Shown: piece after piece, positions 1 through 64,000 of the stretch
How the letters are laid out: each line of letters begins with the position of its first letter
Position numbering within the stretch: position 1 is the stretch's first letter
Source of the DNA: Escherichia coli
Lineage (GTDB): Bacteria; Pseudomonadota; Gammaproteobacteria; Enterobacterales; Enterobacteriaceae
Assembly (NCBI RefSeq): GCF_030013205.1
Contig: NZ_CP122648.1
Strand: one strand, 5' to 3'
Length of the DNA stretch: 64,000 nt
Position numbers and translations under genes: made by a program
The notes under the pieces: model-generated
Seen by the model: the letters and a program-made list of their open reading frames with translations, nothing else
Told to the model about the DNA's origin: nothing
Databases searched by the model: none

Positions 1-1218
1 TCAGAACGATGAACACGGCACACACCAGGCCAGCCATTGCGTCAATAAAATCATTGAAATCCAGCTTCGAGACGTTACTTAACATCAGCAAACCTACGTA
101 CATCAGAGCGGGTGCAGTGGCGTAACCAGGGATCAAAAATGACAACGGTGATAAGAACAAAATCAGCAGGAATAACGCCCCCACTACGGTTGCGGTCAAT
201 CCTGTTTTACCCCCGGCGGCGGTTCCTGCCGCTGATTCGATATAAACCGCTGCGGGCGCTGCGCCCACCAGGCCGGAGAATATTGAACTTACTGAGTCAC
301 TGGTCAGGGCTTTGCCGCCGTTGATGATCTGGTTGTCTTTATCCAACAAATTCGCCTGACCGGCGACGGCACGGATGGTACCAGTGGCGTCGAACACTGC
401 GGTCATCACCAATGCTAGTACACTCGGAAGTACAGTTGGCTGGAGTGCGCCCATAATATCGAGGCTGAAAATCAGAGACTTACCATCTTCGCCAGTCAGG
501 CTTGGCATCGCCACCAGACCGTGGTATTTCACCGCTGGATCAAAGATTAAGCCGATGATCGAAATTGCAATAATCACCAACAAGATCCCGCCTGGTACGC
601 GGCACTTTTCCAGACCGAAGATGACCGCCAGCCCCAGCAAGCTCATCATCACCGGGAAGGAGGTAAACGCACCGAGCGCCACTGGCAAGCCTTCAATCGG
701 GTTTTTGATAACCATTCCCACACCGTTAGCAGCAATCAGCAGCAGAAACAGGCCGATACCGATACCTGTACCGTGAGCTATCCCCATCGGTAAATTACGT
801 AAGATCCAGGTACGCACACCGGTTACGGAAATGGCGGTGAAGATGACGCCCATCAGAAAGACCGCGCCCAGTGCGACAGGAACGCTAATTTGTTGCCCGA
901 GAACCAGACTGAATGCGGTAAACGCCGTCAAGGAAATCGCGCAACCAATCGCCATTGGCAAATTGGCCCATAATCCCATCAGCAACGAGCCGAAGCCCGC
1001 GACCAGACAGGTGGCAACAAACACAGCTGCGGGAGGAAAACCTGCTTTGCCCAGCATTCCCGGAACGACGATAACGGAATAAACCATGGCCAGAAAGGTC
1101 GTTAAGCCAGCCAGTACTTCCTGACGAACGGTACTGCCACGAGCGGTAATTTTAAAATAATTATCCAGCGGCCCTGTGGCTTTGGTGCGTCCGGTGTTTG
1201 TAGGATGTCTCCAGACAT
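1..1218 (-). pseudogene. ghxQ: guanine/hypoxanthine permease (NCS2/AzgA family); 3' end lies beyond the window; apparent frameshift near the 5' end
   Basis: The minus-strand translation is one continuous polytopic permease (..[57 protein letters not shown]). It is open from pos 2 up to an in-frame TGA at 1229-1231. That frame has no ATG/GTG/TTG before the M of FLAMVY. The RBS-preceded ATG at 1218 (GAGGAcatcattATG, [16 protein letters not shown]) is in another frame and stops after 38 codons. Confidence 0.6.
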
Positions 1219-1253
1219 AATGATGTCCTCACGAGGATGTTAAAGTTTTATTA

Positions 1254-2573
1254 TTAGTTGCGTTCGTACACCAGACGACCATCAACGTAGGTGCGGTAGA
1301 TCGAACGGTCATCGCCCAACGTCATCATCACGAACAATTTGTCGACTAAAGAAACAGAGTTGTCATAGCGCAGCTGTTGTAGCGGAGTGGCGGTGGGTTC
1401 CATCACCACGAAATCAGCCTCTTTGCCAGGTAAAAAGTTGCCAATCAAATCGTCAAGGCCCAGAGATTTCGCTCCGCCGAGCGTGGCCAGGTAAAATGCT
1501 TCATATGCTGAGAGGCGATAGCCTTGTAGTTGCAACACTTTGTAGGCTTCGTTTAGCGTTTGCAGCATGTTGAAAGTTGTTCCGGCACCGATATCCGTTC
1601 CCATGCCCACTTTGACTTTCTTCTGCCATGCTTTTTTCAAGTTGAATAAGCCGCTGCCGAGGTAAAGGTTGGAGGTCGGACAGAAAGCAATGCTGGATTT
1701 GGTTTCGCTGAGACGATCCCACTCTTTTTCTTCGAGATGGACGCAGTGAGCAAAGACACAGTTTTTACCTGTCAGGCCATACTGGTGATAAACATCCAGA
1801 TAACCATCATGTTCAGGATAAAGTTCTTTCACCCAGGCAATTTCATCTTTGTTTTCACAGAGATGGGTATGTACCCACGTATCCGGATATTCTTCTTTCA
1901 GGCGTTTCGCCATCGCCATCTGTTCAGGAGATGAGGTAGGGGCGAAGCGTGGCGTAATCGCATACAACAGACGACCATTTTTGTGCCAGCGCTCGATCAG
2001 TTCTTTGCTTTGGTGATAGCTGCTTTCGGCAGTGTCGAGCAGATAATCCGGTGCGTTACGGTCCATCATCACCTTACCGGCAATCATACGCATATTGATA
2101 TGACTGGCGGCTTCAAACAGCGCATCAACGGATTGCGGATGAACAGTGCCAAACACCAGCGCCGTGGTGGTTCCGTTACGTAAAAGCTGCTTGATGAAGA
2201 ACGCCGACATTTCGCGGGCGTACTCTAAATCCTCATAACGACGTTCAGTAGGGAAGGTGTGTTTATTCAACCACTCCAGCAATTGCTCACCATAGGCCCC
2301 CACCATTTCACTTTGCGGATAATGGATATGTGTATCGACAAAGCCCGGTACTATCAGTTTGCCGCGATAGTCGCGCACGCGAATGGTGTCAGGAATTTGA
2401 TGTTTTCCGTTTTCCCATTCGCCAAACCATTCCACTTTTCCCTGTTTAATGAGTAATAAACCATCCTCAATAAACCGCAGCGCAGAGGCAATCTCTTCCG
2501 GGTTATCGACCGTACGGGTGACATCAATAAAACTGCCTCGTACCGCTTTTAACGTGTGTTCTCCTGACATCAT
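1254..2573 (-). CDS. guaD: guanine deaminase (amidohydrolase superfamily)
   Basis: ORF 1254..2693. I set the start at the internal MMSGEHTLKAVRGSFIDV, giving 439 aa. It has the metal-binding motif VDTHIHYPQ. The 40 upstream codons overlap the xanQ 3' end and are treated as a spurious extension. Confidence 0.9.
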   Translation of the reverse strand: MMSGEHTLKAVRGSFIDVTRTVDNPEEIASALRFIEDGLLLIKQGKVEWFGEWENGKHQIPDTIRVRDYRGKLIVPGFVDTHIHYPQSEMVGAYGEQLLEWLNKHTFPTERRYEDLEYAREMSAFFIKQLLRNGTTTALVFGTVHPQSVDALFEAASHINMRMIAGKVMMDRNAPDYLLDTAESSYHQSKELIERWHKNGRLLYAITPRFAPTSSPEQMAMAKRLKEEYPDTWVHTHLCENKDEIAWVKELYPEHDGYLDVYHQYGLTGKNCVFAHCVHLEEKEWDRLSETKSSIAFCPTSNLYLGSGLFNLKKAWQKKVKVGMGTDIGAGTTFNMLQTLNEAYKVLQLQGYRLSAYEAFYLATLGGAKSLGLDDLIGNFLPGKEADFVVMEPTATPLQQLRYDNSVSLVDKLFVMMTLGDDRSIYRTYVDGRLVYERN

Positions 2574-2587
2574 TGACTCCTTTACTG

Positions 2588-3976
2588 TTAATCCATCTCT
2601 TCCGCTGAGGTAATACCAGGCAGAACGTTTTCCTGTCGGTAGCCACCAGGGAGGATAATATTTAATAAAATCGCAGTTAACCCGCCAGCACAAATAGGGT
2701 TTTCAACTAGTACATAAATAGAGGCTGGCAATATTTTAAAAATTTCGGGATCGTAGGAGACGCCAAGCCCTAAACCTAAAGAAGTGGCGACAATAAGTGT
2801 TTCTCGGCGCTTTAAACCGTTGGTGATGATGATGCGAATCCCAGCGATAGCAATCATGGAAAACATCAACGTCATTGCGCCTCCCAGAACTGCCGAGGGT
2901 ATGGTTGTGAAGAAACCGCCAATCATCGGAAACAAGCCGAGGATAACCAGCATTACCGCGATGGTTCGCCCGACATAACGTGAAGCGACGCCAGTCATCT
3001 GAATAACCCCATTATTTTGCGCAAACGTGGTTAAGGGTAATGAACCGACAGCGGAGGCGATAACAGAAACCAGACCATCTGCCAGCACGCCGCCTTTCAG
3101 TCGGGACTGATACTCTTCCCCCTGAATAGGGCGGCGAGAAACCATTGCCGTGGCGGTGATATCGCCGACAGCTTCCAGCACGCTAAGCAAATAAATCGTG
3201 CCAACCACCAGGAACTGATGGAAGCTGAAACTAAAGCCGTATTTGAACGGATGCGGGATGGTGATTAACGGCAAATTGCGCATACTGCTGAAATCCACCA
3301 TACCCAGGCATAACGACACGATATAACCGACGCAAAGGCCAATGGCGATCCCTCCCATGCGTAGCAACGGACTGCGACAGCAGTTAAAGCCGATCACCAC
3401 AATCAAAACCAATAAACCAACGCCGAGATGTTCGTAATTGCCGAACGTACCGCTGCTTTTGGCCGCAAATCCTCCACCAAAATCTTTAATCAGGCTTAAG
3501 CCGATCATCAGCACCACAATGCCGCTGACGGTAGGCGTAATAACCCGACGTAAATAGGGCAGGATAAAAGAAGAGCCGACAACCAGAAATGCGCCAACGA
3601 AGGAGACGCCGAGGAGCGACGACATGATTAACTCTTCGTGAAAACCGTCGCTTTTCATGCTGCTGCCCAGCGCAATCATGACCGTAACAAATGAAAAATT
3701 GACTGACTGAATTGAGAGAAGACCAGAACCGACGATGCCGTAGCGGTTTACTTGTAACCAGGTACCAATACCAGAGGCGATCATCGCCATAGAAACCAGA
3801 TAAGCGGTTGTTTCAGCGGAAAGCTGTAAGGCCGCACCCACGATTAACGCGGGGGTTACCATCGGAACGAAAATTGCCAACAGATGGGTAATGGCACCAA
3901 CGAGAGCCTGATGAAAGGGAGGGCGATCCTCCAGTTCAAATATAAGGTCAGAACCTGCATGGTTTATATCAGACAT
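2588..3976 (-). CDS. xanQ: xanthine permease (NCS2/NAT family)
   Basis: ORF 2588..4210. The start is set at ATG 3976 (MSDINHAGSDLIFELEDRPPF), giving 462 aa. It is a polytopic membrane protein with a NAT-type motif FAQNNGVIQMTGVASRYVG. Confidence 0.9.
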   Translation of the reverse strand: MSDINHAGSDLIFELEDRPPFHQALVGAITHLLAIFVPMVTPALIVGAALQLSAETTAYLVSMAMIASGIGTWLQVNRYGIVGSGLLSIQSVNFSFVTVMIALGSSMKSDGFHEELIMSSLLGVSFVGAFLVVGSSFILPYLRRVITPTVSGIVVLMIGLSLIKDFGGGFAAKSSGTFGNYEHLGVGLLVLIVVIGFNCCRSPLLRMGGIAIGLCVGYIVSLCLGMVDFSSMRNLPLITIPHPFKYGFSFSFHQFLVVGTIYLLSVLEAVGDITATAMVSRRPIQGEEYQSRLKGGVLADGLVSVIASAVGSLPLTTFAQNNGVIQMTGVASRYVGRTIAVMLVILGLFPMIGGFFTTIPSAVLGGAMTLMFSMIAIAGIRIIITNGLKRRETLIVATSLGLGLGVSYDPEIFKILPASIYVLVENPICAGGLTAILLNIILPGGYRQENVLPGITSAEEMD

Positions 3977-4140
3977 CCCTTCACTCCTTTTAAAGTAAAT
4001 TTGATCATCTGAATCAGTAAAATAAATTCCCACGAATTTGGGGCGCAGGACGCCTTGAGAACGGCTTATCTCATTTTCGCAGTCACTATTTGGTCGTCGT
4101 TCAAACAGAGAAACAGGCCGCCGAAGCGGCCATTTGTTAT

Positions 4141-7011
4141 TTATATTTTTTCCAGCGCGGTGAGTATTTTCTCCGGTGTGAAATGCCATTCGCGTAACCA
4201 GATGCCGCATGCATCGTGAATTGCGGTAGCAATCGCCGGAGCTGCGCCATTTACACCGATTTCCGAGATCGATTTCGCCCCGAACGGGCCGACTTTATCG
4301 TCGCTCGGCACCAGCACAGCGCGGAAATCACGCGGAATGTCACCAATTTTCGGTGCGCCGTAACTGCGTAAATCACGCGTTAACGGGTGACCTTCGGCGT
4401 CATAAATGATTTCTTCGCTCATACTGTGGCCGATTGCACGAAGGGTGGCACCGTAGATTTGTCCCAACGCTAACTCTGGATTGACCGGTGTACCGCAATC
4501 CAGCAAGGCGTAGAATTTATCCAGGCGGATTTCACCCGTACGCGTGTTGACGGCGACTTCAGCAAAGTTTGCGCCATACGGGAAGGCGAAATCAGGCGTG
4601 ATATAACTGCCAGTTCCCACCAGTGAACCAAAGCCTGTGCCGGTTTCGCCTTTATGGGCAATATCCCCGAAACTAACTTCACCTTTCTTGCCGCGTACGA
4701 CGCCCGGCGTTGCTAGTTGGACATCTGCCACTGGCTCACCCAACATTTGCGCACCGTGGAACAGAATTTTCTCCCGCAGATTTTCTGCTGCCAAGCGCGC
4801 CGCGTTACCCGAGAAGCAAGTACCGGACGAGGCATATGCGCCTTTATCAAACAACGCATGATCGGTATCACCGGAGATAACATGCACGTCCTGCGGTGGG
4901 CAGTGCAGCACTTCTGCTGCCAGTTTCGTCACCACGGTATCCAGACCAGTACCAATATCCGCACCGCCAGAATGAACGATAAAGGTACCGTCTGATTCCA
5001 GTTTGATCATGCAGTTAGCCTGATCGATATCCGGGATCCCTGATTTCTGCATGATAATGGCGACGCCACGACCGATGTGCCAGTCACCGTTTTGTGGTTT
5101 TGGTGAAGACCATTGGATCATCTCGCGACCCTGACGCAGGATCTCTTCCAGTGCGCAGCTGGCGGCGGAAGGAACGGAGGTCGGCGCTTTACCTTCACCG
5201 ATTGCACCGAGAATTTTCAGCTCTTGCCCTTCGTGTACCCGGTTACGTTCGATAATTTCCAGTTGGTCGATCTGTAACTGTTCAGCCAGTTCCGCTAATG
5301 CCATGGTGATAGCGAAGTTACCTTTCGGTGCGCCATAACCCTGATAAGCACCATTTGGGCAAATGTTGCTGTAGTAGGTGGTGACCTGGAAATCGACGTT
5401 ATCGCACGGATATAACGGCAGCGACAGCGCCGGTCCGTTACACGGTACGGTGAGTGAGTGGTTGCCGTAAGGGCCAGTGTTGGCGCGGAAATCCATCTTC
5501 ACTGCCGTCAGGCGACCATCTTTTTTCGCTCCCAGTTTGACGGTGACTTTCGCGACGTGACGAGAGGTGTTAGCAATAAACTCTTCTTCACGGGTGTAGC
5601 GGAACAGTACCGGACGCCCGGTCACGCAGGTTGCCCAAGCGCACACTTCTTCCAGCAGGATGTCCTGTTTAGACCCAAAACCGCCGCCAACTCGCTCTTT
5701 AATGACATGAACTTTATGTTGTTTCATGCCCACGAGGCGCGCGACCTGGCGGCGTAAGTGCCATGGTACCTGGGTGGAGGCGTGGATAACCAGACGATCG
5801 CCGTCCATACGGGTAAAGCAGATATGAGTTTCAGTCGGGCACTGCTGCGCCTGCGTTGAGTTATAGGTTCGCTCAATGATCACATCGGCATCGGCAAAGC
5901 CTTTGTCCATATCGCCGATATGACCATGAATACTGGCGGCGATATTTTTACGGGGGCGAGAACCGATCGGGAAGTTGATGATCATATGCTCGCCGCGCTG
6001 GGCTGCATGGCTGTTATCGTCTTCCAGAGTATCTGGCGCACCAGCAACATACACCACCGGTTCATCGTGCACGACAGGTGCATCTTCCGCCATTGCTTCG
6101 TCAATCGACATTACCGGCTTAAGCACTTCATATTCAACGTCGATGAGCTTCAGTGCTTCGAGCGCAATTTCTTCACTTTCAGCGACGACCGCAGCAACGC
6201 GATCGCCGACGTGACGCATTTTCTTGCCGAACATACGGCGGTCAAGCGGTGACGGTTCCGGTGCGCTCTGACCGCCCGGGGTATAGTAGATATCCGGGCA
6301 ATTCAGGTGAGTAATAACGTGAACAACGCCCGGTAAGGCTTCAGCTTTGCTGACATCCAGATGAGTAATCAGTGCGTGAGCGTGTGGGCTACGTAACATT
6401 TTAATGACGCAGGCGTCAGCCGTTACGCGGTCTTCAACATAGCAGGGTTTCGCCTGCACCATTTTCGCGGCATCAGTTTTAGGATAATGCTTACCAATGA
6501 CTTCAAGGTCATCGCGGAAAGTCGGAGCGATATCAATGGTGGCCTGCGGATTATTTTTACGTGCAACCGCCAGTTCAATGACCTGATAGTATTGTTGCCA
6601 GCCTGCATCGCGGCTGAACAAACCAGAAAGCGCGTCGTCGATCTCTTCGCGGGTCGGTGCGGCAATGCGATCGAGAAGATCGGTGATAATCAGAGCCGCA
6701 GCTGGATCGTTATAACCAGACTGCACCACGCCAACATCAACCATTGCCTGTTGAACCAGACTTAACTCGTTCCATTTGCCCAGAGACTCTGCGGTACGAA
6801 TATCTGCCTTCTCTAACTGTGCGGCGATAAGCAAGGACGCGTTAACGATATTACCGTTACAGATAATTGCGTCAGAACCGGCAAACCCGAATCCATCATC
6901 GCTGTTGCGTACAGAGTGCATTCCCATGTTAAACAACAGCTTTTGCACGTTTTCGCCTGGATTAACGGTTAGCTCCTGAGGCGCGCCATTTAAAGTAAAG
7001 TGGATGATCAT
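4141..7011 (-). CDS. xdhD: putative molybdenum hydroxylase, fused 2Fe-2S and molybdopterin-binding subunit
   Basis: 956-aa ORF. The N-terminus resembles a 2Fe-2S subunit and the body is aldehyde-oxidase/xanthine-dehydrogenase-like (GGGFGSK motif). Its start overlaps the ygfM stop (7008-7011). Confidence 0.9.
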   Translation of the reverse strand: MIIHFTLNGAPQELTVNPGENVQKLLFNMGMHSVRNSDDGFGFAGSDAIICNGNIVNASLLIAAQLEKADIRTAESLGKWNELSLVQQAMVDVGVVQSGYNDPAAALIITDLLDRIAAPTREEIDDALSGLFSRDAGWQQYYQVIELAVARKNNPQATIDIAPTFRDDLEVIGKHYPKTDAAKMVQAKPCYVEDRVTADACVIKMLRSPHAHALITHLDVSKAEALPGVVHVITHLNCPDIYYTPGGQSAPEPSPLDRRMFGKKMRHVGDRVAAVVAESEEIALEALKLIDVEYEVLKPVMSIDEAMAEDAPVVHDEPVVYVAGAPDTLEDDNSHAAQRGEHMIINFPIGSRPRKNIAASIHGHIGDMDKGFADADVIIERTYNSTQAQQCPTETHICFTRMDGDRLVIHASTQVPWHLRRQVARLVGMKQHKVHVIKERVGGGFGSKQDILLEEVCAWATCVTGRPVLFRYTREEEFIANTSRHVAKVTVKLGAKKDGRLTAVKMDFRANTGPYGNHSLTVPCNGPALSLPLYPCDNVDFQVTTYYSNICPNGAYQGYGAPKGNFAITMALAELAEQLQIDQLEIIERNRVHEGQELKILGAIGEGKAPTSVPSAASCALEEILRQGREMIQWSSPKPQNGDWHIGRGVAIIMQKSGIPDIDQANCMIKLESDGTFIVHSGGADIGTGLDTVVTKLAAEVLHCPPQDVHVISGDTDHALFDKGAYASSGTCFSGNAARLAAENLREKILFHGAQMLGEPVADVQLATPGVVRGKKGEVSFGDIAHKGETGTGFGSLVGTGSYITPDFAFPYGANFAEVAVNTRTGEIRLDKFYALLDCGTPVNPELALGQIYGATLRAIGHSMSEEIIYDAEGHPLTRDLRSYGAPKIGDIPRDFRAVLVPSDDKVGPFGAKSISEIGVNGAAPAIATAIHDACGIWLREWHFTPEKILTALEKI

Positions 7012-7787
7012 ACGGCTTCCTCCCCAGCCTGTTGGCAGTCGGCATACAGGTCGGCTACCAGAACTCCCGTGATATAGCGTTTATAGGCCACGCTGCCCCG
7101 CAAATCTTCCTGCGGGAAAATGGCGTTGGCGACAGCCTGTTCAAGTGCATTGCCTTCCAGATTTTGTTTTTCGACATCGTGCAGACGCAGTGCTTTACTG
7201 GCGACGCCATCCAGCGCAATTCGCATACCGTCGTGGTCTGTCATTGCAACGGCTGCCGTCACGACGGTTAAACCTGCCTGAGAACGGCTAATTTTGCGGG
7301 TCGCACAGGTGCGATACGGATCTTTAATGATAATTTCGGTTAGCAGGCGATCGCATGGGCAGGCCAGGTACTCTTCGATTGACAGTGTTTCGCCATTGCC
7401 AAAAACCAGTTCAGCATCCAGTGCCAGCAGGACGGGAAGCAGCACAGACTCTTCCTGCCGGGCGGCGATTTCACCACCAATGGTCGACTGATTACGAACA
7501 TGGCGAGAGTAGACAAAGCCGAGGGCTTCACGCAGTGCTGCAGGAATAAATCGCGCATCACGCAGTGGCTGCAAGCGAGACATTGCACCAATCCGCAGTG
7601 CACCGTTATCCCAGTCAACCCAGTCCAGTTCCAGATCCTGTAAGGAAATGGCAATCTTTTTATCGGTACGGGTTGGTGTAGCGTTGAGTTTGCTGCCCCC
7701 GGCGAACCAGACGGCTTCATCCTGGTAGCGGCGCTTCAGTTCCAGCGCCTGTTCGACAGAGTCGGGCCTGAAAAATTGTTCAATCAT
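7008..7787 (-). CDS. ygfM: FAD-binding subunit-like oxidoreductase (CO dehydrogenase flavoprotein family)
   Basis: 259-aa ORF, translationally coupled to xdhD. Its size and position fit the FAD-binding medium-subunit family, and synteny supports the call. Confidence 0.85.
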   Translation of the reverse strand: MIEQFFRPDSVEQALELKRRYQDEAVWFAGGSKLNATPTRTDKKIAISLQDLELDWVDWDNGALRIGAMSRLQPLRDARFIPAALREALGFVYSRHVRNQSTIGGEIAARQEESVLLPVLLALDAELVFGNGETLSIEEYLACPCDRLLTEIIIKDPYRTCATRKISRSQAGLTVVTAAVAMTDHDGMRIALDGVASKALRLHDVEKQNLEGNALEQAVANAIFPQEDLRGSVAYKRYITGVLVADLYADCQQAGEEAV

Positions 7788-7837
7788 CTTCTTTCCTTAT
7801 TTAACCCTCTTCCCTACGGGAAGGGGGTATTTGTCAT

Positions 7838-9166
7838 TTATGCCAGCGCATCCATCCGACGCCACATACTGGCAGCGGCTTTTCTGGCTTGCGCATAAAT
7901 GGAATCGCAATCGAAGTTAAACCGACGGTCTTCATAGACCATCACGCCATTGACCATCACGCTATGAACGCTGCCTGAGCCCATACCGAAAGCGATATGC
8001 CCGGCGATATTGTCTGCCAGCAGCGGTGTCGGCGAGTTGTAATCGCAAATGGTTAAATCGGCTTTGTAACCAGCTTCCAGAAGGCCAAATTTCGCGCCAA
8101 AATTGCGGCTCATCAGTTCGTTGCCGTTAGTCAGGGCTTTGGCAAAACTGTCAGGCCACTGCGGACCACCCGCATCGCGATGTTTAAAGAAGGCAAATTT
8201 CATCTCTTCAAACATGTCCGAACCAATGCCGTCCGTTCCCAACGCCAGATTGCGGATGTCGCTAAGGTGATGGTTGTATCCGACATGGTTGTTCATGTTT
8301 GAACGGGCGTTATGCACCAGGAACGCGTCGCGTTGATTGAGCAGTGCGATGTCATCTTTCGACAAGTACAGCCCATGAGCGACCAGCGTTTTGCTGTCGA
8401 TGAGATCGAATTGCGCCAGTCGTGCCAGTAGGTCTTTGCCGTACCAGTGGTGACTGTAGGAAACGTCATAAAGGTCTTCCGCAGCGTGAATGTGCAAACC
8501 ACGACCTGTGGCTTTCACGGCTTCACGCAGCATCTCCAGACCGGCATCCGGCACGGTAAACGGCGCGTGAGCGCCGATATGTGCTTCCACCAGATACGGC
8601 TCGGTTGCTGCTTTCTTCGCCTCATCAATCTGACGGGCGAAGCGGATGTTTTCTTCTACACCTTCCTGCAACTCTTTGATGCCGTTGTTACGGTCAGTAG
8701 TTTCAAAACAGGTCATCGCGCGCAGGCCAACTTTTAAAAATGCGTTGCGCAATGTGGAGAGCGACCCGTCGATATACGCCGGAGAGGCATGGTGATCGAT
8801 AACCGATGTACATCCACTCTTAATCGCTTCCAGGGAACAAATCAGTCCGCTGTAATAGAGCGACTCTTCATCAAGGGCGCGATCGAGTCGCCACCAGAGA
8901 TTTTTCAGCGTTGAGATGAAATCCGGGCAGGGGGCGATGTTTGCCATAATTCCGCGGGAAAGTCCCGAGTAAAAATGGTTATGCGAGCAGACAATTCCCG
9001 GCATCACAATCCGACCATGCATCTCTTTGTAGCTGGCATCGGGGTAGCGTTGTGTCAGGGCATCGCCGATAGCGACAATCACATCATTTTCGATAGCGAT
9101 ATCAACGCCTTCCTGCACTTTCGCCGGGTGTAACTGCACTGCGGTGACATTCTTCAGAATCAACAT
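7838..9166 (-). CDS. ssnA: putative aminohydrolase SsnA (amidohydrolase family)
   Basis: 442-aa ORF with an HxH motif (CSHNHFYSG). It sits 2 bp downstream of ygfK. Confidence 0.9.
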   Translation of the reverse strand: MLILKNVTAVQLHPAKVQEGVDIAIENDVIVAIGDALTQRYPDASYKEMHGRIVMPGIVCSHNHFYSGLSRGIMANIAPCPDFISTLKNLWWRLDRALDEESLYYSGLICSLEAIKSGCTSVIDHHASPAYIDGSLSTLRNAFLKVGLRAMTCFETTDRNNGIKELQEGVEENIRFARQIDEAKKAATEPYLVEAHIGAHAPFTVPDAGLEMLREAVKATGRGLHIHAAEDLYDVSYSHHWYGKDLLARLAQFDLIDSKTLVAHGLYLSKDDIALLNQRDAFLVHNARSNMNNHVGYNHHLSDIRNLALGTDGIGSDMFEEMKFAFFKHRDAGGPQWPDSFAKALTNGNELMSRNFGAKFGLLEAGYKADLTICDYNSPTPLLADNIAGHIAFGMGSGSVHSVMVNGVMVYEDRRFNFDCDSIYAQARKAAASMWRRMDALA

Positions 9167-9168
9167 GA

Positions 9169-12100
9169 TTACACCTCCACGCGGCCCAGCAGATAATGAT
9201 GATGCTGGTGGACATGGCTAATAATGCGGCACATATCGTTCAGCTCCGGTGGTACGTTATTGAACTGACCTTCGCTGTCGATGTTTAACACCCAGCTTTG
9301 GTTATTCAGACGCACTCGTACCCGGCAATCTTCCACAAGGAAGCCTGGGTTGCTGCTGTTATCAAAGTCTTGCGACAGGCTGAAGACGGTGATTTTGTCT
9401 TTGTATGGTTTACCGTTCCACGGACAGAACTGAGCGCAGTTGCCGCATTCGTTACAGTAAGCGTCGAGGTGCAGCGTCTGGAATCTATTCTGGAAGCCTG
9501 GGACCGCAATGGAGACGTTGGCGCGGTTCGGGCAGACATCCACACACTTGCTGCAAACGTAGTTACATTCAAGGCAGCGAGCAGCTTCCTGCGCGACAAA
9601 CGCATCACGATCGTCACTGTCTACCTGGGTGATAGAGATATCGCCTTTACGTTGATAGATTTCCGCCGGATTGACGTTGTTCCAGTATTTATCGTTCTGG
9701 TGGGAACGGATATTTTCCCGACTAAGGATGGCATCGGTCGCCCGACGCGCGGTTCCGATAGCAGCGACAATGGAGGATGGTCCGCGCTGTACGTCGCCGA
9801 TCATAAAGACGTCTGTCAGACGAGTTTCGCCATTATGGTCGACGTCTGGCCAGCCGTTTTTGTCCAGCGGTACGCCCATCGCATTCAGGGCTTCAGTATC
9901 CTGCTGTTCACCAATGGCGGTGATCAGGCTGTCTACATGCAGTGTTACTGTTTCGTTGGTTTCAACCGGACGGCGACGACCTTTCTCATCAGGTTCGCCA
10001 AGCGACATAACGCGCAAGGTTAAGGTGCCATCAGCATCGAAACGTTCCGGATTATTCAGGAAACGGAACTCCACGCCGTCGTGCAACGCTTCTTCATACT
10101 CTTCGCGCCATGCTGGCATCTCTTGCAGTGAACGACGGTAAACGACCGTTGCTTTTTCTACGCCTGGAACGCGTAACGCCGCACGAGCGCAGTCCATTGC
10201 CGTGTTACCCGCCCCGACAACGACCACATGTTTGCCCAGCTTGAGCGCTGTGCCCTTGTTGTATTCACGCAGGAAGGGGAGTGATTTCCAGACATTTTGG
10301 TTGTCGCCCGCCAGTTTCACACCGCTATTTTTATCAGTGCCGGTGGCAATCAGAACATAGTGGAAGCCCTGATTTTTTAACTGTTCAACGGTCAGATCGG
10401 GTGAGCAGCCATACTCAAATTTCACGCCGTGAGCGGCAACAAAATCAATATCGTGCTGAATTAACTCTGCAGGAATACGGAACTGAGGAATGATATTTTT
10501 CACCACGCCGCCCGCATTGGCTTCGCGTTCAAACAGCGTAACCGGATGGCCCGCTCTGGCAAGGAAGTAACCTGCTGCCAGACCCGCCGGACCTGCACCA
10601 ATCACGGCAACCGGATGGCGTGAACCAGAACCGGCTGGTTTGTGCCAGCGTTGCTTATATTCATCCCAACCTTTTTCCAGCGCGACTTTTTTCAGTTCGC
10701 GGATATTCAGCGCACTGTCGTAATCCAGGCGGGTACAGTTGTATTGGCACTGGTGATCGCAAATATGACCGGTAATGGCGGGCAGGGCGTTGCGTTGGTA
10801 GATGAGTTCCAGTGCGTCGGCATAGCGGTGTTCGCCAAGCAGACGGATGTATTCCGGAATATCCTGTTTAATGGCGCAAGCAGTAACGCACGGTGCAACG
10901 TAGCAGTCGGTCAGCGGCAGGTCTTCTGCCACTTCAATACGCTCTTCTGGCTTCCAGTGTTTCTGAGTGTATTCCATGGTTAACGCGTCTGCTGCCAGTT
11001 TGTTCAGGCGTTCGACGTCAACATGGTCAAGCCCCCAGGCGTCGGAGCCTTCCAGCTCGCGCATGCAGGCACTTAAGCGCAGATAGCCGCCAGGTTTCAG
11101 CAGGTCGGTTGCCATAGTGATAGGGCGAATACCAGTATCAAAAATATCGCGGATAGTCAGCTGACTGGCACCACCGGAATAAGAAATGGGCAGTTTGCCG
11201 TCAAAGGCGCGAGAGAGAACTGCTGCAACATTGATGGAGAGCGGGAACAGCGCACGGCCTGACATATACATCTCTTCACCAGGCAGTGCGCCTTTATTGT
11301 TGATGGTGCCGAGAGTGTTAGTCAGTTTTACGCCAAAGCCGAGTGATTTTTCTTTTGCCAGTACCATCAGGCGTTCCAGCATTTCCAGCGCTTGCGTCAG
11401 CTTGAGGTCGTGATCAAATGACTCTTCTTTTAAGCCTATGTAACCGAAACCGCAGACATCGAGGATCTCACGAACACGCGCGTACCCCAGTAAGGTCGGG
11501 TTGAGTTTCACAAAGGTATTGAGCCCTTTTTCTTCCAGCATGTAGCGGCAAATGGCTTCGATTTCATGCGGAGGACAGCCGTGCATGGTGGAGAGGGTGA
11601 CGCCCTGCACCATACTGGTGGGGATGCGAGCGGGTAAGGCTTGCAAGCTTTCGCGTTTTTCCTGCAATCCGTGGCGGGCTAAAAATGCGTCATCCTGGAG
11701 TAATTTATTCAGCGTATCGCGATATTGCGCGAATTTCGGATGGTCAGATGCGTCCATCATATTGTCGATGAACTGTTGCATCGGTGGTTGCTTAATACCT
11801 TCGAGGTTATAACCGACGCTCATATTAAAGATGAACGATTTACCGGAATCAGAAGGCTGGAACATCGCTTCGAGAAGGTGCAGGGCAAACCAGGCTTTGA
11901 GGTATTCATCCCAGGCTTTAAGCAGGGTAAATTCGGTAGACCATTCGGTGTTAAAGCACTCGTCTTCGGCATCGATACAGGGCTTTTCCAGCTCCAGGCG
12001 GTCAAGAATTTGGACGGTTTTTAGTTCGATGAAGCGCCCGCCAGTCAGCCAGGAAGTGACAATATTTTGCGCGAGCTGCGTGTGCGGGCCAGCGGCAGGG

Positions 12101-12267
12101 CCGACGGGAGTGGCACAGGTTTCACCGAAGACGCTAACAGTTTTACCTTTTACGGGTGAGTAAAACTGTTGCTCGGGAATACCAAAGATTGAGCGTTGTT
12201 GTTGGTATTCATCAAATATGCGCGTCAAAAGTTCCTCAAACGGAATGGGACGCATAATATCCCCCAT
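9169..12267 (-). CDS. ygfK: large Fe-S / pyridine-nucleotide-disulfide oxidoreductase YgfK (putative selenate reductase component)
   Basis: 1032-aa ORF. It has Rossmann motifs VAVIGAGPAGLAAGYF and VVVVGAGNTAMDCAR, and C-terminal 4Fe-4S ferredoxin cysteine clusters (CLECNYVCSKCVDVCP, CNECGNCAQFCP). Confidence 0.9.
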   Translation of the reverse strand: MGDIMRPIPFEELLTRIFDEYQQQRSIFGIPEQQFYSPVKGKTVSVFGETCATPVGPAAGPHTQLAQNIVTSWLTGGRFIELKTVQILDRLELEKPCIDAEDECFNTEWSTEFTLLKAWDEYLKAWFALHLLEAMFQPSDSGKSFIFNMSVGYNLEGIKQPPMQQFIDNMMDASDHPKFAQYRDTLNKLLQDDAFLARHGLQEKRESLQALPARIPTSMVQGVTLSTMHGCPPHEIEAICRYMLEEKGLNTFVKLNPTLLGYARVREILDVCGFGYIGLKEESFDHDLKLTQALEMLERLMVLAKEKSLGFGVKLTNTLGTINNKGALPGEEMYMSGRALFPLSINVAAVLSRAFDGKLPISYSGGASQLTIRDIFDTGIRPITMATDLLKPGGYLRLSACMRELEGSDAWGLDHVDVERLNKLAADALTMEYTQKHWKPEERIEVAEDLPLTDCYVAPCVTACAIKQDIPEYIRLLGEHRYADALELIYQRNALPAITGHICDHQCQYNCTRLDYDSALNIRELKKVALEKGWDEYKQRWHKPAGSGSRHPVAVIGAGPAGLAAGYFLARAGHPVTLFEREANAGGVVKNIIPQFRIPAELIQHDIDFVAAHGVKFEYGCSPDLTVEQLKNQGFHYVLIATGTDKNSGVKLAGDNQNVWKSLPFLREYNKGTALKLGKHVVVVGAGNTAMDCARAALRVPGVEKATVVYRRSLQEMPAWREEYEEALHDGVEFRFLNNPERFDADGTLTLRVMSLGEPDEKGRRRPVETNETVTLHVDSLITAIGEQQDTEALNAMGVPLDKNGWPDVDHNGETRLTDVFMIGDVQRGPSSIVAAIGTARRATDAILSRENIRSHQNDKYWNNVNPAEIYQRKGDISITQVDSDDRDAFVAQEAARCLECNYVCSKCVDVCPNRANVSIAVPGFQNRFQTLHLDAYCNECGNCAQFCPWNGKPYKDKITVFSLSQDFDNSSNPGFLVEDCRVRVRLNNQSWVLNIDSEGQFNNVPPELNDMCRIISHVHQHHHYLLGRVEV

Positions 12268-12348
12268 AACCCTCTCCTTAGCTTATACAGATATCATTGA
12301 GTGACCGGTGTTGAGAAATCCGGTGGTTTAGGGGGATAGAGCAACAAT

Positions 12349-12365
12349 CGCACCACTCTTGCCAG
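12349..12365 (-). promoter_or_regulatory. candidate sigma54 (-24/-12) promoter for ygfK-ssnA-ygfM-xdhD
   Basis: The minus strand reads CTGGCAAGAGTGGTGCG, which gives GG-N10-GC spacing against the consensus TGGCAC-N5-TTGC. It lies about 85-100 nt upstream of the ygfK ATG. A sigma54 activator gene (ygeV) is in the cluster. Confidence 0.5.
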
Positions 12366-12588
12366 GTTTGGCGGGAAATATAAAAAAATGTGAGGCGGCT
12401 CGAAACTTAAGGGCTTTTTGTGAATGAACTCACAGGTGCCAAATGAGAATTAAAATCACTCCTGAAAATTATTATTGCCAGCCCATTTATCACTTTTTCT
12501 CTTTTCTCAAAATCAGTGATTCCTTATCATTATGATAAAGAGTGCCGGAAGGATTAAATATTTGAACGCAATCGTTTAACTACGTTTT

Positions 12589-13167
12589 CTAAATTTCAGT
12601 ATACCTTTTCTTCGCTGTAATAAAGTCGTCAGGAGTATCAATATCTAAAATTATTTCTGCATTTTCTATTTCGACGGAATAATGATCTCCCATAAGGAGT
12701 GCCTGACGCATATTGGTGATATTGGGACGCTGGATTGCCTGCATCAGGCATGGCTTTGACACTAAAATCGGATGGCCGGGAATGCCATTATGGAGTGGCA
12801 GTATTGCGCCATCATTTCGTAACGACCAGATTTTTCTAAAAATCTCGATGGTGAGGGTAGGCATGTCACCGTGGGTGAGAAAACAATATTCTGTTTTTAC
12901 CGCGGGTACTGCGGCCTTTACTGATGTGAGTAAACCCTGCGCATAATCTGGGTTGTGAATAATAGTGATATTGCTCTGGTTCGCATAACGTTCGTGCAGT
13001 TCATTACCACGATAGCCGGTGACTAAAATAATTCGGCTACAAAACTGCAACGCATTTTTGATACTTGTATCAAGAATTGTTCCCTGTTGCCAGGGTAACA
13101 TCATTTTCCATTGCCCCATTCTTGATGATAATCCGGCAGCGGTAATTATACAGTCGATGGCTGACAT
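12589..13167 (-). CDS. mocA: molybdenum cofactor cytidylyltransferase
   Basis: 192-aa ORF with an N-terminal nucleotidyltransferase glycine-rich motif (ITAAGLSSRMG). Synteny matches ygfJ/mocA. Confidence 0.85.
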   Translation of the reverse strand: MSAIDCIITAAGLSSRMGQWKMMLPWQQGTILDTSIKNALQFCSRIILVTGYRGNELHERYANQSNITIIHNPDYAQGLLTSVKAAVPAVKTEYCFLTHGDMPTLTIEIFRKIWSLRNDGAILPLHNGIPGHPILVSKPCLMQAIQRPNITNMRQALLMGDHYSVEIENAEIILDIDTPDDFITAKKRYTEI

Positions 13168-13269
13168 AGTGGTTCCATTATTTATAGGGGCTAATAACGC
13201 CTGATAATTGCGTTACTTCCTGATGGATTAAGTTGGGGATAATTTATCCCAGAGAGGTCATAAAGACTC

Positions 13270-14040
13270 GTGAAAAGTATAGTTGACCCATCGGCATTAT
13301 TCATTGATTTAGGCGCGCAGAAACGTCCCACTGTGATTTCTGTTGTTGGGGCTGGGGGGAAAACCAGCTTGCTTTTTTGGCTGGCAGAACTGCTCCAGGC
13401 TAGCGGCAGGCGTGTGTTAATCACTACGACGACACATATGTTTATGCCAACGTCTCACTGGCCCGTGGTTTTCTGTCGTGATCCCGCCATGCTTCCTCAT
13501 GCGTCTCTTACATCCCCCATTTCATTTTGTTTTCACAGCTGGAAAGCGAACCAGGGAAAGGTGCAGGGATTTACGCCAGAAGCGATTGATGCACTGGTGC
13601 AACGACCAGAGTGTGACGTAATTCTCATTGAGGCAGATGGCTCGCGTGGAATGCCGTTAAAAGCGCCTGATGAGCACGAACCTTGCATACCTAAAAGCAG
13701 TTGCTGCGTGATTGCTGTGATGGGAGGACATATTTTGGGTGCAAAAGTGAGCACAGAAAATGTCCATCGCTGGTCGCAGTTTGCTGATATTACTGGGTTA
13801 ACACCTGATGCACCCTTGCAACTGAGCGATCTCGTTGCGCTGGTTCGCCACCCTCAGGGCGCGTTTAAAAACGTACCGCAAGGTTGTCGGCGAGTCTGGT
13901 TCATTAACCGTTTTTCTCAATGTGAGAATGCGATTGCGCAAAGCGAGCTCCTTCAACCGCTGCAACAACACAACGTAGAGGCAATCTGGCTGGGCGATAT
14001 ACAAGAACATCCTGCAATCGCGCGCAGATTTGTGAATTAG
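13270..14040 (+). CDS. yqeC: selenium-dependent molybdenum hydroxylase accessory protein YqeC
   Basis: 256-aa ORF with a GTG start and the P-loop-like motif VVGAGGKTS. It is paired with yqeB. Confidence 0.85.
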   Translation: MKSIVDPSALFIDLGAQKRPTVISVVGAGGKTSLLFWLAELLQASGRRVLITTTTHMFMPTSHWPVVFCRDPAMLPHASLTSPISFCFHSWKANQGKVQGFTPEAIDALVQRPECDVILIEADGSRGMPLKAPDEHEPCIPKSSCCVIAVMGGHILGAKVSTENVHRWSQFADITGLTPDAPLQLSDLVALVRHPQGAFKNVPQGCRRVWFINRFSQCENAIAQSELLQPLQQHNVEAIWLGDIQEHPAIARRFVN

Positions 14041-14087
14041 CGGCCCGGGTATTCCGGGTTACTGAAAGGATATCCATTGAGGTTGGT

Positions 14088-15713
14088 ATGAATATTTTCA
14101 CAGAGGCTGCAAAACTCGAAGAGCAAAATTGTCCGTTTGCGATGGCGCAAATTGTTGATAGCCGAGGCTCGACTCCCCGCCATTCTGCACAAATGTTAGT
14201 GCGCGCCGATGGCTCTATCGTCGGTACAATTGGTGGCGGAATGGTTGAGCGGAAGGTGATTGAAGAGTCGCTTCAGGCATTGCAGGAACGTAAGCCGCGA
14301 TTATTCCATGGACGTATGGCTCGTAACGGTGCGGATGCTGTCGGGTCAGATTGTGGAGGTGCAATGTCAGTATTTATCAGCGTCCATGGTATGCGTCCAC
14401 GTCTGGTGTTGATTGGCGCGGGGCATGTCAACCGGGCGATAGCCCAGAGTGCGGCGCTATTAGGATTTGATATTGCCGTTGCTGATATTTATCGCGAAAG
14501 CCTCAATCCTGAACTATTCCCACCATCAACCACGCTTCTCCATGCTGAGTCGTTTGGTGCGGCAGTGGAAGCACTGGATATTCGCCCTGATAATTTTGTC
14601 CTGATTGCCACGAATAATCAGGATCGTGAAGCCCTCGACAAACTCATTGAACAGCCCATTGCATGGTTGGGGTTGCTGGCAAGTCGTCGCAAGGTTCAGC
14701 TTTTCCTGCGTCAATTGCGTGAGAAAGGCGTGGCTGAAGAACATATTGCCCGTTTACATGCGCCTGTTGGTTACAACATAGGTGCGGAAACGCCGCAGGA
14801 GATCGCCATCAGCGTGCTGGCAGAAATATTACAGGTGAAAAATAACGCGCCGGGTGGGCTGATGATGAAACCTTCTCATCCTTCCGGACACCAGCTGGTG
14901 GTGATTCGCGGTGCGGGGGATATCGCCAGTGGTGTGGCGCTACGTCTGTATCATGCGGGTTTTAAAGTGATCATGCTGGAAGTGGAAAAACCGACAGTGA
15001 TTCGTTGTACCGTGGCGTTTGCCCAGGCCGTGTTCGATGGCGAAATGACGGTCGAAGGCGTCACTGCCCGCCTGGCAACCAGCTCTGCGGAAGCGATGAA
15101 ACTTACCGAACGCGGATTCATCCCTGTGATGGTAGATCCCGCCTGTTCATTGCTTGATGAACTGAAACCGCTTTGCGTGGTGGACGCTATTCTGGCGAAA
15201 CAGAATTTGGGGACGCGGGCAGATATGGCACCAGTAACAATCGCGCTTGGGCCGGGCTTTATTGCAGGGAAGGATTGTCATGCGGTAATTGAAACAAATC
15301 GCGGGCACTGGCTCGGTCAGGTGATTTACTCTGGTTGTGCGCAGGAGAATACCGGTGTTCCTGGCAATATTATGGGGCATACCACCCGACGGGTGATCCG
15401 TGCTCCTGCTGCAGGCATTATGCGATCCAACGTGAAATTAGGCGATCTGGTGAAAGAGGGCGATGTGATTGCCTGGATTGGTGAGCATGAAATTAAAGCA
15501 CCGTTGACGGGGATGGTGCGTGGCTTGTTGAACGACGGACTAGCAGTGGTCGGTGGTTTTAAAATTGGTGATATCGATCCTCGTGGTGAAACGGCTGATT
15601 TCACCAGCGTTTCTGATAAAGCCCGGGCAATTGGCGGCGGCGTACTTGAGGCGTTAATGATGTTGATGCATCAGGGCGTGAAAGCGACAAAAGAAGTGCT
15701 GGAAGTGGCTTAA
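14088..15713 (+). CDS. yqeB: XdhC/CoxI-family accessory protein YqeB
   Basis: 541-aa ORF. It has an XdhC-like N-terminus (AQIVDSRGSTPR) and a Rossmann-like central region (LVLIGAGHV). Confidence 0.85.
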   Translation: MNIFTEAAKLEEQNCPFAMAQIVDSRGSTPRHSAQMLVRADGSIVGTIGGGMVERKVIEESLQALQERKPRLFHGRMARNGADAVGSDCGGAMSVFISVHGMRPRLVLIGAGHVNRAIAQSAALLGFDIAVADIYRESLNPELFPPSTTLLHAESFGAAVEALDIRPDNFVLIATNNQDREALDKLIEQPIAWLGLLASRRKVQLFLRQLREKGVAEEHIARLHAPVGYNIGAETPQEIAISVLAEILQVKNNAPGGLMMKPSHPSGHQLVVIRGAGDIASGVALRLYHAGFKVIMLEVEKPTVIRCTVAFAQAVFDGEMTVEGVTARLATSSAEAMKLTERGFIPVMVDPACSLLDELKPLCVVDAILAKQNLGTRADMAPVTIALGPGFIAGKDCHAVIETNRGHWLGQVIYSGCAQENTGVPGNIMGHTTRRVIRAPAAGIMRSNVKLGDLVKEGDVIAWIGEHEIKAPLTGMVRGLLNDGLAVVGGFKIGDIDPRGETADFTSVSDKARAIGGGVLEALMMLMHQGVKATKEVLEVA

Positions 15714-15721
15714 ATGAAAAT

Positions 15722-15751
15722 GGCCGGATGGTATTACCCACCCGGCCTTTT
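15722..15751. terminator. bidirectional stem-loop between convergent yqeB and yqeA
   Basis: GGCCGG..(14 nt)..CCGGCC followed by TTTT, located between the two convergent stop codons. Confidence 0.6.
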
Positions 15752-15753
15752 AA

Positions 15754-16686
15754 TTACTGACAAATCACCGTTCCGGTTTTGCCTTCAATCCCTTCTTTCG
15801 CTTTGCTCAATACGGTAATCAGTGCTTCACGACCTGCGCGAGAGCGAGCAAACGAGGCGGCAGCTTCCACTTTAGGCAGCATAGAACCTTTCGCAAAATG
15901 ACCTTCTTCGATAAAGCGTTCAGCATCACTTAATGACAGGCGATCGAGCCACTGTTCATTCTCTTTACCGAAGTTAATGGCCACTTTTTCTACCGCAGTC
16001 AGAATGATCAGCATATCGGCATCAATCATTTCTGCTAAACGGGCGCTGGCCCAGTCTTTATCGATAACCGCACTGGCACCACGCAGGTGGTTACCTTCAC
16101 GAATAACAGGGATACCACCACCGCCAACGGTGATCACCACCTGGCCTGCATCTACCAACGCTTTAACCGTTTCTTTTTCAATGATATCAACCGGTTTTGG
16201 CGAGGCAACAACACGGCGATAGCCGCGACCAGCATCTTCTTTCAGGGTGTAACCCTGTTTTGTCAGTTGCTCTGCTTCTTGCTCGGTAAAGAATGAACCG
16301 ATCGGCTTGGTCGGGTTGAGGAATGCCGGGTCGTTAGCATCGACTTCGACCTGGGTAACCAGCGTTGCTACAGGTTTATTAATGCCACGAGAAAGCAGTT
16401 CTTCTCTTAATGCGTTTTGTAGATCGTAACCAATATAACCCTGGCTTAAGGCAACACAGATAGACATCGGCAGCATTGGCGAGTGCGCTTCAGTTTTTGC
16501 GGCAGCTTCAAAGGCCTGGTTAATCATGCCCACCTGTGGCCCGTTACCGTGAGTGACGATGACCTCATGTCCCTGGGCAATTAAATCAACAATTGCCTGA
16601 GAAGTAATTTTTACCGCTTTCATTTGCCCGGCCAGATCGTCGCCCAGCGCATTCCCGCCCAGGGCGAGAACAATTTTCTTACTCAT
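15754..16686 (-). CDS. yqeA: carbamate kinase-like protein
   Basis: 310-aa ORF with a typical carbamate-kinase N-terminus, MSKKIVLALGGNAL..THGNGPQVG. Confidence 0.9.
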   Translation of the reverse strand: MSKKIVLALGGNALGDDLAGQMKAVKITSQAIVDLIAQGHEVIVTHGNGPQVGMINQAFEAAAKTEAHSPMLPMSICVALSQGYIGYDLQNALREELLSRGINKPVATLVTQVEVDANDPAFLNPTKPIGSFFTEQEAEQLTKQGYTLKEDAGRGYRRVVASPKPVDIIEKETVKALVDAGQVVITVGGGGIPVIREGNHLRGASAVIDKDWASARLAEMIDADMLIILTAVEKVAINFGKENEQWLDRLSLSDAERFIEEGHFAKGSMLPKVEAAASFARSRAGREALITVLSKAKEGIEGKTGTVICQ

Positions 16687-16733
16687 TTTTCCTCACTCAT
16701 CATTCTTGATTGTGTATAGATCCCTGGCAGTGG

Positions 16734-18119
16734 TTAGAGCACGGGAGGGACAAACGGTTTGCGTCGCAGGAAACGACCTCGCCCGGCTTTGCCTGTAAAG
16801 GTGCCGTCACAGAAAATCGTTTCACCACGGGATAAAGTTCTGACAATCGCGCCCTGACAGGTAAAACCCTCCCATGGCGAATAGTCAGCGTTGTCGTGGA
16901 GATGGCGATGCTGAATTTGTTGGCTCTGACGTGGGTCGATAATCACCACGTCGCCATCGGAACCGGGCGCTAATAATCCTTTTTGCGGCCACAGGCCAAA
17001 CAGCCTGGCGGGCATCGCGCTGGTTAATTCAACAAAACGTTCCGGTGTTATACGTCCCGTCATTACGCCACTGGAAAACAGTAACTGCATGCGGTTTTCC
17101 ACACCGGGTAAGCCATTTGGGCAGCGACTGAAATCGCCTTTAGAAATTTGCAGGCGTTGAGCCATCGAGAACGTGCAGTGATCGGTCGCTACCACGTCAA
17201 TCGCACTATCGCTGATGCCACACCACAGTTTGTCCTGCTCGCGTACGTTACGCAGCGGTGGGCTAAGAATGAACTTCATGCCATCTTCTGTATCGTAACT
17301 GCGTTCGTCCAACAGGAGATATTGTGGGCAGGTTTCAACCCAGACTGGCTGGTGATTCGCACGGGCAAGACGCAGATAATCCAGACCTAAGCCGTTAGAC
17401 AGGTGCACGATATAGAGCGGGGCGTTACCGGCAATTTGTGCCAGGTTAATCATGCGGGCGATGGCTTCCGCTTCGCATTCCAGAGGGCGACTCAAGGCGT
17501 GATAGCGCGGCGCGGTTAACCCTGCGGCGATAAACTCCGCCCGCTTGCTGGCGATAGCTGCATCATTTTCCGGGTGCACGGTGGTCAGCGCGCCGGACTC
17601 ATGCAAGCGGCGTAACGCCTGCAAAACCTCGTCATCGTTGAGTTTGTATTGATAGGTTAAATAGAGTTTAAAACTGCTCAGTCCTTCTTCGACCATCATC
17701 GGGATTTCGTCGAGGATGGCGTGATTAATGTGCTGGATCACACCGTGAAAGCTGTAGTCGATGACCGCCTTATGGGCGGCATAACCACGATAAACCTCCA
17801 GTTGATGGCGTAACCGGCAGCCATTCGGGCCAAATCCCATATGGTCAATAATGGTTGTTGTACCGCCACACGCAGCTGCGCGGGTACCGGTAAAAAAATC
17901 ATCACAACTGCGCGCGATGCCGACATCAATATTGAAATGCGTATGGACATCCACGCCGCCAGGGAAAACGTAACAGCCAGTGGCATCAATTTCTTCATAC
18001 GGGAGCTGCGGCGAAATATTGGTGCCCAACTGGCGAACAATCCCGCTTTCAATCAGCAAATCCTGTTTGGCTTGTCCATCTGCGTTAACGACAGTGCCGT
18101 TTTTGATCAATACGCGCAT
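16734..18119 (-). CDS. hyuA: D-phenylhydantoinase / dihydropyrimidinase-like amidohydrolase
   Basis: ORF 16734..18131. I set the start at MRVLIKNGTVVNADG. It carries the cyclic-amidohydrolase metal motif GGVDVHTHF. Confidence 0.88.
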   Translation of the reverse strand: MRVLIKNGTVVNADGQAKQDLLIESGIVRQLGTNISPQLPYEEIDATGCYVFPGGVDVHTHFNIDVGIARSCDDFFTGTRAAACGGTTTIIDHMGFGPNGCRLRHQLEVYRGYAAHKAVIDYSFHGVIQHINHAILDEIPMMVEEGLSSFKLYLTYQYKLNDDEVLQALRRLHESGALTTVHPENDAAIASKRAEFIAAGLTAPRYHALSRPLECEAEAIARMINLAQIAGNAPLYIVHLSNGLGLDYLRLARANHQPVWVETCPQYLLLDERSYDTEDGMKFILSPPLRNVREQDKLWCGISDSAIDVVATDHCTFSMAQRLQISKGDFSRCPNGLPGVENRMQLLFSSGVMTGRITPERFVELTSAMPARLFGLWPQKGLLAPGSDGDVVIIDPRQSQQIQHRHLHDNADYSPWEGFTCQGAIVRTLSRGETIFCDGTFTGKAGRGRFLRRKPFVPPVL

Positions 18120-18171
18120 AGCAAACTCCAAAAACCCTCCGGCGAACCGGAGGGGAATAAGTGAAGAGTAA

Positions 18172-19383
18172 TTATTCGGTTGCCAGCCAGCTTAACGGGA
18201 TTGCCGCGTACATCGCGGCACAGGTCACCAGGTGAGATTTCCAGGTTTTTTCGTTAGGTGCATGCGCTTCAGGTTCTTTACCTGGGCCAAAGCCGATCAC
18301 CGGAATGCCGTGACGGCCCATAATAGATACGCCGTTAGTTGAGAAGGTCCACTTATCAACAACCGGCGCTTTGCCAAACAGACCTTCGTAGGCATTCACC
18401 AGTGCTTTAACGGTGAAGTGATCTTCTTCCACTTTCCAGGTCGGGAAGTAGCATTCGGTTGGGTAAACCAGGCCAGTCCAGGACGGACGGTCGTAGTTGT
18501 ACATAGAAACAACCGCGTTAGCTTTCTGTACTGCAGGCAGGGCGCGGATTTCGTCCAGCGCGCCTTCCCAGGTTTCGCCCCAGGTCAGACGGCGGTCAAT
18601 AGAGACGGCGCAGCTATCTGCTACAGCGCAACGGCTTGGGGATGTGAAGAAGATTTCAGAAACGGTGAGGGTGCCTTTGCCGAGGAATTCGTCATAACCC
18701 AGACGTTGGGAGAGTTCTTGTAATTCGCCAAGAATCGGACCCATTTTGAAAATGGCGTTGTCACCGCGTTCTGGTGCAGAACCGTGGCAGCTAACACCCT
18801 GAACATCAATACGAATTTCCATACGACCGCGCTGACCACGGTATACCTGGCAGTCGGTTGGTTCGGTACTGACCACAAATTCCGGGCGAATGCCGGATTG
18901 TTCAATAATGTACTGCCAGCACAGGCCGTCGCAGTCTTCTTCCTGCACAGTACCGGTAACCAGCAGGGTATATTCATCTTCCAGACCGAGGTCTTTAATG
19001 ATTTTACCGGCATAAACCATAGATGCCATGCCGCCTTCCTGGTCGGAAGTACCGCGACCACCGATCAGCTCATCAGTTTCCATGCCTTCGTACGGATCGA
19101 AGTCCCAGTTTTTGATGTTGCCAATGCCGACGGTATCGATATGAGCGTCCATTGCCACCAGACGCGGGCCGTGGCCGATATAACCGAGAACGTTGCCCAT
19201 CGGGGCGATTTCAACTTTATCGAAGCCGACTTTTTCCATCTCTTCTTTAATACGATGTACTACGCGTTTTTCGTCGCAGCTTTCACTGGGAATAGCAACC
19301 ATGTCGCGCAGGAAGCGAGTCATGTCCGCCTGGTAATCTTTTGCTTTTTCAAGAATCAGTTTGAATGGAATATTCTTAGCCAT
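18172..19383 (-). CDS. ygeY: M20-family peptidase/deacylase YgeY
   Basis: 403-aa ORF with an ArgE/DapE-like architecture (AHIDTV.. , [10 protein letters not shown]). Confidence 0.88.
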
Positions 19384-19440
19384 TATTTTTCTCCAGATTT
19401 TTTACTCCCCGTTTTGCAGGGAGCAGTTCCAATAGGGTGA

Positions 19441-20637
19441 TTAAGGTGCTACAGCGTGTTTGCCTTCCCAGACAACTTCGCGGTAGTGCTTCACGTCGGT
19501 GTCGCCTTCAGTGCTGATAACCAGCACTACGGCATCTTTGTTCAGCGCCAGTTTTTCCATCAGGCTTTGACGTTGCGGGTGATAATGAACCGCTGCGAGA
19601 ACGCCCAAACCGACAGCGCCGGATTCACCGGAGATGATGCGCGGGTCATTGCCGTACGGATTACCCAGCACACGCATACCTAATGCGGCAACGCTGTCCT
19701 GGCAGGAGATGAATTGGGTGGCGCAGTTACGTAGGATTTCCCAGCCCAGCGGGTTAGGTTCGCCGCAGGCCAGGCCCGCCATGATGGTGGCCATATCACC
19801 GCCAACGTTGACGATGTCGCCTTTGACGCCGGAGCGATAAATACAGTCAGCTTTGTCAGGTTCAACAATAATGCTGTGCAGATTTTGCGGGCTGTAGACG
19901 TCGACCAGATAACCCAGCACACCACCGGCCATTGCACCGACACCGGCTTGCAGCAGAACGTGCGTCGGGGTTACGCCCATTTCACGCATTTGCTCGACGG
20001 CTTCATCTGCCAGTGTTGCGTAGCCTTGCATGATCCAGGTTGGGATTTTGGTGTAACCTTCCCAGGCGGTATCTTGCACCACTTCCCAGCCGTGCTGCTG
20101 CGCGTGTTGCATGGTCAGGCGAACGGTATCGTCATAGTTCATATCCGTGACGATGCACTCGGCACCGAGGTTCAGAATGGCGTCAACGCGTTCCTGAGCA
20201 GAACCTTTCGGCATGTAAATCACCGCATTCTGTCCGAGTTGCTGTGCTGCCCACGCCACACCGCGCCCGTGGTTGCCGTCGGTGGTGGTCGCGAAAGTCA
20301 TTTTTTCGCCGATGGCATTTTTCAGGTGCTCAAATGACAGCGTTTCGATATCAAGATGATATTTTTCACACAATAATTGAGCGATGGCGTACGCACCGCC
20401 GAGCATTTTGAAGGCGTTCAGACCGAATCGTTTTGATTCGTCTTTGACGAGAATTTTCTTCACACCAAAAAGGTTTGCGAGATCGTCCAGCGCACAAAGC
20501 GGTGTTGGGCGATAACCAGCTATTTTCTGGTGGAACTGGCGCGCCAGTTTGGCCTGGCTTTGCGAAAAGAGCGGTGATGTTTCGCCGTTGAAAAATTTGT
20601 TATCGGCGATATCAATCTTCAATGAGAAAACGGACAT
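19441..20637 (-). CDS. ygeX: diaminopropionate ammonia-lyase (PLP-dependent)
   Basis: 398-aa ORF of the tryptophan-synthase-beta-like PLP fold, including KDESKRFGLNAFKMLGG with the lysine of the PLP motif. Confidence 0.88.
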   Translation of the reverse strand: MSVFSLKIDIADNKFFNGETSPLFSQSQAKLARQFHQKIAGYRPTPLCALDDLANLFGVKKILVKDESKRFGLNAFKMLGGAYAIAQLLCEKYHLDIETLSFEHLKNAIGEKMTFATTTDGNHGRGVAWAAQQLGQNAVIYMPKGSAQERVDAILNLGAECIVTDMNYDDTVRLTMQHAQQHGWEVVQDTAWEGYTKIPTWIMQGYATLADEAVEQMREMGVTPTHVLLQAGVGAMAGGVLGYLVDVYSPQNLHSIIVEPDKADCIYRSGVKGDIVNVGGDMATIMAGLACGEPNPLGWEILRNCATQFISCQDSVAALGMRVLGNPYGNDPRIISGESGAVGLGVLAAVHYHPQRQSLMEKLALNKDAVVLVISTEGDTDVKHYREVVWEGKHAVAP

Positions 20638-20694
20638 ATCCTATCCTTTTGGCCTCTGGAAATAGAGGGCCGACCAGCTGATCGGCCCGAGGGG

Positions 20695-21885
20695 TTATTT
20701 CACGCGTTCTTGCGCTTCTTTCAGCAGTTGCTCGAGCAGTGCACCTGGTTTGGCGTATTTACGGGACAGGATCATCGCGGCGATGATATAAGGCTTCCAG
20801 CTGGCTTCTTTGTAGGTTGCGATACGGTATTTTTCGAATACGCCTTCAGTCACTTCACCTTCTTTACAGGATACGCCGCTGATATCAGCTGGCAGGCAGT
20901 GCATGTACAGGGCTTCGCCATCACGGGTCAGTTCCATCATCTCTTCAGTACAATGCCAGTCTTTGTGTTGCGCGTTCTGTGCCAGACACTGTTTTTCCAG
21001 TGCTTTTAAGCCTTCGTGGTCGTTCGCACGCAGCAATTCAGTACGCTCTTCCATCACTTTGTAAGGTGCCCATGACTTCGGATAAACGATGTCTGCGTCT
21101 TTGAAGGCTTCTTCCATGCTGGTGACCTGACGGAAGCTACCACCGGATGCTTTAGCATTGTTTTTCGCCACTTCAACCACATCCGGGATCAGGTCGTAGC
21201 CTTCCGGATGGGCCAGGGTGACATCCATACCGAAGCGAGTCATCAGACCGATGATGCCTTGTGGTACAGAGAGCGGTTTGCCATAGCTTGGGGAGTAGGC
21301 CCAGGTCATGGCGATTTTTTTACCTTTCAGGTTTTCCAGTGAACCAAAGTGTTCACGTAACCATGCCAGGTCAGCCATTGACTGAGTCGGGTGGTCAATA
21401 TCGCATTGCAGGTTCACTAAAGCCGGACGTTGCGGCAGTACACCATGCTTGTAACCGTCATCAAGTGCAGCGCCAACTTCACGCATATAGGCGTTGCCTG
21501 CGCCCAGATACATATCGTCACGAATACCGATGGCATCGGCGCAGAAGGAGATCATATTGGCGGTTTCACGCACGGTTTCGCCGTGAGCGATTTGTGATTT
21601 GCCTTCGTCGAGATCTTGCTGTGCAAGGCCGAGCAGGTTAAGCGCGGAAGCATAAGAGAAACGGGTACGGGTGGAGTTGTCGCGGAATACGGAAATACCT
21701 AATCCACTATTAAAGACTTTGGTTGAGATGTTTTCAGCACGCAGTGCTTTTAATGCTGCGGCAACGTCCAGTACTTGTTTCAGTTCATCTGGCGTCTGTT
21801 CCCACGTTAACAAAAAATCTTTCTCGTGAAGGTGAGAGGTCAGCGAATTGATATCCTTAATCAGCTCATTAACAGTTTTCATCAT
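20695..21885 (-). CDS. ygeW: carbamoyltransferase YgeW (ATCase/OTCase family)
   Basis: 396-aa ORF with the carbamoyl-phosphate binding motif STRTRFS and an HCLP motif. Confidence 0.9.
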   Translation of the reverse strand: MMKTVNELIKDINSLTSHLHEKDFLLTWEQTPDELKQVLDVAAALKALRAENISTKVFNSGLGISVFRDNSTRTRFSYASALNLLGLAQQDLDEGKSQIAHGETVRETANMISFCADAIGIRDDMYLGAGNAYMREVGAALDDGYKHGVLPQRPALVNLQCDIDHPTQSMADLAWLREHFGSLENLKGKKIAMTWAYSPSYGKPLSVPQGIIGLMTRFGMDVTLAHPEGYDLIPDVVEVAKNNAKASGGSFRQVTSMEEAFKDADIVYPKSWAPYKVMEERTELLRANDHEGLKALEKQCLAQNAQHKDWHCTEEMMELTRDGEALYMHCLPADISGVSCKEGEVTEGVFEKYRIATYKEASWKPYIIAAMILSRKYAKPGALLEQLLKEAQERVK

Positions 21886-21976
21886 AAAGTCCCGGTAGTG
21901 GAATGACAGGCAAAGTGGTTTATTTCACTGTGACTTGCCAAAGTGATTGGTGTTTTCACAGCTATGCCTGGGACTA

Positions 21977-21992
21977 ACAATAAGTGTGCCAG
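21977..21992 (-). promoter_or_regulatory. candidate sigma54 promoter for the ygeW-ygeX-ygeY-hyuA-yqeA operon
   Basis: The minus strand reads CTGGCACACTTATTGT. The -24 TGGCAC is perfect, but the -12 reads TTGT rather than TTGC. It lies about 95 nt upstream of the ygeW ATG. Confidence 0.4.
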
Positions 21993-22360
21993 AATTATCC
22001 TCGGGGCTGCAAAAGACTAATTTGACGGATAATGTGTGGGGTTGATCACAAATTGATGCCAGCTTCCGGTTGTTTGTAAAATACGAAAACGTTTGGCTTT
22101 TTTTATCGCGTTATTTATTTGCTGCTAAGTATCAGAAATAAGATAAAGGGACAGGCGATCTCTCTTCAGTTTGATAAACTCACCGCCGTAATTCTCATAT
22201 TGATATAGAAATGTGATATCTCTTCCATAATTTCATTAGAAAGTGATAAAAATCTTATGTTTTTATCAAAGCCAATTTCGCCTGAGTTAATATCATCATG
22301 ATCTATGAACCATCAACGTCTTCAATGATCGACTTTTAAGTAAGTCTGGAAGGTAAAGCT

Positions 22361-24139
22361 ATGGAGCTTGCTACTACGCAGTCAGTATTGATGCAAATTC
22401 AACCGACAATTCAGCGTTTTGCCAGAATGCTTGCCAGCGTTTTGCAGCTTGAGGTTGAGATCGTTGATGAAAACTTGTGTCGCGTCGCCGGAACGGGCGC
22501 GTATGGGAAGTTTCTTGGTCGCCAGTTGAGCGGCAACTCACGCCTGCTCCGCCACGTCCTGGAAACGAAAACTGAAAAAGTTGTGACACAGTCTCGCTTC
22601 GATCCCCTTTGTGAAGGTTGCGATAGTAAAGAAAATTGCCGCGAAAAAGCATTTCTGGGTACGCCTGTCATTTTACAGGATCGTTGTGTTGGGGTGATAA
22701 GTTTGATTGCCGTTACCCACGAGCAACAAGAGCATATCAGTGATAATTTACGCGAATTTTCTGATTATGTTCGCCATATATCCACCATTTTTGTTTCGAA
22801 ACTTCTGGAGGATCAGGGGCCAGGAGATAACATCAGTAAAATATTCGCGACCATGATCGATAATATGGATCAGGGCGTATTAGTTGTTGATGATGAAAGT
22901 CGGGTTCAGTTTGTTAATCAGACTGCCTTAAAAACACTTGGTGTTGTACAAAATAATATTATTGGGAAACCTATCCGTTTCAGACCATTAACATTTGAGA
23001 GTAATTTTACCCATGGACATATGCAGCATATTGTTTCGTGGGACGATAAAAGTGAATTAATCATTGGTCAATTGCATAACATTCAGGGCCGACAATTATT
23101 TTTAATGGCGTTTCACCAATCGCATACCAGTTTTTCTGTAGCAAATGCACCTGATGAACCGCATATTGAACAATTGGTTGGCGAGTGCCGTGTTATGCGG
23201 CAATTAAAACGACTCATTAGCCGTATTGCACCCAGCCCATCCAGCGTTATGGTGGTTGGTGAAAGCGGCACGGGTAAAGAAGTTGTCGCCCGTGCAATCC
23301 ATAAGTTGAGCGGAAGACGGAATAAACCCTTTATTGCTATCAACTGTGCCGCGATTCCGGAGCAGCTTCTGGAGAGCGAACTGTTCGGTTATGTTAAAGG
23401 CGCATTTACTGGCGCTTCTGCCAACGGTAAAACAGGGTTGATTCAGGCGGCGAATACGGGCACGCTGTTTCTCGATGAAATAGGTGATATGCCATTAATG
23501 TTGCAGGCTAAATTACTGCGCGCTATTGAGGCGCGTGAAATTCTGCCGATTGGTGCCAGTAGCCCAATACAAGTCGACATTCGCATCATTTCTGCAACTA
23601 ACCAGAATTTGGCACAGTTCATTGCCGAAGGTAAATTCCGCGAAGATCTCTTCTACCGACTTAATGTTATCCCGATAACTCTGCCACCGCTGCGTGAACG
23701 TCAGGAAGATATTGAATTACTGGTGCATTACTTTTTACATCTGCATATCCGTCGGCTGGGATCGGTTTATCCTGGCATTGCTCCCGATGTCGTCGAAATA
23801 TTGCGTAAGCATCGTTGGCCCGGAAACCTGCGCGAGTTAAGCAATTTGATGGAATATCTGGTTAACGTTGTTCCTTCAGGTGAAGTTATCGACAGCACGC
23901 TATTGCCGCCAAATCTGCTGAATAATGGCACAACGGAGCAAAGTGATGTAACAGAGGTCACTGAGGCACACCTGTCACTCGATGATGCGGGCGGCACGGC
24001 GCTGGAGGAGATGGAAAAGCAAATGATCCGCGAGGCGCTTTCACGTCATAACAGCAAGAAGCAAGTTGCTGATGAACTGGGCATCGGCATTGCTACGCTC
24101 TATCGCAAGATTAAGAAATATGAGTTGTTAAACACATAA
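22361..24139 (+). CDS. ygeV: sigma54-dependent transcriptional activator
   Basis: 592-aa ORF. It has an AAA+ module (GESGTGKEVVARAIH, GAFTGA, ESELFGY) and a C-terminal Fis-type HTH. Confidence 0.92.
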   Translation: MELATTQSVLMQIQPTIQRFARMLASVLQLEVEIVDENLCRVAGTGAYGKFLGRQLSGNSRLLRHVLETKTEKVVTQSRFDPLCEGCDSKENCREKAFLGTPVILQDRCVGVISLIAVTHEQQEHISDNLREFSDYVRHISTIFVSKLLEDQGPGDNISKIFATMIDNMDQGVLVVDDESRVQFVNQTALKTLGVVQNNIIGKPIRFRPLTFESNFTHGHMQHIVSWDDKSELIIGQLHNIQGRQLFLMAFHQSHTSFSVANAPDEPHIEQLVGECRVMRQLKRLISRIAPSPSSVMVVGESGTGKEVVARAIHKLSGRRNKPFIAINCAAIPEQLLESELFGYVKGAFTGASANGKTGLIQAANTGTLFLDEIGDMPLMLQAKLLRAIEAREILPIGASSPIQVDIRIISATNQNLAQFIAEGKFREDLFYRLNVIPITLPPLRERQEDIELLVHYFLHLHIRRLGSVYPGIAPDVVEILRKHRWPGNLRELSNLMEYLVNVVPSGEVIDSTLLPPNLLNNGTTEQSDVTEVTEAHLSLDDAGGTALEEMEKQMIREALSRHNSKKQVADELGIGIATLYRKIKKYELLNT

Positions 24140-24148
24140 CCTCAGTGA

Positions 24149-24172
24149 ATCCGGCCTGAATTCAGGCCGGAT
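24149..24172. terminator. bidirectional hairpin between ygeV and xdhC
   Basis: Perfect palindrome ATCCGGCCTGAATTCAGGCCGGAT followed by ATCCTTTT. Confidence 0.6.
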
Positions 24173-24178
24173 ATCCTT

Positions 24179-24658
24179 TTACTTCGTTTTCTCGCAATCC
24201 AGAACTGTATTTACAATCATCTGATACCCCGTGCAGCGACAAAGATTTCCCGCCAGTCCGCGACGAATTTCCGTAATCGTTAATGGCTTCTCGCGTGGTT
24301 TCGCCAGCATTGCTGTGGTAGCCATAATCAGGCCAGGCGTACAAAACCCGCACTGCACCGCGCCGGATTTCGCATAAGCCTGCTGAACATGAGAAAGTTT
24401 TCCGCCTTTCGCTTCACCTTCCAGCGTGCGGATCTCTTTTCCTTCAGCCCAGGCGGCAAGGTATAAGCAACTGTCTATTGCTGTGCCGTCGACCAGCACC
24501 GTACAGGCACCACATTCACCCACGCAGCACCCTTGTTTGACACTTAGCAGTCCTTGTTCGCGGAGTAATTCCGAGAGCGGCGTGCCTGGTGCGGCGTGAA
24601 GCTGAAAAGGGAGCCCGTTAATGGCGCATTCGATGGTAATTGTTTCGCTGTGATTCAT
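24179..24658 (-). CDS. xdhC: xanthine dehydrogenase 2Fe-2S subunit
   Basis: 159-aa ORF with two 2Fe-2S cysteine clusters ([11 protein letters not shown] ; CGFCTPG..CRCTGY). Confidence 0.92.
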
Positions 24659-25533
24659 TGCAATTTTCCCCCCGCCGCGGCGACGGCTTCGCTAATCACT
24701 TTTTTGGTCATCGTCTGGATGAGATGCAGACGAAACTCTTTACTGGCCCGCCATGAAGAACGCGGGGCGACATCTTGCAGGACAGATTCGCTGATAGCTT
24801 CCAGCGTTTGCAGGTTTAATGGCGCATTTTGTGCAGTCTGTTCGGCATGTTGGCAGCGAATCGGCGTTGGCGCGGCAACACCAAATGCCAGACGTAATTC
24901 GCTGAAATTGCCGTTATCCAGTCGGCAATGTGCGGCGCAGCCAATCGTTGAAATATCCATTGCGTCGCGCATGGCATATTTAAAATGCGCGCTGCCCGCG
25001 TGTTCTTTCGGCTGGGGCGGAAAATGAAAGGCGACAAGGATTTCGTCATGCTCAAGAGACACTTTGCCCGGCCCAGTGTGAAAGCCATTAATCGGGACGA
25101 AACGAACACCGCGCGGGGAGTGAATCTCCAGTTTCGCGTCATAAATTAGCGTTGGCGTGGCAGAATCTGCGCTGGTAGCACCGTTGCAAATATTTCCACC
25201 GTAGGTAGCGACGTTACGGATCTGCGGTCCGGCAATGGATGAGGCCGCAGCACATAACGCTGGGAGATGACGTTGAGTTACAGGATCTTCAATGAGCTGG
25301 GTAAATGTCGTTGCAGAGCCGATACGTAGTGAGCCATCTTCCGCCAGCGTAATTCCCCGCAGCTCCACCAGATTATGAATATCAACAATATGGCGATAAC
25401 GGTCATTGTGATGGTGGAGCTGAATCAGTACGTCAGTGCCACCGGCGAGCAGTTTGGCCTGCGGGTTGTCAGCCAGCAGGTTGATGGCATCGGCAAGGGT
25501 TGCTGCGCGATGGTAAGAAGCAAAATCAAACAT
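24655..25533 (-). CDS. xdhB: xanthine dehydrogenase FAD-binding subunit
   Basis: 292-aa ORF with the FAD-binding motif LLAGGTDV. Its stop overlaps the xdhC start. Confidence 0.92.
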
Positions 25534-25543
25534 GATGTTATCC

Positions 25544-27796
25544 TCAAATCAATCCTGCCAGATGGAACTCTTCATATAACCGTTTTGGCGTCAGCGGCAG
25601 TGTATTGATTGCAACACCGGTAGCCATCTTCACCGCGTTACGAATAGCAGCGGCAACAGGAATTATTGGTGGCTCACCCAGTGACTTATGTCCGTATGCG
25701 GATTGCGGCTCATTGATTTCGACGAACGCGCTTTCCAGTTGTGGCAGATCCGGCATGGTCGGCATTTTGTAATCCAGCAGGTTGGGGTTACGGACCACGC
25801 CGCTTTTCGCATCAATGATCATCTCTTCAAATAGCGCCCAGCCAATGCCCATTCCGCCGTGTACCTGACCTTCTGCCAGTAGCGGATTAAGAATATGGCC
25901 CGAATCATGAACGTTGAGGATGCGGTTGATGGTGACTTTGCACAGCGCAATATCGATCGTCAGATCAACAAAGGTACAGCCAAACGCTGGTGGGTTAGTG
26001 GTGGTTTTGATGGAGCTTTCGGCAGAGAGCTGCCCGCCGCGTTCAGGGTGGTAGAAAGCGTCCATCGCCAAATCTTTTAACGACATTAACGGCTCTTCCG
26101 GTCGTTCAACCAGCACGATATGGCCTTTTATCAGGGTCAGATTCATCGCTGACTGATGTAGCATGACTGCGGCGTGAGCGATGATTTTCTCTTTTAATAA
26201 CAGTGCCGCACTGCGCAGCGCAGGCGCGGCAACATAGCTCTGGCGTGAGGCAAATGCGCCGGGATCGAACGGCGTAACATCGGTATCTTGTGTTGAAATA
26301 ACGCGAACGTCGCTGACCGGAACCCCCACGGTTTCTGCCACCATTTGCGAGAAGACGGTGTCGGCACCCTGACCGATTTCCGTCGCGCCGCTTTGCACGT
26401 TGATGGTTCCATCCTGATTCATCAGAAGGCGCGCGCCTGCTATTTCTACGCCGACAGGCCAGGTGTTCGAGGTGTAGCTAAAACAGGCGACGCCAACGCC
26501 GCGGCGTAAATTGCCTTTCTGGTTCTGGCACTCTGCACGGCGTTTTTCCCATTCAAAGATTTTCCGGCCTTTTTCAAGACACTCCGGCAACCCTGCGCTG
26601 TAAATACGTTTGCCCGTGAGCGGATTAGCATCTCCTTCGCGGGCGGCGTTGCGTAAACGAATTTCAACAGGATCAATACCTAACGCTGTCGCGGCGTCAT
26701 CAAGCATAGACTCAACGGCAAATACGACTTGTGGCGCGCCATAACCACGCATCGCACCAGCCGAGGGGAGGTTGGTATAGCAGGTCTTTGAACTGTAAGC
26801 GTAGGCACAACGAGGATAAAGGTAAGCGACTTTATTCCCCCCTGCAGAAGCGATGGAGTGCCCGTGAGATGCATAAGCGCCGGTGTTAGACAGAACATCC
26901 AGACTATAACCTTTCAATGTTCCGTCGCGGTTCACGCCCATTTGCCCGTCAATAGTAAAAGCGTGGCGGGTACGGGTTGCGAGGAAACACTCTTCACGGC
27001 TAAGGGAAACTTTCACCGGAATGCCGCCAAGCTTGCTGGTCAGGAATGCTGCCATTGGCTCTTCCAGTACATCCTGTTTATTACCAAAACCGCCACCGAC
27101 AAACGGTTTGATGACTCGTACGCATGACCAGGGGATATCCAGCGCCTGACCAACCACGCGGCGAACAATGTGCGGGATCTGGGTGCTGGAAACGATGGTA
27201 ATTCGCGAGTCATCCTCCATCCATGCCAGCGATGTCACGCTTTCCATGTGACAATGTTGAATGATCGGCGTCTGATAGTGCCCCTGTACCTGGTAGTCGG
27301 CGGCATCGATTGTTTGTTGGACATTGCCCGTCGTCATCGTGCTTTGTTTTAGTAAATTGCCGCCATTATGGATTGGTTCAGCGTCATCAGCCAGCGCCGC
27401 TTCTGGGGTGGTGATAACGGGTAATTCTTGCCACTCAATGCTGACCAATTGCGCCGCTTTTTCTGCCGTGAGTTCATCACGGGCCACGACGATGGCAACG
27501 GCGTCACCATGGTGACGAACATGGCGAGTTAGCAGTGCGCGATCGGCGGTATCGCGCTTGTTTTCGTCAAGTGTCCAGGCATGCCCAGCTGTAGCGAATG
27601 GGATATCAGGCACATCTTCCCAGGTAAAAATCGCCAGTACGCCCGGTAAACTTCTGGCTTGTTCATCATTAATACTTACGGCATAACCATGTGCGATAGG
27701 GCTACGTACATATTTCGCGTAACACATGCCCGCCATAACATAATCGTCAGTATATCGTGCCCGCCCGGTGACCTTAGCAATGGCATCTACGCGCAT
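25544..27796 (-). CDS. xdhA: xanthine dehydrogenase molybdenum-binding subunit
   Basis: ORF 25544..27835. The start is set at MRVDAIAKVTGRARYTDD, giving 750 aa. It has GGGFGNK and other molybdopterin-hydroxylase motifs. Confidence 0.9.
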   Translation of the reverse strand: MRVDAIAKVTGRARYTDDYVMAGMCYAKYVRSPIAHGYAVSINDEQARSLPGVLAIFTWEDVPDIPFATAGHAWTLDENKRDTADRALLTRHVRHHGDAVAIVVARDELTAEKAAQLVSIEWQELPVITTPEAALADDAEPIHNGGNLLKQSTMTTGNVQQTIDAADYQVQGHYQTPIIQHCHMESVTSLAWMEDDSRITIVSSTQIPHIVRRVVGQALDIPWSCVRVIKPFVGGGFGNKQDVLEEPMAAFLTSKLGGIPVKVSLSREECFLATRTRHAFTIDGQMGVNRDGTLKGYSLDVLSNTGAYASHGHSIASAGGNKVAYLYPRCAYAYSSKTCYTNLPSAGAMRGYGAPQVVFAVESMLDDAATALGIDPVEIRLRNAAREGDANPLTGKRIYSAGLPECLEKGRKIFEWEKRRAECQNQKGNLRRGVGVACFSYTSNTWPVGVEIAGARLLMNQDGTINVQSGATEIGQGADTVFSQMVAETVGVPVSDVRVISTQDTDVTPFDPGAFASRQSYVAAPALRSAALLLKEKIIAHAAVMLHQSAMNLTLIKGHIVLVERPEEPLMSLKDLAMDAFYHPERGGQLSAESSIKTTTNPPAFGCTFVDLTIDIALCKVTINRILNVHDSGHILNPLLAEGQVHGGMGIGWALFEEMIIDAKSGVVRNPNLLDYKMPTMPDLPQLESAFVEINEPQSAYGHKSLGEPPIIPVAAAIRNAVKMATGVAINTLPLTPKRLYEEFHLAGLI

Positions 27797-27889
27797 GCAT
27801 GATTCACCTGTAGCGGTTGCTTCCCGCGCTTCCATAGAAATCCCCTCGATTTGAACATTTGGTTCTTATGGCAAAGATTTAGTCTAAGC

Positions 27890-27906
27890 AGGCAAGATTT
27901 ACGCCA
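27890..27906 (-). promoter_or_regulatory. candidate sigma54 promoter for xdhABC
   Basis: The minus strand reads CTGGCGTAAATCTTGCC (TGGCGT-N5-TTGC), so both the GG and GC elements are present at canonical spacing. It lies about 95 nt upstream of the xdhA ATG. Confidence 0.6.
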
Positions 27907-28250
27907 GAAACGACGATAAGCGTTAAGGGAGGAAGGAAGTGTGATGATGTTAAAAAAACACAGATATGATACGAAACAGGACCCTGAATAGGGGCAGTGA
28001 TACGTATCAATATGAGTGGCGATAAAATCAATGTGATAAATTGGGATTATTACGCATCAGGATGGGAAATAGGGTAAATGAGTCAGGAAATTCGATACAT
28101 CTACAGTGAATATTTTGCTGATGATACTTCCCTTTGCCAAATGAAATTAACCTCTTTCTCTATTACCGCGTTTTTCCAGAAGCAAGAGATTGGGTATCAA
28201 GAGGCTGGCTGCTATGATATGGCGTCTTGTTTTTTAAGCGAGGAAAGATT

Positions 28251-29003
28251 TTGAGTGCGGGACGCCTGAATAAAAAATCTCTGGGTATCGTGATGTTGTT
28301 ATCGGTTGGACTGCTTTTGGCGGGCTGCTCGGGTAGCAAATCATCCGATACAGGAACGTATTCCGGCTCCGTTTACACCGTGAAACGGGGGGATACGCTA
28401 TATCGTATTTCGCGCACCACGGGAACCAGCGTAAAAGAGCTGGCGCGACTGAACGGCATTTCCCCCCCTTACACCATTGAAGTTGGTCAGAAACTAAAAC
28501 TGGGTGGGGCGAAAAGTAGCAGTACACGTAAATCAACCGCCAAATCAACGACCAAAACCGCATCGGTTACACCGTCATCAGCAGTACCGAAATCTTCCTG
28601 GCCGCCAGTAGGGCAACGTTGTTGGTTATGGCCAACGACAGGGAAAGTTATCATGCCGTATTCGACAGCTGATGGCGGCAATAAAGGGATTGATATCTCA
28701 GCTCCACGGGGTACACCTATTTACGCCGCGGGTGCAGGAAAGGTGGTGTATGTGGGCAACCAGCTGCGTGGCTACGGTAATCTCATCATGATTAAACACA
28801 GTGAAGATTACATTACGGCTTACGCCCATAATGACACGATGCTGGTAAATAATGGGCAAAGCGTGAAGGCTGGGCAAAAAATCGCCACTATGGGGAGCAC
28901 TGATGCGGCATCGGTTCGCCTGCATTTCCAGATTCGTTACCGTGCAACGGCAATTGATCCGCTACGTTACTTGCCGCCTCAGGGCAGCAAGCCAAAATGC
29001 TGA
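28251..29003 (+). CDS. ygeR: LysM + M23 peptidase-family lipoprotein
   Basis: ORF 28227..29003. A TTG at 28251 is preceded by GAGGAAAG. Features are a lipobox LLLAGCSG, a LysM segment (YTVKRGDTLYRISR) and an M23 LytM-like C-terminus. Confidence 0.85.
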   Translation: MSAGRLNKKSLGIVMLLSVGLLLAGCSGSKSSDTGTYSGSVYTVKRGDTLYRISRTTGTSVKELARLNGISPPYTIEVGQKLKLGGAKSSSTRKSTAKSTTKTASVTPSSAVPKSSWPPVGQRCWLWPTTGKVIMPYSTADGGNKGIDISAPRGTPIYAAGAGKVVYVGNQLRGYGNLIMIKHSEDYITAYAHNDTMLVNNGQSVKAGQKIATMGSTDAASVRLHFQIRYRATAIDPLRYLPPQGSKPKC

Positions 29004-29081
29004 TGGCGAATTAATCAGCAGTCAGCAGCGCGGCACTTGCTAAGGAGAGCGTAAGGTTTATAATGCCTTACGCATCTCGAA

Positions 29082-29155
29082 GCGGGCGTAGTTCAATGGT
29101 AGAACGAGAGCTTCCCAAGCTCTATACGAGGGTTCGATTCCCTTCGCCCGCTCCA
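29082..29155 (+). tRNA. glyU: tRNA-Gly (anticodon CCC)
   Basis: GCGGGCGTAGTTCAATGGTAGAACGAGAGCTTCCCAAGCTCTATACGAGGGTTCGATTCCCTTCGCCCGCTCCA. It folds as a cloverleaf with anticodon loop TTCCCAA and an encoded CCA end. Confidence 0.95.
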
Positions 29156-29169
29156 AACAAACATTTCTC

Positions 29170-29243
29170 AACGTCTACTAAAGTCCATCAAACCCACGAA
29201 TATCAAGCCTTCCAGCCATTTTCATAGTTTATTAACGTCTACT
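29170..29243 (+). repeat. two direct AACGTCTACT boxes in the att-proximal arm (third, inverted copy at 31665-31674)
   Basis: AACGTCTACT occurs at 29170-29179 and 29234-29243. Its reverse complement AGTAGACGTT occurs at 31665-31674, just upstream of alpA. Confidence 0.6.
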
Positions 29244-29270
29244 CACAACTACCAGAATCTACACACAGAA

Positions 29271-29307
29271 GTGTATAGTAATGCGTATAGGACAAAATTT
29301 ATTTTTT
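29271..29307 (+). repeat. arm-type repeat GTGTATAGTAATGCGTATAGGACAAAATTTATTTTTT (partner at 43307-43336)
   Basis: It is closely similar to GTGTATAGAAATGTGTATAGAATTTATTTT near the other island end, in the same orientation. In a circular form the two copies would flank the att core. Confidence 0.6.
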
Positions 29308-29319
29308 GGAGCTATACAC

Positions 29320-30534
29320 ATGCTGCTTTCAGACCTTGCCATCAGGCGCGCGAAGCCGAAAGAAAAGGCTTATACACTCAATGACGGTAACGGGCTTTCG
29401 TTGCTCATTGAGCCGAACGGTTCGAAAGGGTGGCGACTGCGCTACAGGTTTGCAGGAAAGCCCAAAATGTTGTCGTTGGGTGTGTACCCTGATGTGTCTC
29501 TGTCTGATGCCAGGGCGGCAAGGGATGAGGCTAAAAGGCTTCTTGCTGGTGGTATAAATCCAAGTGAGGCCAGAAAAGCCCAAAAGCGAGAACAGGCGAG
29601 CAAATTTGGCAATACTTTTGAGGGTATTGCTCGCGAATGGTACGAAAAGCGGATCGACAGGTGGTCATCGTCATACGCCGAGGAAATGATCGAGACGTTT
29701 GAAAAAGATGTTTTTCCGTACATTGGCGGTAGGCCGATCGCAGAAATTAAGCCGATGGAATTGCTGGCGGTTCTTTCCCGTCTTAATGACCGTGGTGCGA
29801 CTGAAAAATTGCGTAAGGTTCGCCAGCGATGCGGCGAGGTGTTCCGGTACGCAATCATCACCGGACGCGCCGAATATAATCCAGCCCCTGACCTGGTGAG
29901 CGCATTTGCTCCACATAAAAAAGAGCATTACGCCTATTTGAAGGCCGACGAACTGCCGGAATTTTTCCGCGTTTTTAATACGTACACCGGAAGCCAGATC
30001 GTCAAACTGGCAATGCGGCTATTAATTCTGACAGGTGTCAGACCCGGGGAATTACGGCAGGCAGAATGGCAGGAGATCGATTTTGATAATCGTTTGTGGG
30101 AAGTGCCTAAAGAACGAATGAAGATGCGCCGTCCGCATTGTGTGCCATTACCAGAACAGGCGATAAAAATACTGGAGCAGTTAAAAAACATGACAGGCCA
30201 GTATCAGTTTATTTTCCCCGGTCGTATTCGCCACAGTAAGCCAATGAGTGAAATGGCGATGAATGTGCTCATTCGTCGTATCGGCTATGCCGGGCGCGTT
30301 ACTGGTCATGGATTCCGGCACACCATGAGCACCATTTTGCATGAGCAGGGCTATAACACTGCGTGGATAGAAACGCAGCTCGCGCACGTCGATAAAAACT
30401 CAATTCGTGGCACGTACAACCATGCGCAATATCTGGACGGGCGGCGGGAAATGCTTCAGTGGTACGCTGATTATATGGATTCGCTCGAGCATGGCGGAAA
30501 TGTGGTGCATGGTGAGTTCGGAAAATGCGGGTGA
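29320..30534 (+). CDS. int: tyrosine integrase, P4-like
   Basis: ORF 29281..30534. The ATG at 29320 follows a GGAG. The N-terminus MLLSDLAIRRAKPKEKAYTLNDGNGL is typical of P4-type integrases. The catalytic region contains GVRPGELRQ, HGFRHT and RGTYNH. Confidence 0.9.
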   Translation: MLLSDLAIRRAKPKEKAYTLNDGNGLSLLIEPNGSKGWRLRYRFAGKPKMLSLGVYPDVSLSDARAARDEAKRLLAGGINPSEARKAQKREQASKFGNTFEGIAREWYEKRIDRWSSSYAEEMIETFEKDVFPYIGGRPIAEIKPMELLAVLSRLNDRGATEKLRKVRQRCGEVFRYAIITGRAEYNPAPDLVSAFAPHKKEHYAYLKADELPEFFRVFNTYTGSQIVKLAMRLLILTGVRPGELRQAEWQEIDFDNRLWEVPKERMKMRRPHCVPLPEQAIKILEQLKNMTGQYQFIFPGRIRHSKPMSEMAMNVLIRRIGYAGRVTGHGFRHTMSTILHEQGYNTAWIETQLAHVDKNSIRGTYNHAQYLDGRREMLQWYADYMDSLEHGGNVVHGEFGKCG

Positions 30535-30662
30535 CTGGTTGAGTATACAGTAGTAGACTTTGAGCGACGAAAGAAAAGGCTGTGTCTAGGGTCGCTCCCG
30601 AAAATCCGTACACCTCGACGGACTGGTACAGCCACTACAGTAGAGGACGCTGAGGTGTGCGT

Positions 30663-31460
30663 ATGATTGATATTCATGCCGAATTAAACGAATACAAAAA
30701 AGATTTTATTTCTTTACGTGAATTTCTTGAGGTCGTGCTTAAGGTCGCTGGTGATGATTATGATGTTTCAGATGTCATAACTTGGATACTCAGGAGAATA
30801 AGCGGAGAACATATCCGCCTGTACACAGTAAATGAATTTAAGCTGTTGGAATCTTTTTGTAACCCGTATCGGGATGAATTTGATAATGATGTTCTTTATA
30901 GAAATCTGAATGCGGTTCGGAAACGTGGTTGTTTACCTGGTGAGAGGGATGAAAATGGTTTTCTGGTGTCCGGTTATTGGGAAGATCCCGAATTTGAGAA
31001 CATTGGATTTATAAGGGGTGAAATTTTCGCAATTTTTCCCGATGTCCTTGACGCGTTAACGAAGCTGGAAGGCGCTAACTCTTCTGAAAATGACGAGGCA
31101 CAAGGACGCGATATTGAAAAGAAAGAGTTGCGTACAGAGGATGATTTATTATCCCAAATCGCAATGCTGGAAAAAGAAAACGCAGAGTTAAGGGCAAGGA
31201 TAGAGCAGTTAGAGCAAGAGCGCCCGATACACTTATATAAATACTGGGATAAAGACCCATTAGCTAAGGCTATTGAGATTAGAAACAGAGAGTGGGCCAA
31301 TTACGATCCAGAAAATGATTTTGCCACCAGGGGAAATCAAGAAGCGATAACCAGGGAGCTTAAGCAGTGGGGGGCAAGTAATGCACTTGCAACGCTCATA
31401 GAGAGGACTGCCTGCCCTATTAACCGAGACAACAGCCAAAAGAACGCAAAGCCGGATTAA
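30663..31460 (+). CDS. hypothetical protein (265 aa) with C-terminal coiled coil; cargo position between int and alpA
   Basis: ORF 30657..31460. The ATG at 30663 lies 7 nt after GAGG. I recognise no domain. There is a heptad-like segment, LLSQIAMLEKENAELRARIEQLEQE. Confidence 0.6.
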   Translation: MIDIHAELNEYKKDFISLREFLEVVLKVAGDDYDVSDVITWILRRISGEHIRLYTVNEFKLLESFCNPYRDEFDNDVLYRNLNAVRKRGCLPGERDENGFLVSGYWEDPEFENIGFIRGEIFAIFPDVLDALTKLEGANSSENDEAQGRDIEKKELRTEDDLLSQIAMLEKENAELRARIEQLEQERPIHLYKYWDKDPLAKAIEIRNREWANYDPENDFATRGNQEAITRELKQWGASNALATLIERTACPINRDNSQKNAKPD

Positions 31461-31475
31461 CGCACCATACCGCAT

Positions 31476-31618
31476 ACCCTGAGGGTGATTTACTGTTACC
31501 CTGAGGGTATTTTTTTATCTTCCCCGTCAATTTTACCATCACCCTTAGGGTAGATTTCCTCCCGATTACCATCACCCTTAGGGTAGATTTCCTTCCGGTA
31601 ACCATTAGGCCTGAGGGT
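31476..31618. promoter_or_regulatory. five phased 11-bp palindromes ACCCT(G/T)AGGGT (operator array) upstream of alpA
   Basis: Boxes lie at 31476-86, 31498-508, 31541-51, 31574-84 and 31608-18 (the last reads GGCCTGAGGGT). Centre spacings are 22, 43, 33 and 34 bp. Boxes 3 and 4 sit inside a 33-bp tandem duplication (31535-31567 / 31568-31600). Confidence 0.7.
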
Positions 31619-31687
31619 ATGAAAATATTCGTTATTTCTGTGCCATGATTACCTCGTCAAATTGAGTAGACGTTATGAGGTAAATAT

Positions 31688-31885
31688 ATGTCAAATACGC
31701 TTATTCGTTTAACAGAAGTTCAGCGTAGAACTGGATATAGCAAGGCATGGATTTATCGCCTTATGGGGCAAGGTAAATTTCCTGCATCAGTTAAAATTGG
31801 CTCGCGAGCTATTGCTTTCGTTGAGAGTGAAATTGACGAGTGGATTAATCAGCGTATTGCGGAATCACGCGGAACAGCTACCTGA
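31688..31885 (+). CDS. alpA: AlpA-family transcriptional regulator/excisionase-like HTH protein
   Basis: 65 aa. The sequence LIRLTEVQRRTGYSKAWIYRLMGQGKFPASVKIGSRAIAFVESEIDEWI is a classic AlpA/Xis MerR-like HTH. Confidence 0.85.
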   Translation: MSNTLIRLTEVQRRTGYSKAWIYRLMGQGKFPASVKIGSRAIAFVESEIDEWINQRIAESRGTAT

Positions 31886-31962
31886 TTAAATGGCTACGGG
31901 GCTATTGCCCCCAGCTATCCACCAGCAAATAAAAGTAACTTAATTCGATAGCAGGAGTTTTT

Positions 31963-32763
31963 ATGAAATTTCCAAAAACGCCCGTACAGGGGCGGGGCTT
32001 CGTTCGGCCTGAAAACCAGAATCTGCAAAATTTCGGCGAAATTATCCCGATTATTTCCGGCGTTATTGGCGGGAGTGAAACCACTATTGTTAGCGCCAGA
32101 GCGTTACATAAGGCGTTAGGTGTAGGGCGCGTTTTCCGTTCGTGGATCAAGGGGCGCATTGAAGAATATGGGTTCACGGAAGGCGTGGATTATAAGGTTG
32201 TTGAATATTTGAGCCGACCCGATCCGGTGAGCGCAAAATCTCGCCAGCAAACCGCTCTTGAGTACATCATCACAGTGAACATGGCGAAAGAACTGGCGAT
32301 GGTCGAACGTACCGAACAGGGCCGCGCCGTTCGCCAGTACTTTATCAAATGCGAGGAGGAGCTACACAAGGTTGCGCCTGTTCGTTCCGCAGCGTTACGC
32401 CGGGAACTGAAAGCCCGTATCACAGTTGCCAGCTACTTTAAGCCAATGTGTGCCGCGCTGGAGGCGTACCGGGCTGAACTGGGTAAAAACACACTCCAGC
32501 ACCACTACACCACGGAAGCGAACATGCTGGCGCGTATCGTGCTGGGTGGCATGACTGCAAAACAGTGGGCACTGGCGAACGGCATTACAGGCGAACCACG
32601 CGACCACATGAGCACGTTGCAGCTTGAGCACCTTTCTTACCTTGAGCAGAGCAATATCACGCTGATTGAGTTAGGCCAGGACTACCACCAGCGGAAGGCT
32701 GAATTAATTCGTCTTTCGCAGCGTTGGTTAGCCCGTCGCATGGAGGAAAACAGCCATGTGTAA
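31963..32763 (+). CDS. phage antirepressor-like protein (AntA/Bro-N type N-terminus, KilAC-like C-terminus)
   Basis: 266 aa. The segment VSARALHKALGVGRVFRSWIKGRIEEYGFTEGVDYKV matches the antirepressor N-terminal domain pattern. Confidence 0.65.
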   Translation: MKFPKTPVQGRGFVRPENQNLQNFGEIIPIISGVIGGSETTIVSARALHKALGVGRVFRSWIKGRIEEYGFTEGVDYKVVEYLSRPDPVSAKSRQQTALEYIITVNMAKELAMVERTEQGRAVRQYFIKCEEELHKVAPVRSAALRRELKARITVASYFKPMCAALEAYRAELGKNTLQHHYTTEANMLARIVLGGMTAKQWALANGITGEPRDHMSTLQLEHLSYLEQSNITLIELGQDYHQRKAELIRLSQRWLARRMEENSHV

Positions 32764-32778
32764 CGCTCTGACCGTTAC

Positions 32779-32809
32779 AAAAAGAAAAAGCGCCCCGTTG
32801 CCGGAGCGC
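32779..32809 (-). terminator. intrinsic terminator for the leftward RHH operon (also abuts the stop of the antirepressor gene)
   Basis: Stem GCGCCCCG/CGGAGCGC (7 of 8 pairs) with loop TTGC. On the minus strand it is followed by TTTTTCTTTTT. Confidence 0.6.
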
Positions 32810-33069
32810 CTTTGTGAACGAATAGCCTACTGCGCCATATTGCTTACTGTCTACGAGGCAGATTATAGCGTTGTGGTCGCACAGAGTGAAGGCGCTGATC
32901 ACCGTTACTACAGCACACCAGAAATGCAGAATATTTTGCTGCAAAATGTCGTTGGCCACGCTGTCCGGAAAGCAAAAAATTTTGCTGGTGGCGTGACTGA
33001 TACGATTTTTTCTGGTTGCTCGGTGCTGATCAACTTAACCTGGACTTATGTACAACATTGCAACTATTC

Positions 33070-33216
33070 CTACTTTAAGCTGAATGTAACTTTACCTATA
33101 TCATTAGAGGTATGGTCGCGCTTGACCTCAATTTCACCATTTTGTAGCCCTGCTACAAAAAAATATAAAAGTGTCAATGTTGCTGCAATCAGTAACCATT
33201 TTCCAAAAATATACAT
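33070..33216 (-). CDS. possible 48-aa membrane peptide
   Basis: Unlisted small ORF MYIFGKWLLIAATLTLLYFFVAGLQNGEIEVKRDHTSNDIGKVTFSLK. It lies 21 nt downstream of the RHH gene. It has one predicted TM helix and a weak RBS. Confidence 0.3.
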   Translation of the reverse strand: MYIFGKWLLIAATLTLLYFFVAGLQNGEIEVKRDHTSNDIGKVTFSLK

Positions 33217-33237
33217 TCTTGATTTTACCCTTAATCG

Positions 33238-33411
33238 TCAACCTTTTGGCACGATGCCTCGCTGTTGTAATTCTTTGCGGAGCACTCGTTTAATCCAGGT
33301 AGCTAATGAGGTGTCGCCGTCTGCTTTGGCTGCCTCCTCAAGTTGTGCCCTAAATTCTTCTGGTAGCCGCATTTGGTATGGTGGCGATCGTTTTTCTAAT
33401 GGTGTTGACAT
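33238..33411 (-). CDS. ribbon-helix-helix (Arc/MetJ-like) DNA-binding protein, 57 aa
   Basis: Unlisted ORF MSTPLEKRSPPYQMRLPEEFRAQLEEAAKADGDTSLATWIKRVLRKELQQRGIVPKG. It shows a beta-strand then two-helix RHH pattern. GGTAATTACC palindromes overlap its start. Confidence 0.6.
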   Translation of the reverse strand: MSTPLEKRSPPYQMRLPEEFRAQLEEAAKADGDTSLATWIKRVLRKELQQRGIVPKG

Positions 33412-33451
33412 GGTAATTACCCATAATTACTATAGTTACACGGTAATTACC
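33412..33451. promoter_or_regulatory. operator-like palindromes GGTAATTACC x2
   Basis: GGTAATTACC occurs at 33412-33421 and 33442-33451, with a degenerate copy (CATAATTACT) between them. They lie immediately upstream of and overlapping the RHH start codon. Confidence 0.55.
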
Positions 33452-33547
33452 ATTGTACTTACCATTGCAAAAAAAACAACGCCCCGGACTGCGGGAACAG
33501 TACCAGGGCGTCTAACCACCAACGATAGCGAAAGTATCGAGGTAGCT

Positions 33548-33751
33548 ATGATAAATCATACCACACACCCGCAAGGGCGGGACTCGCACAACCTGAATAA
33601 ATACATCTGGCGTTTTATCGCCCTGAGCACGGCACAACCGCGCGTGATTCACATCGAGGCCACCAGCGAACAGGAAGCCCGCCAGCAATCTCCTGATGGC
33701 TGCGTGATGGTATTCGCTGCCCGTATTCGCCAGGAGGTACGCCATGATTAA
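33548..33751 (+). CDS. small protein, possibly Icd-like (P4-family cell-division-inhibitor-like)
   Basis: 67 aa (MINHTTHPQGRDSHNLNKYIWRFIALSTAQPRV..VFAARIRQEVRHD) with GAGG upstream. It is the only plausible part of the listed 331-aa ORF 32756..33751. The family call is from memory only. Confidence 0.4.
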   Translation: MINHTTHPQGRDSHNLNKYIWRFIALSTAQPRVIHIEATSEQEARQQSPDGCVMVFAARIRQEVRHD

Positions 33752-34109
33752 CCTGTCACTTACCGACCTTCACCGCATTCAGTTTGACGAGAAATTTACC
33801 GGGCAGCTACTGGTCCATGTGGAGAACGGGCGCATAGTGCGTAATTACCACCTGCCGGATGGTGCAATTGCCGGAAGCGTTGAAGCATTGCTGGAAATGG
33901 CAGAACGTGCGCGACTGATTAAGCCGTTAACGTGCCATCACGATGATGATCTGCATTTTACCGGACGCATGGTGAGCCATTATGAAAACGGCGTTGAGGT
34001 ATCCCGCGAACGTCTGCGTGATGATTGCTGTTTCGGCACATTGCCGGAATTTATCGAATTGCTGACCGATTGCGGTTATCAGGTAATTCAGAGCAAGACG
34101 CAGGAGTAA
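33744..34109 (+). CDS. hypothetical protein (121 aa)
   Basis: ATGA overlap with the preceding gene. No recognisable motif. Confidence 0.55.
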   Translation: MINLSLTDLHRIQFDEKFTGQLLVHVENGRIVRNYHLPDGAIAGSVEALLEMAERARLIKPLTCHHDDDLHFTGRMVSHYENGVEVSRERLRDDCCFGTLPEFIELLTDCGYQVIQSKTQE

Positions 34110-34115
34110 AAAACC

Positions 34116-34406
34116 ATGAAAAAGAAAAATTCTGGCTTTACTGCCAGCGGCCCCGCTCGGCCTGAAATCAAACACGGCGATATTTACCGCGACACCAGAC
34201 GTGGGGGACGAGTGGTTATTCGTCACGTTACGCCAGGCAATATCACCTACCGCCGTGAGGCTTACGAATATGACTGCGTAATGCCGCGCCGTCAGTTTGA
34301 GCGTGATTTTATTCTGGTGGAAAACAAACAACAGGCGGTGGCGAGACGTGCAGCCACGAATATTAAAAAAATCCGGGCAATGTTGGTTGCGGGAGGTAAG
34401 AAGTGA
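34116..34406 (+). CDS. hypothetical small basic protein (96 aa)
   Basis: Its stop overlaps the primase start. It occupies a position typical of small accessory genes upstream of P4-type primases. Confidence 0.55.
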   Translation: MKKKNSGFTASGPARPEIKHGDIYRDTRRGGRVVIRHVTPGNITYRREAYEYDCVMPRRQFERDFILVENKQQAVARRAATNIKKIRAMLVAGGKK

Positions 34407-36208
34407 AAAACGCCCCGAATTTAAAATATCAGCCGAAGGATAAATTCACTGAGGTAATCATTTTTGCCGGGACGGATGCTTACGCCCATGCTCAACACTG
34501 GATTGAAAGCGAAGGACGAAAACACGGCGATAACGTACCACCTGTTTACCTGGGGCCGAAGCAACTGGCAGACCTGGCGAACATCCGCATTATCGACGAA
34601 GGGCGCCGCTTTGCGCGTGTCTATATCGCAGGGGAGATCGAACCAATTCAGATCAACGCTATCGCCGAAAAGCTGGCACTGGCTGGCGTACAGGAGGCGA
34701 AATTATACAAAGGCATCACCGACCGGGAGCCGGAGAACTGGCGCGATTACCTGCAACGGATCCGCGAACAGGCAGAGCGCGGGGAAGTTTCAGCGATGAA
34801 ATTAGTCACAAAAAATAGTGACCTACCCAGGCCAGCACTAAATCAGATGGGAGCCAGCCAGAGAGGGGAAGTATTGCTTGAATATTATGGAAGGGCACTG
34901 GCTATAAATGACGATTCTGATGTAGTTCACCATTACAACGGAATTGTCTGGGAGCCTGTATCTGATAAGGAACTCCAGCGGTCTATGGCGAAGATTTTTA
35001 TTGATGCTGGAATCAGTTATTCGCAAAACGCCATTAAATTTGCCGTAGACACAATGAAATTGAGCCTGCCTGTTATGGGCGGGGCAGACAGGAATCTTAT
35101 TGGATTCAGTAACGGGGTATTTGATACCCGGACAGGAAATTTTCGGGAGCATAACAAAAATGACTGGTTGTTAAATGCCAGTGAATTACCGTTCAGCCCA
35201 CCAGCAGAGGGGGAAACGCTGGCAACACATGCGCCGAATTTCTGGAAGTGGCTGCGTCGTTCGGTGGCAAATAACGATCGTAAAGCGGATCGCGTACTGG
35301 CGGCATTATTCATGGTACTGGCGAACCGGTACGACTGGCAGTTATTCCTTGAGGTAACGGGGCCGGGCGGAAGCGGTAAAAGTGTGATGGCGGAGATTTG
35401 TACCATGCTGGCGGGTAAGGCCAATACAGTATCGGCGAGCATGAAGGCGCTGGAAGACGCGAGGGAACGAGCGTTAGTGGTGGGATATTCTCTGATTATC
35501 ATGCCTGACATGACCCGCTACGCAGGTGATGGTGCTGGGATTAAGGCCATTACAGGCGGTGACAAGGTGGCAATCGACCCGAAACATAAAGCCCCCTACT
35601 CCACACGTATTCCGGCGGTAGTGCTGGCAGTAAACAATAACGCCATGTCATTCAGTGATCGCAGTGGAGGGATCTCGCGTCGTAGGGTGATATTTAATTT
35701 CTCTGAGGTCGTACCGGAGAACGAACGCGATCCCATGCTGGTGGAAAAAATAGAAGGCGAACTGGCGGTAGTGATTCGCCATTTGCTTACACGATTTGCC
35801 GACCAGGACGAAGCGAAAAGACTACTTTATGAGCAGCAAAAATCAGAAGAAGCACTGTTAATAAAGCGTGAAGGTGATTCGCTGGTGGACTTCTGCGGTT
35901 ATCTGATGTCGTTGGTTAAATGTGAGGGGATGATAGTAGGTAATGCAGAAATAGTGCCATTTAGCCCGAGGCGATATCTGTATCATGCTTATTTGGCTTA
36001 TATGTCTGCGCATGGTCTGGGAAAACCGGTATCACTGACACGCTTTGGTACAGATATGCCAGGGGCAATGGCTGAGTACGGAAAGGAGTACAAGCGGGCT
36101 AAATGCACTAAAGGTCCAGATAAAGGGCGAACGATCACAAATGTTCTGTTAGATAAAGATGCTGATGGATGGTTACCAGCAGCGGCAGGCATTAACGACA
36201 GAACATGA
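34403..36208 (+). CDS. P4-alpha/D5-type primase-helicase (replication initiator)
   Basis: 601 aa. It has Walker A VTGPGGSGKS and Walker B-like LIIMPD. The overall layout matches the phage/plasmid primase P4-family C-terminal domain. Confidence 0.8.
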   Translation: MKNAPNLKYQPKDKFTEVIIFAGTDAYAHAQHWIESEGRKHGDNVPPVYLGPKQLADLANIRIIDEGRRFARVYIAGEIEPIQINAIAEKLALAGVQEAKLYKGITDREPENWRDYLQRIREQAERGEVSAMKLVTKNSDLPRPALNQMGASQRGEVLLEYYGRALAINDDSDVVHHYNGIVWEPVSDKELQRSMAKIFIDAGISYSQNAIKFAVDTMKLSLPVMGGADRNLIGFSNGVFDTRTGNFREHNKNDWLLNASELPFSPPAEGETLATHAPNFWKWLRRSVANNDRKADRVLAALFMVLANRYDWQLFLEVTGPGGSGKSVMAEICTMLAGKANTVSASMKALEDARERALVVGYSLIIMPDMTRYAGDGAGIKAITGGDKVAIDPKHKAPYSTRIPAVVLAVNNNAMSFSDRSGGISRRRVIFNFSEVVPENERDPMLVEKIEGELAVVIRHLLTRFADQDEAKRLLYEQQKSEEALLIKREGDSLVDFCGYLMSLVKCEGMIVGNAEIVPFSPRRYLYHAYLAYMSAHGLGKPVSLTRFGTDMPGAMAEYGKEYKRAKCTKGPDKGRTITNVLLDKDADGWLPAAAGINDRT

Positions 36209-36236
36209 TACGAAATTTATAAGTTGAAACTTAAAA

Positions 36237-36575
36237 GTAGACGGTTGGTAGACAGATACACTTAACCCTCTACCAACCATCTACTAATTAATGTTTTGAA
36301 TTATATAGGTATTTTTAATGTGGTAGAGAGGTGGGCAGTTATTTCTATATTCCTAAACCACGGGGGGTATATAAAAAAACAGATAGTTAAGGGTTCATTT
36401 TTTAAATTTCTCTTTTAACTGTCTACACTGTCTACCATTTAGTAAAAATCATTAATTATCAATGTATTAATGCGGTAGACAGTTAGTAGACAGTTTGCAG
36501 ATTGTTTTTTTGTTATGAGTTAATAACATTAAATAAATCAATCAATTATATCGGTAGACAGTTGGTAGACAGTTG
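36237..36575. repeat. iteron-type replication origin (GGTAGACAGTT repeats flanking an AT-rich core)
   Basis: Copies are GTAGACGGTTGGTAGACAGA (36237-56); inverted copies CTCTACCAACCATCTAC (36269-85) and CTGTCTACACTGTCTACC (36419-36); GCGGTAGACAGTTAGTAGACAGTT (36472-95); and TCGGTAGACAGTTGGTAGACAGTT (36552-75). The field lies directly downstream of the primase gene. Confidence 0.8.
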
Positions 36576-36580
36576 TAACG

Positions 36581-37123
36581 ATGGGGCAAAGCATGACTAA
36601 GCTGACCATTAACAGAAAACCGAAAGGCATTTATGGCACGCCGCAGAAAACGACGCAGGCGGCACAGGAGCAGGATAAAACCACGTCGGCGCATAAAGTG
36701 ATGCCCGGTAACCAGAAAGCGCAGCAGAAGCCCACAGGGGCGACACCGTGGCGGCATATGACCAAGCGCCAGCGCAAAAACCGCAGGCGCATTAACCGCC
36801 TCACTGAGTTGTGGCCTGAATTATTCAGCCGGGAAGCACCGAAGCCGCTTAAGGTGGGGATATTCGACGACCTGATGCAGGATCTCGCCGTCAGGGGGCT
36901 GGCATTCGGTCCAGGGGCATTGCGTGCGACGCTGGCATCTTATGCACAGTGTCCGCGCTATTACCGCGCCTTAATGGCTGGTGGGGTACGCTACGACCTG
37001 AAAGGCCAGCCGTGCGGCGAGGTGACACCACAGGAACAACAGGACGCAGAAACGCGGCTGGTGGCGCTGAATGAGAAGCGCAAACGTCAGCGCCGGGTAG
37101 CAAAGGAGAAAACAGGCGCATGA
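36581..37123 (+). CDS. ProQ/FinO-domain RNA-binding protein
   Basis: 180 aa. The segment LWPELFSREAPKPLKVGIFDDLMQD..LRATLASYAQCPRYYRALMAGGVRYDLKGQPCGEV parallels the ProQ/FinO fold consensus (PLKIGI..L..AL..Y......Y......G..R.DL.G...G.V). Confidence 0.8.
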   Translation: MGQSMTKLTINRKPKGIYGTPQKTTQAAQEQDKTTSAHKVMPGNQKAQQKPTGATPWRHMTKRQRKNRRRINRLTELWPELFSREAPKPLKVGIFDDLMQDLAVRGLAFGPGALRATLASYAQCPRYYRALMAGGVRYDLKGQPCGEVTPQEQQDAETRLVALNEKRKRQRRVAKEKTGA

Positions 37124-37407
37124 TTCACGACAGCAAAGCGGAAGCACTGGAAGCGCGTGGTCTGTACCGGAGAGCGGCGGCGCGGTGGGCTGAGGTCATC
37201 ATGCTGGCGAATGATGACAAGGCACGGGAACAGGCGGCAAAACGTCGCGCGGAATGTATCCGCAAGGCAGCACGCCCACCAGCACGGCAGGATAATTTCG
37301 GGGAGATGCGCGAAACCATCAGCCGGGCACATGCCGGGATGGGATTACATCAGCCCAATGGTAAGGCATTCAGGAAATACCCTGGATCGAAAAATTGCAG
37401 TCAGTGA
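37120..37407 (+). CDS. PerC-family transcriptional regulator
   Basis: 95 aa. AEALEARGLYRRAAARWAEVIM...RRAECIRKAARPP matches the PerC/Pch signature as I remember it. ATGA overlap with the previous gene. Confidence 0.65.
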   Translation: MIHDSKAEALEARGLYRRAAARWAEVIMLANDDKAREQAAKRRAECIRKAARPPARQDNFGEMRETISRAHAGMGLHQPNGKAFRKYPGSKNCSQ

Positions 37408-37602
37408 CGGAGGCCGGGATTTTTCCCGGCTTTTTTGTGCCAGTAAAAAGCCCGCAGCCAGAAGTGTTGCGGGCTTTGTTTTTCAGGTGATTGAAGTCAA
37501 TGGGAAGAACGCGATCATCATGCGTTATTGTTTCATAAATTGCAATGATGTAGATCGTCATTTCAGTTTGTGCAATCATAATCGTTGTTTTGTTCAGGAG
37601 AT

Positions 37603-37782
37603 ATGACTATGAGAAAAGCCAGCGTGAAACCTGTTTTACTCGCTCGTGATCAGATTGAAGCATTACAGCGCATCCAGGACGAGGAACGCCGCAATTCTCC
37701 GCTGGGGATTGCTCCGAGCATTCATGAGGTCGCCCGGCGTTTAATGCAGCGGGCGCTTTATCCCGTAGAACGTCCGGCCTGA
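37603..37782 (+). CDS. small hypothetical protein (about 57-59 aa; start 37603 or 37609)
   Basis: ORF 37585..37782. GGAG precedes the ATGs. The product MTMRKASVKPVLLARDQIEALQRIQDEERRN.. is possibly RHH-like. Confidence 0.45.
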   Translation: MTMRKASVKPVLLARDQIEALQRIQDEERRNSPLGIAPSIHEVARRLMQRALYPVERPA

Positions 37783-37821
37783 TGGTCGTGATTTTTTGGT
37801 GAAAAAAGAGAGGTGGTAAAA

Positions 37822-38400
37822 ATGCCAGCAAGCAAAGAAGATTTGCGATTAAAACTGATGGAGGTGGTTAACGCTCTGTCAGAGTCGCAGGGCAGCACTC
37901 CGCAGGAGATTATCGAAATTCTGAATGCGATCCCCGCACAGGATTTCATAAAAGAGGATAACGCTAATCAAAACATCGTCGCGTCAGTCGAAGATGAATC
38001 CTCACTGGCAGAAGCCCAGGCCAAAGCGGATTCCGCATACAGCAATATGGGCCGTCGAGCTCCGGCCCCGTTTGCTGGTGAAAAGTCGATGGATTACCGC
38101 AAGCGTGCATTAATTGGCGCACAGAAGCTGGCTAAAAAATTCAGTGATGTGGATATTCGTTCCGTTTCAGATTCTGCAACGCTGGCGGTGCTGGAAGATC
38201 AGATTTACAAGGCTGCTCAGGAAAGTGCTCAGTGGGCCGTGGAAAACACGCCGGGTTATTTGACTAAAAAAGTCAGGATGGATGAAGCCGGGCGCCGGAT
38301 TACTGAATATCAGGGGGATCCGAATAACTGGCTTAGTGCTTTCAAAATCCCTCCCCGTCGCCTGGTCAAAATTAACGTTGCAAGCCTCGCGGGGGCATGA
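37822..38400 (+). CDS. hypothetical protein (192 aa), first gene of the morphogenesis-like block
   Basis: ORF 37813..38400. The ATG at 37822 follows GAGGTGG. The protein is helical and acidic, with no motif recognised. Confidence 0.55.
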   Translation: MPASKEDLRLKLMEVVNALSESQGSTPQEIIEILNAIPAQDFIKEDNANQNIVASVEDESSLAEAQAKADSAYSNMGRRAPAPFAGEKSMDYRKRALIGAQKLAKKFSDVDIRSVSDSATLAVLEDQIYKAAQESAQWAVENTPGYLTKKVRMDEAGRRITEYQGDPNNWLSAFKIPPRRLVKINVASLAGA

Positions 38401-38464
38401 AAAACGTGCTGATTTCAGCCCTGCCGGATTTGGCGGGGCTTATTGATTATAACCGGGTGACATT

Positions 38465-39148
38465 ATGCTTTTAACAGAAATTGAGGCGGCAAAGCAGATT
38501 CGGGACGGTCAGCTACCGTCGCCTTATCAGTTCTCCAACATGTGGCTGGTTAACCTGCGTATTACAGGGACTGGCATGGCCTACCGCGCCGAAGAAAAAG
38601 AATTTGTCTGGCGTTCACCGCAAACTTATCTCAATCCGCAGTTCCTGGAACGTTGCGCCGGAGTACCCGTCATTATCGACCATCCCGAAGGCAAAACCAT
38701 TGAAGACGTTGGCGAACGGTCGCGCATTATTGGCACCGTCATGTTGCCGTATATTCGCGGTGACGAGGTGTGGGGTGTATGCCGGATTTACGGGCAGGAA
38801 ATCATCGATTACATCCAGAAAGCACGGGGGGAGGTATCCACCAGCCCGTCGGTTGTGTTTTGTGGTGCGTCCGGTGGGGCAGAAGTTCCTGATGTAATGG
38901 GCGAGGACAATTTTTTCATTGAGGGTACGCCATTTCTTATCGATCACGTTGCGCTCGTACCGTTGGGCGTATGGGATAAGGGCGGGAAACCATCAGGTGT
39001 GGAAGTAACAACGCCGACAGAAGAAGAACAGCTCGCCGGAATGGTCCGTGAAGTTATTGATGCGGCCTGCAAGCCAGCTCTGGAAAAACTGGAAGAAATA
39101 TCCGGGCGGCTGGATCAACTGGAAAAAAACAGAGTGAGTGAATCATGA
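38465..39148 (+). CDS. hypothetical phage-structural-module protein (227 aa), in the slot usually held by a major tail protein
   Basis: It lies directly upstream of the chaperone-like and tape-measure-like genes, and its stop overlaps the next start. The function is inferred from position only. Confidence 0.4.
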   Translation: MLLTEIEAAKQIRDGQLPSPYQFSNMWLVNLRITGTGMAYRAEEKEFVWRSPQTYLNPQFLERCAGVPVIIDHPEGKTIEDVGERSRIIGTVMLPYIRGDEVWGVCRIYGQEIIDYIQKARGEVSTSPSVVFCGASGGAEVPDVMGEDNFFIEGTPFLIDHVALVPLGVWDKGGKPSGVEVTTPTEEEQLAGMVREVIDAACKPALEKLEEISGRLDQLEKNRVSES

Positions 39149-39762
39149 AAATTGCTAAAAACTTAAATCTGATTATCCCTGTGCGCACTGAAAAGGGTAA
39201 TGGCTGGCTCCATGCCACGCCGATCAGCAAAGAGGTGTTTAAAGAGCATTTCTTCATCCTGAGTAAAACCTTTTCTGCCATTTTTTCTGAAGGTCTTGGT
39301 GTTGTTGCGGGTCCGCGCGTTGCCTGCCTTATGCTGGAGAAAATCTCCCGTGACTCCGGTTTATGGGATGGGGAGAAAGGCATACGTAATACGCTCATAA
39401 ACGAAATTATTCGCCTGGCAAACCTTGTTTATCCAGTGGAGGGCAAAGGCTACGACACAATCCCTCTCGATATGGCGCTGGAGCGTGAAATCGTTGATTT
39501 GGACGAAGTGGCGGGTGAACTTGTTTTTTTTACATGCGTCTCGTCGATAAATTCCCCGGAGCAGACGAAGGGGACTATGGATGCGGTGAATGGAATATGG
39601 AGCACTCAATGCTCGTCCTTGAGTCTTACGGAATGGATCGATTCATTGCCGACATTGAAGCCTGCCGTCAGTTCTGGCGCGACGGCGAACACGTCATCAG
39701 CGACATCCTCGACTACTCAGCCGGAGCCGGATTCAGAGACATCTGTGCAGATTCCGGTCTGA
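39145..39762 (+). CDS. tail-assembly-chaperone-like protein (G-like, 0 frame)
   Basis: 205-aa ORF immediately upstream of the tape-measure-like gene. It contains the slip site T TTT TTT at codons 127-129. The 0-frame tail after the slip site is S/T-rich and low-complexity. Confidence 0.5.
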   Translation: MKIAKNLNLIIPVRTEKGNGWLHATPISKEVFKEHFFILSKTFSAIFSEGLGVVAGPRVACLMLEKISRDSGLWDGEKGIRNTLINEIIRLANLVYPVEGKGYDTIPLDMALEREIVDLDEVAGELVFFTCVSSINSPEQTKGTMDAVNGIWSTQCSSLSLTEWIDSLPTLKPAVSSGATANTSSATSSTTQPEPDSETSVQIPV

Positions 39763-39827
39763 ATGTAAAAACAGCAGCTCAGTTTCGTGAGCTGCTCAAA
39801 TTCAAAAATCCCGCAGGAGTATTGTAA
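39525..39827 (+). other. putative -1 programmed frameshift site (39525-39531) plus T-like extension frame
   Basis: The T8 run at 39524-39531 gives the heptamer T TTT TTT in the 0 frame. The -1 frame is open from there to 39827 (..YMRLVDKFPGADEGDYGCGEW..FKNPAGVL). It ends in TAATG, overlapping the ATG of the tape-measure-like gene. Confidence 0.55.
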
Positions 39828-41866
39828 TGTCAGGTAATCAGATGCCAGTTCTGACGCTGGACGTTAATGAAGAACACCTCAAACGGCTTGAGGCAATTTT
39901 TGAAAAGTATCGCAACGGGCTGATGATCGGCCCTGCCGGAACGCCGATGAAAATACCGGGGCAAAGTGGGCGCAGCGTGGGGGCAGGCTTACCCGTGGCG
40001 GCAAAATCTGGTCGGACAGGACCGGATGTATCCGGGAGAGTGAGGGACGAAAAAGGGCGCTTTGTCGGCAGCGGAAAAACAGCAGATTCGTTCGTAAGCA
40101 ACTATAAAGGTCGCGGCGAAACGATGTTTGATAAGTATCTCAGCGGGCTGGGGAAAAATGCCCAACAGACGCTGAAAACTTACAAGCAGATCAATTCTAC
40201 ACTACAGACGACCACTTCAAGATTAAACAACCTGTTTAAAACAACCGTATCGTGGGGAACAAAACTCTCGGTTATGGGCGTTGCCGGACCGTTTGGCTTT
40301 GGCATGATGTCCCGTAGTGTTGTAGAGAAACAGAAAAATGCAGATGAGCTGGTGGCAACGCCAGGAGAGTTAAAGGCGGCAGAAAGCACTTATTCGCCTT
40401 ATTTTTCCGGTGTTGGCAATGTGCTCAATACACTGGCAGCAGCACAAAATGATATATCGCATCCTGCCCGCGTCGGCCTGCTTAATCTGGGGCTAAATCC
40501 TGATAAAAACGCGACTGAAAACCTGCCTGTATTCCTGAAAAAGGTTGCAGAGCTGGCAAAGGAATATCAGGGAAGTGGTCTTACCCAGAGCATGCTCAGG
40601 GGAAGAGGGCTTGGATGGGTAAATTTTGGTCTTACTAACCAGTTAGTCAAATATCAGGACAAAATACCTGAACTCAACAAAGAGTTTTCGTTACGTGCAG
40701 CGCAGAATGATTCGTTACTGACCTCTGCACATACAAGTAAATATCAGAATATTACCAGTAACCTGGAAAAAAACTGGGATCGGCTTACCAGCGGATTTCA
40801 GGGAGCAATGGCGGGGAATGAAGACGCTTTAATCAGAATGTCTGATGGTGCCACGAATGCTGCCCTGAATTTCATGAATGGTGAGAACTTTAAAAGGATT
40901 CTGACGGATGTAGAAACGGGGCTGGATAAACTTGGTAAGTACGTAAATGGCCCGGATTTTAATAACGACCTGAACAATTTTGCCGAAAACGTTGCAAAGG
41001 TTGTTAAGGCACTTAGCGGGTTTGTTGGTTTTGCGGTTGAACATCCCTGGCTTTTTGGGGCCGCAGTACTTGCTGGACCATCGAGAGTTGGTGCTGTGGC
41101 AGCCACAACGACCGGAGTTGCCGCCCGTGTTGTTGGTGGAAGTCTTCTTGGGGCTACAGCCGGAACAGTAGCTGGATTGGCTATTCCTACAAATGACACA
41201 CCTACCACCAGTGAGGAAATGAAAGGGCTGGAGGGGCGTTTCAACTTTGATTATTTTAACGAAGTGCAGGAGTGGCAAAAAAACAATCCGGGTAAGGTCT
41301 GGCCTGGAGGATTGCAGGGATTTTCAAATCAAGTAAACAGATCTGCATATTTATCCAGAGGGATCAGGAATAACAATCCCGGAAATCTTAATTTCGCAGG
41401 ACAAAAAGGGGCTACCCTGGAATCGGGGCCAAATGCCCGTTTTGCCAGCTTCCCGACGATGCTGGAAGGCATTGCCGCCTTAGATCGGCAGGTAATGCTA
41501 TACCTGAAACGCGGCAAAAATACGATTGATCAGATTATTGATATTTATGCCCCTTCATCTGATGGAAATAACACATCGTCCTATAAAAGCTATCTCTCTC
41601 AGTACACCGGATTAGGTGTTAAGGAGAAAATCGATGGTTCTAATTTTGAGGTCATGAAAAAGCTAATTCAGGGCATTATTAACCATGAAAATGGTGCTGC
41701 CGCTAAAGCTGTAAGTGTTGAAGATGTGATCCGGGCGCTGGCTATGAATCGTGGGATTGTCCCTGCAGCAGGAAACAATGATCAGAACGTTAAGTTGGAA
41801 ATTGTTCGGAACGCTGGTGCCGATTACTTCGCGCAACTAATTGGTGCTCAACGGTTCCTGGGATGA
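39827..41866 (+). CDS. tape-measure-like protein (679 aa)
   Basis: It has a long helical N-terminal part, then a Gly/Ala-rich hydrophobic segment (FGAAVLAGPSRVGAVAATTTGVAARVVGGSLLGATAGTVAGLAIP). The C-terminal globular domain carries RNNNPGNLNF. The gene follows the chaperone-like gene. Confidence 0.55.
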   Translation: MSGNQMPVLTLDVNEEHLKRLEAIFEKYRNGLMIGPAGTPMKIPGQSGRSVGAGLPVAAKSGRTGPDVSGRVRDEKGRFVGSGKTADSFVSNYKGRGETMFDKYLSGLGKNAQQTLKTYKQINSTLQTTTSRLNNLFKTTVSWGTKLSVMGVAGPFGFGMMSRSVVEKQKNADELVATPGELKAAESTYSPYFSGVGNVLNTLAAAQNDISHPARVGLLNLGLNPDKNATENLPVFLKKVAELAKEYQGSGLTQSMLRGRGLGWVNFGLTNQLVKYQDKIPELNKEFSLRAAQNDSLLTSAHTSKYQNITSNLEKNWDRLTSGFQGAMAGNEDALIRMSDGATNAALNFMNGENFKRILTDVETGLDKLGKYVNGPDFNNDLNNFAENVAKVVKALSGFVGFAVEHPWLFGAAVLAGPSRVGAVAATTTGVAARVVGGSLLGATAGTVAGLAIPTNDTPTTSEEMKGLEGRFNFDYFNEVQEWQKNNPGKVWPGGLQGFSNQVNRSAYLSRGIRNNNPGNLNFAGQKGATLESGPNARFASFPTMLEGIAALDRQVMLYLKRGKNTIDQIIDIYAPSSDGNNTSSYKSYLSQYTGLGVKEKIDGSNFEVMKKLIQGIINHENGAAAKAVSVEDVIRALAMNRGIVPAAGNNDQNVKLEIVRNAGADYFAQLIGAQRFLG

Positions 41867-41917
41867 TTTAAATACACGCGCTTTCCGGCGCATTAATACA
41901 GTCTGAGGGGAAGTGTC

Positions 41918-42445
41918 ATGTTTATGAGCAAGGCAGAATATGCCAAACACAAAGGCGTAAGCCGCCAGACAGTTTACGACTGGATCGAGAAAGGCGAAGT
42001 GATCATGTCTGGCAAAAAAATTGATGTGGAAGCGACAGAGCAGCGGAACAGCCCACCAGCACAGGGAAAAGATACCGTTTCTGAAATGTGGCCAGAGAGA
42101 ACGCTGGAAATGACGTGGGGCGAGTTCTGGAAAGCAGTTAAGGCCAGAGACGGTAAAATCCCTGCACCAGTAACGGACAATGACATACAGCAGCGTGTAC
42201 AGGATGCAGCCGGGGAACTATGCTGTGAAGTGCAATTTCTTGATGATGGTGCTATCTGCCTTGAGGATTATGCTGGGCAATATTACTTTGAGCAGTATGA
42301 TTTTCGGGAAAATGCCAGGCTGGCAATTCGTATGCTGCGTTGTGAGCTCTGCTATGTTGCAGGTGATTGTCCCGATGAGCTGGATAACTGGAGTGAAGCC
42401 GGACTAAACGCCCTGGCTGAGTGGGAAAAATCAGGCCATCAATGA
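41918..42445 (+). CDS. Nu1/TerS-like winged-HTH protein (175 aa)
   Basis: The N-terminus MSKAEYAKHKGVSRQTVYDWIEKGEV resembles lambda Nu1-type small terminase HTH domains. A repeat field lies immediately downstream. Confidence 0.5.
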   Translation: MFMSKAEYAKHKGVSRQTVYDWIEKGEVIMSGKKIDVEATEQRNSPPAQGKDTVSEMWPERTLEMTWGEFWKAVKARDGKIPAPVTDNDIQQRVQDAAGELCCEVQFLDDGAICLEDYAGQYYFEQYDFRENARLAIRMLRCELCYVAGDCPDELDNWSEAGLNALAEWEKSGHQ

Positions 42446-42450
42446 CCTCA

Positions 42451-42732
42451 AAAAGTGTCAAGTTGAGCAGCTTGCCAGGTTGACACTTTACACTCTGAAC
42501 GCGAAAAAGTGTCAACCTCGCTGTAAGCCCCGCCATTACTGGCCTTTCGCCAGATTTACCACGTCAAAAAGCCGAAAAAATCGCGAAAAGTGTCAAGTTG
42601 CCATGCTTAGAAATGCTAAGGTTTGATAAGGTTTTTCGCGAAAAAGTGTCAAGTGTGTCAACCTGCGATGTTAAGATTTGTTAAGGTCTTAAGCCGGAAA
42701 GTGTCAACCAGCCCCCTAAGATTTCCTAAGGT
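42451..42732. repeat. repeat field: at least 6 copies of AAAGTGTCAA(C/G) interleaved with TAAG..TAAGGT repeats (candidate cosB/pac-like or second origin)
   Basis: AAAGTGTCAA copies lie at 42451-62, 42479-91 (inverted), 42503-17, 42585-600, 42641-62 (double) and 42686-700. Three carry the extended form CGCGAAAAAGTGTCAA. The second family reads CTTAGAAATGCTAAGGTTTGATAAGGT, GTTAAGATTTGTTAAGGT and CCTAAGATTTCCTAAGGT. Confidence 0.75.
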
Positions 42733-42739
42733 GTAAACC

Positions 42740-42919
42740 ATGACCATCACCGAAGCCGATTTGCTGGAGATGATCCGCAGCATTGCCGGAATCAAACAAC
42801 CAGCAAGCAAAATTAACAGGTGTTCAGCGCCTGTTTCCGTTGTGCTGCAGCAGGAACGCCACCAGCATGATGATGTGAGGCCGTATCAGTGGCGGAAACC
42901 GGACAGGCCGCGACGGTGA
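42740..42919 (+). CDS. possible small ORF (59 aa)
   Basis: Unlisted ORF MTITEADLLEMIRSIAGIKQPASKINRC.. It starts just after the repeat field. No motif and only a weak RBS, so it may be a gene remnant. Confidence 0.25.
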   Translation: MTITEADLLEMIRSIAGIKQPASKINRCSAPVSVVLQQERHQHDDVRPYQWRKPDRPRR

Positions 42920-43211
42920 GCGGAACGTTCGGTAAGGCTACAGCCAAGCCAAACATTAAGCCTACGGGTAACCCTTCGAAGGGGCTTTAAAGGGGAGATG
43001 ATTATCCTTACCAGTTGATAAACAAGCAAACCTCAAATTTGAGGTTTGTATCTGCCTGACTTATTTTTGTGCTAAGTTGTTGATATATCCGACGACACAA
43101 ATTTGCGTTCTGTGGCTGGTGGTGGCGAGTTACGACCGATCATTTCCTTCCTGGCAGGTTACATCCTGCTGCTCAACTACTACGGTAGCCACTACGATTA
43201 ACTACGCGATG

Positions 43212-43240
43212 CCGATATGGGGATTCCCATATCGGTTTAT
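43212..43240 (+). terminator. intrinsic terminator
   Basis: Perfect 10-bp stem CCGATATGGG/CCCATATCGG with loop GATT, followed by TTTAT. Confidence 0.6.
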
Positions 43241-43306
43241 CCGTGATCATCCACCAGCTTGATCACGGTTAACAGGGGATGTGTAATCCCCAAGCGAGTG
43301 ATAAAT

Positions 43307-43336
43307 GTGTATAGAAATGTGTATAGAATTTATTTT
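43307..43336 (+). repeat. arm-type repeat GTGTATAGAAATGTGTATAGAATTTATTTT (partner of 29271-29307)
   Basis: See the partner feature. It lies 50 bp left of the second att core. Confidence 0.6.
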
Positions 43337-43385
43337 AGAACTCGCGAATGCGCCTTTATTACTGGCCTTGTGGCTTGTTGTATTG

Positions 43386-43403
43386 TTCCCTTCGCCCGCT
43401 CCA
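43386..43403 (+). repeat. att core copy 2: TTCCCTTCGCCCGCTCCA (18-bp direct repeat of the glyU 3' end)
   Basis: Exact match to 29138-29155. Confidence 0.9.
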
Positions 43404-43900
43404 GAATCTCCCCAGGTGGAGAAGACTAAAAAAGTCTTCTCTGTCAGCAACTTAAACAGTTACCTATTTAATTTGCTTAGGAGTTCTACCATTGTGATCC
43501 GCCCTTAGTAACTGTCACGTTAAGTTACTCGGTGAGATGACAGTATAACCTAACGTTGGCGGCAGTTGCACCTCTCACACCGCGATAGCACAACGTGAAG
43601 ATAAAGCCCATCCTGGCATTGTAATGTCATCGACAGACTGAACACACGCATTTAAGCCCGATGTGCGGCCTTGTGGCTGCGTAAACAGGTTTATGGTGAT
43701 ATTGGTCCTTGCAAACCATATGCAAGCTCTATCAGCGTTTCAGCCACGCTCCCAACGGGTACACGGTTATCCTGATAAGGTGTGATCTTTCTGACAATCT
43801 GATGAAGTCGCTACGCTCCCGCTTGTTGCTGTATCACCAACGGGGCTTTATGGTTTCTATTGTCTATAATAATCTCACAATTCCCCTGCATGAGGTTGAT

Positions 43901-44107
43901 ATGACTGTTAGCTACAAGATTACTTATGAGCATAGAGACGGTGATCAAATTAGAATGGAAGAGGTTTTATTCCATTCAGAGCATGAACCAACAAAAGATG
44001 AAATTCATGATGCAGTAAGAAAAGATACTGTGAGATTTAATTCTCCATCTAATGGAGTAACGGCTGTTTCAGGGTTTAAAGTGATTTCGGTTGTCCCTGT
44101 TCCATGA
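43901..44107 (+). CDS. hypothetical protein (68 aa)
   Basis: The internal ATG of ORF 43709..44107 is preceded by GAGG (tgaggttgatATG). Product begins MTVSYKITYEHRDGDQIRMEE... Confidence 0.45.
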   Translation: MTVSYKITYEHRDGDQIRMEEVLFHSEHEPTKDEIHDAVRKDTVRFNSPSNGVTAVSGFKVISVVPVP

Positions 44108-44140
44108 ATGGTTATAGAAGGGGCTGGAAGCCCCTAATTA

Positions 44141-44461
44141 TTACTTCTTAATATCGCCAGTGCATTGATATTCGATAGTCACAAGTGTTTGCATACAACC
44201 AGATGAAGAAGGTTGTGAACATTGAGAAGTGAATCCACCAAAAGGCTCGGCTCCTGAATATCCCCAAGCGGCACAACGCGCTTTGGCTGCATTCATGCCT
44301 TGTTGTGGATCTACAACAGGACTTTCAAACATACCGTAAGAATAACTCATCCTAACTGTGCCGTCTGATTTGCTTCCACCAGTTGGAACGAGTTGTTTTT
44401 TTGTTGCACATCCAGAAATAATCAATGTTGAAGCAAGTAACAGCATTAAACTTTTGCGCAT
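44141..44461 (-). CDS. small lipoprotein (YecR-like by recollection)
   Basis: 106 aa. The signal peptide and lipobox read MRKSLMLLLASTLIISGC. The mature part contains four Cys. Confidence 0.65.
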   Translation of the reverse strand: MRKSLMLLLASTLIISGCATKKQLVPTGGSKSDGTVRMSYSYGMFESPVVDPQQGMNAAKARCAAWGYSGAEPFGGFTSQCSQPSSSGCMQTLVTIEYQCTGDIKK

Positions 44462-44605
44462 GTAAATAATCCCAAGAGATAATGGTTATGTATTGATTTA
44501 AAGCGTTTTTAGATTAATGCATTAACTTAGCAAAATTAAGTCTTTTCTGATTGTTTGCAGAGTAAAAATGAGTTGCTTTCGAAATTATTTCGGATGTTTA
44601 TTGTA

Positions 44606-44773
44606 TTACGGTTTTTCAAACCGTCTAACTATTGTCGCTATTGAATGGGCAATAATAGCAAGAGGATTCATTTCGTCATTGGAGGCAACAAAAAGTCGGT
44701 AACTGATAGCTACAACGAATGAAACAATAACGAGAAAGCGGATAGTGCTAAGATGTTTTGAAGATAAATGCAT
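44606..44773 (-). CDS. possible 55-aa hydrophobic peptide
   Basis: Unlisted ORF MHLSSKHLSTIRFLVIVSFVVAISYRLFVASNDEMNPLAIIAHSIATIVRRFEKP. No clear RBS. Confidence 0.25.
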   Translation of the reverse strand: MHLSSKHLSTIRFLVIVSFVVAISYRLFVASNDEMNPLAIIAHSIATIVRRFEKP

Positions 44774-45113
44774 AACGCCCCCTAAATGAATGTGAGGGGG
44801 ATTAAATCATGCAAATTTGTTGTGTGCAATACTGGTAATTTATCCTAATAGTCTACTATTCACCTCAATCTACGTCAACCAATATTTGATGTAGATTTGA
44901 TTTTCTTTTAAAAACAATATGTTGCAATTTGTTGGGTTTTGGGGTTAGGTTGTTTTTTGGACGTTTCCATCAAGTGTAAAGATACGTTTAGCCTTCATAG
45001 TGAGTTCAGTTACTGTCTTTTTCTCTGAAATCGGCGCATACGTGATCATCGCTTAACGAGAAGATCAGCGCCGTCAGGTCCATGCAGCGACAATTCTGAA
45101 ATATCAGGAGGCA

Positions 45114-45665
45114 TTACGCTTCCTGCTCTTTCTTGATACGTTGCACCGTCTGTGTGCTGACACTGAAATCTTTTGCTACGCTCCGAATTGATCCACCATT
45201 CGCGAGAGCGGCAACAATTCCCGCTCGATCAATTGCTTTTCCATTACCACGTTTTGCTATACGCCCAGCTGCCTTAGCTGCGGCGATCCCTTCACGTTGA
45301 CGCTCAAGCATCATTTCACGTTCCATTTGTGCCACTGCTGCAAGCACTGTGAGCATCATATTCCCTGCGGGAGAGTTCTTCCCTGTCTTAAAGTCTTCTT
45401 TATGGAAATGCACAGACACGCCGCGCTCTGTTAATTGCTCAACCGTTGCCAGAAGGTCGGCTGTATTACGGCAAAGGCGATCAATACTGTGAACATGCAA
45501 AACATCACCTTCCCGCACATAGTTCATCATTGCCTCAAACTGTGGGCGCTGGGTATTCTTGCCTGACGCTTTATCTTCAAAGACTTTATCAAGAGCTACT
45601 CCAGCTAATTGACGGTCTGTGTTTTGTTGCACAGTCGATACCCTAATGTATCCAATATTAGCCAT
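45114..45665 (-). CDS. serine recombinase (resolvase/invertase family)
   Basis: 183 aa. The N-terminus MANIGYIRVSTVQQNTDRQ contains the catalytic Ser. It also has the DRLCRN motif and a C-terminal HTH (GGSIRSVAKDFSVSTQTVQRI). Confidence 0.9.
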   Translation of the reverse strand: MANIGYIRVSTVQQNTDRQLAGVALDKVFEDKASGKNTQRPQFEAMMNYVREGDVLHVHSIDRLCRNTADLLATVEQLTERGVSVHFHKEDFKTGKNSPAGNMMLTVLAAVAQMEREMMLERQREGIAAAKAAGRIAKRGNGKAIDRAGIVAALANGGSIRSVAKDFSVSTQTVQRIKKEQEA

Positions 45666-45680
45666 TTTCTTTATTCCTTC

Positions 45681-45798
45681 TGTGTTGATTTGTGTGTAGT
45701 GATTATTGATCGTGTTGATTAGGTGTGTAAAGGACTTTTTTCACTACGAAATTCGAAGGTTTTTAGTGTGGTGATTTAGCCTGCTTTATCACTACACG
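45681..45798. promoter_or_regulatory. res-like nested imperfect inverted repeats upstream of the recombinase gene
   Basis: TGTGTAGTGAT (45693-703) pairs with ATCACTACACG (45788-98). TCACTACGAA (45741-50) pairs with TAGTGTGGTGA (45765-75). There are also direct repeats TGTGTTGATT / CGTGTTGATT. Confidence 0.45.
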
Positions 45799-46166
45799 TC
45801 TTGCATGAGAATCATGTAGTTACGTTTTGGTAAAATTAGCAAGCTATTAAATAGTGTGTTTATTTTGAAAAAATAATTTTTTGTTGCATTAAAGAAAACT
45901 TGTTCGACAAATAATAGATTGATTTTTAATCAATAATTTCTGATAGTGCTCTGTAAGCCGCATTACACAAGGCTTTGCGAAAGTGATGTAAAAGTGAAGA
46001 AAGTAAGAATTGCACTTTTAAGCTACTTTTCATTGAATTTTTAGTATGGAATTACACAGGGATTAATCATCAATTACATTGAATTTAAGCCTGTTTTAGA
46101 TGTTTAATTTTGGTAGCAAGAAACACTTTTAGAAGATCATTGCACAGATGTTATGTGATAAATGGA

Positions 46167-46325
46167 TGTAACGATGGGTTACATTCAGCTATCTGAAATA
46201 CTCTCTGTAAGAAATTTGGTAGTAACGATTCGTTACATAGACTAATTATTGAATGTAACGATATTACACATCGGTAGTAACGATACGTTACATCGGCAGA
46301 TGATTGGTTGTAACGAAAGGTTACA
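46167..46325. repeat. array of five phased 17-bp palindromes (T/A)GTAACGA-N3-(G/C)GTTACA
   Basis: Boxes: TGTAACGATGGGTTACA (46167-83), AGTAACGATTCGTTACA (46221-37), TGTAACGATATTACACA (46254-70), AGTAACGATACGTTACA (46276-92) and TGTAACGAAAGGTTACA (46309-25). Centre spacings are 54, 33, 22 and 33 bp. The T-type and A-type boxes alternate. Confidence 0.8.
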
Positions 46326-46414
46326 CAATAAGACTAACATCTATAATACTAATAATAAAACTAACTATTAAACTATATAATATAATTCTTTTTTATCTTT
46401 ATAAGAATAATTAT

Positions 46415-46775
46415 AGGGATACCCGTTAGGGAGTCTAACGACTATCCCTTAATCTATTGGCATTCGCCAGAACCTTGCACAAGTTAGAGTGTTAGTCGTT
46501 AGACTGCTTGTCATAACACATAGTTTTTGTTTGTTGATGTTAGTTAGTAGATCTATGTTCGCTTTCCGCTCACAACGAATATGTAATCTACTATGTGCAA
46601 ATAGCCTACGGCTTGCGTAAGGCTAAATAGTCTTGCGCTGTGCGCAGAACGATAATTAACTAACTACCATCTAACGATCATCAATCATCTAAAATAAATT
46701 TCTTGTGCAATGTTCTTGCGAATGCAATTAGGGTAGCGTTACCCCTTTGGGGATGCTAACGCATAACTATAGATC
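46415..46775. repeat. pair of ~75-bp imperfect inverted repeats flanking a ~200-bp segment
   Basis: The left arm (46415-46492) ends in ..TTGGCATTCGCCAGAACCTTGCACAAG. The right arm (46700-46775) has a reverse complement ending in ..ATTGCATTCGCAAGAACATTGCACAAG. Each arm also contains an internal GTTAG/CTAAC-type hairpin. Confidence 0.7.
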
Positions 46776-47206
46776 AACCATCAAACAGACAAAAAAGAAA
46801 AATATGGTTTAAAGATGTTAGGTAGTAGATGAGTTTCTACCGCTTAAATCAAGCCGTAGGCGAGCTAAACGTATATAAGGTAGGGAAACACTTAGCGGTA
46901 ATAGATTAGCTCGTTATAGAGATTCTGAGGAGCTTTACAGGTATTTTATAAGGTGTCTGAAATTAGATTTTATCTACCATCACCTTTTCATATACCTAAC
47001 AAATACAAAATAAGCACCTTAAATAAGCCTCTGGCGAGCTAAACGGTCATTACATAAGGGAATGTATTGTTTTTATCAAAACCTCGTTAGAACGCGTTTT
47101 AGAGCGTTATTAGACAATAATGAAGAATAGCACTACACAGGAGAGCACGAATTGCTAAGACAAATTATAAATTGCTGAAATAGATCGGATTTTTTGCAAA
47201 ATGGTA

Positions 47207-47235
47207 TTGACAAATGTCTCTTTCTGTGCAATAAT
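47207..47235 (+). promoter_or_regulatory. sigma70 promoter P1 (TTGACA-17-AATAAT with TGc extended -10)
   Basis: TTGACA at 47207-12, a 17-nt spacer ending in TGC, and AATAAT at 47230-35. It reads toward the 47358 operon. Confidence 0.65.
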
Positions 47236-47287
47236 AGGTATTAGAGGGACAGAAAACATTCTTATCCTCTAAGTAATTAAACCAATG

Positions 47288-47331
47288 CACCGCACTTTGA
47301 GCCGTCAGGCTGCAAGGTGTCTTTTTCTTTT
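47288..47331 (+). terminator. leader terminator/attenuator between P1 and the first gene
   Basis: CACCGCA..GCCgtcaGGC..TGCAAGGTG composite stem followed by TCTTTTTCTTTT. It lies 26 nt before the ATG at 47358. Confidence 0.5.
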
Positions 47332-47357
47332 AACCAAATAGAATAGGAGGTTAATTA

Positions 47358-47540
47358 ATGAAATATTTCACTCCACAGGATGTAGTAGAAGCCTGGAAAC
47401 GTGGTGAGATCAATCGTTTTAAAGTAAGGATGAACAGGAACACAGCGCGACGCTGTGGTTATCCAGAGCGTGAAAAATGTTTTGACGATGCACTAAAAAT
47501 TATTGATGAACTGCGTAAGGCAGAAGTAGAGAAAGAATAA
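47358..47540 (+). CDS. hypothetical protein (60 aa)
   Basis: Strong RBS (AGGAGGttaattaATG). No motif. Confidence 0.6.
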   Translation: MKYFTPQDVVEAWKRGEINRFKVRMNRNTARRCGYPEREKCFDDALKIIDELRKAEVEKE

Positions 47541-47561
47541 TAACAGGAGAAGGAGAAAACT

Positions 47562-47729
47562 ATGAGCGAAACTAAGAAACCAATTCCGCGCACTTACCTA
47601 CACGTTGACCCTGAAATCTTCAAGGTTTTATTTGCTGAAGCCAAGAAAAGGCAAATTATGGTCAGTGATTTGATGTTAGAAATCATTACTGAAGCAGCAG
47701 AGAACATCAAACAAAAAAAGGGTAAGTGA
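47562..47729 (+). CDS. ribbon-helix-helix (CopG-like) protein, 55 aa
   Basis: Unlisted ORF MSETKKPIPRTYLHVDPEIFKVLFAEAKKRQIMVSDLMLEIITEAAENIKQKKGK with RBS GGAGAAGGAG. It shows a beta-strand then helix-helix pattern. Confidence 0.6.
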   Translation: MSETKKPIPRTYLHVDPEIFKVLFAEAKKRQIMVSDLMLEIITEAAENIKQKKGK

Positions 47730-47782
47730 TCCTCATTCACTTTAGTAGCGCATTAAGCGTGATTTATAAGGAGATAATTCTA

Positions 47783-48463
47783 ATGTCTAAAATTAAATTG
47801 ATTCGTGAAAAATACCAGTATGTTGATAAACAAACAGGAGAAATTAAAGACAGAACTTTGAATATACCACACTACTTTTGTGAGATTGAATTCATCTACT
47901 CCTCAAATATTGAGGATGGAAAAGCGAAGTTTAGTGCAGAAATGCAAAAATTATATTGCTATGTTTCAGATTGGGAGAAATCAGGGGGGATATGTTTTGA
48001 AACACAAACGAAGTTAAGTAAAGTTTGTGGCTGTAGCCGTAAGACAGTTAATGAATTGATTGGTCTTATGATTAAAATCGGTCTTTTAGAAGAGGTCGGA
48101 GAACGAATCCCAAAACGTCCTTTAAAATTACGTGCGCTACTTCTCACAGATGCACATATTACTCCCCCTGGAGAATCATCACTACCTGATCCTTCTGAGA
48201 AAGAAGACGAATCTAATGAAATATTGAATGTTTCCGAAATCATCCTTGAAGAAGAAACACAAGAGCCAGAGTTCCCTGAGCGGCCCGAAATTTTTACTTG
48301 GCTTCTTTCCCTTGATAAGAAGAAACCACCGCACGAAGAAACAGAAGATTTTGTAAAACGTGCATTAGATTCAAAGAATATCTATCTTGAGAAACAGGCT
48401 TTTCACGATCTGATAATATCTCTAAGAGAAAAAAGTGAAATATACGATTCAATACCATTCTAA
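47783..48463 (+). CDS. winged-HTH protein (226 aa), candidate replication initiator/regulator with acidic C-terminal half
   Basis: The internal ATG of ORF 47726..48463 follows AAGGAG. The HTH-like segment is TQTKLSKVCGCSRKTVNELIGLMIKIGLLEE. Confidence 0.5.
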   Translation: MSKIKLIREKYQYVDKQTGEIKDRTLNIPHYFCEIEFIYSSNIEDGKAKFSAEMQKLYCYVSDWEKSGGICFETQTKLSKVCGCSRKTVNELIGLMIKIGLLEEVGERIPKRPLKLRALLLTDAHITPPGESSLPDPSEKEDESNEILNVSEIILEEETQEPEFPERPEIFTWLLSLDKKKPPHEETEDFVKRALDSKNIYLEKQAFHDLIISLREKSEIYDSIPF

Positions 48464-48472
48464 GGAGAATAA

Positions 48473-48742
48473 ATGACTTATAACATCACTATAGGAAACA
48501 AAACTATTGAAATAACTGAAAGCGGATACAACATTTTAAAAGCTATTTTGGAAATAGAGTTCTCACCGCCGACAGTGGTTAGCTTTTGTAGTTTAGGCGG
48601 CTACAGCGCACAACACGTGAATCATTGGTTAAACCATTTTACATCGTTCGGTGTGCTGGATTATGAAGGGATTAACAGCACTACATTTCGTCTTTTGAAA
48701 TTAAACAAAGATTTTGAATTGTTTATCACAAACAATCAATAA
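48473..48742 (+). CDS. hypothetical protein (89 aa), possible wHTH
   Basis: RBS AAGGAG upstream. No firm motif. Confidence 0.5.
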   Translation: MTYNITIGNKTIEITESGYNILKAILEIEFSPPTVVSFCSLGGYSAQHVNHWLNHFTSFGVLDYEGINSTTFRLLKLNKDFELFITNNQ

Positions 48743-48838
48743 CAACAGATCGGGCAATACATATGGCAAATGCATTTATGGCGATATTCATTGTAACAAT
48801 GGTATCAAGTTTTTATAATCCACATAAAAAGAGGGAAA

Positions 48839-49222
48839 ATGGGAAGAAAGAAAAAGAACAACTTAAAACGTATTGAAAAAAACAGTAACTTCAATTCAAC
48901 AAGACAACGTCCACCGACACACACCAATAACGAAATTCCAGGGGAAGAGATAATATTTATTCTTGAAACAGAATCCCCTGAATTAAGCGATGAAGAATTA
49001 GAAATAATCCAGTCAATGCCAGGCGTTTACTTTCGCCCAAGAACAAGAAAACAAACTATCATTTCTGATGGCACTCTGAAACGTTGGCAGCTTTTAGGGT
49101 TTAGCTCCTATCATCATTTTTTGGGATTTAACGCTTTCAATAATTGTGTAGGTGGTGCATCGGAAGTCGATCTGATGGCTCATTTAGAAGATACATTAGC
49201 TTCTAACAAACGTTCTAACTAA
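48839..49222 (+). CDS. hypothetical basic/acidic protein (127 aa)
   Basis: RBS GAGGGAAA upstream. The N-terminus is Lys/Arg-rich. Confidence 0.5.
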   Translation: MGRKKKNNLKRIEKNSNFNSTRQRPPTHTNNEIPGEEIIFILETESPELSDEELEIIQSMPGVYFRPRTRKQTIISDGTLKRWQLLGFSSYHHFLGFNAFNNCVGGASEVDLMAHLEDTLASNKRSN

Positions 49223-49237
49223 TAAAATGATGGGAGT

Positions 49238-49510
49238 ATGTATAAGCGCCCAATGAAAATAATCGAAAAAGGAAAAATAATGATTAACTATCAACTATTA
49301 GAAACAACATTTTTTAAAGAAGCAAAACAACTTGCAGAAGTGTTTATTTCACTGGCTGAACGAGCAAAAGAAGAAAATGATTTTGCCTTGCTTGATGATG
49401 TGCTGGATGACATTGCAACCTATCGTATACCGCTACAGATTGCACTAAACAAGGCTAAACAGATTCAGCAAGAGATGGAATCAGCAGATCAAGGAGAGAT
49501 TGCACAATGA
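49238..49510 (+). CDS. hypothetical helical protein (start uncertain: 49238, 49253 or 49280)
   Basis: ORF in the track. Its stop overlaps the next start (ATGA). Confidence 0.45.
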   Translation: MYKRPMKIIEKGKIMINYQLLETTFFKEAKQLAEVFISLAERAKEENDFALLDDVLDDIATYRIPLQIALNKAKQIQQEMESADQGEIAQ

Positions 49511-49815
49511 CAGACAACATTCTGGAAGTTATGGACACTCTTTCGGATCGGATGATCGCCCTACAGACACGTATCAATCAAGCCTATTCAGATTTATGCG
49601 ATTACACGCTCTCTCAATGCGTTAGTAGCTTAATGAAGGTGAATGTAAGCCTTGACGATTTCATCTCTCTGGTGAGCGATTTAGAGCTATCTAAGGACGA
49701 TGTCAGGCTGTGTACTCAAACCATCACAGACACCGCCAGCACGTTAAAGGCTGCAAGTGAAGAGATTCAGCAATTAGTAGATGATTTAGCAAAAAGTGCT
49801 ATTTTCTCCAAATGA
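49507..49815 (+). CDS. hypothetical helical protein (102 aa)
   Basis: Translationally coupled to the previous ORF. Confidence 0.5.
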   Translation: MTDNILEVMDTLSDRMIALQTRINQAYSDLCDYTLSQCVSSLMKVNVSLDDFISLVSDLELSKDDVRLCTQTITDTASTLKAASEEIQQLVDDLAKSAIFSK

Positions 49816-49828
49816 TAATGAAAATCAT

Positions 49829-49857
49829 TTGCATTTATAACGATTTCATTATATAAT
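49829..49857 (+). promoter_or_regulatory. near-consensus sigma70 promoter P2 (TTGCAT-17-TATAAT)
   Basis: TTGCAT at 49829-34, a 17-nt spacer, and TATAAT at 49852-57. The initial transcribed sequence ATTAGGGGTAGATAAAAA resembles that of P1 (ATTAGAGGGACAGAAAA). Confidence 0.7.
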
Positions 49858-50087
49858 GATATTAGGGGTAGATAAAAAGGTTTTGACTGGTGTTAATCCT
49901 TCTACTGTCATAAATCCCTGCATATGGAAGGTGATAGCCTCAAGGGTTGAGTGGCATTAACCTCTAACAAATATTACCTTCCATCTCTCAAGAAGTTTTA
50001 GAATAATCATAACTCCCTCTTTGATTGTTGATTGTTTCTACGTTGTGTTGATGAATGTTGTTAGGCATTGTGCTTAATTTTGATAAA

Positions 50088-50130
50088 AGCGGGTAGGTGT
50101 TATCTCCTTGCCCTTCCCGCTCTTATTTTT
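50088..50130 (+). terminator. candidate intrinsic terminator ~265 nt downstream of P2
   Basis: AGCGGG (50088-93) pairs with CCCGCT (50116-21), with an inner AGG/CCT pairing. It is followed by CTTATTTTT. Confidence 0.45.
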
Positions 50131-50559
50131 CATCTATGCTTATCCTAAAGCTCCTTATTTTGTCCGAAAACATTAAAGAGCCTTACACTGATAGTTATAT
50201 TTTATAACTATTTACTAACATCATTAAACTCTTATTTAATGACAGAAGTTAGTAACAGAATAATCTATTAAGTTGTTGTCAAAAAACTATCATCTGCATA
50301 GCGTTAGCCGCAAGTAGAGAGAGTTTAGTTAAGAATGGTGCAATAAACTTTGGAAATATTGATAGCAAAACTAGTTTTATAGAATGCGGATCTATAATCT
50401 TTGGTTGTAAAAACGATTTTCTGAAACGGTAGATTACTGTTGGTGTAGTTAATCCTTATTAAAAATTTAATCTGTGAGTAGATTGGAATAGTGATTCCTT
50501 AAAATCTGACTGGTGCATCCACACCATGAAAGATAGCAGTTGGCCACCGCGCCCCGAAT

Positions 50560-50615
50560 AGATATTCCTGATTGATTCCGCATGTTTTCCTAAGAGCATG
50601 TTTTCAGGAATATCT
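50560..50615 (+). repeat. perfect 12-bp inverted repeat with 32-nt spacer
   Basis: AGATATTCCTGA (50560-71) and TCAGGAATATCT (50604-15). Confidence 0.8.
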
Positions 50616-50719
50616 GTTCACCCTTTAAACCTATCTTTAAGCATGTTTAATAAGCATTCTTAGAGATACGTTTAAAACCTCCTCAAGGTTTTACTTATCG
50701 CTGTGTATTGCCCGACACG

Positions 50720-50779
50720 TTAATAAATCCCCCTCGCTATTGTCAGATTGAACCTCTTATAGCCTGGGGGATTTATTAA
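50720..50779 (+). repeat. perfect 14-bp inverted repeat with 32-nt spacer
   Basis: TTAATAAATCCCCC (50720-33) and GGGGGATTTATTAA (50766-79). It lies 29 nt before the ATG at 50808. Confidence 0.8.
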
Positions 50780-50807
50780 ATTCCAGCATAATGGAATCGT
50801 TATATAA

Positions 50808-51017
50808 ATGAAACAAGAAATTATCCTGAAATATGGCAATGAAAAGTTAACACTAACTGAAGATGTGTTGAATGCTACAGCCTACGCGCTTGGCATCACT
50901 CCCACAGAATTAAAGAAACAGTGTGAACGTCTTTATAAGGCTGAAAGCAATAAACCATCTCACCAAGATTTGATTAATGCTAAAGCTCAACAAATCAAAC
51001 AATCTAAGGAAAAATAA
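50808..51017 (+). CDS. hypothetical protein (69 aa)
   Basis: First ORF after the long leader. Its stop overlaps the next start (TAATG). Confidence 0.55.
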   Translation: MKQEIILKYGNEKLTLTEDVLNATAYALGITPTELKKQCERLYKAESNKPSHQDLINAKAQQIKQSKEK

Positions 51018-51391
51018 TGGCTATTTTAAAATTAAGCGATGTTTTCCCACATCGTAAAAGCATCACTGACGTAGTGAGCTATGCAACCGACCCTTACGCG
51101 GCTGTAGAAAGCAAAAAATTTGCAGCACTTGCACAAGATGTAACGTGCGGCGACCTCATTGATTCATCCGGCGCTAAATATGTTAGCGGCGCTGATGTTC
51201 TTGTCGTTGTGTCTGACTTCGTAACTGCTGATTCAAATAAAACAGTTAACGTGCTTCGTGCTAATGCCGGACTCGTTTGCATCAAAGCTGATGCCCTGAA
51301 TGCCGAAGGCGCTGTAAAAGAAGCTGCTATTGCAGCTCTCGCTGCTAAAGGCTTCCAGCTTGAAGGCTTCCACTCTGTTTTCACATCTTAA
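51017..51391 (+). CDS. head-decoration-like protein (124 aa)
   Basis: Its size, Ala/Val-rich beta-type composition and position immediately upstream of the capsid-like gene resemble lambda gpD-type decoration proteins. Confidence 0.4.
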   Translation: MAILKLSDVFPHRKSITDVVSYATDPYAAVESKKFAALAQDVTCGDLIDSSGAKYVSGADVLVVVSDFVTADSNKTVNVLRANAGLVCIKADALNAEGAVKEAAIAALAAKGFQLEGFHSVFTS

Positions 51392-51407
51392 GAAGGAATA
51401 AATAATA

Positions 51408-52436
51408 ATGATTATCGGAAATGAAGTGGTTGATCTTGCTCCACTGTTCGAATTAAACGACTCACGCAATTACCTACTGTCTACTCTGGATTTTACTGAT
51501 CCTGTGCCTGTAGAAAGTCACAAAGTGGCTGTTTCCCAGCTTATCGAGAGCAATGAATCTCTGTTCAACCATCCTACAAGCCGTTTTAGCTCTGAGCATA
51601 ACGTTACTAAGCGTGAGAACGGGGAAGAATGGCTGATTGAAATCCCTTACTTCCTGCGTGAAGACCTGATCAAACCGCAGGACGTGCAAGGCAAACGCAA
51701 AGCCGGAAGCTCTATTGAAGAAACACTGCCGGATCTGTATGCGGAATATATCGCTACACACAATGTTGCATTCCAGCGCACTAAAGAAAGCATCCTCGCG
51801 GCTTCTCTGTTCTCTGGCAAGACACATACCCCGAAAACTGACGATGTTCTGATCGACTACAGCACTCTGTTCGGTGTGTCTCCAATGACTGCAACCGTTG
51901 ACGCATCCAGCACCAACACAATGACCGTATTCAAGCAATTTGATCAGATGCATACGGATATGATTGCTAAGGCACAAAGCCAGGCTGCAACCATTGAGCG
52001 TGTTGTTGTGTTCTGTAAACCTGCGGCATTCAACGCTATTCGTTACAGCGTTGGCATGGTTAATGCGTTCCAGTATGCAAGCCCTGTAGACGATGCAAAC
52101 GTGGTGTTTAATGTGCGTTCTCTGCTGCCTGGTGTAACTACTTTCACCATTCCAGGAACTAACATTGACCTGATCAAAGTGACTGATCCGCTGCTGCTGG
52201 CACATATGACCGCTGACGCTGTAGCTATTCCTAAACTTGCTAAGGGGGCAGGTGTTTACCAAGCTATTTTTGGTGCGCCTTCCAGTTCATTCGATCTGCT
52301 GTCTCAAGGCGCTAAAGAGTATTACAGCTATGCTTTCGAATCGAATCGCGGCGACGCAGTGCACGTAGTGACCGAGAATAGCTCGCTTGTGGTTAACCAC
52401 GGTGTTGGCTTCTCTGTGCAGATCACAGTAGCGTAA
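51408..52436 (+). CDS. major capsid protein-like (gpE-like size class, 342 aa)
   Basis: 342 aa, which is my recollection of the lambda gpE length class. It follows the decoration-like gene, has a strong RBS (AAGGAAtaaataataATG) and codon usage suggesting high expression. The family is not verifiable here. Confidence 0.45.
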   Translation: MIIGNEVVDLAPLFELNDSRNYLLSTLDFTDPVPVESHKVAVSQLIESNESLFNHPTSRFSSEHNVTKRENGEEWLIEIPYFLREDLIKPQDVQGKRKAGSSIEETLPDLYAEYIATHNVAFQRTKESILAASLFSGKTHTPKTDDVLIDYSTLFGVSPMTATVDASSTNTMTVFKQFDQMHTDMIAKAQSQAATIERVVVFCKPAAFNAIRYSVGMVNAFQYASPVDDANVVFNVRSLLPGVTTFTIPGTNIDLIKVTDPLLLAHMTADAVAIPKLAKGAGVYQAIFGAPSSSFDLLSQGAKEYYSYAFESNRGDAVHVVTENSSLVVNHGVGFSVQITVA

Positions 52437-52590
52437 AAAGTGTTAAAGACGTTCCCCTACGTCTGGAAATAATCGGGGCAATAAGGGTAAGGGATAATCA
52501 TATAAGCAAAATATGCGCTGTCTCTTGCACTTTTTGTTTTTCTACTGTCTACAAACCCAAATAAAAATATATATATGTGAGAGAAAACCA

Positions 52591-52788
52591 ATGAATACAG
52601 AAAATTCACAGGCATTAATTCTTAAATCTGTAAAAGAACTGGCAGCTATTAGCGATGACTCAATAATCAATGTCAGTGCCTTATGCAGAATGCTTTCAAT
52701 TGATGCAAATAATGTGCGGCAGCGTGTGTTTCAGACTGGATGCAGCACTTTTGAAGCAATTACATACTACTGTTCTAAAAAACAATAA
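52591..52788 (+). CDS. hypothetical small protein (65 aa)
   Basis: Internal ATG of ORF 52513..52788 with GAGAG upstream. The segment VSALCRMLSIDANNVRQRV is HTH-like. Confidence 0.45.
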   Translation: MNTENSQALILKSVKELAAISDDSIINVSALCRMLSIDANNVRQRVFQTGCSTFEAITYYCSKKQ

Positions 52789-52822
52789 TAAACAACAATC
52801 ATAATACAGGGAAACAATTAAC

Positions 52823-54646
52823 ATGTTAGAGCTAAACATCAGCCGCTTGTCAAACGTTGTCACCTTCGAAGTTAACCGACCATCATTAGAGAAAGCAAAA
52901 GCAGAAGTAGAAAAACTTCGTAAACAAATGGCGGCGGTGAAAGATATAGAATTGCGTGTTAAGACACATAAACAATCAACCGCTAGAGCAAAAAAAGACG
53001 TAGACGATATTGCTAAAAAGCAAGCACAGGCTGATAAAGCTAATGCTAAAGCACAATTAGCCGCTCAACGTGTAGTTGCAAGAGAACAAAAAGCCCTGGC
53101 AGCACGCAAAGAGAAGGCAGAATTAAAGCTTTTAGACGTTGGATCAAGCATTAGTGCAATGCACCGTCTTTCTGTAGCGGAACAATATAAAGCTATTGCA
53201 CAGGCTAGAGAAATTGCCCTCCAATATGAAAGAGGCGCTATTAGTCTGGCACGTATGAATAGCCAAATGAAACGCCTACAACAGCAACAACGTAAGATTA
53301 ATGGCAATCGTAACGCTCACGCTAAAGCCTATGCACCTGTTAAGGGTAGCGGGAGTATTGGCGGCGGTGCTGCGGCTGTTATGCTGGGTGGCTTAGGCGC
53401 TGGCGCTACGTATATGGCTATGAGCAAAGCCTCTGAATTTATGGCTAATAGCTTTGCGAATGCTGAAACAGAAGGGGAATTAATCCAACGTGCAAGGCTT
53501 GGTGGAGTTGATTACAACTTACTTAATAATCTTGAGCGTTGGGCTTACGATAACGGGATCGATAGCCTCCAGGGTGATCAGGGACGCAGAAAAATACTAG
53601 ATGCCATCGGTAAAGATGTGCGTGAACGTGCAACCAAATCTTATGACGAGGCTGAATATGTAGTCGATAAGAAAACAGGGAAAGGCGAATGGAAGGGCGG
53701 CGATAGCGGCATCAATACTTTAATGAATGAAGGATTCCTAACTAAAAAGGATCTAAAAGACTTTGCTGATAATCCGGCTGGTCTGGTTAGTAAAGCAGTT
53801 CAGGGAATGGTAGCTAAAGGCTATTCAGATGCACAAATCGGTAGTCGTCTGGAAGATCTGGCTGATGATTTGATGCTCACCTCTAAATACTGGACACGCT
53901 CCGCTAAAGAAGTGGAACAATCAGCACGAGAACAACGAGAATCAGGGCGCTGGGTAACGCAGGCACAACAGGAAAGCGTTATTAAATTCCGTGAACTGAA
54001 TAATGCACTTAGTGGGCTTTCTGACTCACAAGGGATCGCCTTTGTTGATGGCTTTATGAAATCTCTTGATCCGAAAGTGATTGAAGAGTTTAAAAAGAGC
54101 ATGGTTGCAATGCTGCCAATGTTTACCAAATTAGGCGAGGCTATCGGCGGATTGGTTAACGCTGTAATGAAAGCAATCAACTGGCTGATGAAAAACGACG
54201 AGAAGACGGCAGCTATTCAGAAGAATTTAGGTGATGCACCGCCACTATCTAACGAAGGAATGAAGCAGAATCTTTCTAATCTCACTCCTGATCAATATAA
54301 AGGCGCTGGCACCGGAACAACTAAGCCAGATAACAGCAATTCCCTGGTTAACACTATTAAAAGCTGGTTTATGCCAGAAGAAACGGTAGGTGGGGCGCAG
54401 GCTGTAAATCAATACAGTCTCGAAGGACAAAACATTGCAAATCTGAAACAGAGTGCAGCACAACAAGCTTTCAAGGCTCCTTCTTACACCTTTGCACCTG
54501 TTATTAACTTCAATCCAGAATTACAAGTAAATGCAGAAGTGCCGCTAACTATCGAATCAGACACCGGACGATTGAGCGAATTTATCGACTTCAAATCAAA
54601 GGCATCTTCCGCTGAGTTTAGCAAGCTATTTAGACTGGCCCCCTGA
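52823..54646 (+). pseudogene. tape-measure-like protein, 3' end displaced by IS2 (native ORF = 52823-54630 + 55967-56003)
   Basis: 607-aa ORF. It has a long coiled-coil N-terminus and a Gly-rich hydrophobic segment (GSIGGGAAAVMLGGLGAGATYMAM). The last 4 codons and the stop come from the IS2 end. Removing IS2 and one CTATT copy restores ..SKLLTLGVMSGGSTY*. Confidence 0.55.
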
Positions 54647-54721
54647 ATCTCCAGACAACCAATATCACTTAAATAAGTGATAGTCTTAATACTAGTTTTT
54701 AGACTAGTCATTGGAGAGCAG

Positions 54722-55087
54722 ATGATTGATGTCTTAGGACCGGAGAAACGCAGACGGCGTACTACACAGGAAAAGATCGCTATTGTTCAGCAGAGTTTTG
54801 AACCGGGAATGACGGTCTCCCTTGTTGCCCGGCAACACGGTGTGGCAGCCAGCCAGTTATTTCTCTGGCGCAAGCAATACCAGGAGGGAAGTCTTACTGC
54901 TGTGGCCGCAGGAGAGCAGGTCGTTCCTGCCTCTGAACTTGCTGCTGCCATGAAGCAGATTAAAGAACTCCAGCGCCTGCTCGGCAAAAAAACGATGGAA
55001 AATGAACTCCTTAAAGAAGCCGTTGAATACGGGCGTGCAAAAAAGTGGATAGCGCACGCGCCCTTATTGCCCGGGGATGGGGAGTAA
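54722..55087 (+). CDS. insC: IS2 transposase OrfA
   Basis: [41 protein letters not shown].., recognised as IS2 InsC. Confidence 0.95.
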
Positions 55088-55950
55088 GCTTAGTCAGCCG
55101 TTGTCTCCGGGTGTCGCGTGCGCAGTTGCACGTCATTCTCAGACGAACCGATGACTGGAAAGATGGTCGCCGCAGCCGTCACTCAGATGATACGGATGTG
55201 CTTCTCCGTATACACCATGTTATCGGAGAGCTGCCCACGTATGGTTATCGTCGGGTATGGGCGCTGCTTCGCAGACAGGCCGAACTTGATGGTATGCCTG
55301 CGATCAATGCCAAACGTGTTTACCGGATCATGCGCCAGAATGCGCTGTTGCTTGAGCGAAAAACCGCTGTACCGCCATCGAAACGGGCACATACTGGCAA
55401 AGTGGCCGTGAAAGAAAGCAATCAACGATGGTGCTCTGACGGGTTCGAGTTCCGCTGTGATAACGGAGAAAAACTGCGAGTCACGTTCGCGCTGGACTGC
55501 TGTGACCGTGAGGCACTGCACTGGGCAGTCACTACGGGCGGCTTCGACAGTGAAACAGTACAGGACGTAATGCTGGGAGCGGTGGAACGCCGCTTCGGCA
55601 ACGAGCTTCCGGCGTCTCCAGTAGAGTGGCTGACGGATAATGGTTCATGCTACCGGGCTAATGAAACACGGCAGTTTGCCCGGATGTTGGGGCTTGAACC
55701 GAAGAACACGGCGGTGCGGAGTCCGGAGAGTAACGGCATAGCAGAGAGCTTCGTGAAAACGATAAAGCGTGACTACATCAGTATCATGCCTAAACCAGAC
55801 GGGTTAACGGCAGCAAAGAACCTTGCAGAGGCGTTCGAGCATTATAACGAATGGCATCCGCATAGTGCACTGGGTTATCGCTCGCCACGGGAATATCTGC
55901 GGCAGCAGGCCAGTAATGGGTTAAGTGATAACAGGTGTCTGGAAATATAG
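55045..55950 (+). CDS. insD: IS2 transposase OrfB (expressed with OrfA by -1 frameshift)
   Basis: 301-aa ORF, an integrase-core DDE protein recognised as IS2 InsD. Confidence 0.95.
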
Positions 55951-56050
55951 GGGCAAATCCACTATTAACGCTGGGTGTTATGTCAGGCGGGTCAACCTAT
56001 TAATCATCACTGTGGGGCGGTTTAGCCCCCTTAAATAAGGATTACAAATT

Positions 56051-56728
56051 ATGGCAATGGGTCCGTTAACCATTGGTCGCCCGACTGAGGCGAAAATCAA
56101 CAGCACAAGCAACGATAGCAACGGTAGAACAACCAAAGGGGGTAACGGCTTTGCGATCATTACCTCTAATCTCGGCAGTGGTGCAAATGCTGCTTACAAT
56201 GACTACCAGGCATTATCATTTGATAGCGTGGAATCGACGAAAGTTAGCAGAAATGCGGACGTTACAAGCTATGCCGTCGAATCAGGATCAGAAGTTAGTG
56301 ATCATGTTCAAATACGGAATAACAAGTTCACATTACAAGGGCGTATCTCTGAAACCGTATTGAAGCTCAATCCCGATATGATTAAGAATGCGGGAATTAA
56401 CGGCAATCGACGTATGCTTATGCTTGAATACCTAAATCAGTTGATGGACAGTCGCCAACCTTTCCTACTTGTCACTGAGTTAAAAAATTATGACAACGTT
56501 GTGTTAGTTGGCATGTCTTACGAAGAAGAAGCAAGCGAAAGCCTATTGTTTACTCTTGATTTTGAGCAAATCCGTCTTGTCTCTAAAGCAACTACAAGCG
56601 CAATTGCGGTAAAAACAGCACCAAATAAATCTGTAGGAGGTCAGGTTAAAATGCAGGTAAATACAACAGAACAGAAAAATCAAAAAAGCCCAGGGCAAGA
56701 CGTTGTAACGCCAGTATTTAAACAATAG
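56051..56728 (+). CDS. hypothetical phage-structural-like protein (225 aa) downstream of the tape-measure-like gene
   Basis: ORF in the track with a beta-rich composition. The function is inferred only from its position after the tape-measure-like gene. Confidence 0.4.
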   Translation: MAMGPLTIGRPTEAKINSTSNDSNGRTTKGGNGFAIITSNLGSGANAAYNDYQALSFDSVESTKVSRNADVTSYAVESGSEVSDHVQIRNNKFTLQGRISETVLKLNPDMIKNAGINGNRRMLMLEYLNQLMDSRQPFLLVTELKNYDNVVLVGMSYEEEASESLLFTLDFEQIRLVSKATTSAIAVKTAPNKSVGGQVKMQVNTTEQKNQKSPGQDVVTPVFKQ

Positions 56729-56769
56729 CCTTAAACACCTATGAAACGCTCTATAACGAGATAATCATA

Positions 56770-56805
56770 AAAGAGGCATCAATCTATATTGAAGCCTCTT
56801 TATTA
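56770..56805. terminator. bidirectional hairpin between the convergent 225-aa gene and integrase
   Basis: AAGAGGCATCAA tctata TTGAAGCCTCTT followed by TATT. Confidence 0.55.
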
Positions 56806-56821
56806 CGTCTATGGCGTTGTT

Positions 56822-58042
56822 TTACGCCTTAAAATCAATATTTAATTCATATCTTACTAATTCTACATATTCAGCTAATTCTGGAATGCTTGCCCCTTGT
56901 GAGTAGGTGCGAAAGGCTTCTGTTTTGGCTTTTTGCTCAGTGTGGCCCGTAATACTGCCGATCCTGGTCTCGCTAACTCCGGCACGATCAAGACAAGTGA
57001 TAAACATCCCGCGCAAGCTGTGAAAGCATTGTCTATCTGTAGCGATTGGCAAGACGCTACGACGTAAACGTGAGAATGCTTGAGAATAGAACGGGCCTTT
57101 CTTGCCGTCGATTCTTTTTACTTTGTTCGAGTGAGGGAACAAATATTCACCATAATTATGATTTAAATATTCATCGACAATAATCGATAGTCTCGAATGT
57201 ATCGGAACGTGTCTGATCCCTGCTTTAGTCTTACTCTTGCTGATATAAAAACAGCGTATTCCTTCCACAGTTACAACCTCTGACTTTTTCAGGCTTGCCA
57301 GTTCGTCTAATCTGCATCCTGAAAACAAGCCCATTAAAATAATATTTCTGATCTCCGGCTCCGCTGCATCAAGTAGCTTTTGCATTTGTTCAGGTGTAAA
57401 CGGTTGATAACTCTCGATTGTGCGACGTGCTTCGAGGTTATGACCGTGAAAAGGGTTACTGTCTGGTATTCCGTCATAACGGCGTTTAGCAAATTCATAG
57501 AGCGATCCTAAGCATGTAAGCCAGTTTTGACGAGATTGATCGGCTGCTCCTCGTTGCTTCTGGTCATCTAAGAATACTGTTACAAGCCGTCTGCCTATTT
57601 TCTCAATATGAATATCATCTTTCTGAATGCTTTGTAAAAATAGCTCAACGGCCCTTGCTGATTTCTGTAGTGTTGAGTATGAACGACGCTCTCTGTAGCA
57701 TTCGGCGTATTCGTCACGTATTAAGCATAGGGAAGGCGATGCATAACCGCGTTTTACGGCTCTTTGCGTGTTTTTATTGGCCCTTGCCTCTGAATGTAAG
57801 AATTCAATAGCTTTTTGTAACCTCCTTTCGGGGTTATCAGGATTATGTTTCCGCTTTAGTTCCTCCCATTCTAATAACAGATGGTTTCTGAATCTTCTCG
57901 CCTCATTCAGATCTCGTGTAGATGTGCTTTTTCTCCACAACTTGTAAGGGTAAAGATGGCGTAAGTATTTAGGAACAAAAATCTGAAACATCCAGATCCC
58001 ATCTTTTCTCTTAAATAAGTATGCTTGGCTCTTGATCGACAC
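56822..58042 (-). CDS. int: tyrosine recombinase/integrase of Island 2 (406 aa)
   Basis: Catalytic signature present: GCRLDEL (Arg), HSLRGMF (His-x-x-Arg), ITGH, RTYSQG (Tyr). It starts 86 bp from att core copy 3 and reads into the island. Confidence 0.85.
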   Translation of the reverse strand: MSIKSQAYLFKRKDGIWMFQIFVPKYLRHLYPYKLWRKSTSTRDLNEARRFRNHLLLEWEELKRKHNPDNPERRLQKAIEFLHSEARANKNTQRAVKRGYASPSLCLIRDEYAECYRERRSYSTLQKSARAVELFLQSIQKDDIHIEKIGRRLVTVFLDDQKQRGAADQSRQNWLTCLGSLYEFAKRRYDGIPDSNPFHGHNLEARRTIESYQPFTPEQMQKLLDAAEPEIRNIILMGLFSGCRLDELASLKKSEVVTVEGIRCFYISKSKTKAGIRHVPIHSRLSIIVDEYLNHNYGEYLFPHSNKVKRIDGKKGPFYSQAFSRLRRSVLPIATDRQCFHSLRGMFITCLDRAGVSETRIGSITGHTEQKAKTEAFRTYSQGASIPELAEYVELVRYELNIDFKA

Positions 58043-58127
58043 GATAATGATCCTCTATTATCACGTAATCAGTTACCTATGATTGATCACAAAATCTTTA
58101 TTTTACAGCAGGTTATTATGGGTTTCC

Positions 58128-58149
58128 TCGATTCCCTTCGCCCGCTCCA
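58128..58149 (+). repeat. att core copy 3: TCGATTCCCTTCGCCCGCTCCA (22-bp direct repeat of the glyU 3' end)
   Basis: Exact match to 29134-29155. It is preceded by GGGTTTCC, a degenerate continuation of the T-arm. Confidence 0.9.
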
Positions 58150-58381
58150 ATTTATCTTCACCTCATCAACCTGCCATTTTTGTTGTATCTGATTTTCTAT
58201 ATTATCTTAATTCAATCGCTTCAGACTTTTCGCAATCGCCGTAATACTTCCCCATTTTTTTGTAAATAAAAGCGTTTACGCAATGCAATCCATTTGTAAC
58301 AACCCAGGTAAAATACCTTATTTTCAAGTTGTTAAATAAGTGGTTATCTACGCTTTTAACAAACGATTGATGGAATCTTTT

Positions 58382-59992
58382 ATGAAAGGGAAATCTACAT
58401 TAACTCTTCTGCTCGCTGGTATATTTTCATGCGGCACATGCCAGGCGACAGGGGCAGAAGTGACGAGTGAATCTGTATTTAACATTCTTAATTCCACGGG
58501 GGCAGCAACTGATAAAAGTTATTTATCGTTAAATCCAGATAAGTATCCTAATTATCGTCTTCTGATTCACTCAGCCAAATTAAAAAATGAAATAAAGAGC
58601 CACTATACCAAAGACGAAATTCAAGGATTGTTAACATTAACAGAAAATACACGAAAGTTAACGTTGACGGAGAAACCCTGGGGAACATTTATTCTTGCTT
58701 CTACTTTCGAAGATGACAAAACAGCGGCAGAAACCCACTATGATGCTGTCTGGCTGAGGGATAGTTTATGGGGCTATATGGCATTAGTATCAGATCAAGG
58801 AAATAGTGTAGCCGCAAAAAAGGTTCTGCTCACTCTGTGGGATTATATGTCTACGCCCGACCAGATTAAGCGGATGCAGGACGTCATTAGCAACCCAAAA
58901 CGACTGGATGGTATTCCTGGGCAAATGAATGCTGTGCATATCCGATTTGACAGCAACTCCCCCGTGATGGCAGATGTGCAGGAAGAAGGCAAGCCGCAGC
59001 TGTGGAACCATAAACAAAATGATGCGTTAGGTCTTTATCTTGATCTCCTTATACAAGCAATCGACACTGGTACTATTAACGCTGAAGATTGGCAAAAAGG
59101 TGACCGATTAAAATCGGTTGCGCTGCTGATTGCTTATCTGGATAAAGCCAATTTCTATGTTATGGAAGATTCCGGAGCGTGGGAAGAAGATGCCAGATTA
59201 AACACATCTTCCGTTGCACTGGTGACCTCTGGACTGGAACGTTTGTCGAACTTACTCTCGAAGAAAGACTCTGTTTTTATCTCTGATTTACTGCGCGAAG
59301 CTAAAGCCAATGAACTGGATGAACCTCTTTCAACAACGAGGTTGAACCACCTCATAGATAAAGGTTATGAAAGAATAACGCTACAACTTGATTTAGGGGG
59401 AGAATCCCCAGGTTATCTGGAAAAAGATAAACATTACAGAGAAGCCGATGCGGCTTTACTTAATGTTATTTATCCTGCAAATCTTTCAAAGATAAATACC
59501 AGAAGAAAAGAGCAAGTTCTAAAAATAGTTAAAAAACTAGCAGGTCCGTATGGTATAAAAAGATACGAGAAGGATAATTATCAGTCGGCAAATTTTTGGT
59601 TCAATGATATTAAAACTGATACCGATCAAAATTCACATGCGAAAAGAGAAAAGTGCTTCATTCCATCAACAGAAGCAGAATGGTTTTTTGACTCATGGTA
59701 TGCAAAATCAGCAGCAATTGTTTATAAAGAATCAAGAAAAGAAGAGTATTTGAATGACTCAGTGCAATTTATGAATAGATCATTGGCCCAAATAACAGGC
59801 GAGAATATGATTGGTGCAAATGGCAGGAGCGTACCTGAAATGGCACTTCCCGAAAGCTATAACTATATCCACAAGTCGGGAACTTTGCATGAAGCGCCAA
59901 GCCCTATCATTCCGCTAAATTGGTCGAAAGCTTCAATGACTCTCATGTTGAAAGAGATGTCCAACCTTATCAATGATGAGGGAAATAAATAG
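58382..59992 (+). CDS. ygeQ: secreted glycoside-hydrolase-family-15-like (glucoamylase/phosphorylase-kinase-like) protein
   Basis: ORF 58340..59992. The start is set at MKGKSTLTLLLAGIFSCGTCQA (signal peptide). It is syntenic with the K-12 ygeQ remnant next to glyU, but the symbol is tentative. Confidence 0.55.
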   Translation: MKGKSTLTLLLAGIFSCGTCQATGAEVTSESVFNILNSTGAATDKSYLSLNPDKYPNYRLLIHSAKLKNEIKSHYTKDEIQGLLTLTENTRKLTLTEKPWGTFILASTFEDDKTAAETHYDAVWLRDSLWGYMALVSDQGNSVAAKKVLLTLWDYMSTPDQIKRMQDVISNPKRLDGIPGQMNAVHIRFDSNSPVMADVQEEGKPQLWNHKQNDALGLYLDLLIQAIDTGTINAEDWQKGDRLKSVALLIAYLDKANFYVMEDSGAWEEDARLNTSSVALVTSGLERLSNLLSKKDSVFISDLLREAKANELDEPLSTTRLNHLIDKGYERITLQLDLGGESPGYLEKDKHYREADAALLNVIYPANLSKINTRRKEQVLKIVKKLAGPYGIKRYEKDNYQSANFWFNDIKTDTDQNSHAKREKCFIPSTEAEWFFDSWYAKSAAIVYKESRKEEYLNDSVQFMNRSLAQITGENMIGANGRSVPEMALPESYNYIHKSGTLHEAPSPIIPLNWSKASMTLMLKEMSNLINDEGNK

Positions 59993-60057
59993 TTTTCATA
60001 ATGAGGCGGTCCTGGATTAAAAGGACCGCTCAAAGAGAAATCGTAAGGGAGGTAAAA

Positions 60058-60237
60058 GTGATCAATAAATTACTGTTAGCTTACCTGATAGGTCTGGTTG
60101 TGACATCGACCTTAATATTTATCTTCTCGGAAGAAAAAGTAACATATCGGTTGTTTGCTGCAGTAATTACAGGGTTGACCTGGCCGCTTAGCCTCATTCC
60201 ATCCATCATAAGTCTCATGATTCGTAAATCCGACTAA
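60058..60237 (+). CDS. small two-TM membrane protein (59 aa)
   Basis: A GTG at 60058 is preceded by GGGAGGtaaaa. The 5' part of the listed ORF 60001..60237 is a GGCGGTCC/GGACCGC hairpin. Confidence 0.4.
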   Translation: MINKLLLAYLIGLVVTSTLIFIFSEEKVTYRLFAAVITGLTWPLSLIPSIISLMIRKSD

Positions 60238-60582
60238 CAAGAAAATTATATGAACGATTAAGAAAAATAGAATCGAACAAGAGAATAAAATATATGCGGG
60301 GAGTAACAAAACACTCGCAGTACGTTAATGTGTAACTAACAAATATGATTTTTATTGAAAATAGTCACCAAACAAGTGTTATAAGAAATACGGGGTATGT
60401 TTAAGTAAAACATATCAACAGTTGCAATTCTGTATATGGACAGGATGACTTACTACTGTAAGTGGCTGATAGCTATTCGCTCATAACAAAATCATTATTT
60501 TATAAATAGTAATCATCACTTTTTAATCATGTTTTTATAGCAAGTTTATGGAGAATGAGAATATGGAATAAGGAGATGAAAC

Positions 60583-61332
60583 ATGATTGAAGAAGGGCTG
60601 TTACTTCCAATGAATGTTTTGCTTCAAGGACAGAAGTTAACCCTACTGGACCCTGAAATGTGGTTCTTACGGGGAAATGAAAACAAGGATGTAACCCTTG
60701 TTATTACGATTGGTAATAACCATCAAAAATTAATGGTAGTGGAAGATATATTACTGCTCATTGACCGAAGCCAAATTGAGGTAACTGCAGGGAAAGTAAT
60801 TTATCATCCACTTCGCATTGATATCCTGAGTAAATTATTAGCTTTTATAGATGAATCAACGGGGAGTGTGGAAAGGGAACAACATGAGTTGTTTGCTGAT
60901 GCCTTGCCCTTTGCATCAGAAGTTGTGCTATTCAGTAAAGTTGCAAGTGAAGCCTGGTTTTTAGCCACTTATCTGAGCAGCGATAATATTAATGAAATTC
61001 TGTTTCAGCATCTAAGAAAAACAGAATGCTATAAACTGGTTCGCTATTTATTATCGCAATCGCTCATACAGACTTCACTCTATGATCTTGGTGAGCTTTA
61101 CGGCGTATCGTATTCACATTTTCGCCGTTTATGTAGTTATGCATTGGGTGGTAAAGTTAAAACGGAATTATGTGGCTGGAGAGTTGCCAGAGCCGTGTTG
61201 GAAATCATTGAAGGAAACAGTGATATGACAACTATTGCGCATAAATATGGCTACTCATCCTCATCACACTTTTCAGCCGAAGTAAAAAGCCGGTTAGGAA
61301 AAACACCGAGAGAACTATGTAAAAAGTTATGA
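60583..61332 (+). CDS. eivF: AraC-family T3SS regulator (InvF-like) of ETT2
   Basis: 249 aa with a C-terminal AraC HTH (YGVSYSHFRRLCSYALG..YGYSSSSHFSAEVKSRLGKTPRE). It lies directly upstream of the secretin gene. Confidence 0.75.
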   Translation: MIEEGLLLPMNVLLQGQKLTLLDPEMWFLRGNENKDVTLVITIGNNHQKLMVVEDILLLIDRSQIEVTAGKVIYHPLRIDILSKLLAFIDESTGSVEREQHELFADALPFASEVVLFSKVASEAWFLATYLSSDNINEILFQHLRKTECYKLVRYLLSQSLIQTSLYDLGELYGVSYSHFRRLCSYALGGKVKTELCGWRVARAVLEIIEGNSDMTTIAHKYGYSSSSHFSAEVKSRLGKTPRELCKKL

Positions 61333-63032
61333 AAATAAAATTACGTATTACTATTATATTAATTTCAGCCTTATGCATTTTTAATGGATTATTGACTCCT
61401 GGTGCATATGCCGCAACAGCGAATGGATACGTAGCAAATAAAGAAAATCTACGTAGTTTTTTTGAAACGGTTTCATCATATGCGGGTAAGCCTACAATAG
61501 TAAGTAAGCTTGCCATGAAGAAACAGATCAGCGGAAATTTTGATTTAACCGAACCCTATGCCTTGATTGAACGCCTGTCGGCGCAGATGGGACTTATTTG
61601 GTATGATGATGGCAAAGCTATTTATATCTATGACTCATCAGAGATGCGTAATGCGCTGATTAATCTGAGAAAGGTATCGACTAATGAGTTTAATAATTTC
61701 TTAAAAAAATCGGGTCTGTATAACTCTCGTTATGAAATTAAAGGGGGCGGCAATGGTACTTTCTATGTATCGGGGCCACCGGTTTATGTTGACCTGGTCG
61801 TTAATGCTGCGAAATTAATGGAGCAAAACAGCGATGGCATCGAGATCGGACGCAATAAAGTAGGAATAATTCATCTGGTCAACACATTCGTTAATGATCG
61901 GACTTATGAATTACGTGGCGAAAAGATAATTATTCCTGGCATGGCAAAAGTACTATCAACATTGTTAAATAATAACATTAAGCAAAGTACAGGAGTGAAC
62001 GTACTTTCTGAAATTTCAAGTCGCCAACAACTAAAAAACGTATCACGTATGCCTCCTTTTCCTGGTGCTGAAGAAGATGATGACCTACAAGTAGAGAAAA
62101 TAATATCGACAGCTGGAGCGCCAGAGACTGACGATATACAAATTATTGCATATCCTGATACCAACAGTTTACTTGTTAAAGGAACAGTATCTCAGGTTGA
62201 TTTTATCGAGAAGTTAGTAGCTACGCTCGATATTCCAAAGCGACATATTGAATTATCTTTATGGATAATAGATATTGATATGACTGATCTAGAACAGTTA
62301 GGAGCTGACTGGTCGGGCACGATAAAAATTGGATCCAGCCTAAGTGCATCATTTAATAATTCAGGTTCAATTAGTACCCTGGATGGGACACAGTTTATTG
62401 CAACAATACAGGCACTTGCGCAAAAAAGAAGAGCCGCCGTTGTTGCTCGTCCTGTCGTTTTAACACAGGAGAATATTCCTGCTATATTTGATAATAACCG
62501 TACTTTCTATACTAAATTAGTCGGCGAGCGTACTGCGGAGTTGGATGAAGTAACCTATGGTACGATGATTAGCGTGCTACCACGATTTGCTTCGCGAAAT
62601 CAAATTGAATTACTCTTGAATATTGAAGATGGCAATGAAATCAATTCTGACAAGACCAATGTTGATGATCTGCCTCAGGTTGGTAGAACGCTTATAAGTA
62701 CTATTGCGCGCGTGCCTCAAGGGAAAAGTCTTTTGATTGGTGGATATACACGAGATACGAATACCTATGAAAGTCGCAAGATCCCAATATTAGGCAGTAT
62801 TCCATTTATTGGTAAATTATTTGGATATGAAGGAACAAATGCGAATAACATCGTTCGTGTCTTTCTTATTGAGCCAAGAGAGATCGATGAGCGCATGATG
62901 AATAATGCGAATGAGGCTGCGGTTGACGCCAGAGCAATAACACAGCAAATGGCAAAAAATAAAGAAATCAACGATGAATTACTGCAGAAATGGATAAAAA
63001 CTTACCTGAATCGTGAAGTCGTCGGAGGATAG
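61329..63032 (+). CDS. eivG: type III secretion outer-membrane secretin (InvG/SctC-like)
   Basis: 567 aa with a signal peptide and a secretin C-domain (GGYTRDTNTYESRKIPILGSIPFIGKLF). Confidence 0.85.
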   Translation: MKIKLRITIILISALCIFNGLLTPGAYAATANGYVANKENLRSFFETVSSYAGKPTIVSKLAMKKQISGNFDLTEPYALIERLSAQMGLIWYDDGKAIYIYDSSEMRNALINLRKVSTNEFNNFLKKSGLYNSRYEIKGGGNGTFYVSGPPVYVDLVVNAAKLMEQNSDGIEIGRNKVGIIHLVNTFVNDRTYELRGEKIIIPGMAKVLSTLLNNNIKQSTGVNVLSEISSRQQLKNVSRMPPFPGAEEDDDLQVEKIISTAGAPETDDIQIIAYPDTNSLLVKGTVSQVDFIEKLVATLDIPKRHIELSLWIIDIDMTDLEQLGADWSGTIKIGSSLSASFNNSGSISTLDGTQFIATIQALAQKRRAAVVARPVVLTQENIPAIFDNNRTFYTKLVGERTAELDEVTYGTMISVLPRFASRNQIELLLNIEDGNEINSDKTNVDDLPQVGRTLISTIARVPQGKSLLIGGYTRDTNTYESRKIPILGSIPFIGKLFGYEGTNANNIVRVFLIEPREIDERMMNNANEAAVDARAITQQMAKNKEINDELLQKWIKTYLNREVVGG

Positions 63033-63036
63033 TGAA

Positions 63037-64000
63037 ATGGCGATTCATGTAGAGCATGTCGGTGTATTAGAAAGAGCCAGAGAAGTTTCTCGCTTAGAGG
63101 ACATTATCACAGAAGATAATGAAGATATTGAAGCTGAAATGCCTAAAATGGGGGATGATCCCGCCGGTAAAGAAGCTCGATTCTTACAAGCTACTGACGA
63201 GATGTCAGCAGCGTTAACGCAGTTTATGAAGAAAAAAATCTACGAAGAACAACTGGCCAACTTTCTGGACGGAGAAGAATATGTCCTGGAAGATCAGCCA
63301 ATAGAAAAAACCGATAAAGTCATGGAGGCGCTTAAGGCAGCAACTACCCATGACTATGAAGTGTATAGCTTTGCTAAAAAATTATTTCCAGATGAAAGCG
63401 ATCTGGTGGTTGTATTACGTGCAATTTTACGTAAAAAACAAATATCTGAAAATGTGCGGCTAAACGCTGAAGCATTACTTAAAAAAGTTAATCAAGAAAC
63501 TACTAAAAAATTCATTAATAGCGGTATTAACTCGGCATTAAAAGCAAAGTTATTTGGCCAGGCGTTGTCATTAAATCCAAAATTACTAAGGGCAAGTTAT
63601 CGACAATTTTTAATGGCAGAAGACGATGCTGTAGATACTTATGTCGAATGGATTGGTAGTTATGGCTATCAAAATAGAATACTGGTGACAAAATTTATCA
63701 AAGAGACGCTTTTCTCAGATATAAATGCACTTGATGCGAGCTGTTCATCATTGGAATTTGGTATGTTTCTCAATAAGTTGTCACAACTATTGTCTCTTCA
63801 GTCGGCAGAGGCTCTATTTCTGAAAACTTTAATGAATAACCCAATAATTAATAAATTTATTAGCGCAGAAGATTATTGGATATTTTTTCTGATATCGTTA
63901 ATAAAATTTCCTGAGACTGCAGAGGAACTCCTGAAAAATGCACTGGTAACCCTACCCGCAGATGCTAATTATAAAGACAAAACGTTACTCCTGAAGGCGA
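63037..64000 (+). CDS. eivE: T3SS gatekeeper (InvE/SctW-like), 3' end beyond window
   Basis: The frame is open from ATG 63037 to the window end (MAIHVEHVGVLERAREVSRLEDIITEDNEDIEAEM..). It is absent from the ORF track because it has no stop in the window. The layout is InvE/MxiC/SepL-like. Confidence 0.75.
   Translation, partial: MAIHVEHVGVLERAREVSRLEDIITEDNEDIEAEMPKMGDDPAGKEARFLQATDEMSAALTQFMKKKIYEEQLANFLDGEEYVLEDQPIEKTDKVMEALKAATTHDYEVYSFAKKLFPDESDLVVVLRAILRKKQISENVRLNAEALLKKVNQETTKKFINSGINSALKAKLFGQALSLNPKLLRASYRQFLMAEDDAVDTYVEWIGSYGYQNRILVTKFIKETLFSDINALDASCSSLEFGMFLNKLSQLLSLQSAEALFLKTLMNNPIINKFISAEDYWIFFLISLIKFPETAEELLKNALVTLPADANYKDKTLLLKA

Follow-up and report, generated by a model that had tools for sequence, protein, structure and literature searches.

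The 64,000-nucleotide stretch analysed here (the window), from the pig Escherichia coli strain ETEC4079, carries two further copies of the 3' end of its tRNA gene, and so raises the question of whether the DNA between these copies arrived as one island or as several, and whether it can still move. The only tRNA gene detected in the window by ARAGORN is glyU, encoding tRNA-Gly(CCC), with a promoter-like site nearby at 29037–29064. TTCCCTTCGCCCGCTCCA, the 18-bp 3' end of glyU, occurs in three exact copies starting at 29138, 43386 and 58132, all on the plus strand, as the first-pass annotation had reported. A search of the window allowing up to two mismatches revealed no fourth copy; the chance expectation is 0, and 0 of 100 shuffles contained any match.

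29082–29155, plus strand: glyU, tRNA-Gly(CCC) (ARAGORN, Rfam tRNA, RefSeq annotation, core search)
29138–29155, plus strand: core copy 1, last 18 nt of glyU; attL core of Island 1
43386–43403, plus strand: core copy 2, serving Island 1 as attR core and Island 2 as attL core (core search, sister-strain junction alignments)
58128–58149, plus strand: core copy 3, matching glyU exactly over 22 bp; Island 2 attR core

Two tandem islands at glyU

The cores delimit Island 1 (29156–43403, 14.2 kb) and Island 2 (43404–58149, 14.7 kb), beyond which, after 58149, lies the original chromosomal flank (GH15/ygeQ, ETT2). The two segments had been described as unrelated, and indeed they share no blastn or blastp match once the cores are taken out. 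Each has its own tyrosine recombinase, the two differing in domain architecture and being only 19% identical (BLASTP E=0.23), and their int genes lie at opposite ends (29320–30534 on the plus strand versus 56822–58042 on the minus strand).

We consider it highly probable (roughly 0.85) that two unrelated elements integrated one after the other, site-specifically, at the 3' end of glyU, through overlapping cores of which Island 1 would use 18 bp and Island 2 22 bp, and so built a tandem array. Island 2 would have integrated first and Island 1 later entered the regenerated tRNA gene, which would explain why Island 1 adjoins the tRNA and why the middle repeat would be at once the attR of Island 1 and the attL of Island 2. 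Each element can then be acquired or lost independently, excision of Island 1 leaving Island 2 alone and excision of Island 2 leaving Island 1 alone. Tandem arrays of tRNA islands are a well-known, textbook case, with 125 such tandems among the 3919 islands of Islander (PMC4383910). The glyU pair shows no essential difference from the Islander/TIGER arrays, in which an intact tDNA at one end is likewise joined by islands that each bring an integrase gene of their own and are each followed by a 3' tDNA fragment oriented the same way; less commonly described is its combination of a P4-type with a DUF6538-type integrase, overlapping cores of 18 and 22 bp, and int genes at the outer ends.

Integrases and their putative binding sites

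The features of Island 1 are the following.

29156–29319, plus strand: P' arm (attL side), separating the tRNA from int
29170–29179 and 29234–29243: AACGTCTACT boxes in the P' arm
29271–29278: arm-type site GTGTATAG in the P' arm
29282–29290: arm-type site TGCGTATAG in the P' arm
29312–29319: inverted arm-type copy CTATACAC, touching the int start codon and absent from the first-pass annotation
29320–30534, plus strand: integrase, P4-type tyrosine recombinase, 404 aa (Pfam; NCBIfam PRK09692-like)
30579–30646, plus strand: int-alpA RNA motif (Rfam RF02996; cmscan 45.5 bits versus a gathering score of 35.8)
31652–31885, plus strand: alpA leader and gene, with the third AACGTCTACT box in the leader
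31688–31885, plus strand: alpA, AlpA/Vis-type HTH protein of 65 aa (Pfam Phage_AlpA E=2.4e-19), candidate excision factor
34403–36208, plus strand: primase/helicase (D5_N, DUF5906, Pox_D5; P4-family primase C-terminal domain)
37822–41866, plus strand: putative helper-derived module (tblastn against phage record PP818812.1; PHROG matches)
43306–43385, plus strand: P arm (attR side), two direct arm-type sites followed by TTTATTTT
43306–43314 and 43318–43326: direct arm-type sites TGTGTATAG in the P arm

The integrase of Island 1 matches the Pfam domains Arm-DNA-bind_3 (E=1.9e-26), Phage_int_M (E=8.6e-33) and Phage_integrase (E=2.8e-28), and in many Enterobacterales its relatives follow tRNA-Gly(CCC) at a distance of about 165 bp. 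The matching arm repeats noted earlier at both ends of the island prove real: the best common 20-nt window of the two arms has 18 matches, equalled by 0 of 300 shuffles, and the layout of the P' arm is conserved or co-varies in 18 glyU-linked relatives. The position and layout of the arm sites are kept across Enterobacterales, in relatives from several genera with integrases 69–82% identical; every arm copy reads GGGGGTAT instead of GTGTATAG in Yersinia pestis and at two Serratia loci, and in Rahnella islands the same attR arrangement precedes the distal repeat by about 75 nt. This comparison supports the view that the repeats behave like genuine arm-type sites, and the sites are under selection across genera. 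The three AACGTCTACT boxes are likewise exact (29170, 29234 and, inverted, 31665), against 0.10 copies expected in the window.

The P4-type integrase would bind the core and the arm sites, its arm domain recognising GTGTATAG-type sites in both arms, and the site overlapping the int start region suggests autoregulation. In P4, int is repressed by Int and Vis, both of which have their binding sites between the core and the int promoter. The AlpA/Vis-type protein is probably an excision factor acting via the ACGTCTA motif of the AACGTCTACT boxes. The inverted box (31665–31674) lies between CCTCGT (31652–31657) and ATGAGG (31675–31680), arms that could base-pair across the ribosome-binding site; relatives in Serratia and Leclercia have kept TAGACGTTA and its complementary flanking arms ahead of alpA. 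A search for sigma-70-like promoters yielded none for the int gene of either island.

For Island 2 the corresponding list is as follows.

43404–43540, plus strand: P' arm, with CAGTTACCTAT at 43457–43467 and related AGTTAC copies near 43508–43530
45114–45665, minus strand: small serine recombinase of the resolvase/invertase type, 183 aa (Pfam Resolvase E=5.7e-39, NCBIfam)
47783–48463, plus strand: candidate replication initiator (HTH_36; weak PHROG matches to O-like initiators, E about 4e-6)
51408–52436, plus strand: major capsid protein homologue, HK97 fold, Phage_cap_E (Pfam E=1.1e-17)
52823–54646, plus strand: tape-measure homologue, phi92 gp134-like (PDB 21vq_V E=1.1e-18, phrog_16051, tblastn versus phAPEC8)
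54631–55961, plus strand: IS2-type insertion of the IS3 family, 1331 bp long, flanked by the duplicated 5-bp target CTATT (54626–54630 and 55962–55966)
56051–56728, plus strand: tail-tube initiator homologue, Dit-like (Pfam Dit_like E=1.2e-27; PDB Phi92_gp135 E=7.4e-54)
56822–58042, minus strand: integrase, tyrosine recombinase with DUF6538, SAM_1 and Phage_integrase domains, 406 aa (Pfam, NCBIfam)
58043–58149, plus strand: P arm and core copy 3, with CAGTTACCTAT at 58070–58080

The DUF6538-type integrase would be encoded across the attP core of Island 2, on its other side, which would account for the distal position and inward reading of its gene. A relative of Island 2 at tRNA-Ser likewise has a distal int, for a different integrase, and the opposite placement of int is a family trait. 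The P' arm is conserved in the diverged Island 2 variant of strain ETEC4090 and directly follows glyU in 258 genomes. Arm motifs of one island were sought in the arms of the other and were absent in both directions. Joint excision of the two islands, or cross-talk between them, is speculative.

Satellite-like gene content and the state of Island 2

Judged by their genes, both elements look like phage satellites, each with an integrase, a regulator, replication genes and a few putatively helper-derived capsid or tail genes; the tape-measure and capsid-assembly homologues resemble those of different myophages in the two islands. With the P4 (int-vis) and CP4-57 (intA-alpA) modules Island 1 shares a tRNA-adjacent P4-type integrase with an arm-binding domain, a tRNA target running from the T-loop to CCA, arm-type repeats on both arms, a small HTH protein of the AlpA/Vis family, a P4-family primase and the int-alpA RNA motif. 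Its late genes, unlike those of P4, match a temperate myophage of the pPE4/Rac-SA53 kind, which is a different type of helper; Pfam and PHROG gene searches detected no homologues of Psu, Sid, Delta or epsilon in Island 1. The four ORFs of the module are 64%, 54%, 85% and 88% identical to PP818812.1 in tblastn. Those at 37822–38400 and 38465–39148 (DUF2213) resemble the C-terminal and N-terminal parts, respectively, of the temperate myophage protease/scaffold-position protein, that at 39145–39762 the phage gene directly upstream of the tape-measure-position gene, and that at 39827–41866 (679 aa) the tape-measure-position gene itself, annotated in the phage as 'lytic transglycosylase'. Gram-negative PICIs (EcCI-type; SatelliteFinder, PMC10085698) similarly combine int, alpA, a primase-replicase and helper-derived capsid-assembly homologues in about 14 kb at a tRNA site. 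In contrast to them, Island 1 has no clear small terminase (a 175-aa ORF has a weak N-terminal HTH match) and adds the homologues of the tape-measure-position gene and the gene just upstream; we found no paper on PICIs carrying these two.

Island 2, of about 13.4 kb without the insertion sequence, combines an integrase with a replication-initiator-like gene, and we found no published description of it in the literature. Its phage matches are to virulent phages of the phi92/phAPEC8 type. The capsid homologue is distant kin of phi92 gp124 (PDB Phi92_gp124 E=1.2e-8) and the phAPEC8 capsid protein, with 25% identity to Phapecoctavirus capsid proteins, whereas the Dit-like homologue is 53% identical to Phapecoctavirus proteins in tblastn; the tail-tube initiator role of the Dit-like/gp135 protein is from PMC13450770. 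A satellite-encoded capsid-protein homologue, in this case a distant one, recalls Ccm of SaPIbov5, which redirects helper capsid assembly (PMC8569155), and kinship with virulent myophages recalls PLE and PICMI, satellites of virulent phages (PMC10803314). Island 2 differs from all these in adding tape-measure and tube-initiator homologues, is unrelated in sequence to the genes of SaPI, PLE and PICMI and, unlike capsid-forming PICIs, is without portal, protease, connector and terminase genes. A 1.7-kb stretch without an annotated gene, with GTAACG...CGTTAC palindromes at 46165–46324, adjoins the serine recombinase gene.

It is quite possible, at somewhat less than even odds, that only Island 1 is active and that the ETEC4079 copy of Island 2 is decaying, no longer excised or packaged. 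The insertion at 54631–55961, which we take to be IS2 from its length, ends and 5-bp duplication, cuts the 3' end of the tape-measure gene (614 aa in sister strains, intact in ETEC4067) and is missing from otherwise identical copies of the island. Pfam and PHROG gene searches found no excisionase candidate in Island 2, no attP junction of Island 2 was found in any collection searched, metagenomes included, and the arm motifs give weaker evidence than those of Island 1, with a best common 20-nt window of 16/20 matches, reached by 4 of 300 shuffles. Against decay, the insertion spares the att sites and int, the integrase is intact and identical to that of IS-free islands in Island-2-only strains, each arm has an exact CAGTTACCTAT, the sole two copies in the 64 kb, and the gene order of the family persists despite 72–86% nucleotide divergence, as it does where another integrase is used at a second tRNA.

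Distribution and mobility of the islands

We counted glyU junctions in 5426 complete E. coli genomes. The site is empty in 3397; glyU is followed directly by the left end of Island 2 in 258 and by that of Island 1 in 79, and the right end of Island 1 passes directly into the chromosomal flank (Island 1 alone) in at least 17. The tandem junction occurs in three genomes, and in two more with a related Island 1 (three to five in total), near the roughly 4 expected if the two islands occupied the site independently. The comparison of glyU loci proposed with the first-pass annotation thus recovered every state: empty, each island alone, and the tandem.

Between the near-isogenic strain ETEC4067 and ETEC4079 there are 2 mismatches over 29,155 bp on the left flank and 1 over 5,851 bp on the right. 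ETEC4067 lacks Island 1, and with the IS2 set aside the two copies of Island 2 match at 100%. The difference is exactly Island 1, ending at the core, with no imported tract visible, and by this comparison Island 1 is the most recent arrival. ETEC1748 has the same background and Island 2 as ETEC4079 but a different, mosaic Island 1, and ETEC4090 has a different background and an Island 2 variant 72–86% diverged next to an Island 1 that is 99.9–99.98% identical.

That the islands are fixed, immobile remnants, their patchiness produced by homologous recombination of the flanks after transduction or conjugation, seems improbable. The IS2 in Island 2 and its lack of a recognisable excisionase would fit, as would the IMG/VR collection, where no attP junction of either island was found, and the lesions in sister copies of Island 1, namely an internal 1.3-kb deletion and a 1-bp deletion in the attR core. 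The latter makes the middle repeat imperfect (TTCCCTTCG-CCGCTCCA) in three sister strains, so that the exact 18-bp repeat is specific to ETEC4079, and could hinder excision in those strains. However, ETEC4079 and ETEC4067 differ by exactly one island despite only 3 SNPs in 35 kb of flank, and flank exchange is a poor fit to a near-identical Island 1 beside another Island 2 variant in another background. Both integrases are full length, with R, H-x-x-R, H and Y motifs visible in the alignment, and the selection on arm sites across genera and an attP-type contig of an Island 1 relative (below) also argue against immobility. Each copy in ETEC4079 may still be able to excise.

A single composite island of 29 kb, moved or inherited as a block with the middle repeat as an internal relic, would explain the common core of the outer sites (glyU and 58128–58149), the int gene at each outer end and the occurrence of arrays in ETEC4079 and ETEC1748 of the same lineage, but is very improbable. 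The population data contradict it: at glyU in other genomes each half is found on its own with edges exactly at the core, the three database tandems are three different combinations of Island 1 and Island 2, a near-isogenic strain lacks Island 1 only, tandems are about as frequent as independent occupancy predicts, and the outer att sites bear arm motifs of different elements.

Successive integration of two separate elements is also consistent with metagenomic contigs. In contig Ga0209547_100127 (14,517 bp) an Island 1 relative is circularly permuted: the sequence runs from P arm through core to P' arm, with no chromosomal flank. Alternatively, this attP-type junction could stem from two tandem copies of the same island that the assembler merged into one. 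With this contig and the differing tandem combinations, the two segments are not always one fixed block. The reverse order, with an Island-2-type element ahead of an Island-1-type element, occurs in contig OKAL01000078.1. A junction of the P arm of Island 2, a core and the P' arm of Island 1, the form that a circle of both islands would have, lies inside a 51.7-kb contig and is read as a reverse-order tandem.

The glyU locus as a tandem island array

The sequence studied here derives from the chromosome of E. coli ETEC4079 (NZ_CP122643.1), an isolate from pig faeces in Belgium, with position 1 of the window matching position 927999 of the record at 100% identity (megablast). Genes and islands follow one another in the order xdhCBA - actS - glyU - Island 1 - Island 2 - GH15/ygeQ-like gene - ghoT-like gene - ETT2 type III secretion cluster, the main features of the locus being the following.

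Main features of the glyU locus (window coordinates)
29082-29155: glyU, tRNA-Gly(CCC), 74 nt
29156-43403: Island 1, 14,248 bp
29320-30534, + strand: int1, tyrosine recombinase gene of Island 1
43404-58149: Island 2, 14,746 bp, including the 1,331-bp IS
54631-55961: IS2-type element in Island 2, 1331 bp, flanked by the 5-bp duplication CTATT (54626-55966 overall)
56822-58042, - strand: int2, tyrosine recombinase gene of Island 2
29138, 43386 and 58132, + strand: starts of the three exact copies of the core TTCCCTTCGCCCGCTCCA

The glyU gene, the only tRNA gene found by ARAGORN and also recognized by Rfam, is intact, its sequence being the same as in strains with an empty site. The core corresponds to its last 18 nt, and the distal copy is part of a match to the tRNA that extends over 22 nt, starting at 58128; no additional match exists in the window at up to two mismatches, and none occurred in 100 shuffled sequences. 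The locus displays every defining feature of a tandem tRNA-gene island array in the sense of Islander: an intact tRNA gene that borders the array on one side, one 3' tDNA fragment per island downstream of it and oriented like it (43386-43403 and 58128-58149, both on the + strand), a separate integrase gene in each island (with the Pfam domain Phage_integrase in both products), and separable units, each island alone as well as the empty site having been observed in other genomes. The proposal of the first-pass annotation that two elements with a common core sit at a single tRNA gene is thus borne out by three exact core copies and two separable islands.

That one tRNA 3' end serves unrelated integrase families is familiar for tmRNA and several tRNA genes. 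Arrays like the present one are of a known, already catalogued kind and embody no new principle, and SatelliteFinder includes a post-processing step for separating tandem satellites (PMC10085698). The gene content of the islands, above all that of Island 2, is the most interesting lead and outweighs their tandem arrangement. Since, according to published genomes, ETT2 is 'inserted next to glyU' (PMC2808357; PMC4313913), the locus is an old accretion hotspot. Beyond the array, the GC content of the flank at 58150-64000 is still low (0.36-0.40). This flank comprises a toxin gene of the GhoT/OrtT type, the GH15/ygeQ-like gene and the first part of the ETT2 type III secretion cluster, ETT2 being an island of greater age that lacks an integrase and occupies the same tRNA.

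The two elements had also been described as unrelated, and we found this to be correct: with the cores removed, blastn yields no match between the islands, a comparison of their proteins gives no match at E<=0.01, and their integrases differ in architecture. Int1 combines an arm-DNA-binding N-terminal domain (Arm-DNA-bind_3, E=1.9e-26) with core-binding (Phage_int_M) and catalytic (Phage_integrase) domains, as is characteristic of the P4 type, and Int2 consists of DUF6538, SAM_1 and Phage_integrase. As Int2 has DUF6538 and no arm domain of the Int1 type, only Int1 can be filed under the P4-type core-and-arm-binding integrases. A BLASTP comparison of the two proteins gives E=0.23 and 19% identity, and the putative catalytic motifs (R, H-x-x-R, H/W and Y) recognizable by eye in the alignment are VRPGELR, HGFRHT, LAH and GTYNH in Int1 and GCRLDEL, HSLRGMF, TGH and RTYSQG in Int2. 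The GC content is ~0.44-0.52 over Island 1 and mostly ~0.34-0.45 over Island 2, except in the IS2 segment.

When the surroundings of the three cores were scanned for promoters and terminators by simple methods, the glyU promoter alone was detected, with no int promoter and no canonical terminator; a hairpin located directly 3' of core 2 was not called a terminator because it has no T-run. The xdhA gene (25544-27835) is annotated as a pseudogene with an internal stop in ETEC4079 and as intact in the related strain ETEC4067. Its sequence is identical in both, the left flanks differing only at positions 7824 and 23748, so the pseudogene call is probably an annotation inconsistency.

Distribution of the islands and order of arrival

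The population-level occurrence of the different arrangements was assessed by searching 5426 complete E. coli genomes with 600-bp junction queries, both synthetic and real, at a minimum of 80% query coverage.

Junctions at glyU in 5426 complete E. coli genomes
Empty site (glyU directly followed by the GH15 flank): 3397 genomes
glyU directly followed by the Island 2 left end: 258 genomes
glyU followed by the Island 1 left end: 79 genomes
Island 1 right end directly followed by the chromosomal flank: 17 genomes, and more at 76-78% coverage with related islands
Island 1-to-Island 2 junction: 3 genomes (ETEC4079, ETEC1748 and ETEC4090), and 2 at 78% coverage

Each island can hence be found alone at glyU, as anticipated at first pass (Island 2 after the tRNA in 258 genomes, 17 Island 1-to-flank junctions). 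Under independent occupancy ~4 tandems would be expected, and there is no sign of coupling or exclusion between the two islands.

The sister strains reveal the order of arrival. ETEC4067 differs from the window by 2 mismatches in the 29,155 bp of the left flank and 1 in the 5,851 bp of the right flank. Apart from the IS, the Island 2 sequences agree at 100% identity, and in ETEC4067, which has no Island 1, glyU is directly joined to the left arm of Island 2; the segment that sets the two strains apart is thus exactly the 14,248 bp of Island 1, bounded by the core. ETEC1748 shares both its background and its Island 2 with these strains, Island 2 being preceded by another mosaic variant of Island 1 in which segments 94-99% identical alternate with replaced blocks. 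ETEC4090 belongs to a different background (flank 98.8% identical) and carries an Island 2 variant described as 72-86% diverged with the same gene order, together with an Island 1 that is 99.9-99.98% identical to that of the window apart from a 1.3-kb internal deletion. Finally, ETEC1747 has an Island 1 variant and no Island 2.

The two islands therefore assort independently. Island 1 arrived last, into glyU sites already held by Island 2, and it has been mobile recently. Its position adjoining the tRNA fits the rule that a newcomer inserting into a regenerated tRNA gene ends up beside it. Pure homologous recombination is rejected as an explanation by the near-isogenic ETEC4067, which differs by exactly Island 1, and a single composite island by the independent distribution across genomes. 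The near-isogenic pig set, in which ETEC4067 has Island 2 only and ETEC4079 and ETEC1748 have differing Island 1 copies before the same Island 2, makes the order of accretion unambiguous and could be used directly to determine whether unrelated integrases with a common core interfere.

A 1-bp deletion, TTCCCTTCGCCGCTCCA, is present in the Island 1 attR core of ETEC1747 (position 13061 of its compared locus, L003), ETEC4090 (13762 of L004) and ETEC1748 (26512 of L006), glyU itself being intact in all three despite the deletion, and the full CCC is kept in the attR core of ETEC4079 and in a metagenome contig with an attP-type junction. This pattern suggests strand exchange 3' of the C-run, or slippage in the C-run, and the deletion may affect excision in the three strains.

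Attachment sites, excision and regulation

The Island 1 arm repeats and three AACGTCTACT boxes lie where the first-pass annotation had placed them. A further inverted arm copy, CTATACAC, occupies 29312-29319, directly before the int1 start codon, and candidate Int1 sites are found on both arms of the island, at 29271-29290 and 29312-29319 on the left (P') arm and at 43306-43326 on the right (P) arm. The best window common to the two arms matches at 18/20 positions, a value reached by 0/300 shuffles.

When one genome per species was scanned, 80 integrase relatives were obtained. Those closest to int1 (18 loci from Shimwellia, Serratia, Leclercia, Symbiopectobacterium, Xenorhabdus, Yersinia, Pectobacterium, Rahnella and an Escherichia species) are situated ~165-200 bp downstream of tRNA-Gly(CCC), and most of the remoter relatives at tRNA-Ser(TGA), Thr(CGT), Arg(TCT or CCT) or SeC. 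An alignment of the tRNA-to-int spacers reveals a conserved layout, consisting of an inverted copy, GTGTATAG, 3 or 4 nt, TGnGTATAG, ~20 nt, CTATACAC and the ATG. In a Y. pestis locus (L022) and two Serratia loci (L025 and L027), every arm copy reads GGGGGTAT/GTACCCCC in place of GTGTATAG/CTATACAC at the same positions. A concerted change of this kind is to be expected where the sites are recognized by the arm domain of the integrase, and arm-site specificity appears to have changed together with the integrase in these loci. The Rahnella islands (~10.7 kb) have GTGTATAGTAATGTGTATAC ~75 nt upstream of the distal repeat. On these sequence comparisons we consider the question settled in favour of genuine Island 1 arm sites. 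One of them overlaps the ribosome-binding and start region of int1. In P4, Int and Vis repress the int promoter, and by analogy int1 may be autoregulated.

Boxes 1 and 2 are kept as ACGTCTAC in the nearest relatives. Box 3, the inverted one, precedes the alpA start codon by 13 nt and is flanked by two short segments that are complementary to each other and cover the ribosome-binding site, and TAGACGTTA with the complementary arms is kept upstream of alpA in the Serratia and Leclercia relatives. Given that the alpA product is a clear Phage_AlpA protein, the simplest reading would be that the boxes are candidate sites for an AlpA/Vis-type excision factor, one copy being autoregulatory; the identity of the binding proteins we infer from sequence. 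The alpA leader could conceivably also act at the RNA level. Within this leader (31652-31687) CCTCGT may pair with ATGAGG to form a predicted hairpin over the ribosome-binding site, with the inverted AACGTCTACT in between. The Rfam int-alpA RNA motif (RF02996, 45.5 bits) is located at 30579-30646, just downstream of int1. A cluster of TACCCTnAGGGTA palindromes, including two near-identical 33-nt direct repeats, occurs at 31475-31620 between a 265-aa ORF and alpA and is probably an Island 1 operator or iteron region.

In Island 2 the putative arm motif is CAGTTACCTAT, which has exactly two copies in the window, one 53 nt after core 2 and the other ending 47 nt before core 3, and which is kept in the diverged ETEC4090 variant; its statistical support is weaker than that of the Island 1 motif. 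No excisionase was found among the small ORFs of Island 2. The int2 gene is on the P-arm side of the attP core and int1 on the P'-arm side, both reading away from the core, and this is why the int genes lie at opposite ends after integration. The same distal, inward-reading int is seen in an Island 2 relative with another integrase, located at a tRNA-Ser in E. coli strain 74-2. In this genome the Island 2 family member (NZ_CP050044.1, 2947-16401 of locus L087) is downstream of the tRNA, and immediately upstream of the same tRNA there is a different integrase with conjugative-transfer genes (trbL), i.e. mobile elements occur on both sides. The arm motif of either island is absent from the arms of the other, so in a joint excision a single integrase would lack cognate arm sites on one partner.

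The predicted circle junctions are GGCTTGTTGTATTG-TTCCCTTCGCCCGCTCCA-AACAAACATTTC for attP1 and GGGTTTCCTCGA-TTCCCTTCGCCCGCTCCA-GAATCTCCCC for attP2, and a joint circle would connect the Island 2 P arm and the core to AACAAACATT. Excision of Island 1 would leave the Island 2 left end, GAATCTCCCC, directly after glyU, and excision of Island 2 would leave the flank ATTTATCTTC directly after Island 1. Neither attP1 nor attP2 has an exact match in IMG/VR. A degenerate pattern in which either P arm could be paired with either P' arm across the core matched two metagenome contigs, with the Island 2 attP in neither. Ga0209547_100127 (14,517 bp) corresponds to an Island 1 relative in circularly permuted form, with ~90-98% identity where it aligns; it runs from the equivalent of window position 43288 to 43403, through the core directly into 29138 and on to ~42694, with no chromosomal flank. 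Such an attP junction is what an excised circle or a concatemer would show, the alternative being a collapsed tandem of the same island; as a sign of helper-phage induction or packaging it is only suggestive. In OKAL01000078.1 (51.7 kb; L089, junction at 3058-3093), the core lies between a P arm of the Island 2 type and a P' arm of the Island 1 type, and int2-like and int1-like genes, ~74% identical in nucleotide sequence to those of the window, diverge from the common glyU core, which identifies it, as judged from this arrangement, as a reverse-order tandem. As for the ability of the ETEC4079 copies to excise, we infer that Island 1 is likely still active, the capability of Island 2 being uncertain.

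Gene content and relationship to phage satellites

Both islands look like phage satellites carrying homologues of tape-measure and capsid-assembly genes of different myophages. Island 1 encodes int, the int-alpA RNA motif, alpA, AntA, an Icd-like protein, DUF4222, a P4-family primase, ProQ/FinO and PerC, a PICI/P4-like layout without Psu, Sid and Delta. Compared with the P4-like satellites as defined in SatelliteFinder (int, Psu, Delta, Sid, AlpA, epsilon, alpha), it has only int, AlpA and the alpha-like primase, there being no psu-delta-sid operon and no epsilon; the scanned Island 1 ORFs gave no Pfam or PHROG match to Psu, Sid, Delta or epsilon. Among the components of PICIs (int, regulator, primase-replicase, capsid morphogenesis, small terminase; PMC10085698), the integrase, an AlpA-type regulator and the primase-replicase are present, capsid morphogenesis is represented by DUF2213 and scaffold-position homologues, and a 175-aa ORF shows a weak match to the terS family phrog_57 (E=1.3e-6) over residues 1-42 only, overlapping an HTH.

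The late genes of Island 1 (37822-41866) are homologues of genes of temperate myophages (PP818812.1, L097; also Rac-SA53). Two ORFs correspond to the two halves of the protein in the protease/scaffold position (54% and 64% identity), in swapped order; a 205-aa ORF corresponds to the gene that directly precedes the tape-measure-position gene (85% identity), and a 679-aa ORF to the first 501 residues of the product of the latter (88% identity), which is annotated as a lytic transglycosylase in the phage. Ten candidate cargo ORFs examined with PADLOC yielded no defence system, the sole match being a weak one to PDC-S22 in the AntA protein.

Island 2 encodes a YecR lipoprotein, a small serine recombinase, a candidate O-like replication initiator (with no meaningful match in the PDB) and three structural homologues, and it is the latter that point to virulent phages of the phi92/phAPEC8 type. 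They are located at 51017-56728, give no NCBIfam match, and have relatives in these myophages in the same relative order (phAPEC8, 50001-100000 in L096): a capsid protein resembling Phi92_gp124 (E=1.2e-8, 25% identity), a tape measure resembling Phi92_gp134 (E=1.1e-18, ~25% identity) and a tube initiator resembling Phi92_gp135 (E=7.4e-54, 53% identity to Phapecoctavirus proteins), the roles of the phi92 proteins being known from a cryo-EM study (PMC13450770). The 3' end of the tape-measure homologue is cut off by the IS2-type element in ETEC4079 only, 11 otherwise identical pig-ETEC copies having no IS. A 124-aa ORF upstream of the capsid gene was considered as a decoration protein because of its position, an idea left without support by a PDB sequence search and tblastn against the structural region of phAPEC8, which were both empty.

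Capsid-forming PICIs possess a full capsid module, whereas Island 2 has a capsid-protein homologue alone: it lacks the protease, portal, head-tail connectors and small terminase, and no match to a portal, protease, connector or terminase was found in its ORFs with Pfam, PHROG or NCBIfam. A precedent for a satellite-borne capsid homologue is Ccm of SaPIbov5, which redirects the assembly of the helper (PMC8569155). Relatives of the Island 2 capsid gene in IMG/VR are, judged by their identifiers, mostly prophage-type calls from isolate genomes and hence give no information on packaging.

It is tempting to speculate that Island 2 represents an undescribed E. coli family of satellites or assembly-interference elements aimed at large virulent myophages of the phi92/phAPEC8 group (Stephanstirmvirinae), and that the array thus unites two satellites of two helper lineages; we put the probability of this reading at roughly 0.3. 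A myophage tape-measure or tape-measure-position gene has a homologue in both islands, the phage lineage differing between the two, and if the reading holds, altering or poisoning the tail assembly of the helper could be a recurrent satellite strategy. Our literature search retrieved no description of either glyU island, glyU appearing only as the ETT2 site or in an unnamed 'GI-glyU', and no described satellite of phi92/phAPEC8-type phages. The paper on 'Tai' tail-assembly interference does not mention DUF2213, lytic transglycosylase or EcCI islands, and the tape measure occurs in its reference list only.

Beside the serine recombinase gene of Island 2 there is a 1.7-kb AT-rich stretch without any annotated gene (45666-47357). 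It includes four palindromes of the GTAACGnnnCGTTAC type (GTAACG) at 46165-46324 and a pair of 30-nt inverted repeats at 46454-46483 and 46702-46731 (region 46432-46731), and may serve as an origin, as an operator array or as an invertible segment. In the diverged Island 2 variant of ETEC4090, the same position is taken by a comparable stretch that likewise has no annotated genes.

Follow-up and report, generated by a model that had tools for sequence, protein, structure and literature searches.

A PICI-type satellite island of a pig Escherichia coli strain that probably remodels its helper phage in head and tail

Background

A satellite island of 14,248 bp (repeat unit) integrated at tRNA-Gly(CCC) in the pig E. 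coli strain ETEC4079 raises the question of what an element that leaves the making of capsids to a helper phage does with a block of morphogenesis genes, and which phage that helper might be. The late genes suggest that the island modifies the virus carrying it in the head as well as in the tail. The overall picture is probably that of a PICI-type satellite that remodels the virion of a Rac-SA53/pPE4-type helper.

Island boundaries and backbone

The integration target, tRNA-Gly(CCC) (29082–29155, plus strand; ARAGORN and Rfam), lies in the 64-kb window, that is, the whole stretch of DNA analysed. The 3'-terminal 18 nt of this gene, TTCCCTTCGCCCGCTCCA, form attL (29138–29155), and a perfect 18-bp match in direct orientation, attR (43386–43403, plus strand; direct repeat D18), closes the island. 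Profile searches bear out the gene order claimed in the first-pass annotation: integrase, cargo, AlpA, antirepressor, ribbon-helix-helix (RHH) protein, Icd, small ORFs and primase. The tyrosine integrase of the P4/CP4-57 type (29281–30534, plus strand; Pfam Arm-DNA-bind_3, Phage_int_M and Phage_integrase, and NCBIfam), for which RefSeq places the start at 29320, is followed by an int-alpA RNA motif (Rfam RF02996; 30579–30646, plus strand; 45.5 bits, gathering score 35.8, E = 8e-7) and, in the int-alpA hotspot, by a 267-aa cargo protein (30657–31460, plus strand). In PICIs, this hotspot is the place of accessory or defence genes (PMC11364771). The cargo protein matches nothing in Pfam, NCBIfam or PADLOC, and its two PHROG matches are marginal (E about 2e-3), both to families of unknown function.

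The AlpA-family regulator/excisionase (31688–31885, plus strand; Pfam Phage_AlpA, E = 2e-19) precedes an AntA/AntB-type antirepressor (31963–32763, plus strand; Pfam), to which a tblastn search aligns the antirepressors of helper-type phages with 40–43% identity across 91–128 aa. The divergent 57-aa RHH ORF (33238–33411, minus strand) is weakly similar to YlcI/YnfO (NCBIfam YlcI_YnfO_N, E = 5e-4); it is absent from the RefSeq annotation, and the sister islands have an annotated YlcI/YnfO gene in the equivalent position. An Icd-like protein (33548–33751, plus strand; RefSeq annotation; phrog_6196, E = 1e-52) and two small ORFs that are kept in sister islands, coding for a 121-aa and a 96-aa DUF4222 protein (33744–34406, plus strand), lie upstream of the gene for a primase-helicase (34403–36208, plus strand; D5_N, DUF5906 and Pox_D5 in Pfam) with a P4-family primase C-terminal domain (TIGR01613, E = 2e-27). 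Immediately 3' of the primase gene is a candidate replication origin (36237–36575, both strands) with 12 iterons GTAGACAGTT (up to 2 mismatches each), most of them in pairs with 8–11 bp between partners. The window contains five exact copies of GTAGACAGTT, and all of them sit within 36237–36574, as do the 12 copies with up to 2 mismatches, a clustering far from chance that confirms the iteron origin proposed at first pass. Genes for a ProQ/FinO-family protein (36581–37123) and a PerC-family regulator (37120–37407; both plus strand, Pfam) complete this part of the island; a terminator scan places a strong terminator at 37447–37477, 3' of the PerC gene.

The arrangement int-alpA-antA-icd-primase-iteron ori-ProQ-PerC, together with identity to EcCIMP1 in Int (66%), AlpA (81%) and AntA (58%), supports the Gram-negative PICI backbone suggested earlier. 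None of the island ORFs matches a capsid, portal, terminase or lysis family in the searches made, in agreement with the initial claim that capsid, portal, large terminase and lysis genes are missing, and the island has no sheath, tube or baseplate genes. Helper dependence is supported as well, given that the helper must provide the capsid, the terminase, lysis and the greater part of the tail.

The late block

The remaining genes form a terminator-bounded late block (37609–42919). At first pass it was a five-gene morphogenesis-like block; morphogenesis stands, but the genes are not anonymous, being diverged copies of helper protease/scaffold, tail chaperone and tape measure genes. The notion of an island free of structural genes does not hold: a prohead protease, a scaffold-like protein, a tail assembly chaperone and a tape measure protein are present. 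These four proteins show 54–88% amino-acid identity to those of pPE4, Rac-SA53 and the ETEC4090 prophage, and nothing comparable was found elsewhere in the phage collection searched. This homology to one prophage lineage names the probable helper: the island is likely a satellite of the Rac-SA53/vB_Apl-pPE4-type lambdoid myophage lineage. Phages of this type encode a full terS-terL-portal-MuF-protease/scaffold-capsid-sheath-tube-chaperone-tape measure-baseplate module, with a terminase of the T4-like Terminase_6N type.

The block begins with a 57-aa gene (37609–37782, plus strand) that is conserved in all related satellites and is 52% identical to an EcCIMP1 ORF, and ends with a conserved 59-aa ORF (42740–42919, plus strand). 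The second gene encodes the scaffold-like protein of 195 aa (37813–38400, plus strand; tblastn; phrog_6216 positions 409–544), in which residues 61–189 share 64% identity with the C-terminal domain of pPE4 gp46, the helper protease-scaffold fusion, and the N-terminal 60 aa are new; dN/dS of this gene is 0.2. The stand-alone DUF2213 protein (38465–39148, plus strand), which has a long C-terminal helix, aligns at 54% identity with the N-terminal domain of helper gp46, so that the single fusion gene of the helper corresponds to two island genes in reversed order. The best Foldseek matches of its AlphaFold2 model (pLDDT 76.7) are herpesvirus assemblins and T4 gp21, at weak support (E = 4e-3 to 2e-2, TM 0.36–0.46), and H73, S125/S127 and H161 are invariant. 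As modelled, the DUF2213 protein is an assemblin-fold prohead protease.

The tail assembly chaperone (39145–39827, plus strand) is predicted as a 205-aa product (39145–39762) and a 227-aa fusion ending at 39827 that arises by –1 frameshifting at the slippery site T_TTT_TTT (39525–39531). It is 85–88% identical to helper gp55; the heptamer is present in all seven loci compared (three islands, three prophages and Rac-SA53), and the two product lengths are identical in six of them, the three islands and three prophages. The adjacent gene encodes a tape measure protein of 679 aa (39827–41866, plus strand). Its body (residues 1–495) has 85–90% identity with the tape measure proteins of helpers, a non-SLT muralytic domain spans residues about 500–643, and the protein ends in 36 aa that hold an island-specific form of a conserved C-terminal motif, KPGSDI.AQLAG.QQIPG, which is kept in E. 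coli helper alleles even with unrelated muralytic domains. Between island and phage copies of the late genes, dN/dS is 0.10–0.33 (0.41–0.69 in the frame of the frameshift extension, which overlaps the chaperone gene), and a comparison of two island lineages that differ in integrase and primase gives 0.12–0.17. By these substitution ratios, the four late genes are selectively maintained under purifying selection.

Related satellites and co-occurrence with the helper

Satellites of Enterobacter kobei and Pantoea stewartii carry genes for a tape measure protein, a baseplate hub (46–51% identity to helper gp59), a scaffold-like protein, a protease and the HTH protein described below, and P. stewartii also harbours a helper-type prophage. 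A Citrobacter satellite has the tape measure, scaffold-like and protease genes; homologues of the hub and the HTH protein were not detected in it. The late block is found on different integrase/primase backbones and at different sites (glyU; abgR-smrA), and all ORFs are intact in three sequenced lineages. That the block can decay is indicated by the ETEC4090 sister island, in which a 1,285-bp deletion has created a fusion of the protease and tape measure genes. E. coli also has a short late block that lacks the chaperone and tape measure genes, and in the island of strain 83972 the scaffold and protease genes are missing as well, the HTH protein and repeats being retained; these short forms imply that the tail genes are dispensable for the backbone.

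Few genomes, 13 of 5426, have the full block at a coverage of at least 80%. The helper module is present in 83 of 5426 complete E. coli genomes (1.5%) versus six of the nine with an intact block (Fisher p = 9e-10, in a test that disregards shared ancestry among pig ETEC isolates). Helper-type prophages are absent from ETEC4079, the strain of the window itself, and from STEC346 and ETEC1749.

The HTH protein and the repeat field

Between the tape measure gene and the last ORF lies a gene for a 175-aa protein (41918–42445, plus strand) with an N-terminal winged HTH of the Xis/BldC/MerR type followed by an alpha/beta domain. The label "Nu1-like" is appropriate only for the 45-residue HTH, which gives weak matches to PHROG small terminases; the alpha/beta domain has no match to a known fold, and the best 50 fold matches listed for the protein include no Rpp or small-terminase structure. 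Comparison with the solved packaging protein RppC gives no match, and no lambda-type cosN was found within 2 mismatches across the whole island, which upholds the view that the accessory half is unlike the published rpp and capsid-homologue modules. The adjoining repeat field (42450–42735) comprises six AAAGTGTCAA sites (five direct and one inverted) and TAAGRTTT repeats. The window has nine AGTGTCAA sites, of which six fall within 42454–42707, and the array is kept with identical spacing in three other islands; the repeats are absent from helper phages. A packaging role of the HTH protein is possible but doubtful; the link is drawn only from its position and the weak PHROG matches.

Proposed life cycle and alternatives

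In the proposed scheme, the lytic cycle of the helper would activate the island, which would be excised via Int/AlpA and replicate at its own origin. The satellite scaffold, having kept the capsid-binding C-terminal domain of the helper fusion, would take the place of that fusion in procapsids and redirect the helper capsid protein into a smaller shell fitting 14.2 kb (the helper genome is 47–52 kb); chances that small capsids are formed appear even. With the fusion displaced, the helper protease would be left out too, which would be why the satellite supplies a separate one. The satellite chaperone would load the satellite tape measure into tails otherwise built by the helper, and such chimeric tails are slightly favoured. 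The HTH protein bound to the six adjoining repeats would mark island DNA, most likely for packaging; this is the least supported step.

An unlikely alternative is that the chaperone and tape measure serve mainly in interference or defence: made from the amplified island, a tape measure with an altered C-terminal tail would be a competitor of the helper tape measure and spoil helper tail assembly, to the benefit of the host population and not of satellite transmission. The departure of the last 36 aa from the helper motif is compatible with this, the late block persists in helper-free strains, and blocking of tail assembly is known in PICIs and prophages (Tai, PMC11364771; Rta, PMC12987554). 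However, the satellite itself requires tails, the retention of a cognate chaperone with an intact frameshift points to productive assembly, and the tape measure of Vibrio PLEs ends up in infectious particles (PMC12987554); interference is, moreover, compatible with transmission, and the two are not mutually exclusive. Rather improbable is a classical cos-type EcCICFT073-like PICI, packaged by a lambda/phi80-like helper via an Rpp-like protein, with the structural copies as functionless passengers, as is reported of the capsid and decoration homologues c1499/c1500. Backbone and gene order are indeed shared, the HTH protein occupies the rpp position next to an array that might act as cosB, head-gene homologues of EcCICFT073 have no phenotype (PMC6092414), and the 83972 island has the HTH protein and repeats without structural genes. 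Yet the failure to find cosN or an RppC or Rpp-like counterpart within the searches described above, the purifying selection on the structural genes and the co-occurrence of the block with a specific non-lambda module that has a Terminase_6N-type terminase all argue otherwise.

The deletion derivative in ETEC4090, the scarcity of the full block and the lack of a helper in ETEC4079 would also suit a decaying, no longer mobile remnant, either a piece of a defective prophage or a satellite into which illegitimate recombination brought helper DNA. This is improbable in view of the perfect att repeats, the intact ORFs in three lineages, dN/dS far below 1, the presence of the block on different backbones at glyU and abgR-smrA, and homologous arrangements in three further genera. 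A P4-like satellite of P2-type helpers, which the P4-type integrase, AlpA, the Icd-like protein and the P4-family primase domain might suggest, is highly improbable: homologues of Sid, Psu, Delta and Epsilon are absent in all libraries searched, and the structural homologues come from a lambdoid myophage lineage, not P2. A PICI-type satellite that remodels the head and tail of its myophage helper remains the preferred reading.

Comparison with known systems

EcCICFT073-type PICIs share with the island the order int-alpA-(antA, icd)-primase-iteron ori-perC with rightward transcription (PMC6092414, PMC6739421), a size of 10–15 kb, a tRNA or other specific att site and helper dependence. EcCICFT073 is set apart by its description, with lambda/phi80 cos sites, RppA, capsid and decoration homologues and full-size heads, whereas the island combines the absence of cosN and of an Rpp match with protease, scaffold, chaperone and tape measure homologues from a different phage lineage. 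ProQ, PerC, Icd and AntA belong to the usual cargo of PICIs (PMC13612085, PMC6092414). The closest characterised relative of the backbone is EcCIMP1 (PerC 46%, besides the values given above), a PICI mobilised experimentally by the P22-like phage Kapi1 (PMC11773190); at 46–81% identity in Int, AlpA, AntA, PerC and the 57-aa ORF, it is not a close match. Like the island, EcCIMP1 has no recognisable terminase or capsid genes, and 3' of its primase gene are helper-like genes, annotated in RefSeq as a DNA ejection protein and a lytic transglycosylase, proteins that, like a tape measure, enter the recipient cell with the DNA. It differs in its podovirus helper, other structural homologues, a size of about 20 kb and late genes dissimilar to those of the island.

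Redirection of capsid size by a scaffold-type protein in SaPIs (CpmB scaffold; Ccm; Rcm) and by P4 Sid is the proposed parallel for the 195-aa protein, although these proteins are unrelated to it in sequence and small capsids of the island are a prediction. A separate prohead protease was not found described in the literature for any satellite without its own capsid. The cf-PICIs and mycobacterial EPIPs likewise have several virion genes, with a tape measure gene predicted in some cf-PICIs and reported in EPIPs (PMC12987554 Extended Data Fig. 10; PMC12822802), but the island, unlike them, lacks capsid, portal, connector and large terminase genes.

Satellite tape measure and chaperone genes have been shown experimentally in Vibrio PLEs only (PMC12987554). 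The Vibrio cholerae elements PLE1/4/11 direct the assembly of chimeric tails (Mathur, Boyd et al., Nature 2026, PMC12987554); virions incorporate the tape measure, chaperone and hub proteins that these elements encode, and transduction requires them. This precedent and the ordinary cargo make the novelty of the island smaller than first supposed. Both the island and the PLEs have their own tape measure and tail assembly chaperone, and some PLEs also have a baseplate hub, a gene shared with the Pantoea and Enterobacter sister satellites. In PLEs, the sheath, tube, most of the baseplate and fibres come from the helper and the capsid is also remodelled; for the island, the same would follow from its gene content. 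Rta is a feature of the PLE side, with no homologue known for the island. The PLE backbone is unrelated, not an int-alpA-primase PICI, and PLEs use the virulent phage ICP1 as helper. Their tail proteins share just ~20% identity with those of the helper, against 85–88% for the island chaperone and 85–90% for the tape measure body, an identity that indicates recent or ongoing exchange between the island and its helper lineage.

Boundaries and backbone of the island

The island (29156-43403 in the window) is bounded by a tRNA-Gly(CCC) gene at 29082-29155, the last 18 nt of which are repeated exactly at 43386-43403; this repeat of the tRNA 3' end delimits an element of 14,248 bp. Searches against Pfam, PHROGs and NCBIfam bear out the gene order read in the first-pass annotation, namely an integrase, an unknown 267-aa protein, AlpA, an AntA-type antirepressor, an Icd-like protein, two small ORFs, a primase-helicase of the D5/P4 family, ProQ/FinO and PerC. 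The divergent RHH gene of the same annotation is a real 57-aa ORF on the minus strand (33238-33411) that is absent from the RefSeq annotation; apart from it, the main ORFs are all on the plus strand. The iteron origin is equally clear: all five exact copies of GTAGACAGTT found in the 64 kb, together with 12 copies at up to 2 mismatches, lie inside 338 bp directly 3' of the primase gene. Capsid, portal, terminase and lysis families are not detected in the island, as had been claimed.

When set against the definitions of Gram-negative PICIs (Fillol-Salom 2018) and of the SatelliteFinder model (de Sousa 2023), the backbone is that of an ordinary Gram-negative PICI, so that the resemblance originally suggested stands. 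The element falls within 10-15 kb, has a specific att site and direct repeats, and carries the integrase as the first gene at its left end; AlpA (E = 2e-19) is encoded 3' of int, with unidirectional rightward transcription, and the island has its own primase/replicase with the iteron origin immediately 3'. ProQ, PerC, Icd and AntA are usual PICI cargo (PMC6092414, PMC13612085). The island is real and intact.

A PADLOC search yields no match for the 267-aa cargo protein or the small ORFs and only marginal matches on AntA and the HTH protein of the late block; lacking such a match, a defence role for the 267-aa protein or the other small ORFs was dropped. The int-alpA RNA motif of Rfam (RF02996) scores above the gathering threshold at 30579-30646 (+), between int and the 267-aa cargo gene. 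Another non-coding element, of 64 nt, is about 81% identical between the island (32922-32987, between antA and the RHH/icd genes) and the helper-type phages described below, in which it lies 5' of the terminase genes (20274-20335 in the phage vB_Apl-pPE4, record L003; 10941-11004 in the prophage of strain ETEC4090, record L006). It contains two copies of GCA.AA.ATTTTGCTG and is kept in the sister islands, including that of strain 83972. Satellite and helper regulation may be coupled through this element, as a common operator or RNA.

Directly 3' is a second island (about 45100-58100, positions 973112-986040 of the genome record), which encodes a major capsid protein and a phage baseplate protein, a recombinase and an integrase on the minus strand, and contains an IS3 element. 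A near-perfect lambda-type cosN, GTGCGGCGACCT, with 1 mismatch, is located at 51145-51156, and next comes a type III secretion cluster. On the 5' side, xdhA (25544-27835, minus strand) is annotated as a pseudogene with an internal stop in ETEC4079, the Belgian pig isolate to which the window is 100% identical.

A late block homologous to a myophage structural module

The first-pass annotation described five genes of the late block (37609-42919) as morphogenesis-like. Four of them can now be named as homologues of gp46, gp55 and gp56 of a particular phage lineage. Among 50,697 phage records searched with tblastn, only Escherichia phage Rac-SA53 and vB_Apl-pPE4, both lambdoid myophages, strongly match the 679-aa protein as well as the DUF2213 protein. 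The structural module of these phages and of related E. coli prophages, hereinafter the helper type, encodes, in order, the small terminase, a T4-type large terminase, the portal, a MuF-like protein, a 440-aa protease-scaffold fusion (gp46 in pPE4), the major capsid protein, sheath, tube, a 205-aa protein, a 693-aa protein with an SLT domain, and the baseplate. Residues 61-189 of the 195-aa protein of the island are 64% identical to the C-terminal domain of gp46, and the 227-aa DUF2213 protein is 54% identical to its N-terminal domain; thus, one protease-scaffold gene of the helper corresponds to two island genes in reversed order. The 205-aa protein is 85-88% identical to gp55, the overlapping 97-aa frame is 79-85% identical to an unannotated -1 frame of gp55, and residues 1-501 of the 679-aa protein are 88% identical to gp56.

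The dN/dS values between the island and phage copies are 0.10-0.33, and 0.41-0.69 for the frameshift-extension frame, which overlaps the chaperone gene; between this island and that of strain STEC005, the chaperone and tape measure genes give 0.12-0.17. The backbone of the STEC005 island is a different one, with an integrase of 26% identity, Rha in place of AntA, a DUF927 primase and an insertion site between abgR and smrA. Taken together, low dN/dS and the distinct backbone indicate that the block is a maintained cassette that moves between backbones. The idea that the STEC005 island lies inside its own helper was rejected, given that its abgR-smrA site is separated by about 6 kb from the Rac-type prophage at ttcA. 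Judging by homology and by analogy with the Vibrio PLEs and with SaPIs, the late module would serve to remodel head and tail alike with components derived from the helper.

The island of ETEC4090 (L041) is 99.3-100% identical to that of the window over the late region compared, with a 1,285-bp in-frame deletion corresponding to 38985-40269. The deletion removes the chaperone gene and fuses the protease (to about residue 174) with the tape measure protein (from about residue 149).

Tail assembly chaperone and tape measure protein

The 205-aa gene contains the heptamer T_TTT_TTT (39525-39531) in register for a -1 slip, giving products of 205 aa and 227 aa. Three islands and four prophages have the identical heptamer; the lengths of the two products also agree among these islands and three of the prophages. 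A -1 frameshift gene located just 5' of the tape measure gene is said to have been recognized by Xu and co-workers in 2004 as the classic signature of a tail assembly chaperone.

In the tape measure protein, overall identity to the helper alleles is 85-90% for residues 1-495 and reaches 90-100% in most 40-residue windows. An exception is a hypervariable stretch at residues 41-80 (39947-40066), with 38-60% identity between flanks of 90-100%, both between islands and in comparison with helpers. The PLE11 defence protein Rta targets a short, comparable stretch in the tape measure protein of the Vibrio phage ICP1 (PMC12987554). Residues ~500-643 form a muralytic domain other than the Pfam SLT domain of pPE4. 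This domain type is present outside islands in about 34 genomes, in a prophage context wherever checked (e.g., C7 and cq9); it is a circulating helper allele rather than an invention of the satellite. The notion that the muralytic allele of an island always differs from that of the co-resident helper does not hold, because the prophages of UMNF18 and STEC005 share the domain type of the island. The C-terminus is distinct: E. coli helper alleles end in ...KPGSDI(L/V)AQLAG.QQIPG irrespective of the muralytic domain, whereas the last 36 residues of the island protein differ and end in ...NAGADYFAQLIGAQRFLG, identically in two lineages.

The helper-type prophage of ETEC4090 carries, among its tail genes, an accessory gene (moron) for an LprI-family "lysozyme inhibitor" (L006, 32244-33314), which could matter for the exclusion of incoming particles with a muralytic tape measure protein.

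Protease and scaffold

In a Foldseek search with the AlphaFold2 model of the DUF2213 protein (pLDDT 76.7), herpesvirus assemblins and gp21, the prohead protease of T4, rank at the top; the E-values are weak, but the matches are very consistent. Residues H73, S125/S127 and H161 are invariant among 27 homologues, a pattern that fits a predicted His-Ser-His protease.

The scaffold-like protein (37813-38400) is named "NUDIX hydrolase" in RefSeq, with no NUDIX domain detectable in it. The name seems to have spread from more distant DUF2213 proteins, which are fusions with a true NUDIX domain (PF00293).

The HTH protein and the repeat field

The 175-aa protein, previously called Nu1-like, does contain a winged HTH, of the Xis/BldC type, in its first 45 residues only; for the alpha/beta remainder Foldseek gives no match, and the model is a confident one (pLDDT 88.6). 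Matches to small-terminase PHROGs are weak and confined to the HTH, and the BLASTP similarity to the helper small terminase (30% over 56 aa) is generic HTH similarity only. An assignment as an Rpp protein was considered and discarded, given that a phmmer search against all PDB chains, RppC included, finds no match and that the Foldseek matches, of which the top 50 are listed, are to Xis/BldC-type HTHs only. Six AAAGTGTCAA sites keep their position in every island that has the 175-aa gene and are absent from three helper genomes. This absence, with no other non-coding similarity there, argues against the repeat field being the pac site of the helper; a cos site of the lambda/phi80 kind was likewise dropped, as the island contains no lambda/phi80 cosN within 2 mismatches.

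Proteins of the Xis/BldC-type HTH class bind arrays of direct repeats. Hence the 175-aa protein is predicted, and likely, to bind the AAAGTGTCAA array, with packaging, regulation or recombination as candidate purposes. A seventh AAAGTGTCAA copy occurs at 33170, in the long intergenic region 5' of the RHH/icd genes; it is present also in the STEC005 island (L009, 19179) and missing from the ETEC1748 and 83972 islands. Its location hints that the HTH protein also acts at the early region.

The probable helper lineage

Of 5426 complete E. coli genomes, 83 have the helper-type structural module at a coverage of 80% or more. Ten genomes contain a tape measure gene with the island-type 3' end, one of them, ETEC4090, having the deletion derivative. 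In the other nine the block is taken as intact, by sequence in ETEC4079, ETEC1748 and STEC005 and from coverage and annotation elsewhere. Six of these nine have a helper-type prophage (ETEC1748 only in part), the exceptions being ETEC4079, STEC346 and ETEC1749. The co-occurrence is strong (Fisher p = 9e-10, a value that ignores shared ancestry), and the strains come from three continents and from hosts that include pig, goat and crow. The helper lineage can be identified with good confidence as the Rac-SA53/pPE4 type. Homology to this one lineage and co-occurrence with it are indirect evidence for the predicted induction, packaging and high-frequency transfer by a helper.

In the ETEC4079 genome itself (NZ_CP122643.1), the helper baseplate region finds as its best match the muralytic domain of the island, and the region at 2.09-2.14 Mb, considered as a resident helper, is an unrelated truncated lambdoid remnant. 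The island in the window is therefore without a resident helper of the Rac-SA53/pPE4 type. Three places in this genome match the muralytic domain and late block of the island, and the genome has no helper-type baseplate region; ETEC4079 probably carries further related satellites or fragments elsewhere.

The 5.8-kb segment of pPE4 that was compared, from capsid to tail chaperone, is 100% identical to a prophage of E. coli cq9. The phage pPE4 (PP818812.1), deposited as an Actinobacillus phage, carries the Rac-type E. coli genes recET, kil and ydaT, and its stated host looks doubtful.

Related loci in other enterobacteria

A contig scan with the 195-aa protein as the lone query gives no match, and one with the protease alignment does. 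Stand-alone proteases of about 225 aa, with 55-97% identity, are encoded in Citrobacter, Salmonella, Enterobacter, Pantoea and Klebsiella. In E. kobei and P. stewartii, the locus 3' of the replication gene encodes a tape measure protein (632-673 aa) that falls in the PHROG of the island protein and a baseplate hub (333-339 aa) with 46-51% identity to helper gp59, as well as the 57-aa ORF, a scaffold-like gene, a short protease and an HTH protein. Citrobacter sp. NCU1 has the tape measure, 57-aa, scaffold-like and protease genes, with no homologue of the hub or HTH protein detected in the locus. P. stewartii ATCC 8199 also has a helper-type prophage, and the helper-type module is widespread in Enterobacterales, Burkholderiaceae and alphaproteobacteria. 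Within E. coli there is a short late block that lacks the chaperone and tape measure genes (matches of 46% coverage); the island of strain 83972 retains, of the late block, the first (57-aa) and last ORFs, the HTH protein and the repeats alone.

Only tentatively, and as a single joint reading that we rate as somewhat unlikely, it can be proposed that these enterobacterial PICI-type satellites would belong to a family so far overlooked, the members of which routinely substitute versions of their own for those virion parts that pass into the recipient together with the DNA. These parts would be the tape measure protein together with a chaperone or baseplate hub against myophage helpers, and ejection proteins against a P22-like helper, as in EcCIMP1; a split protease and scaffold pair would be brought for capsid remodelling. 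Such a strategy would be convergent with that of the Vibrio PLEs and selected at the entry or tail-assembly step, e.g., by escape from superinfection exclusion that the helper encodes or from defences directed at the tape measure protein. Satellite finders would miss a family of this kind because tail genes are treated as disqualifying.

Implications

Until 2025-26, to our knowledge, satellites were thought to use helper tails unchanged, and we know of chimeric tails demonstrated only for the Vibrio PLEs. The island adds an example from E. coli in which the helper can be named and is temperate and inducible, with satellite and helper proteins close enough (85-90%) for mapping the residues that matter, and with natural variants that have or lack the tail genes or have a hub in place of the chaperone. 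The tail genes are paired with a separated protease and scaffold, an arrangement that we have not found described for capsid remodelling; nor did the literature yield a description of this enterobacterial family. Tools that forbid tail genes likely exclude or downgrade these satellites. The helper lineage includes Rac-SA53, a prophage bearing LT-II enterotoxin genes, and the satellites occur mainly in ETEC from pigs and STEC from ruminants, so that the pair may affect the spread of toxin phages.

Comparison with known satellites

The island shares with P4-like elements int, alpA and a P4-family primase domain; of the remaining P4 core, Sid, Psu, Delta and Epsilon have no family match. The major capsid protein, portal, head-tail connector/adaptor and large terminase that define cf-PICIs are likewise not found in Pfam or PHROGs, the prohead protease and scaffold-like protein being the only such components present. 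With respect to the packaging and morphogenesis core of PICIs (terS, rpp, ppi, cpm), there is no Rpp match, and the small-terminase PHROG matches are the weak ones on the HTH. The island probably would score as "Type C" (int, alpA, pri), as does EcCIMP1 (PMC11773190), its closest characterized relative, which carries homologues of the P22-type ejection proteins of its own helper. EcCICFT073 was set beside the island by published descriptions.

The departure from the PICI definition lies in the tail genes. Satellite tail genes have been regarded as absent, and the SatelliteFinder model treats them as "forbidden", with 80 tail profiles (PMC10085698); the island, judged by homology, has a chaperone and a tape measure protein, and no holin. 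This pair is homologous to the helper pair located 3' of sheath and tube. The Vibrio PLEs assemble chimeric tails for which they themselves supply the tape measure protein, chaperone and hub; according to the 2026 study, a tape measure protein had been reported from no other satellite, with tmp predicted in PLE-like elements and some cf-PICIs (PMC12987554), and a 2025 preprint describes tape measure proteins in mycobacterial satellites (PMC12822802). Like the PLEs, the island encodes a tape measure protein and its cognate chaperone with a -1 frameshift. Because the backbone is of the PICI type and the tail genes come from an enterobacterial myophage, the resemblance to the PLEs, which were compared by description, looks functional and convergent rather than one of shared ancestry.

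Follow-up and report, generated by a model that had tools for sequence, protein, structure and literature searches.

Two short genes lie back to back on the + strand of the window (the whole stretch of 64,000 nucleotides that was analysed), between the replication origin of a phage satellite and a pair of predicted hairpins.

36593–37123, + strand: FinO/ProQ-domain protein, 176 aa (Pfam, PDB sequence matches, AlphaFold, Foldseek, dN/dS)
37120–37407, + strand: PerC-family protein, 95 aa (Pfam, PHROG 994, PchE identity, predicted model, dN/dS)
37409–37483, + strand: two tandem intrinsic-terminator hairpins (RNA fold −44.6 kcal/mol, z −4.6; terminator scan)

The reading frame of the FinO/ProQ gene is open from 36581 and ends at 37123. 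Its true start is probably the ATG at 36593, since 17 of the 18 aligned homologues begin at this methionine, as does the RefSeq annotation of an identical gene; GGGG is located 8 nt upstream. The protein matches the ProQ/FinO profile PF04352 at 84.5 bits (cut-off 27, E = 6.2e-24) through residues 67–172, spanning profile positions 4–108 of 109. In the numbering of the open reading frame, a disordered basic N-terminus (residues 1–55) is followed by the FinO domain (residues ~60–150) and then by a long C-terminal helix. Sequence matches in the PDB are the ProQ NTD, FinO, NMB1681 and RocC. Residues 60–180 of the AlphaFold model have a pLDDT of ~90, and the top Foldseek matches of the model (1DVO, 3MW6, 7RGT, 7RGU and 6S10) all have a probability of 1.0, with a target-normalised TM of up to 0.84. 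Of these, 1DVO is FinO and 7RGU is terminator-bound RocC; NMB1681 is also matched at probability 1.0. R115, Y127 and R137 align with R58, Y70 and R80 of E. coli ProQ, which are reportedly key RNA-binding residues; R137 is the same in all 19 aligned clade members, and R115 and Y127 are nearly invariant. The gene is under purifying selection (dN/dS 0.22–0.32).

The protein scores below the NCBIfam cut-offs both for FinO proper (NF010317, 64 bits against 136) and for the ProQ orthologue (NF003434, 58.1 bits against 127). Judged by these profile scores it is thus a member of a separate clade, and an orthologue of neither FinO nor ProQ. Two other genes considered as FinO-domain proteins were rejected: RgdR (ECs1581) is a DUF4222 protein encoded upstream of the primase, and the gene upstream of Sakai pchE encodes a true SSB (PF00436) having no similarity to ProQ.

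The PerC gene is preceded by AAGGAG 11 nt upstream of its start. Its product matches PF06069 over the full length at 111.6 bits (cut-off 22.6, E = 2.2e-32), with residues 1–89 on profile positions 1–89 of 90. The two Pfam profiles thus bear out the families to which an earlier note, made from the sequence of the window, had assigned these genes. The PerC protein is 53% identical to CFT073 PerC, 51% to PchE and 46% to EcCIMP1_025, and its dN/dS is 0.14–0.53. The N-terminal half of the predicted model forms three TPR-like helices (pTM 0.47); a TPR-like match of this kind is generic for short helical hairpins.

The stop codon of the first gene and the start codon of the second overlap as ATGA at 37120–37123, within ...GGCGCATGATTCAC..., with both reading frames on the + strand as the earlier note described. 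The tight junction occurs in three forms in all (ATGA, TGAgtATG and TAAATG). On the 3′ side of PerC, hairpin 1 comprises 37409–37434 plus a U-run, and hairpin 2 comprises 37447–37477 plus GUUUUU. The hairpin sequences are not conserved in the PICIs L003, L004 and L048, and the pair is therefore read as an ordinary, predicted terminator that would end the ProQ–PerC transcription unit, rather than as a conserved sRNA. A promoter-like site is present farther on, at 37555–37582.

The satellite island and its origin

Both genes are carried by a typical Gram-negative PICI (phage satellite) of ~14.25 kb (29134–43404), integrated at tRNA-Gly(CCC) in the chromosome of a pig ETEC E. coli isolate.

29082–29156, + strand: tRNA-Gly(CCC) (ARAGORN, Rfam tRNA)
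29134–29156: left att repeat, the 3′ end of tRNA-Gly(CCC) (23-nt direct-repeat family D1)
29281–30534, + strand: PICI tyrosine integrase (ORF list; RefSeq annotation of the identical locus, with the start at 29320)
30579–30646, + strand: int-alpA RNA motif, Rfam RF02996 (45.5 bits, gathering 35.8, E = 1.9e-6)
31688–31885, + strand: alpA, PICI master regulator family (Pfam Phage_AlpA PF05930, E = 2.4e-19)
34116–34406, + strand: DUF4222 protein, Pfam family of RgdR/ECs1581 (PF13973, E = 1.3e-19; overlaps the primase start)
34403–36208, + strand: P4/D5-type primase-helicase, pri-rep (Pfam D5_N, DUF5906, Pox_D5)
36209–36580: replication origin, AT-rich core surrounded by GGTAGACAG(T) iterons of both orientations (repeat families, inverted pairs)
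37609–37782, + strand: 57-aa conserved PICI gene, first of the downstream block (homologues in L003 and L005)
37813–41866, + strand: variable accessory block (Pfam and PHROG matches)
41918–42445, + strand: 175-aa protein with an N-terminal HTH_17 motif (Pfam HTH_17; PHROG 57)
42450–42710: repeated AAAAGTGTCAA motifs after the 175-aa gene (repeats D2 and D5)
43382–43404, + strand: degenerate right att copy, the right end of the PICI (repeat family D1, 18/23 matches)

The element is identified as a PICI by its integrase, alpA, DUF4222 (RgdR-like) gene, primase and iteron origin, its length of ~14 kb and its att site at a tRNA; the gene content also includes a possible Rpp-like gene. The int, alpA and pri-rep genes are co-oriented and are followed by the origin, in which two iteron sets surround an AT-rich core, in agreement with the Gram-negative PICI organisation described in PMC6092414. 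At 14.25 kb the island falls within the ~10–20 kb of this class; att repeats flank it at a defined site (tRNA-Gly), and among the nine of its proteins that were scanned no lysis or tail gene was recognised. Gene order and att repeats support the satellite nature of the island. That the two genes follow its origin is likewise upheld, by the iterons and by the low GC content (31% in the bin 36200–36499) of the 372-nt gap past the primase stop (36209–36580). Counted at ≤1 mismatch, GGTAGACAGT has 11 matches in the window, of which 7 fall in this gap, with 1.8 expected across the whole 64 kb. The origin repeats comprise families D1, D2 and D5 and inverted pairs I6–I17; the origin also contains a weak promoter-like site.

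The integrase is nearly identical to those of L003 and of L005, the latter also located beside tRNA-Gly(CCC). Sakai ECs1581/RgdR matches PF13973 at E = 2.1e-23 and occupies the equivalent position upstream of the Sakai primase. The primase-helicase scores 95.8 bits against TIGR01613, under the cut-off of 108.7. Pfam and PHROG searches of the 57-aa protein gave no match; a ribbon-helix-helix fold is a guess from its sequence. The accessory block encodes a DUF2213 protein and three others of 195, 205 and 679 aa, the longest of which has a transglycosylase-like C-terminus; the block is missing from the otherwise similar PICI L003. No defence system was revealed when the unknown proteins of the island were scanned with PADLOC. 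The 175-aa HTH_17 protein, conserved in L003, L005 and L006, is possibly a packaging-redirection (Rpp-like) factor; its match to the small terminase of PHROG 57 covers the N-terminus only.

Nine PICI proteins scanned against Pfam or PHROGs gave no match to capsid, portal, large terminase or tail-fibre families. The only virion-type matches are weak, one transglycosylase-like and one protease-like, the DUF2213 protein having a weak match to a head-protease PHROG (E = 1e-5). Assignment as a cf-PICI was rejected, as the major capsid, portal, protease, adaptors and terminase that such an element carries are absent from 29134–43404. A P4-like satellite was also rejected: none of the capsid-size families psu, delta and sid is found among the island proteins, and the island shares only primase domains and an Icd-like gene with P4.

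Distribution of the module and its position near ETT2

The ProQ–PerC arrangement, covering at least 80% of the query, is present in 238 of 5426 complete E. coli genomes, and the pair is therefore no rare coincidence. The satellite FinO-domain clade as a whole occurs in 1174 of the 5426, with up to nine copies per genome, and all of its 1654 places are in chromosomal PICI-type islands, none on plasmids. A FinO-domain gene is also found beside PICI-type origins in Serratia and Erwinia. In tblastn searches of phages the FinO-domain clade was essentially absent (7 weak matches at ≤39% identity), and PerC gave 2 weak matches. A scan of genome contigs returned mostly distant chromosomal ProQ-like genes, the informative loci being only L003–L006. 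The ProQ/PerC module is thus common in E. coli satellites and already annotated there, and the pair in the window adds one more member. PerC variants on E. coli PICIs have been described (PMC6092414, PMC11773190); for the FinO-domain gene, which is annotated in RefSeq, no functional study was found in the literature.

Past PICI origins, SSB, ProQ and PerC genes are found in variable combinations and in both orders: ProQ–PerC, SSB–ProQ–PerC, hyp–SSB–PerC, hyp–SSB–PerC–ProQ, SSB–ProQ, ProQ alone, and SSB–ProQ–hyp138 with a frameshifted PerC. PerC lies past the origin in CFT073, Sakai Sp7, L003, L004, L046 and L048, and ProQ occupies the same slot in L003–L006, L041–L046 and L048–L051. The PICIs with ProQ in this slot have two kinds of replicase (D5_N/DUF5906 or DUF927) and two tRNA sites. 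In the ProQ-carrying variant that occurs most often, a frameshift has made PerC a pseudogene, whose remnant lies downstream of a 138-aa ORF that follows ProQ; this ORF has no Pfam match and was rejected as a divergent PerC. The varied combinations and the frameshifted PerC show that the two are not an obligate functional pair. ProQ and PerC are best explained as separate cassettes, frequently carried along with SSB, and not as a dedicated two-part system.

The same pseudogene, together with the numerous truncated family members in protein searches, would fit one or both genes being decaying passengers that have no function in the window. Both ORFs there are, however, intact and full-length against the Pfam profiles, dN/dS is well under 1 across a large divergence, and the tight junction has been retained in three different forms, so that we consider decay very improbable.

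To the right of the PICI the window continues as follows.

43405–58150: second, tandemly integrated element, 14.7 kb (resolvase, capsid-E-like gene, Dit-like gene, IS3, integrase)
56822–58042, − strand: the second element's own integrase
58128–58150: exact att copy ending the second element
60583–63032, + strand: start of ETT2 (Pfam HTH_18, T3S_SPI-1_N0, Secretin)
60583–61332, + strand: eivF, AraC-type
61329–63032, + strand: eivG/sctC, secretin

Pfam and the RefSeq annotation of the locus (SctC, InvE-like gatekeeper, SctV) confirm that eivF, eivG and eivE lie downstream. The island had been called adjacent to ETT2, and this holds insofar as both lie at the same tRNA-Gly(CCC) site; it does not hold literally, as the second element, a GH15 gene and a GhoT-like gene intervene and PerC is separated from eivF by ~23 kb. 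Their closeness follows from the common insertion site. It says nothing on function, given that shared site, the intervening element, and the presence of the same module at tRNA-Pro(GGG) in the PICIs L004 and L050.

These observations bear on the view, essentially that of the earlier note, that the PerC-like and FinO-domain proteins are host-directed cargo ('morons') reprogramming host genes to the benefit of the lysogen, with LEE, ETT2, flagella or the host ProQ/sRNA network as examples of targets. ETT2 is indeed present in the strain, and PerC is counted in PICI reviews among the accessory genes associated with virulence (PMC6092414). The PICI PerC-like protein EcCIMP1_025 (46% identical) represses LEE1-lux in C. 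rodentium (PMC11773190), and RgdR, a DUF4222 protein from the related island OI-51, has been found to activate LEE1 and to repress motility (PMC3378721). The published LEE effects, however, stem from over-expression, and the closest characterised relatives, CFT073 PerC and PchE, reportedly leave LEE1 fusions unaffected (Porter 2005, in the account given by PMC11773190). With these relatives inactive and another repressing, the proposed link of PerC to LEE is weakened; by sequence identity the window PerC appears to belong to the branch reported inactive on LEE1. Moreover, the module keeps a fixed position, with the origin on one side and the packaging genes on the other, in PICIs of strains that lack LEE (CFT073, for example), in those of other genera (Serratia, Erwinia) and at other att sites, and ETT2 is located beyond another element. 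We therefore regard a host-directed role as rather unlikely. The relevance to virulence would be small: satellite PerC genes are known and have been partly tested, the closeness to ETT2 is positional, and the window PerC falls in a branch not known to activate LEE.

Putative roles and comparison with known systems

The explanation that we favour, with a little more than even confidence, is that the module consists of a replication-proximal PICI FinO-domain protein that binds RNA and a regulator of the PerC/Pch type, both roles being putative. ProQ and PerC are probably transcribed together with the alpA-to-primase genes across the origin, in a unit closed by the two terminators past PerC. The FinO-domain protein retains the residues with which other members of the FinO family reportedly hold the 3′ end of a terminator hairpin. 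It most likely binds and stabilises, or helps to anneal, one or a few structured transcripts during satellite activity, and these could be satellite, helper-phage or host RNAs. The part in the satellite's own RNA control that had been suggested for it is thus plausible. PerC would be a small all-helical regulator with no recognisable DNA-binding fold, most likely acting through protein contacts at satellite or host promoters, as Pch proteins reportedly do. Among the post-ori genes of EcCICFT073 cloned singly, all except c1503 failed to block lambda (PMC6739421), a result that gives no hint of the role of PerC.

FinO-domain genes stand beside SSB genes or in their slot, a placement that could instead indicate a role in DNA replication. 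The corresponding alternative, which we hold to be distinctly improbable, has the FinO-domain protein acting at the origin with or instead of a satellite SSB, binding a primer or origin-derived transcript or single-stranded nucleic acid, and so setting the timing or copy number of PICI replication, by analogy with FopA and Inc RNA control of the IncI replicon. In every case the gene is at most a few hundred bases away from the iteron origin; it often directly adjoins SSB (L004, L006 and L041–L046), and in the window and L003 it fills the hyp–SSB slot of CFT073 and Sakai. A ProQ/FinO-like gene is listed under plasmid maintenance in Vibrio episomal satellites, beside parA and repA (PMC13230959), and control of replication and transfer by FinO-domain proteins has precedents in FopA and FinO (PMC9977716). 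SSB and ProQ are not substitutes for each other, however, since they occur together in many PICIs, and the PICIs of CFT073 and EDL933 replicate with no FinO-domain gene.

In and beside the origin, no candidate antisense or primer RNA that has both a promoter and a terminator was found, which also counts against a replication accessory. At gathering and lenient thresholds, Rfam searches of the island and of 36150–37850 gave only tRNA-Gly and the int-alpA motif above gathering; sub-gathering scores were 32 for ncr1175 (gathering 60), 17.6 for isrK (50) and 18 for sar (43). No convincing promoter for an antisense RNA was found near the module. Terminator-like sites on the minus strand at 36801–36785 and 36642–36626, within the 5′ region of ProQ, are taken as by-products of coding, since they have no partner promoter and the former falls on conserved RKNRRR codons.

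Within the favoured reading of an RNA-binding protein and a PerC/Pch-type regulator, a more specific proposal is offered tentatively, as possible rather than probable. The satellite proteins would form a distinct clade of FinO-family RNA chaperones, the third in E. coli, present in about one-fifth of complete genomes and only on chromosomal PICI-type islands, and would act on specific transcripts during helper infection. For example, a stabilised antisense RNA might tip the helper toward lytic growth or time the replication of the satellite. Phage satellites would then enter the conflict with phages equipped with an RNA chaperone of their own. A protein of the FinO family is usually dedicated to a single RNA or to a small number of RNAs; no cognate antisense RNA is known for the satellite protein. 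Such a partner, once found, would show whether satellites use RNA-level control against helper phages, and whether extra chaperones disturb the host ProQ network.

The satellite protein shares the FinO-domain fold with FinO (F-like plasmids), FopA (IncI plasmids), chromosomal ProQ, RocC and NMB1681. It resembles FinO in its basic disordered N-terminal extension, its long C-terminal helix and its length (176–180 aa, against 186 positions in the NCBIfam FinO profile), but is only ~30% identical to plasmid FinO-type proteins, and unlike ProQ it has no ProQ C-terminal domain.

Among satellites, EcCICFT073 and EcCIEDL933 (OI-51 / Sakai Sp7), the prototype E. coli PICI and cf-PICI, have the same backbone of int, alpA, small genes, DUF4222 (RgdR family), primase and iteron origin, continuing past the origin with one or more small nucleic-acid-binding genes, PerC and then packaging or interference genes. 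They differ in having hyp–SSB before PerC, no FinO-domain gene, and att at roxA–phoQ. In addition, Sakai Sp7 has a DUF927 replicase, and EcCIEDL933 carries a full capsid and terminase module that the window island lacks. EcCIMP1, the PICI of E. coli MP1, shares AlpA, AntA, Icd-like, DUF4222, primase and PerC-family genes (PMC11773190), as well as virion/ejection-protein-like genes after the primase; it differs in its length (20 kb), its tRNA-Thr site, the absence of a FinO-domain gene and the location of PerC at the island's far end. The window PerC has the invariant N-terminal motif D-x2-AE-x2-E-x2-G-x-YRRAA-x-RW of PerC (EPEC) and PchA–E (EHEC). It is ~45–48% identical to most plasmid-borne members of the family (maximum 58%), and is closest to the PchE/PICI branch.

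Organisation of the island

The 3′ end of tRNA-Gly(CCC) (29134–29156) recurs as a degenerate copy at 43382–43404 and an exact copy at 58128–58150, and thus two elements are integrated in tandem. The first (~14.25 kb) begins with the integrase and continues as the int-alpA RNA motif, alpA (PF05930, Pfam), an AntA-type gene, an Icd-like gene, a DUF4222 gene and the primase (Pfam D5_N, DUF5906 and Pox_D5 domains). The origin follows, then ProQ, PerC and two terminators (terminator scan and RNA folding). Beyond these come a 57-aa gene that is conserved, a variable block of four genes and the gene for a 175-aa HTH protein. This is the Gram-negative PICI organisation described in PMC6092414, lying between att copies, and bears out the earlier note's mobile island.

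30579–30646, int-alpA RNA motif RF02996, directly after the integrase stop (Rfam, 45.5 versus 35.8 bits)
34116–34406, DUF4222 gene, overlaps with the start of the primase; RgdR (ECs1581) belongs to this family in Pfam
36581–37123, plus strand, first ORF of the pair, 180 aa, ProQ/FinO by Pfam
37120–37407, plus strand, second ORF, 95 aa, PerC by Pfam

The island has no psu, delta or sid and is therefore not a P4-like satellite; it has no capsid, portal or terminase genes and is therefore not a cf-PICI.

The int-alpA motif precedes a 267-aa ORF that has no family match. Upstream of alpA (31470–31630) are a 33-nt tandem repeat (31533–31598) and several CCCTGAGGGT / CCCTTAGGGT palindromes, which look like candidate operator sites. 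The GTGTCAA motif is repeated behind the 175-aa HTH gene: directly after it (42450–42710) there are at least six copies of AAAAGTGTCAA(G/C), some inverted, which may be the satellite's packaging-recognition region. PADLOC matched no defence system in the four-gene block (37813–41866). Its 195-aa and DUF2213 proteins match separate parts of one 545-aa PHROG (6216), and the C-terminus of its 679-aa protein is transglycosylase, tape-measure or endolysin-like. EcCIMP1 and the related islands L041–L045 carry large ejection-protein or SLT-like genes at this position, a hint that certain PICIs bring along internal or ejection proteins of their own.

The gene pair and the FinO-domain protein

Both family names proposed from the sequence hold: Pfam places residues 67–172 of the first ORF in ProQ/FinO (PF04352, 84.5 bits, E 6.2e-24) and the full length of the second in PerC (PF06069, 111.6 bits, E 2.2e-32). 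The genes lie back-to-back with the ATGA overlap that had been described, with AAGGAG located 11 nt upstream of the PerC ATG. The ProQ start is slightly corrected; the second Met (36593, 176 aa) is used in 17 of 18 aligned homologues and in the RefSeq annotation of an identical gene, and is likelier than 36581. The pair follows the island origin, as claimed. Between the primase stop and the first gene lie 372 nt with GGTAGACAG(T) iterons in both orientations; seven of the 11 matches in the window fall there (expectation 1.8 per 64 kb), and GC content is 31% in the bin 36200–36499. The window is chromosomal DNA of E. coli, and its segment 36200–37600 (1401-bp query) is 100% identical to pig ETEC strain ETEC4079.

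The ProQ-gene product scores 64 bits against the NCBIfam cut-off of 136 for FinO, and 58 against 127 for ProQ, and is therefore an orthologue of neither. Searching PDB sequences found the ProQ NTD (E 6e-12), FinO (2e-10), NMB1681 and RocC. In the AlphaFold model, for which an alignment of 19 proteins of the clade served as input, residues 1–55 are disordered (pLDDT <50 over most) and residues 60–180 form a confident domain (pLDDT ~90), to which Foldseek matches FinO, NMB1681 and RocC, including its terminator-bound form, with probability 1.0. On pairwise alignment R115, Y127 and R137 correspond to E. coli ProQ R58, Y70 and R80, which we take to be key RNA-contact residues from published mutational and structural work. 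Clade members share R137 without exception, and R115 and Y127 almost without exception. Plasmid FinO-type proteins are ~30% identical to the satellite clade, which is almost missing from sequenced phages.

The best-supported reading, which we hold at slightly better than even, has two parts, a FinO-domain RNA-binding protein and a PerC co-regulator. AlpA would switch the island on, and the FinO-domain protein would be made with the replication genes, acting on a single terminator-type transcript, or on a few, from satellite, helper or host; PerC would be a small helical co-regulator at satellite or host promoters. The analysis shows the identity, fold, conservation, position and distribution of the genes; how they are expressed, that RNA is bound and what the targets are is inferred. 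Rfam found no known RNA family in or near the module, no conservation is seen across the compared loci for the hairpins that follow PerC, and no antisense unit stands out around the module in promoter and terminator scans.

Gene order after the origin

Order of genes after the origin in the window and related loci
ProQ-PerC: window, L003
SSB-ProQ-PerC: L004, L048–L051 (SSB shortened in L048–L051)
Hypothetical gene-SSB-PerC: CFT073, Sakai Sp7
Hypothetical gene-SSB-PerC-ProQ: L046
SSB-ProQ: Erwinia (L006)
ProQ alone: Serratia (L005)
SSB-ProQ-138-aa ORF, then frameshifted PerC remnant: L041–L045, the most widespread variant

These orders form a mosaic. We conclude that ProQ and PerC assort independently, as cassettes within a module next to the replication genes, with no dedicated two-component system and no link to ETT2. 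The module is found behind two replicase types, at tRNA-Gly and tRNA-Pro sites, and 238 genomes have both genes (at least 80% query coverage). With ProQ ahead of PerC, the two genes always abut closely (ATGA, TGAgtATG or TAAATG), compatible with coupled translation. A replication accessory acting with SSB is a rather improbable reading. That the genes are decaying passengers is very improbable. PerC is broken by frameshifts and stops in L041–L045 (~6800–7130, locus coordinates) with ProQ and SSB intact, and dN/dS is 0.22–0.32 for ProQ (versus five homologues) and 0.14–0.53 for PerC. A DNA-level search places the FinO-domain segment 1654 times in 1174 of the 5426 complete E. coli genomes, and each of these places is on a chromosome. 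A single genome carries as many as nine, and the source strain carries three.

Surroundings and relation to known systems

43405–58150, second element, same tRNA-Gly att site, in tandem
45114–45665, minus strand, resolvase, second element
51408–52436, capsid-E-like gene, second element
56051–56728, Dit-like baseplate gene, second element
56822–58042, minus strand, integrase, second element, adjoining the exact att copy
60583, AraC-type gene, first of ETT2
61329, SctC, ETT2, followed by an InvE-like gatekeeper and SctV

The second element, which also holds an unassigned 607-aa protein and an IS3, may represent a further satellite or what is left of a prophage. ETT2 starts beyond it and two more genes, so the adjacency previously suggested amounts to a common tRNA insertion site with ETT2 ~23 kb downstream. 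On the other side of the island, RefSeq annotates xdhA of the matching strain (locus L001 9345–11636, window ~25544–27835) as a pseudogene interrupted by an internal stop; window 25544–27835 reads as one 763-aa ORF.

The idea that the pair rewires host virulence had position as its sole basis, and is weakened by published data on the nearest homologues. EcCIMP1_025 repressed LEE1-lux in C. rodentium (PMC11773190), and LEE1 fusions did not respond to the EcCIEDL933 and EcCICFT073 PerC-like genes, according to Porter 2005 as cited there. PerC variants on E. coli PICIs have been classed as accessory or virulence genes (PMC6092414); we consider host-directed cargo unlikely, if less so than an SSB partnership. 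RgdR, an OI-51 regulator of LEE and motility, was denied similarity to any known protein in 2011 (PMC3378721). It is identified here as the DUF4222 gene (PF13973, E 2e-23) upstream of its primase, the position of its island homologue. The island copy has RRGG in the region of RgdR's RGD motif, the regions being compared without alignment.

NZ_CP148430.1 is recorded as a 12,152-bp 'plasmid' from a chicken E. coli. Its PerC and that of the island are 58% identical, and its accession is close to that of chromosome NZ_CP148427.1, which has the ProQ-PerC module. Possibly the record is a PICI that had been excised as a circle and was then taken for a plasmid in assembly.

FinO-domain genes are mentioned at annotation level in an Enterobacter PICI (PMC13612085) and in Vibrio episomal satellites (PMC13230959), and a literature search found only such mentions and no functional study of a satellite member. 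A review of the FinO/ProQ family covers many phage- and plasmid-derived members and leaves satellites untreated (PMC9977716). The two genes are real, correctly named, ordinary for the PICI class and already annotated; the remaining interest lies in the FinO-domain proteins of satellites, a clade that is common and uncharacterised. Island PerC is 53% identical to that of EcCICFT073, 51% to PchE of Sakai Sp7 and 46% to EcCIMP1_025, with plasmid-borne members mostly at ~45–48% (maximum 58%). Comparison of records shows that the EcCICFT073 and EcCIEDL933/Sakai Sp7 prototypes have the same backbone gene order as the island.
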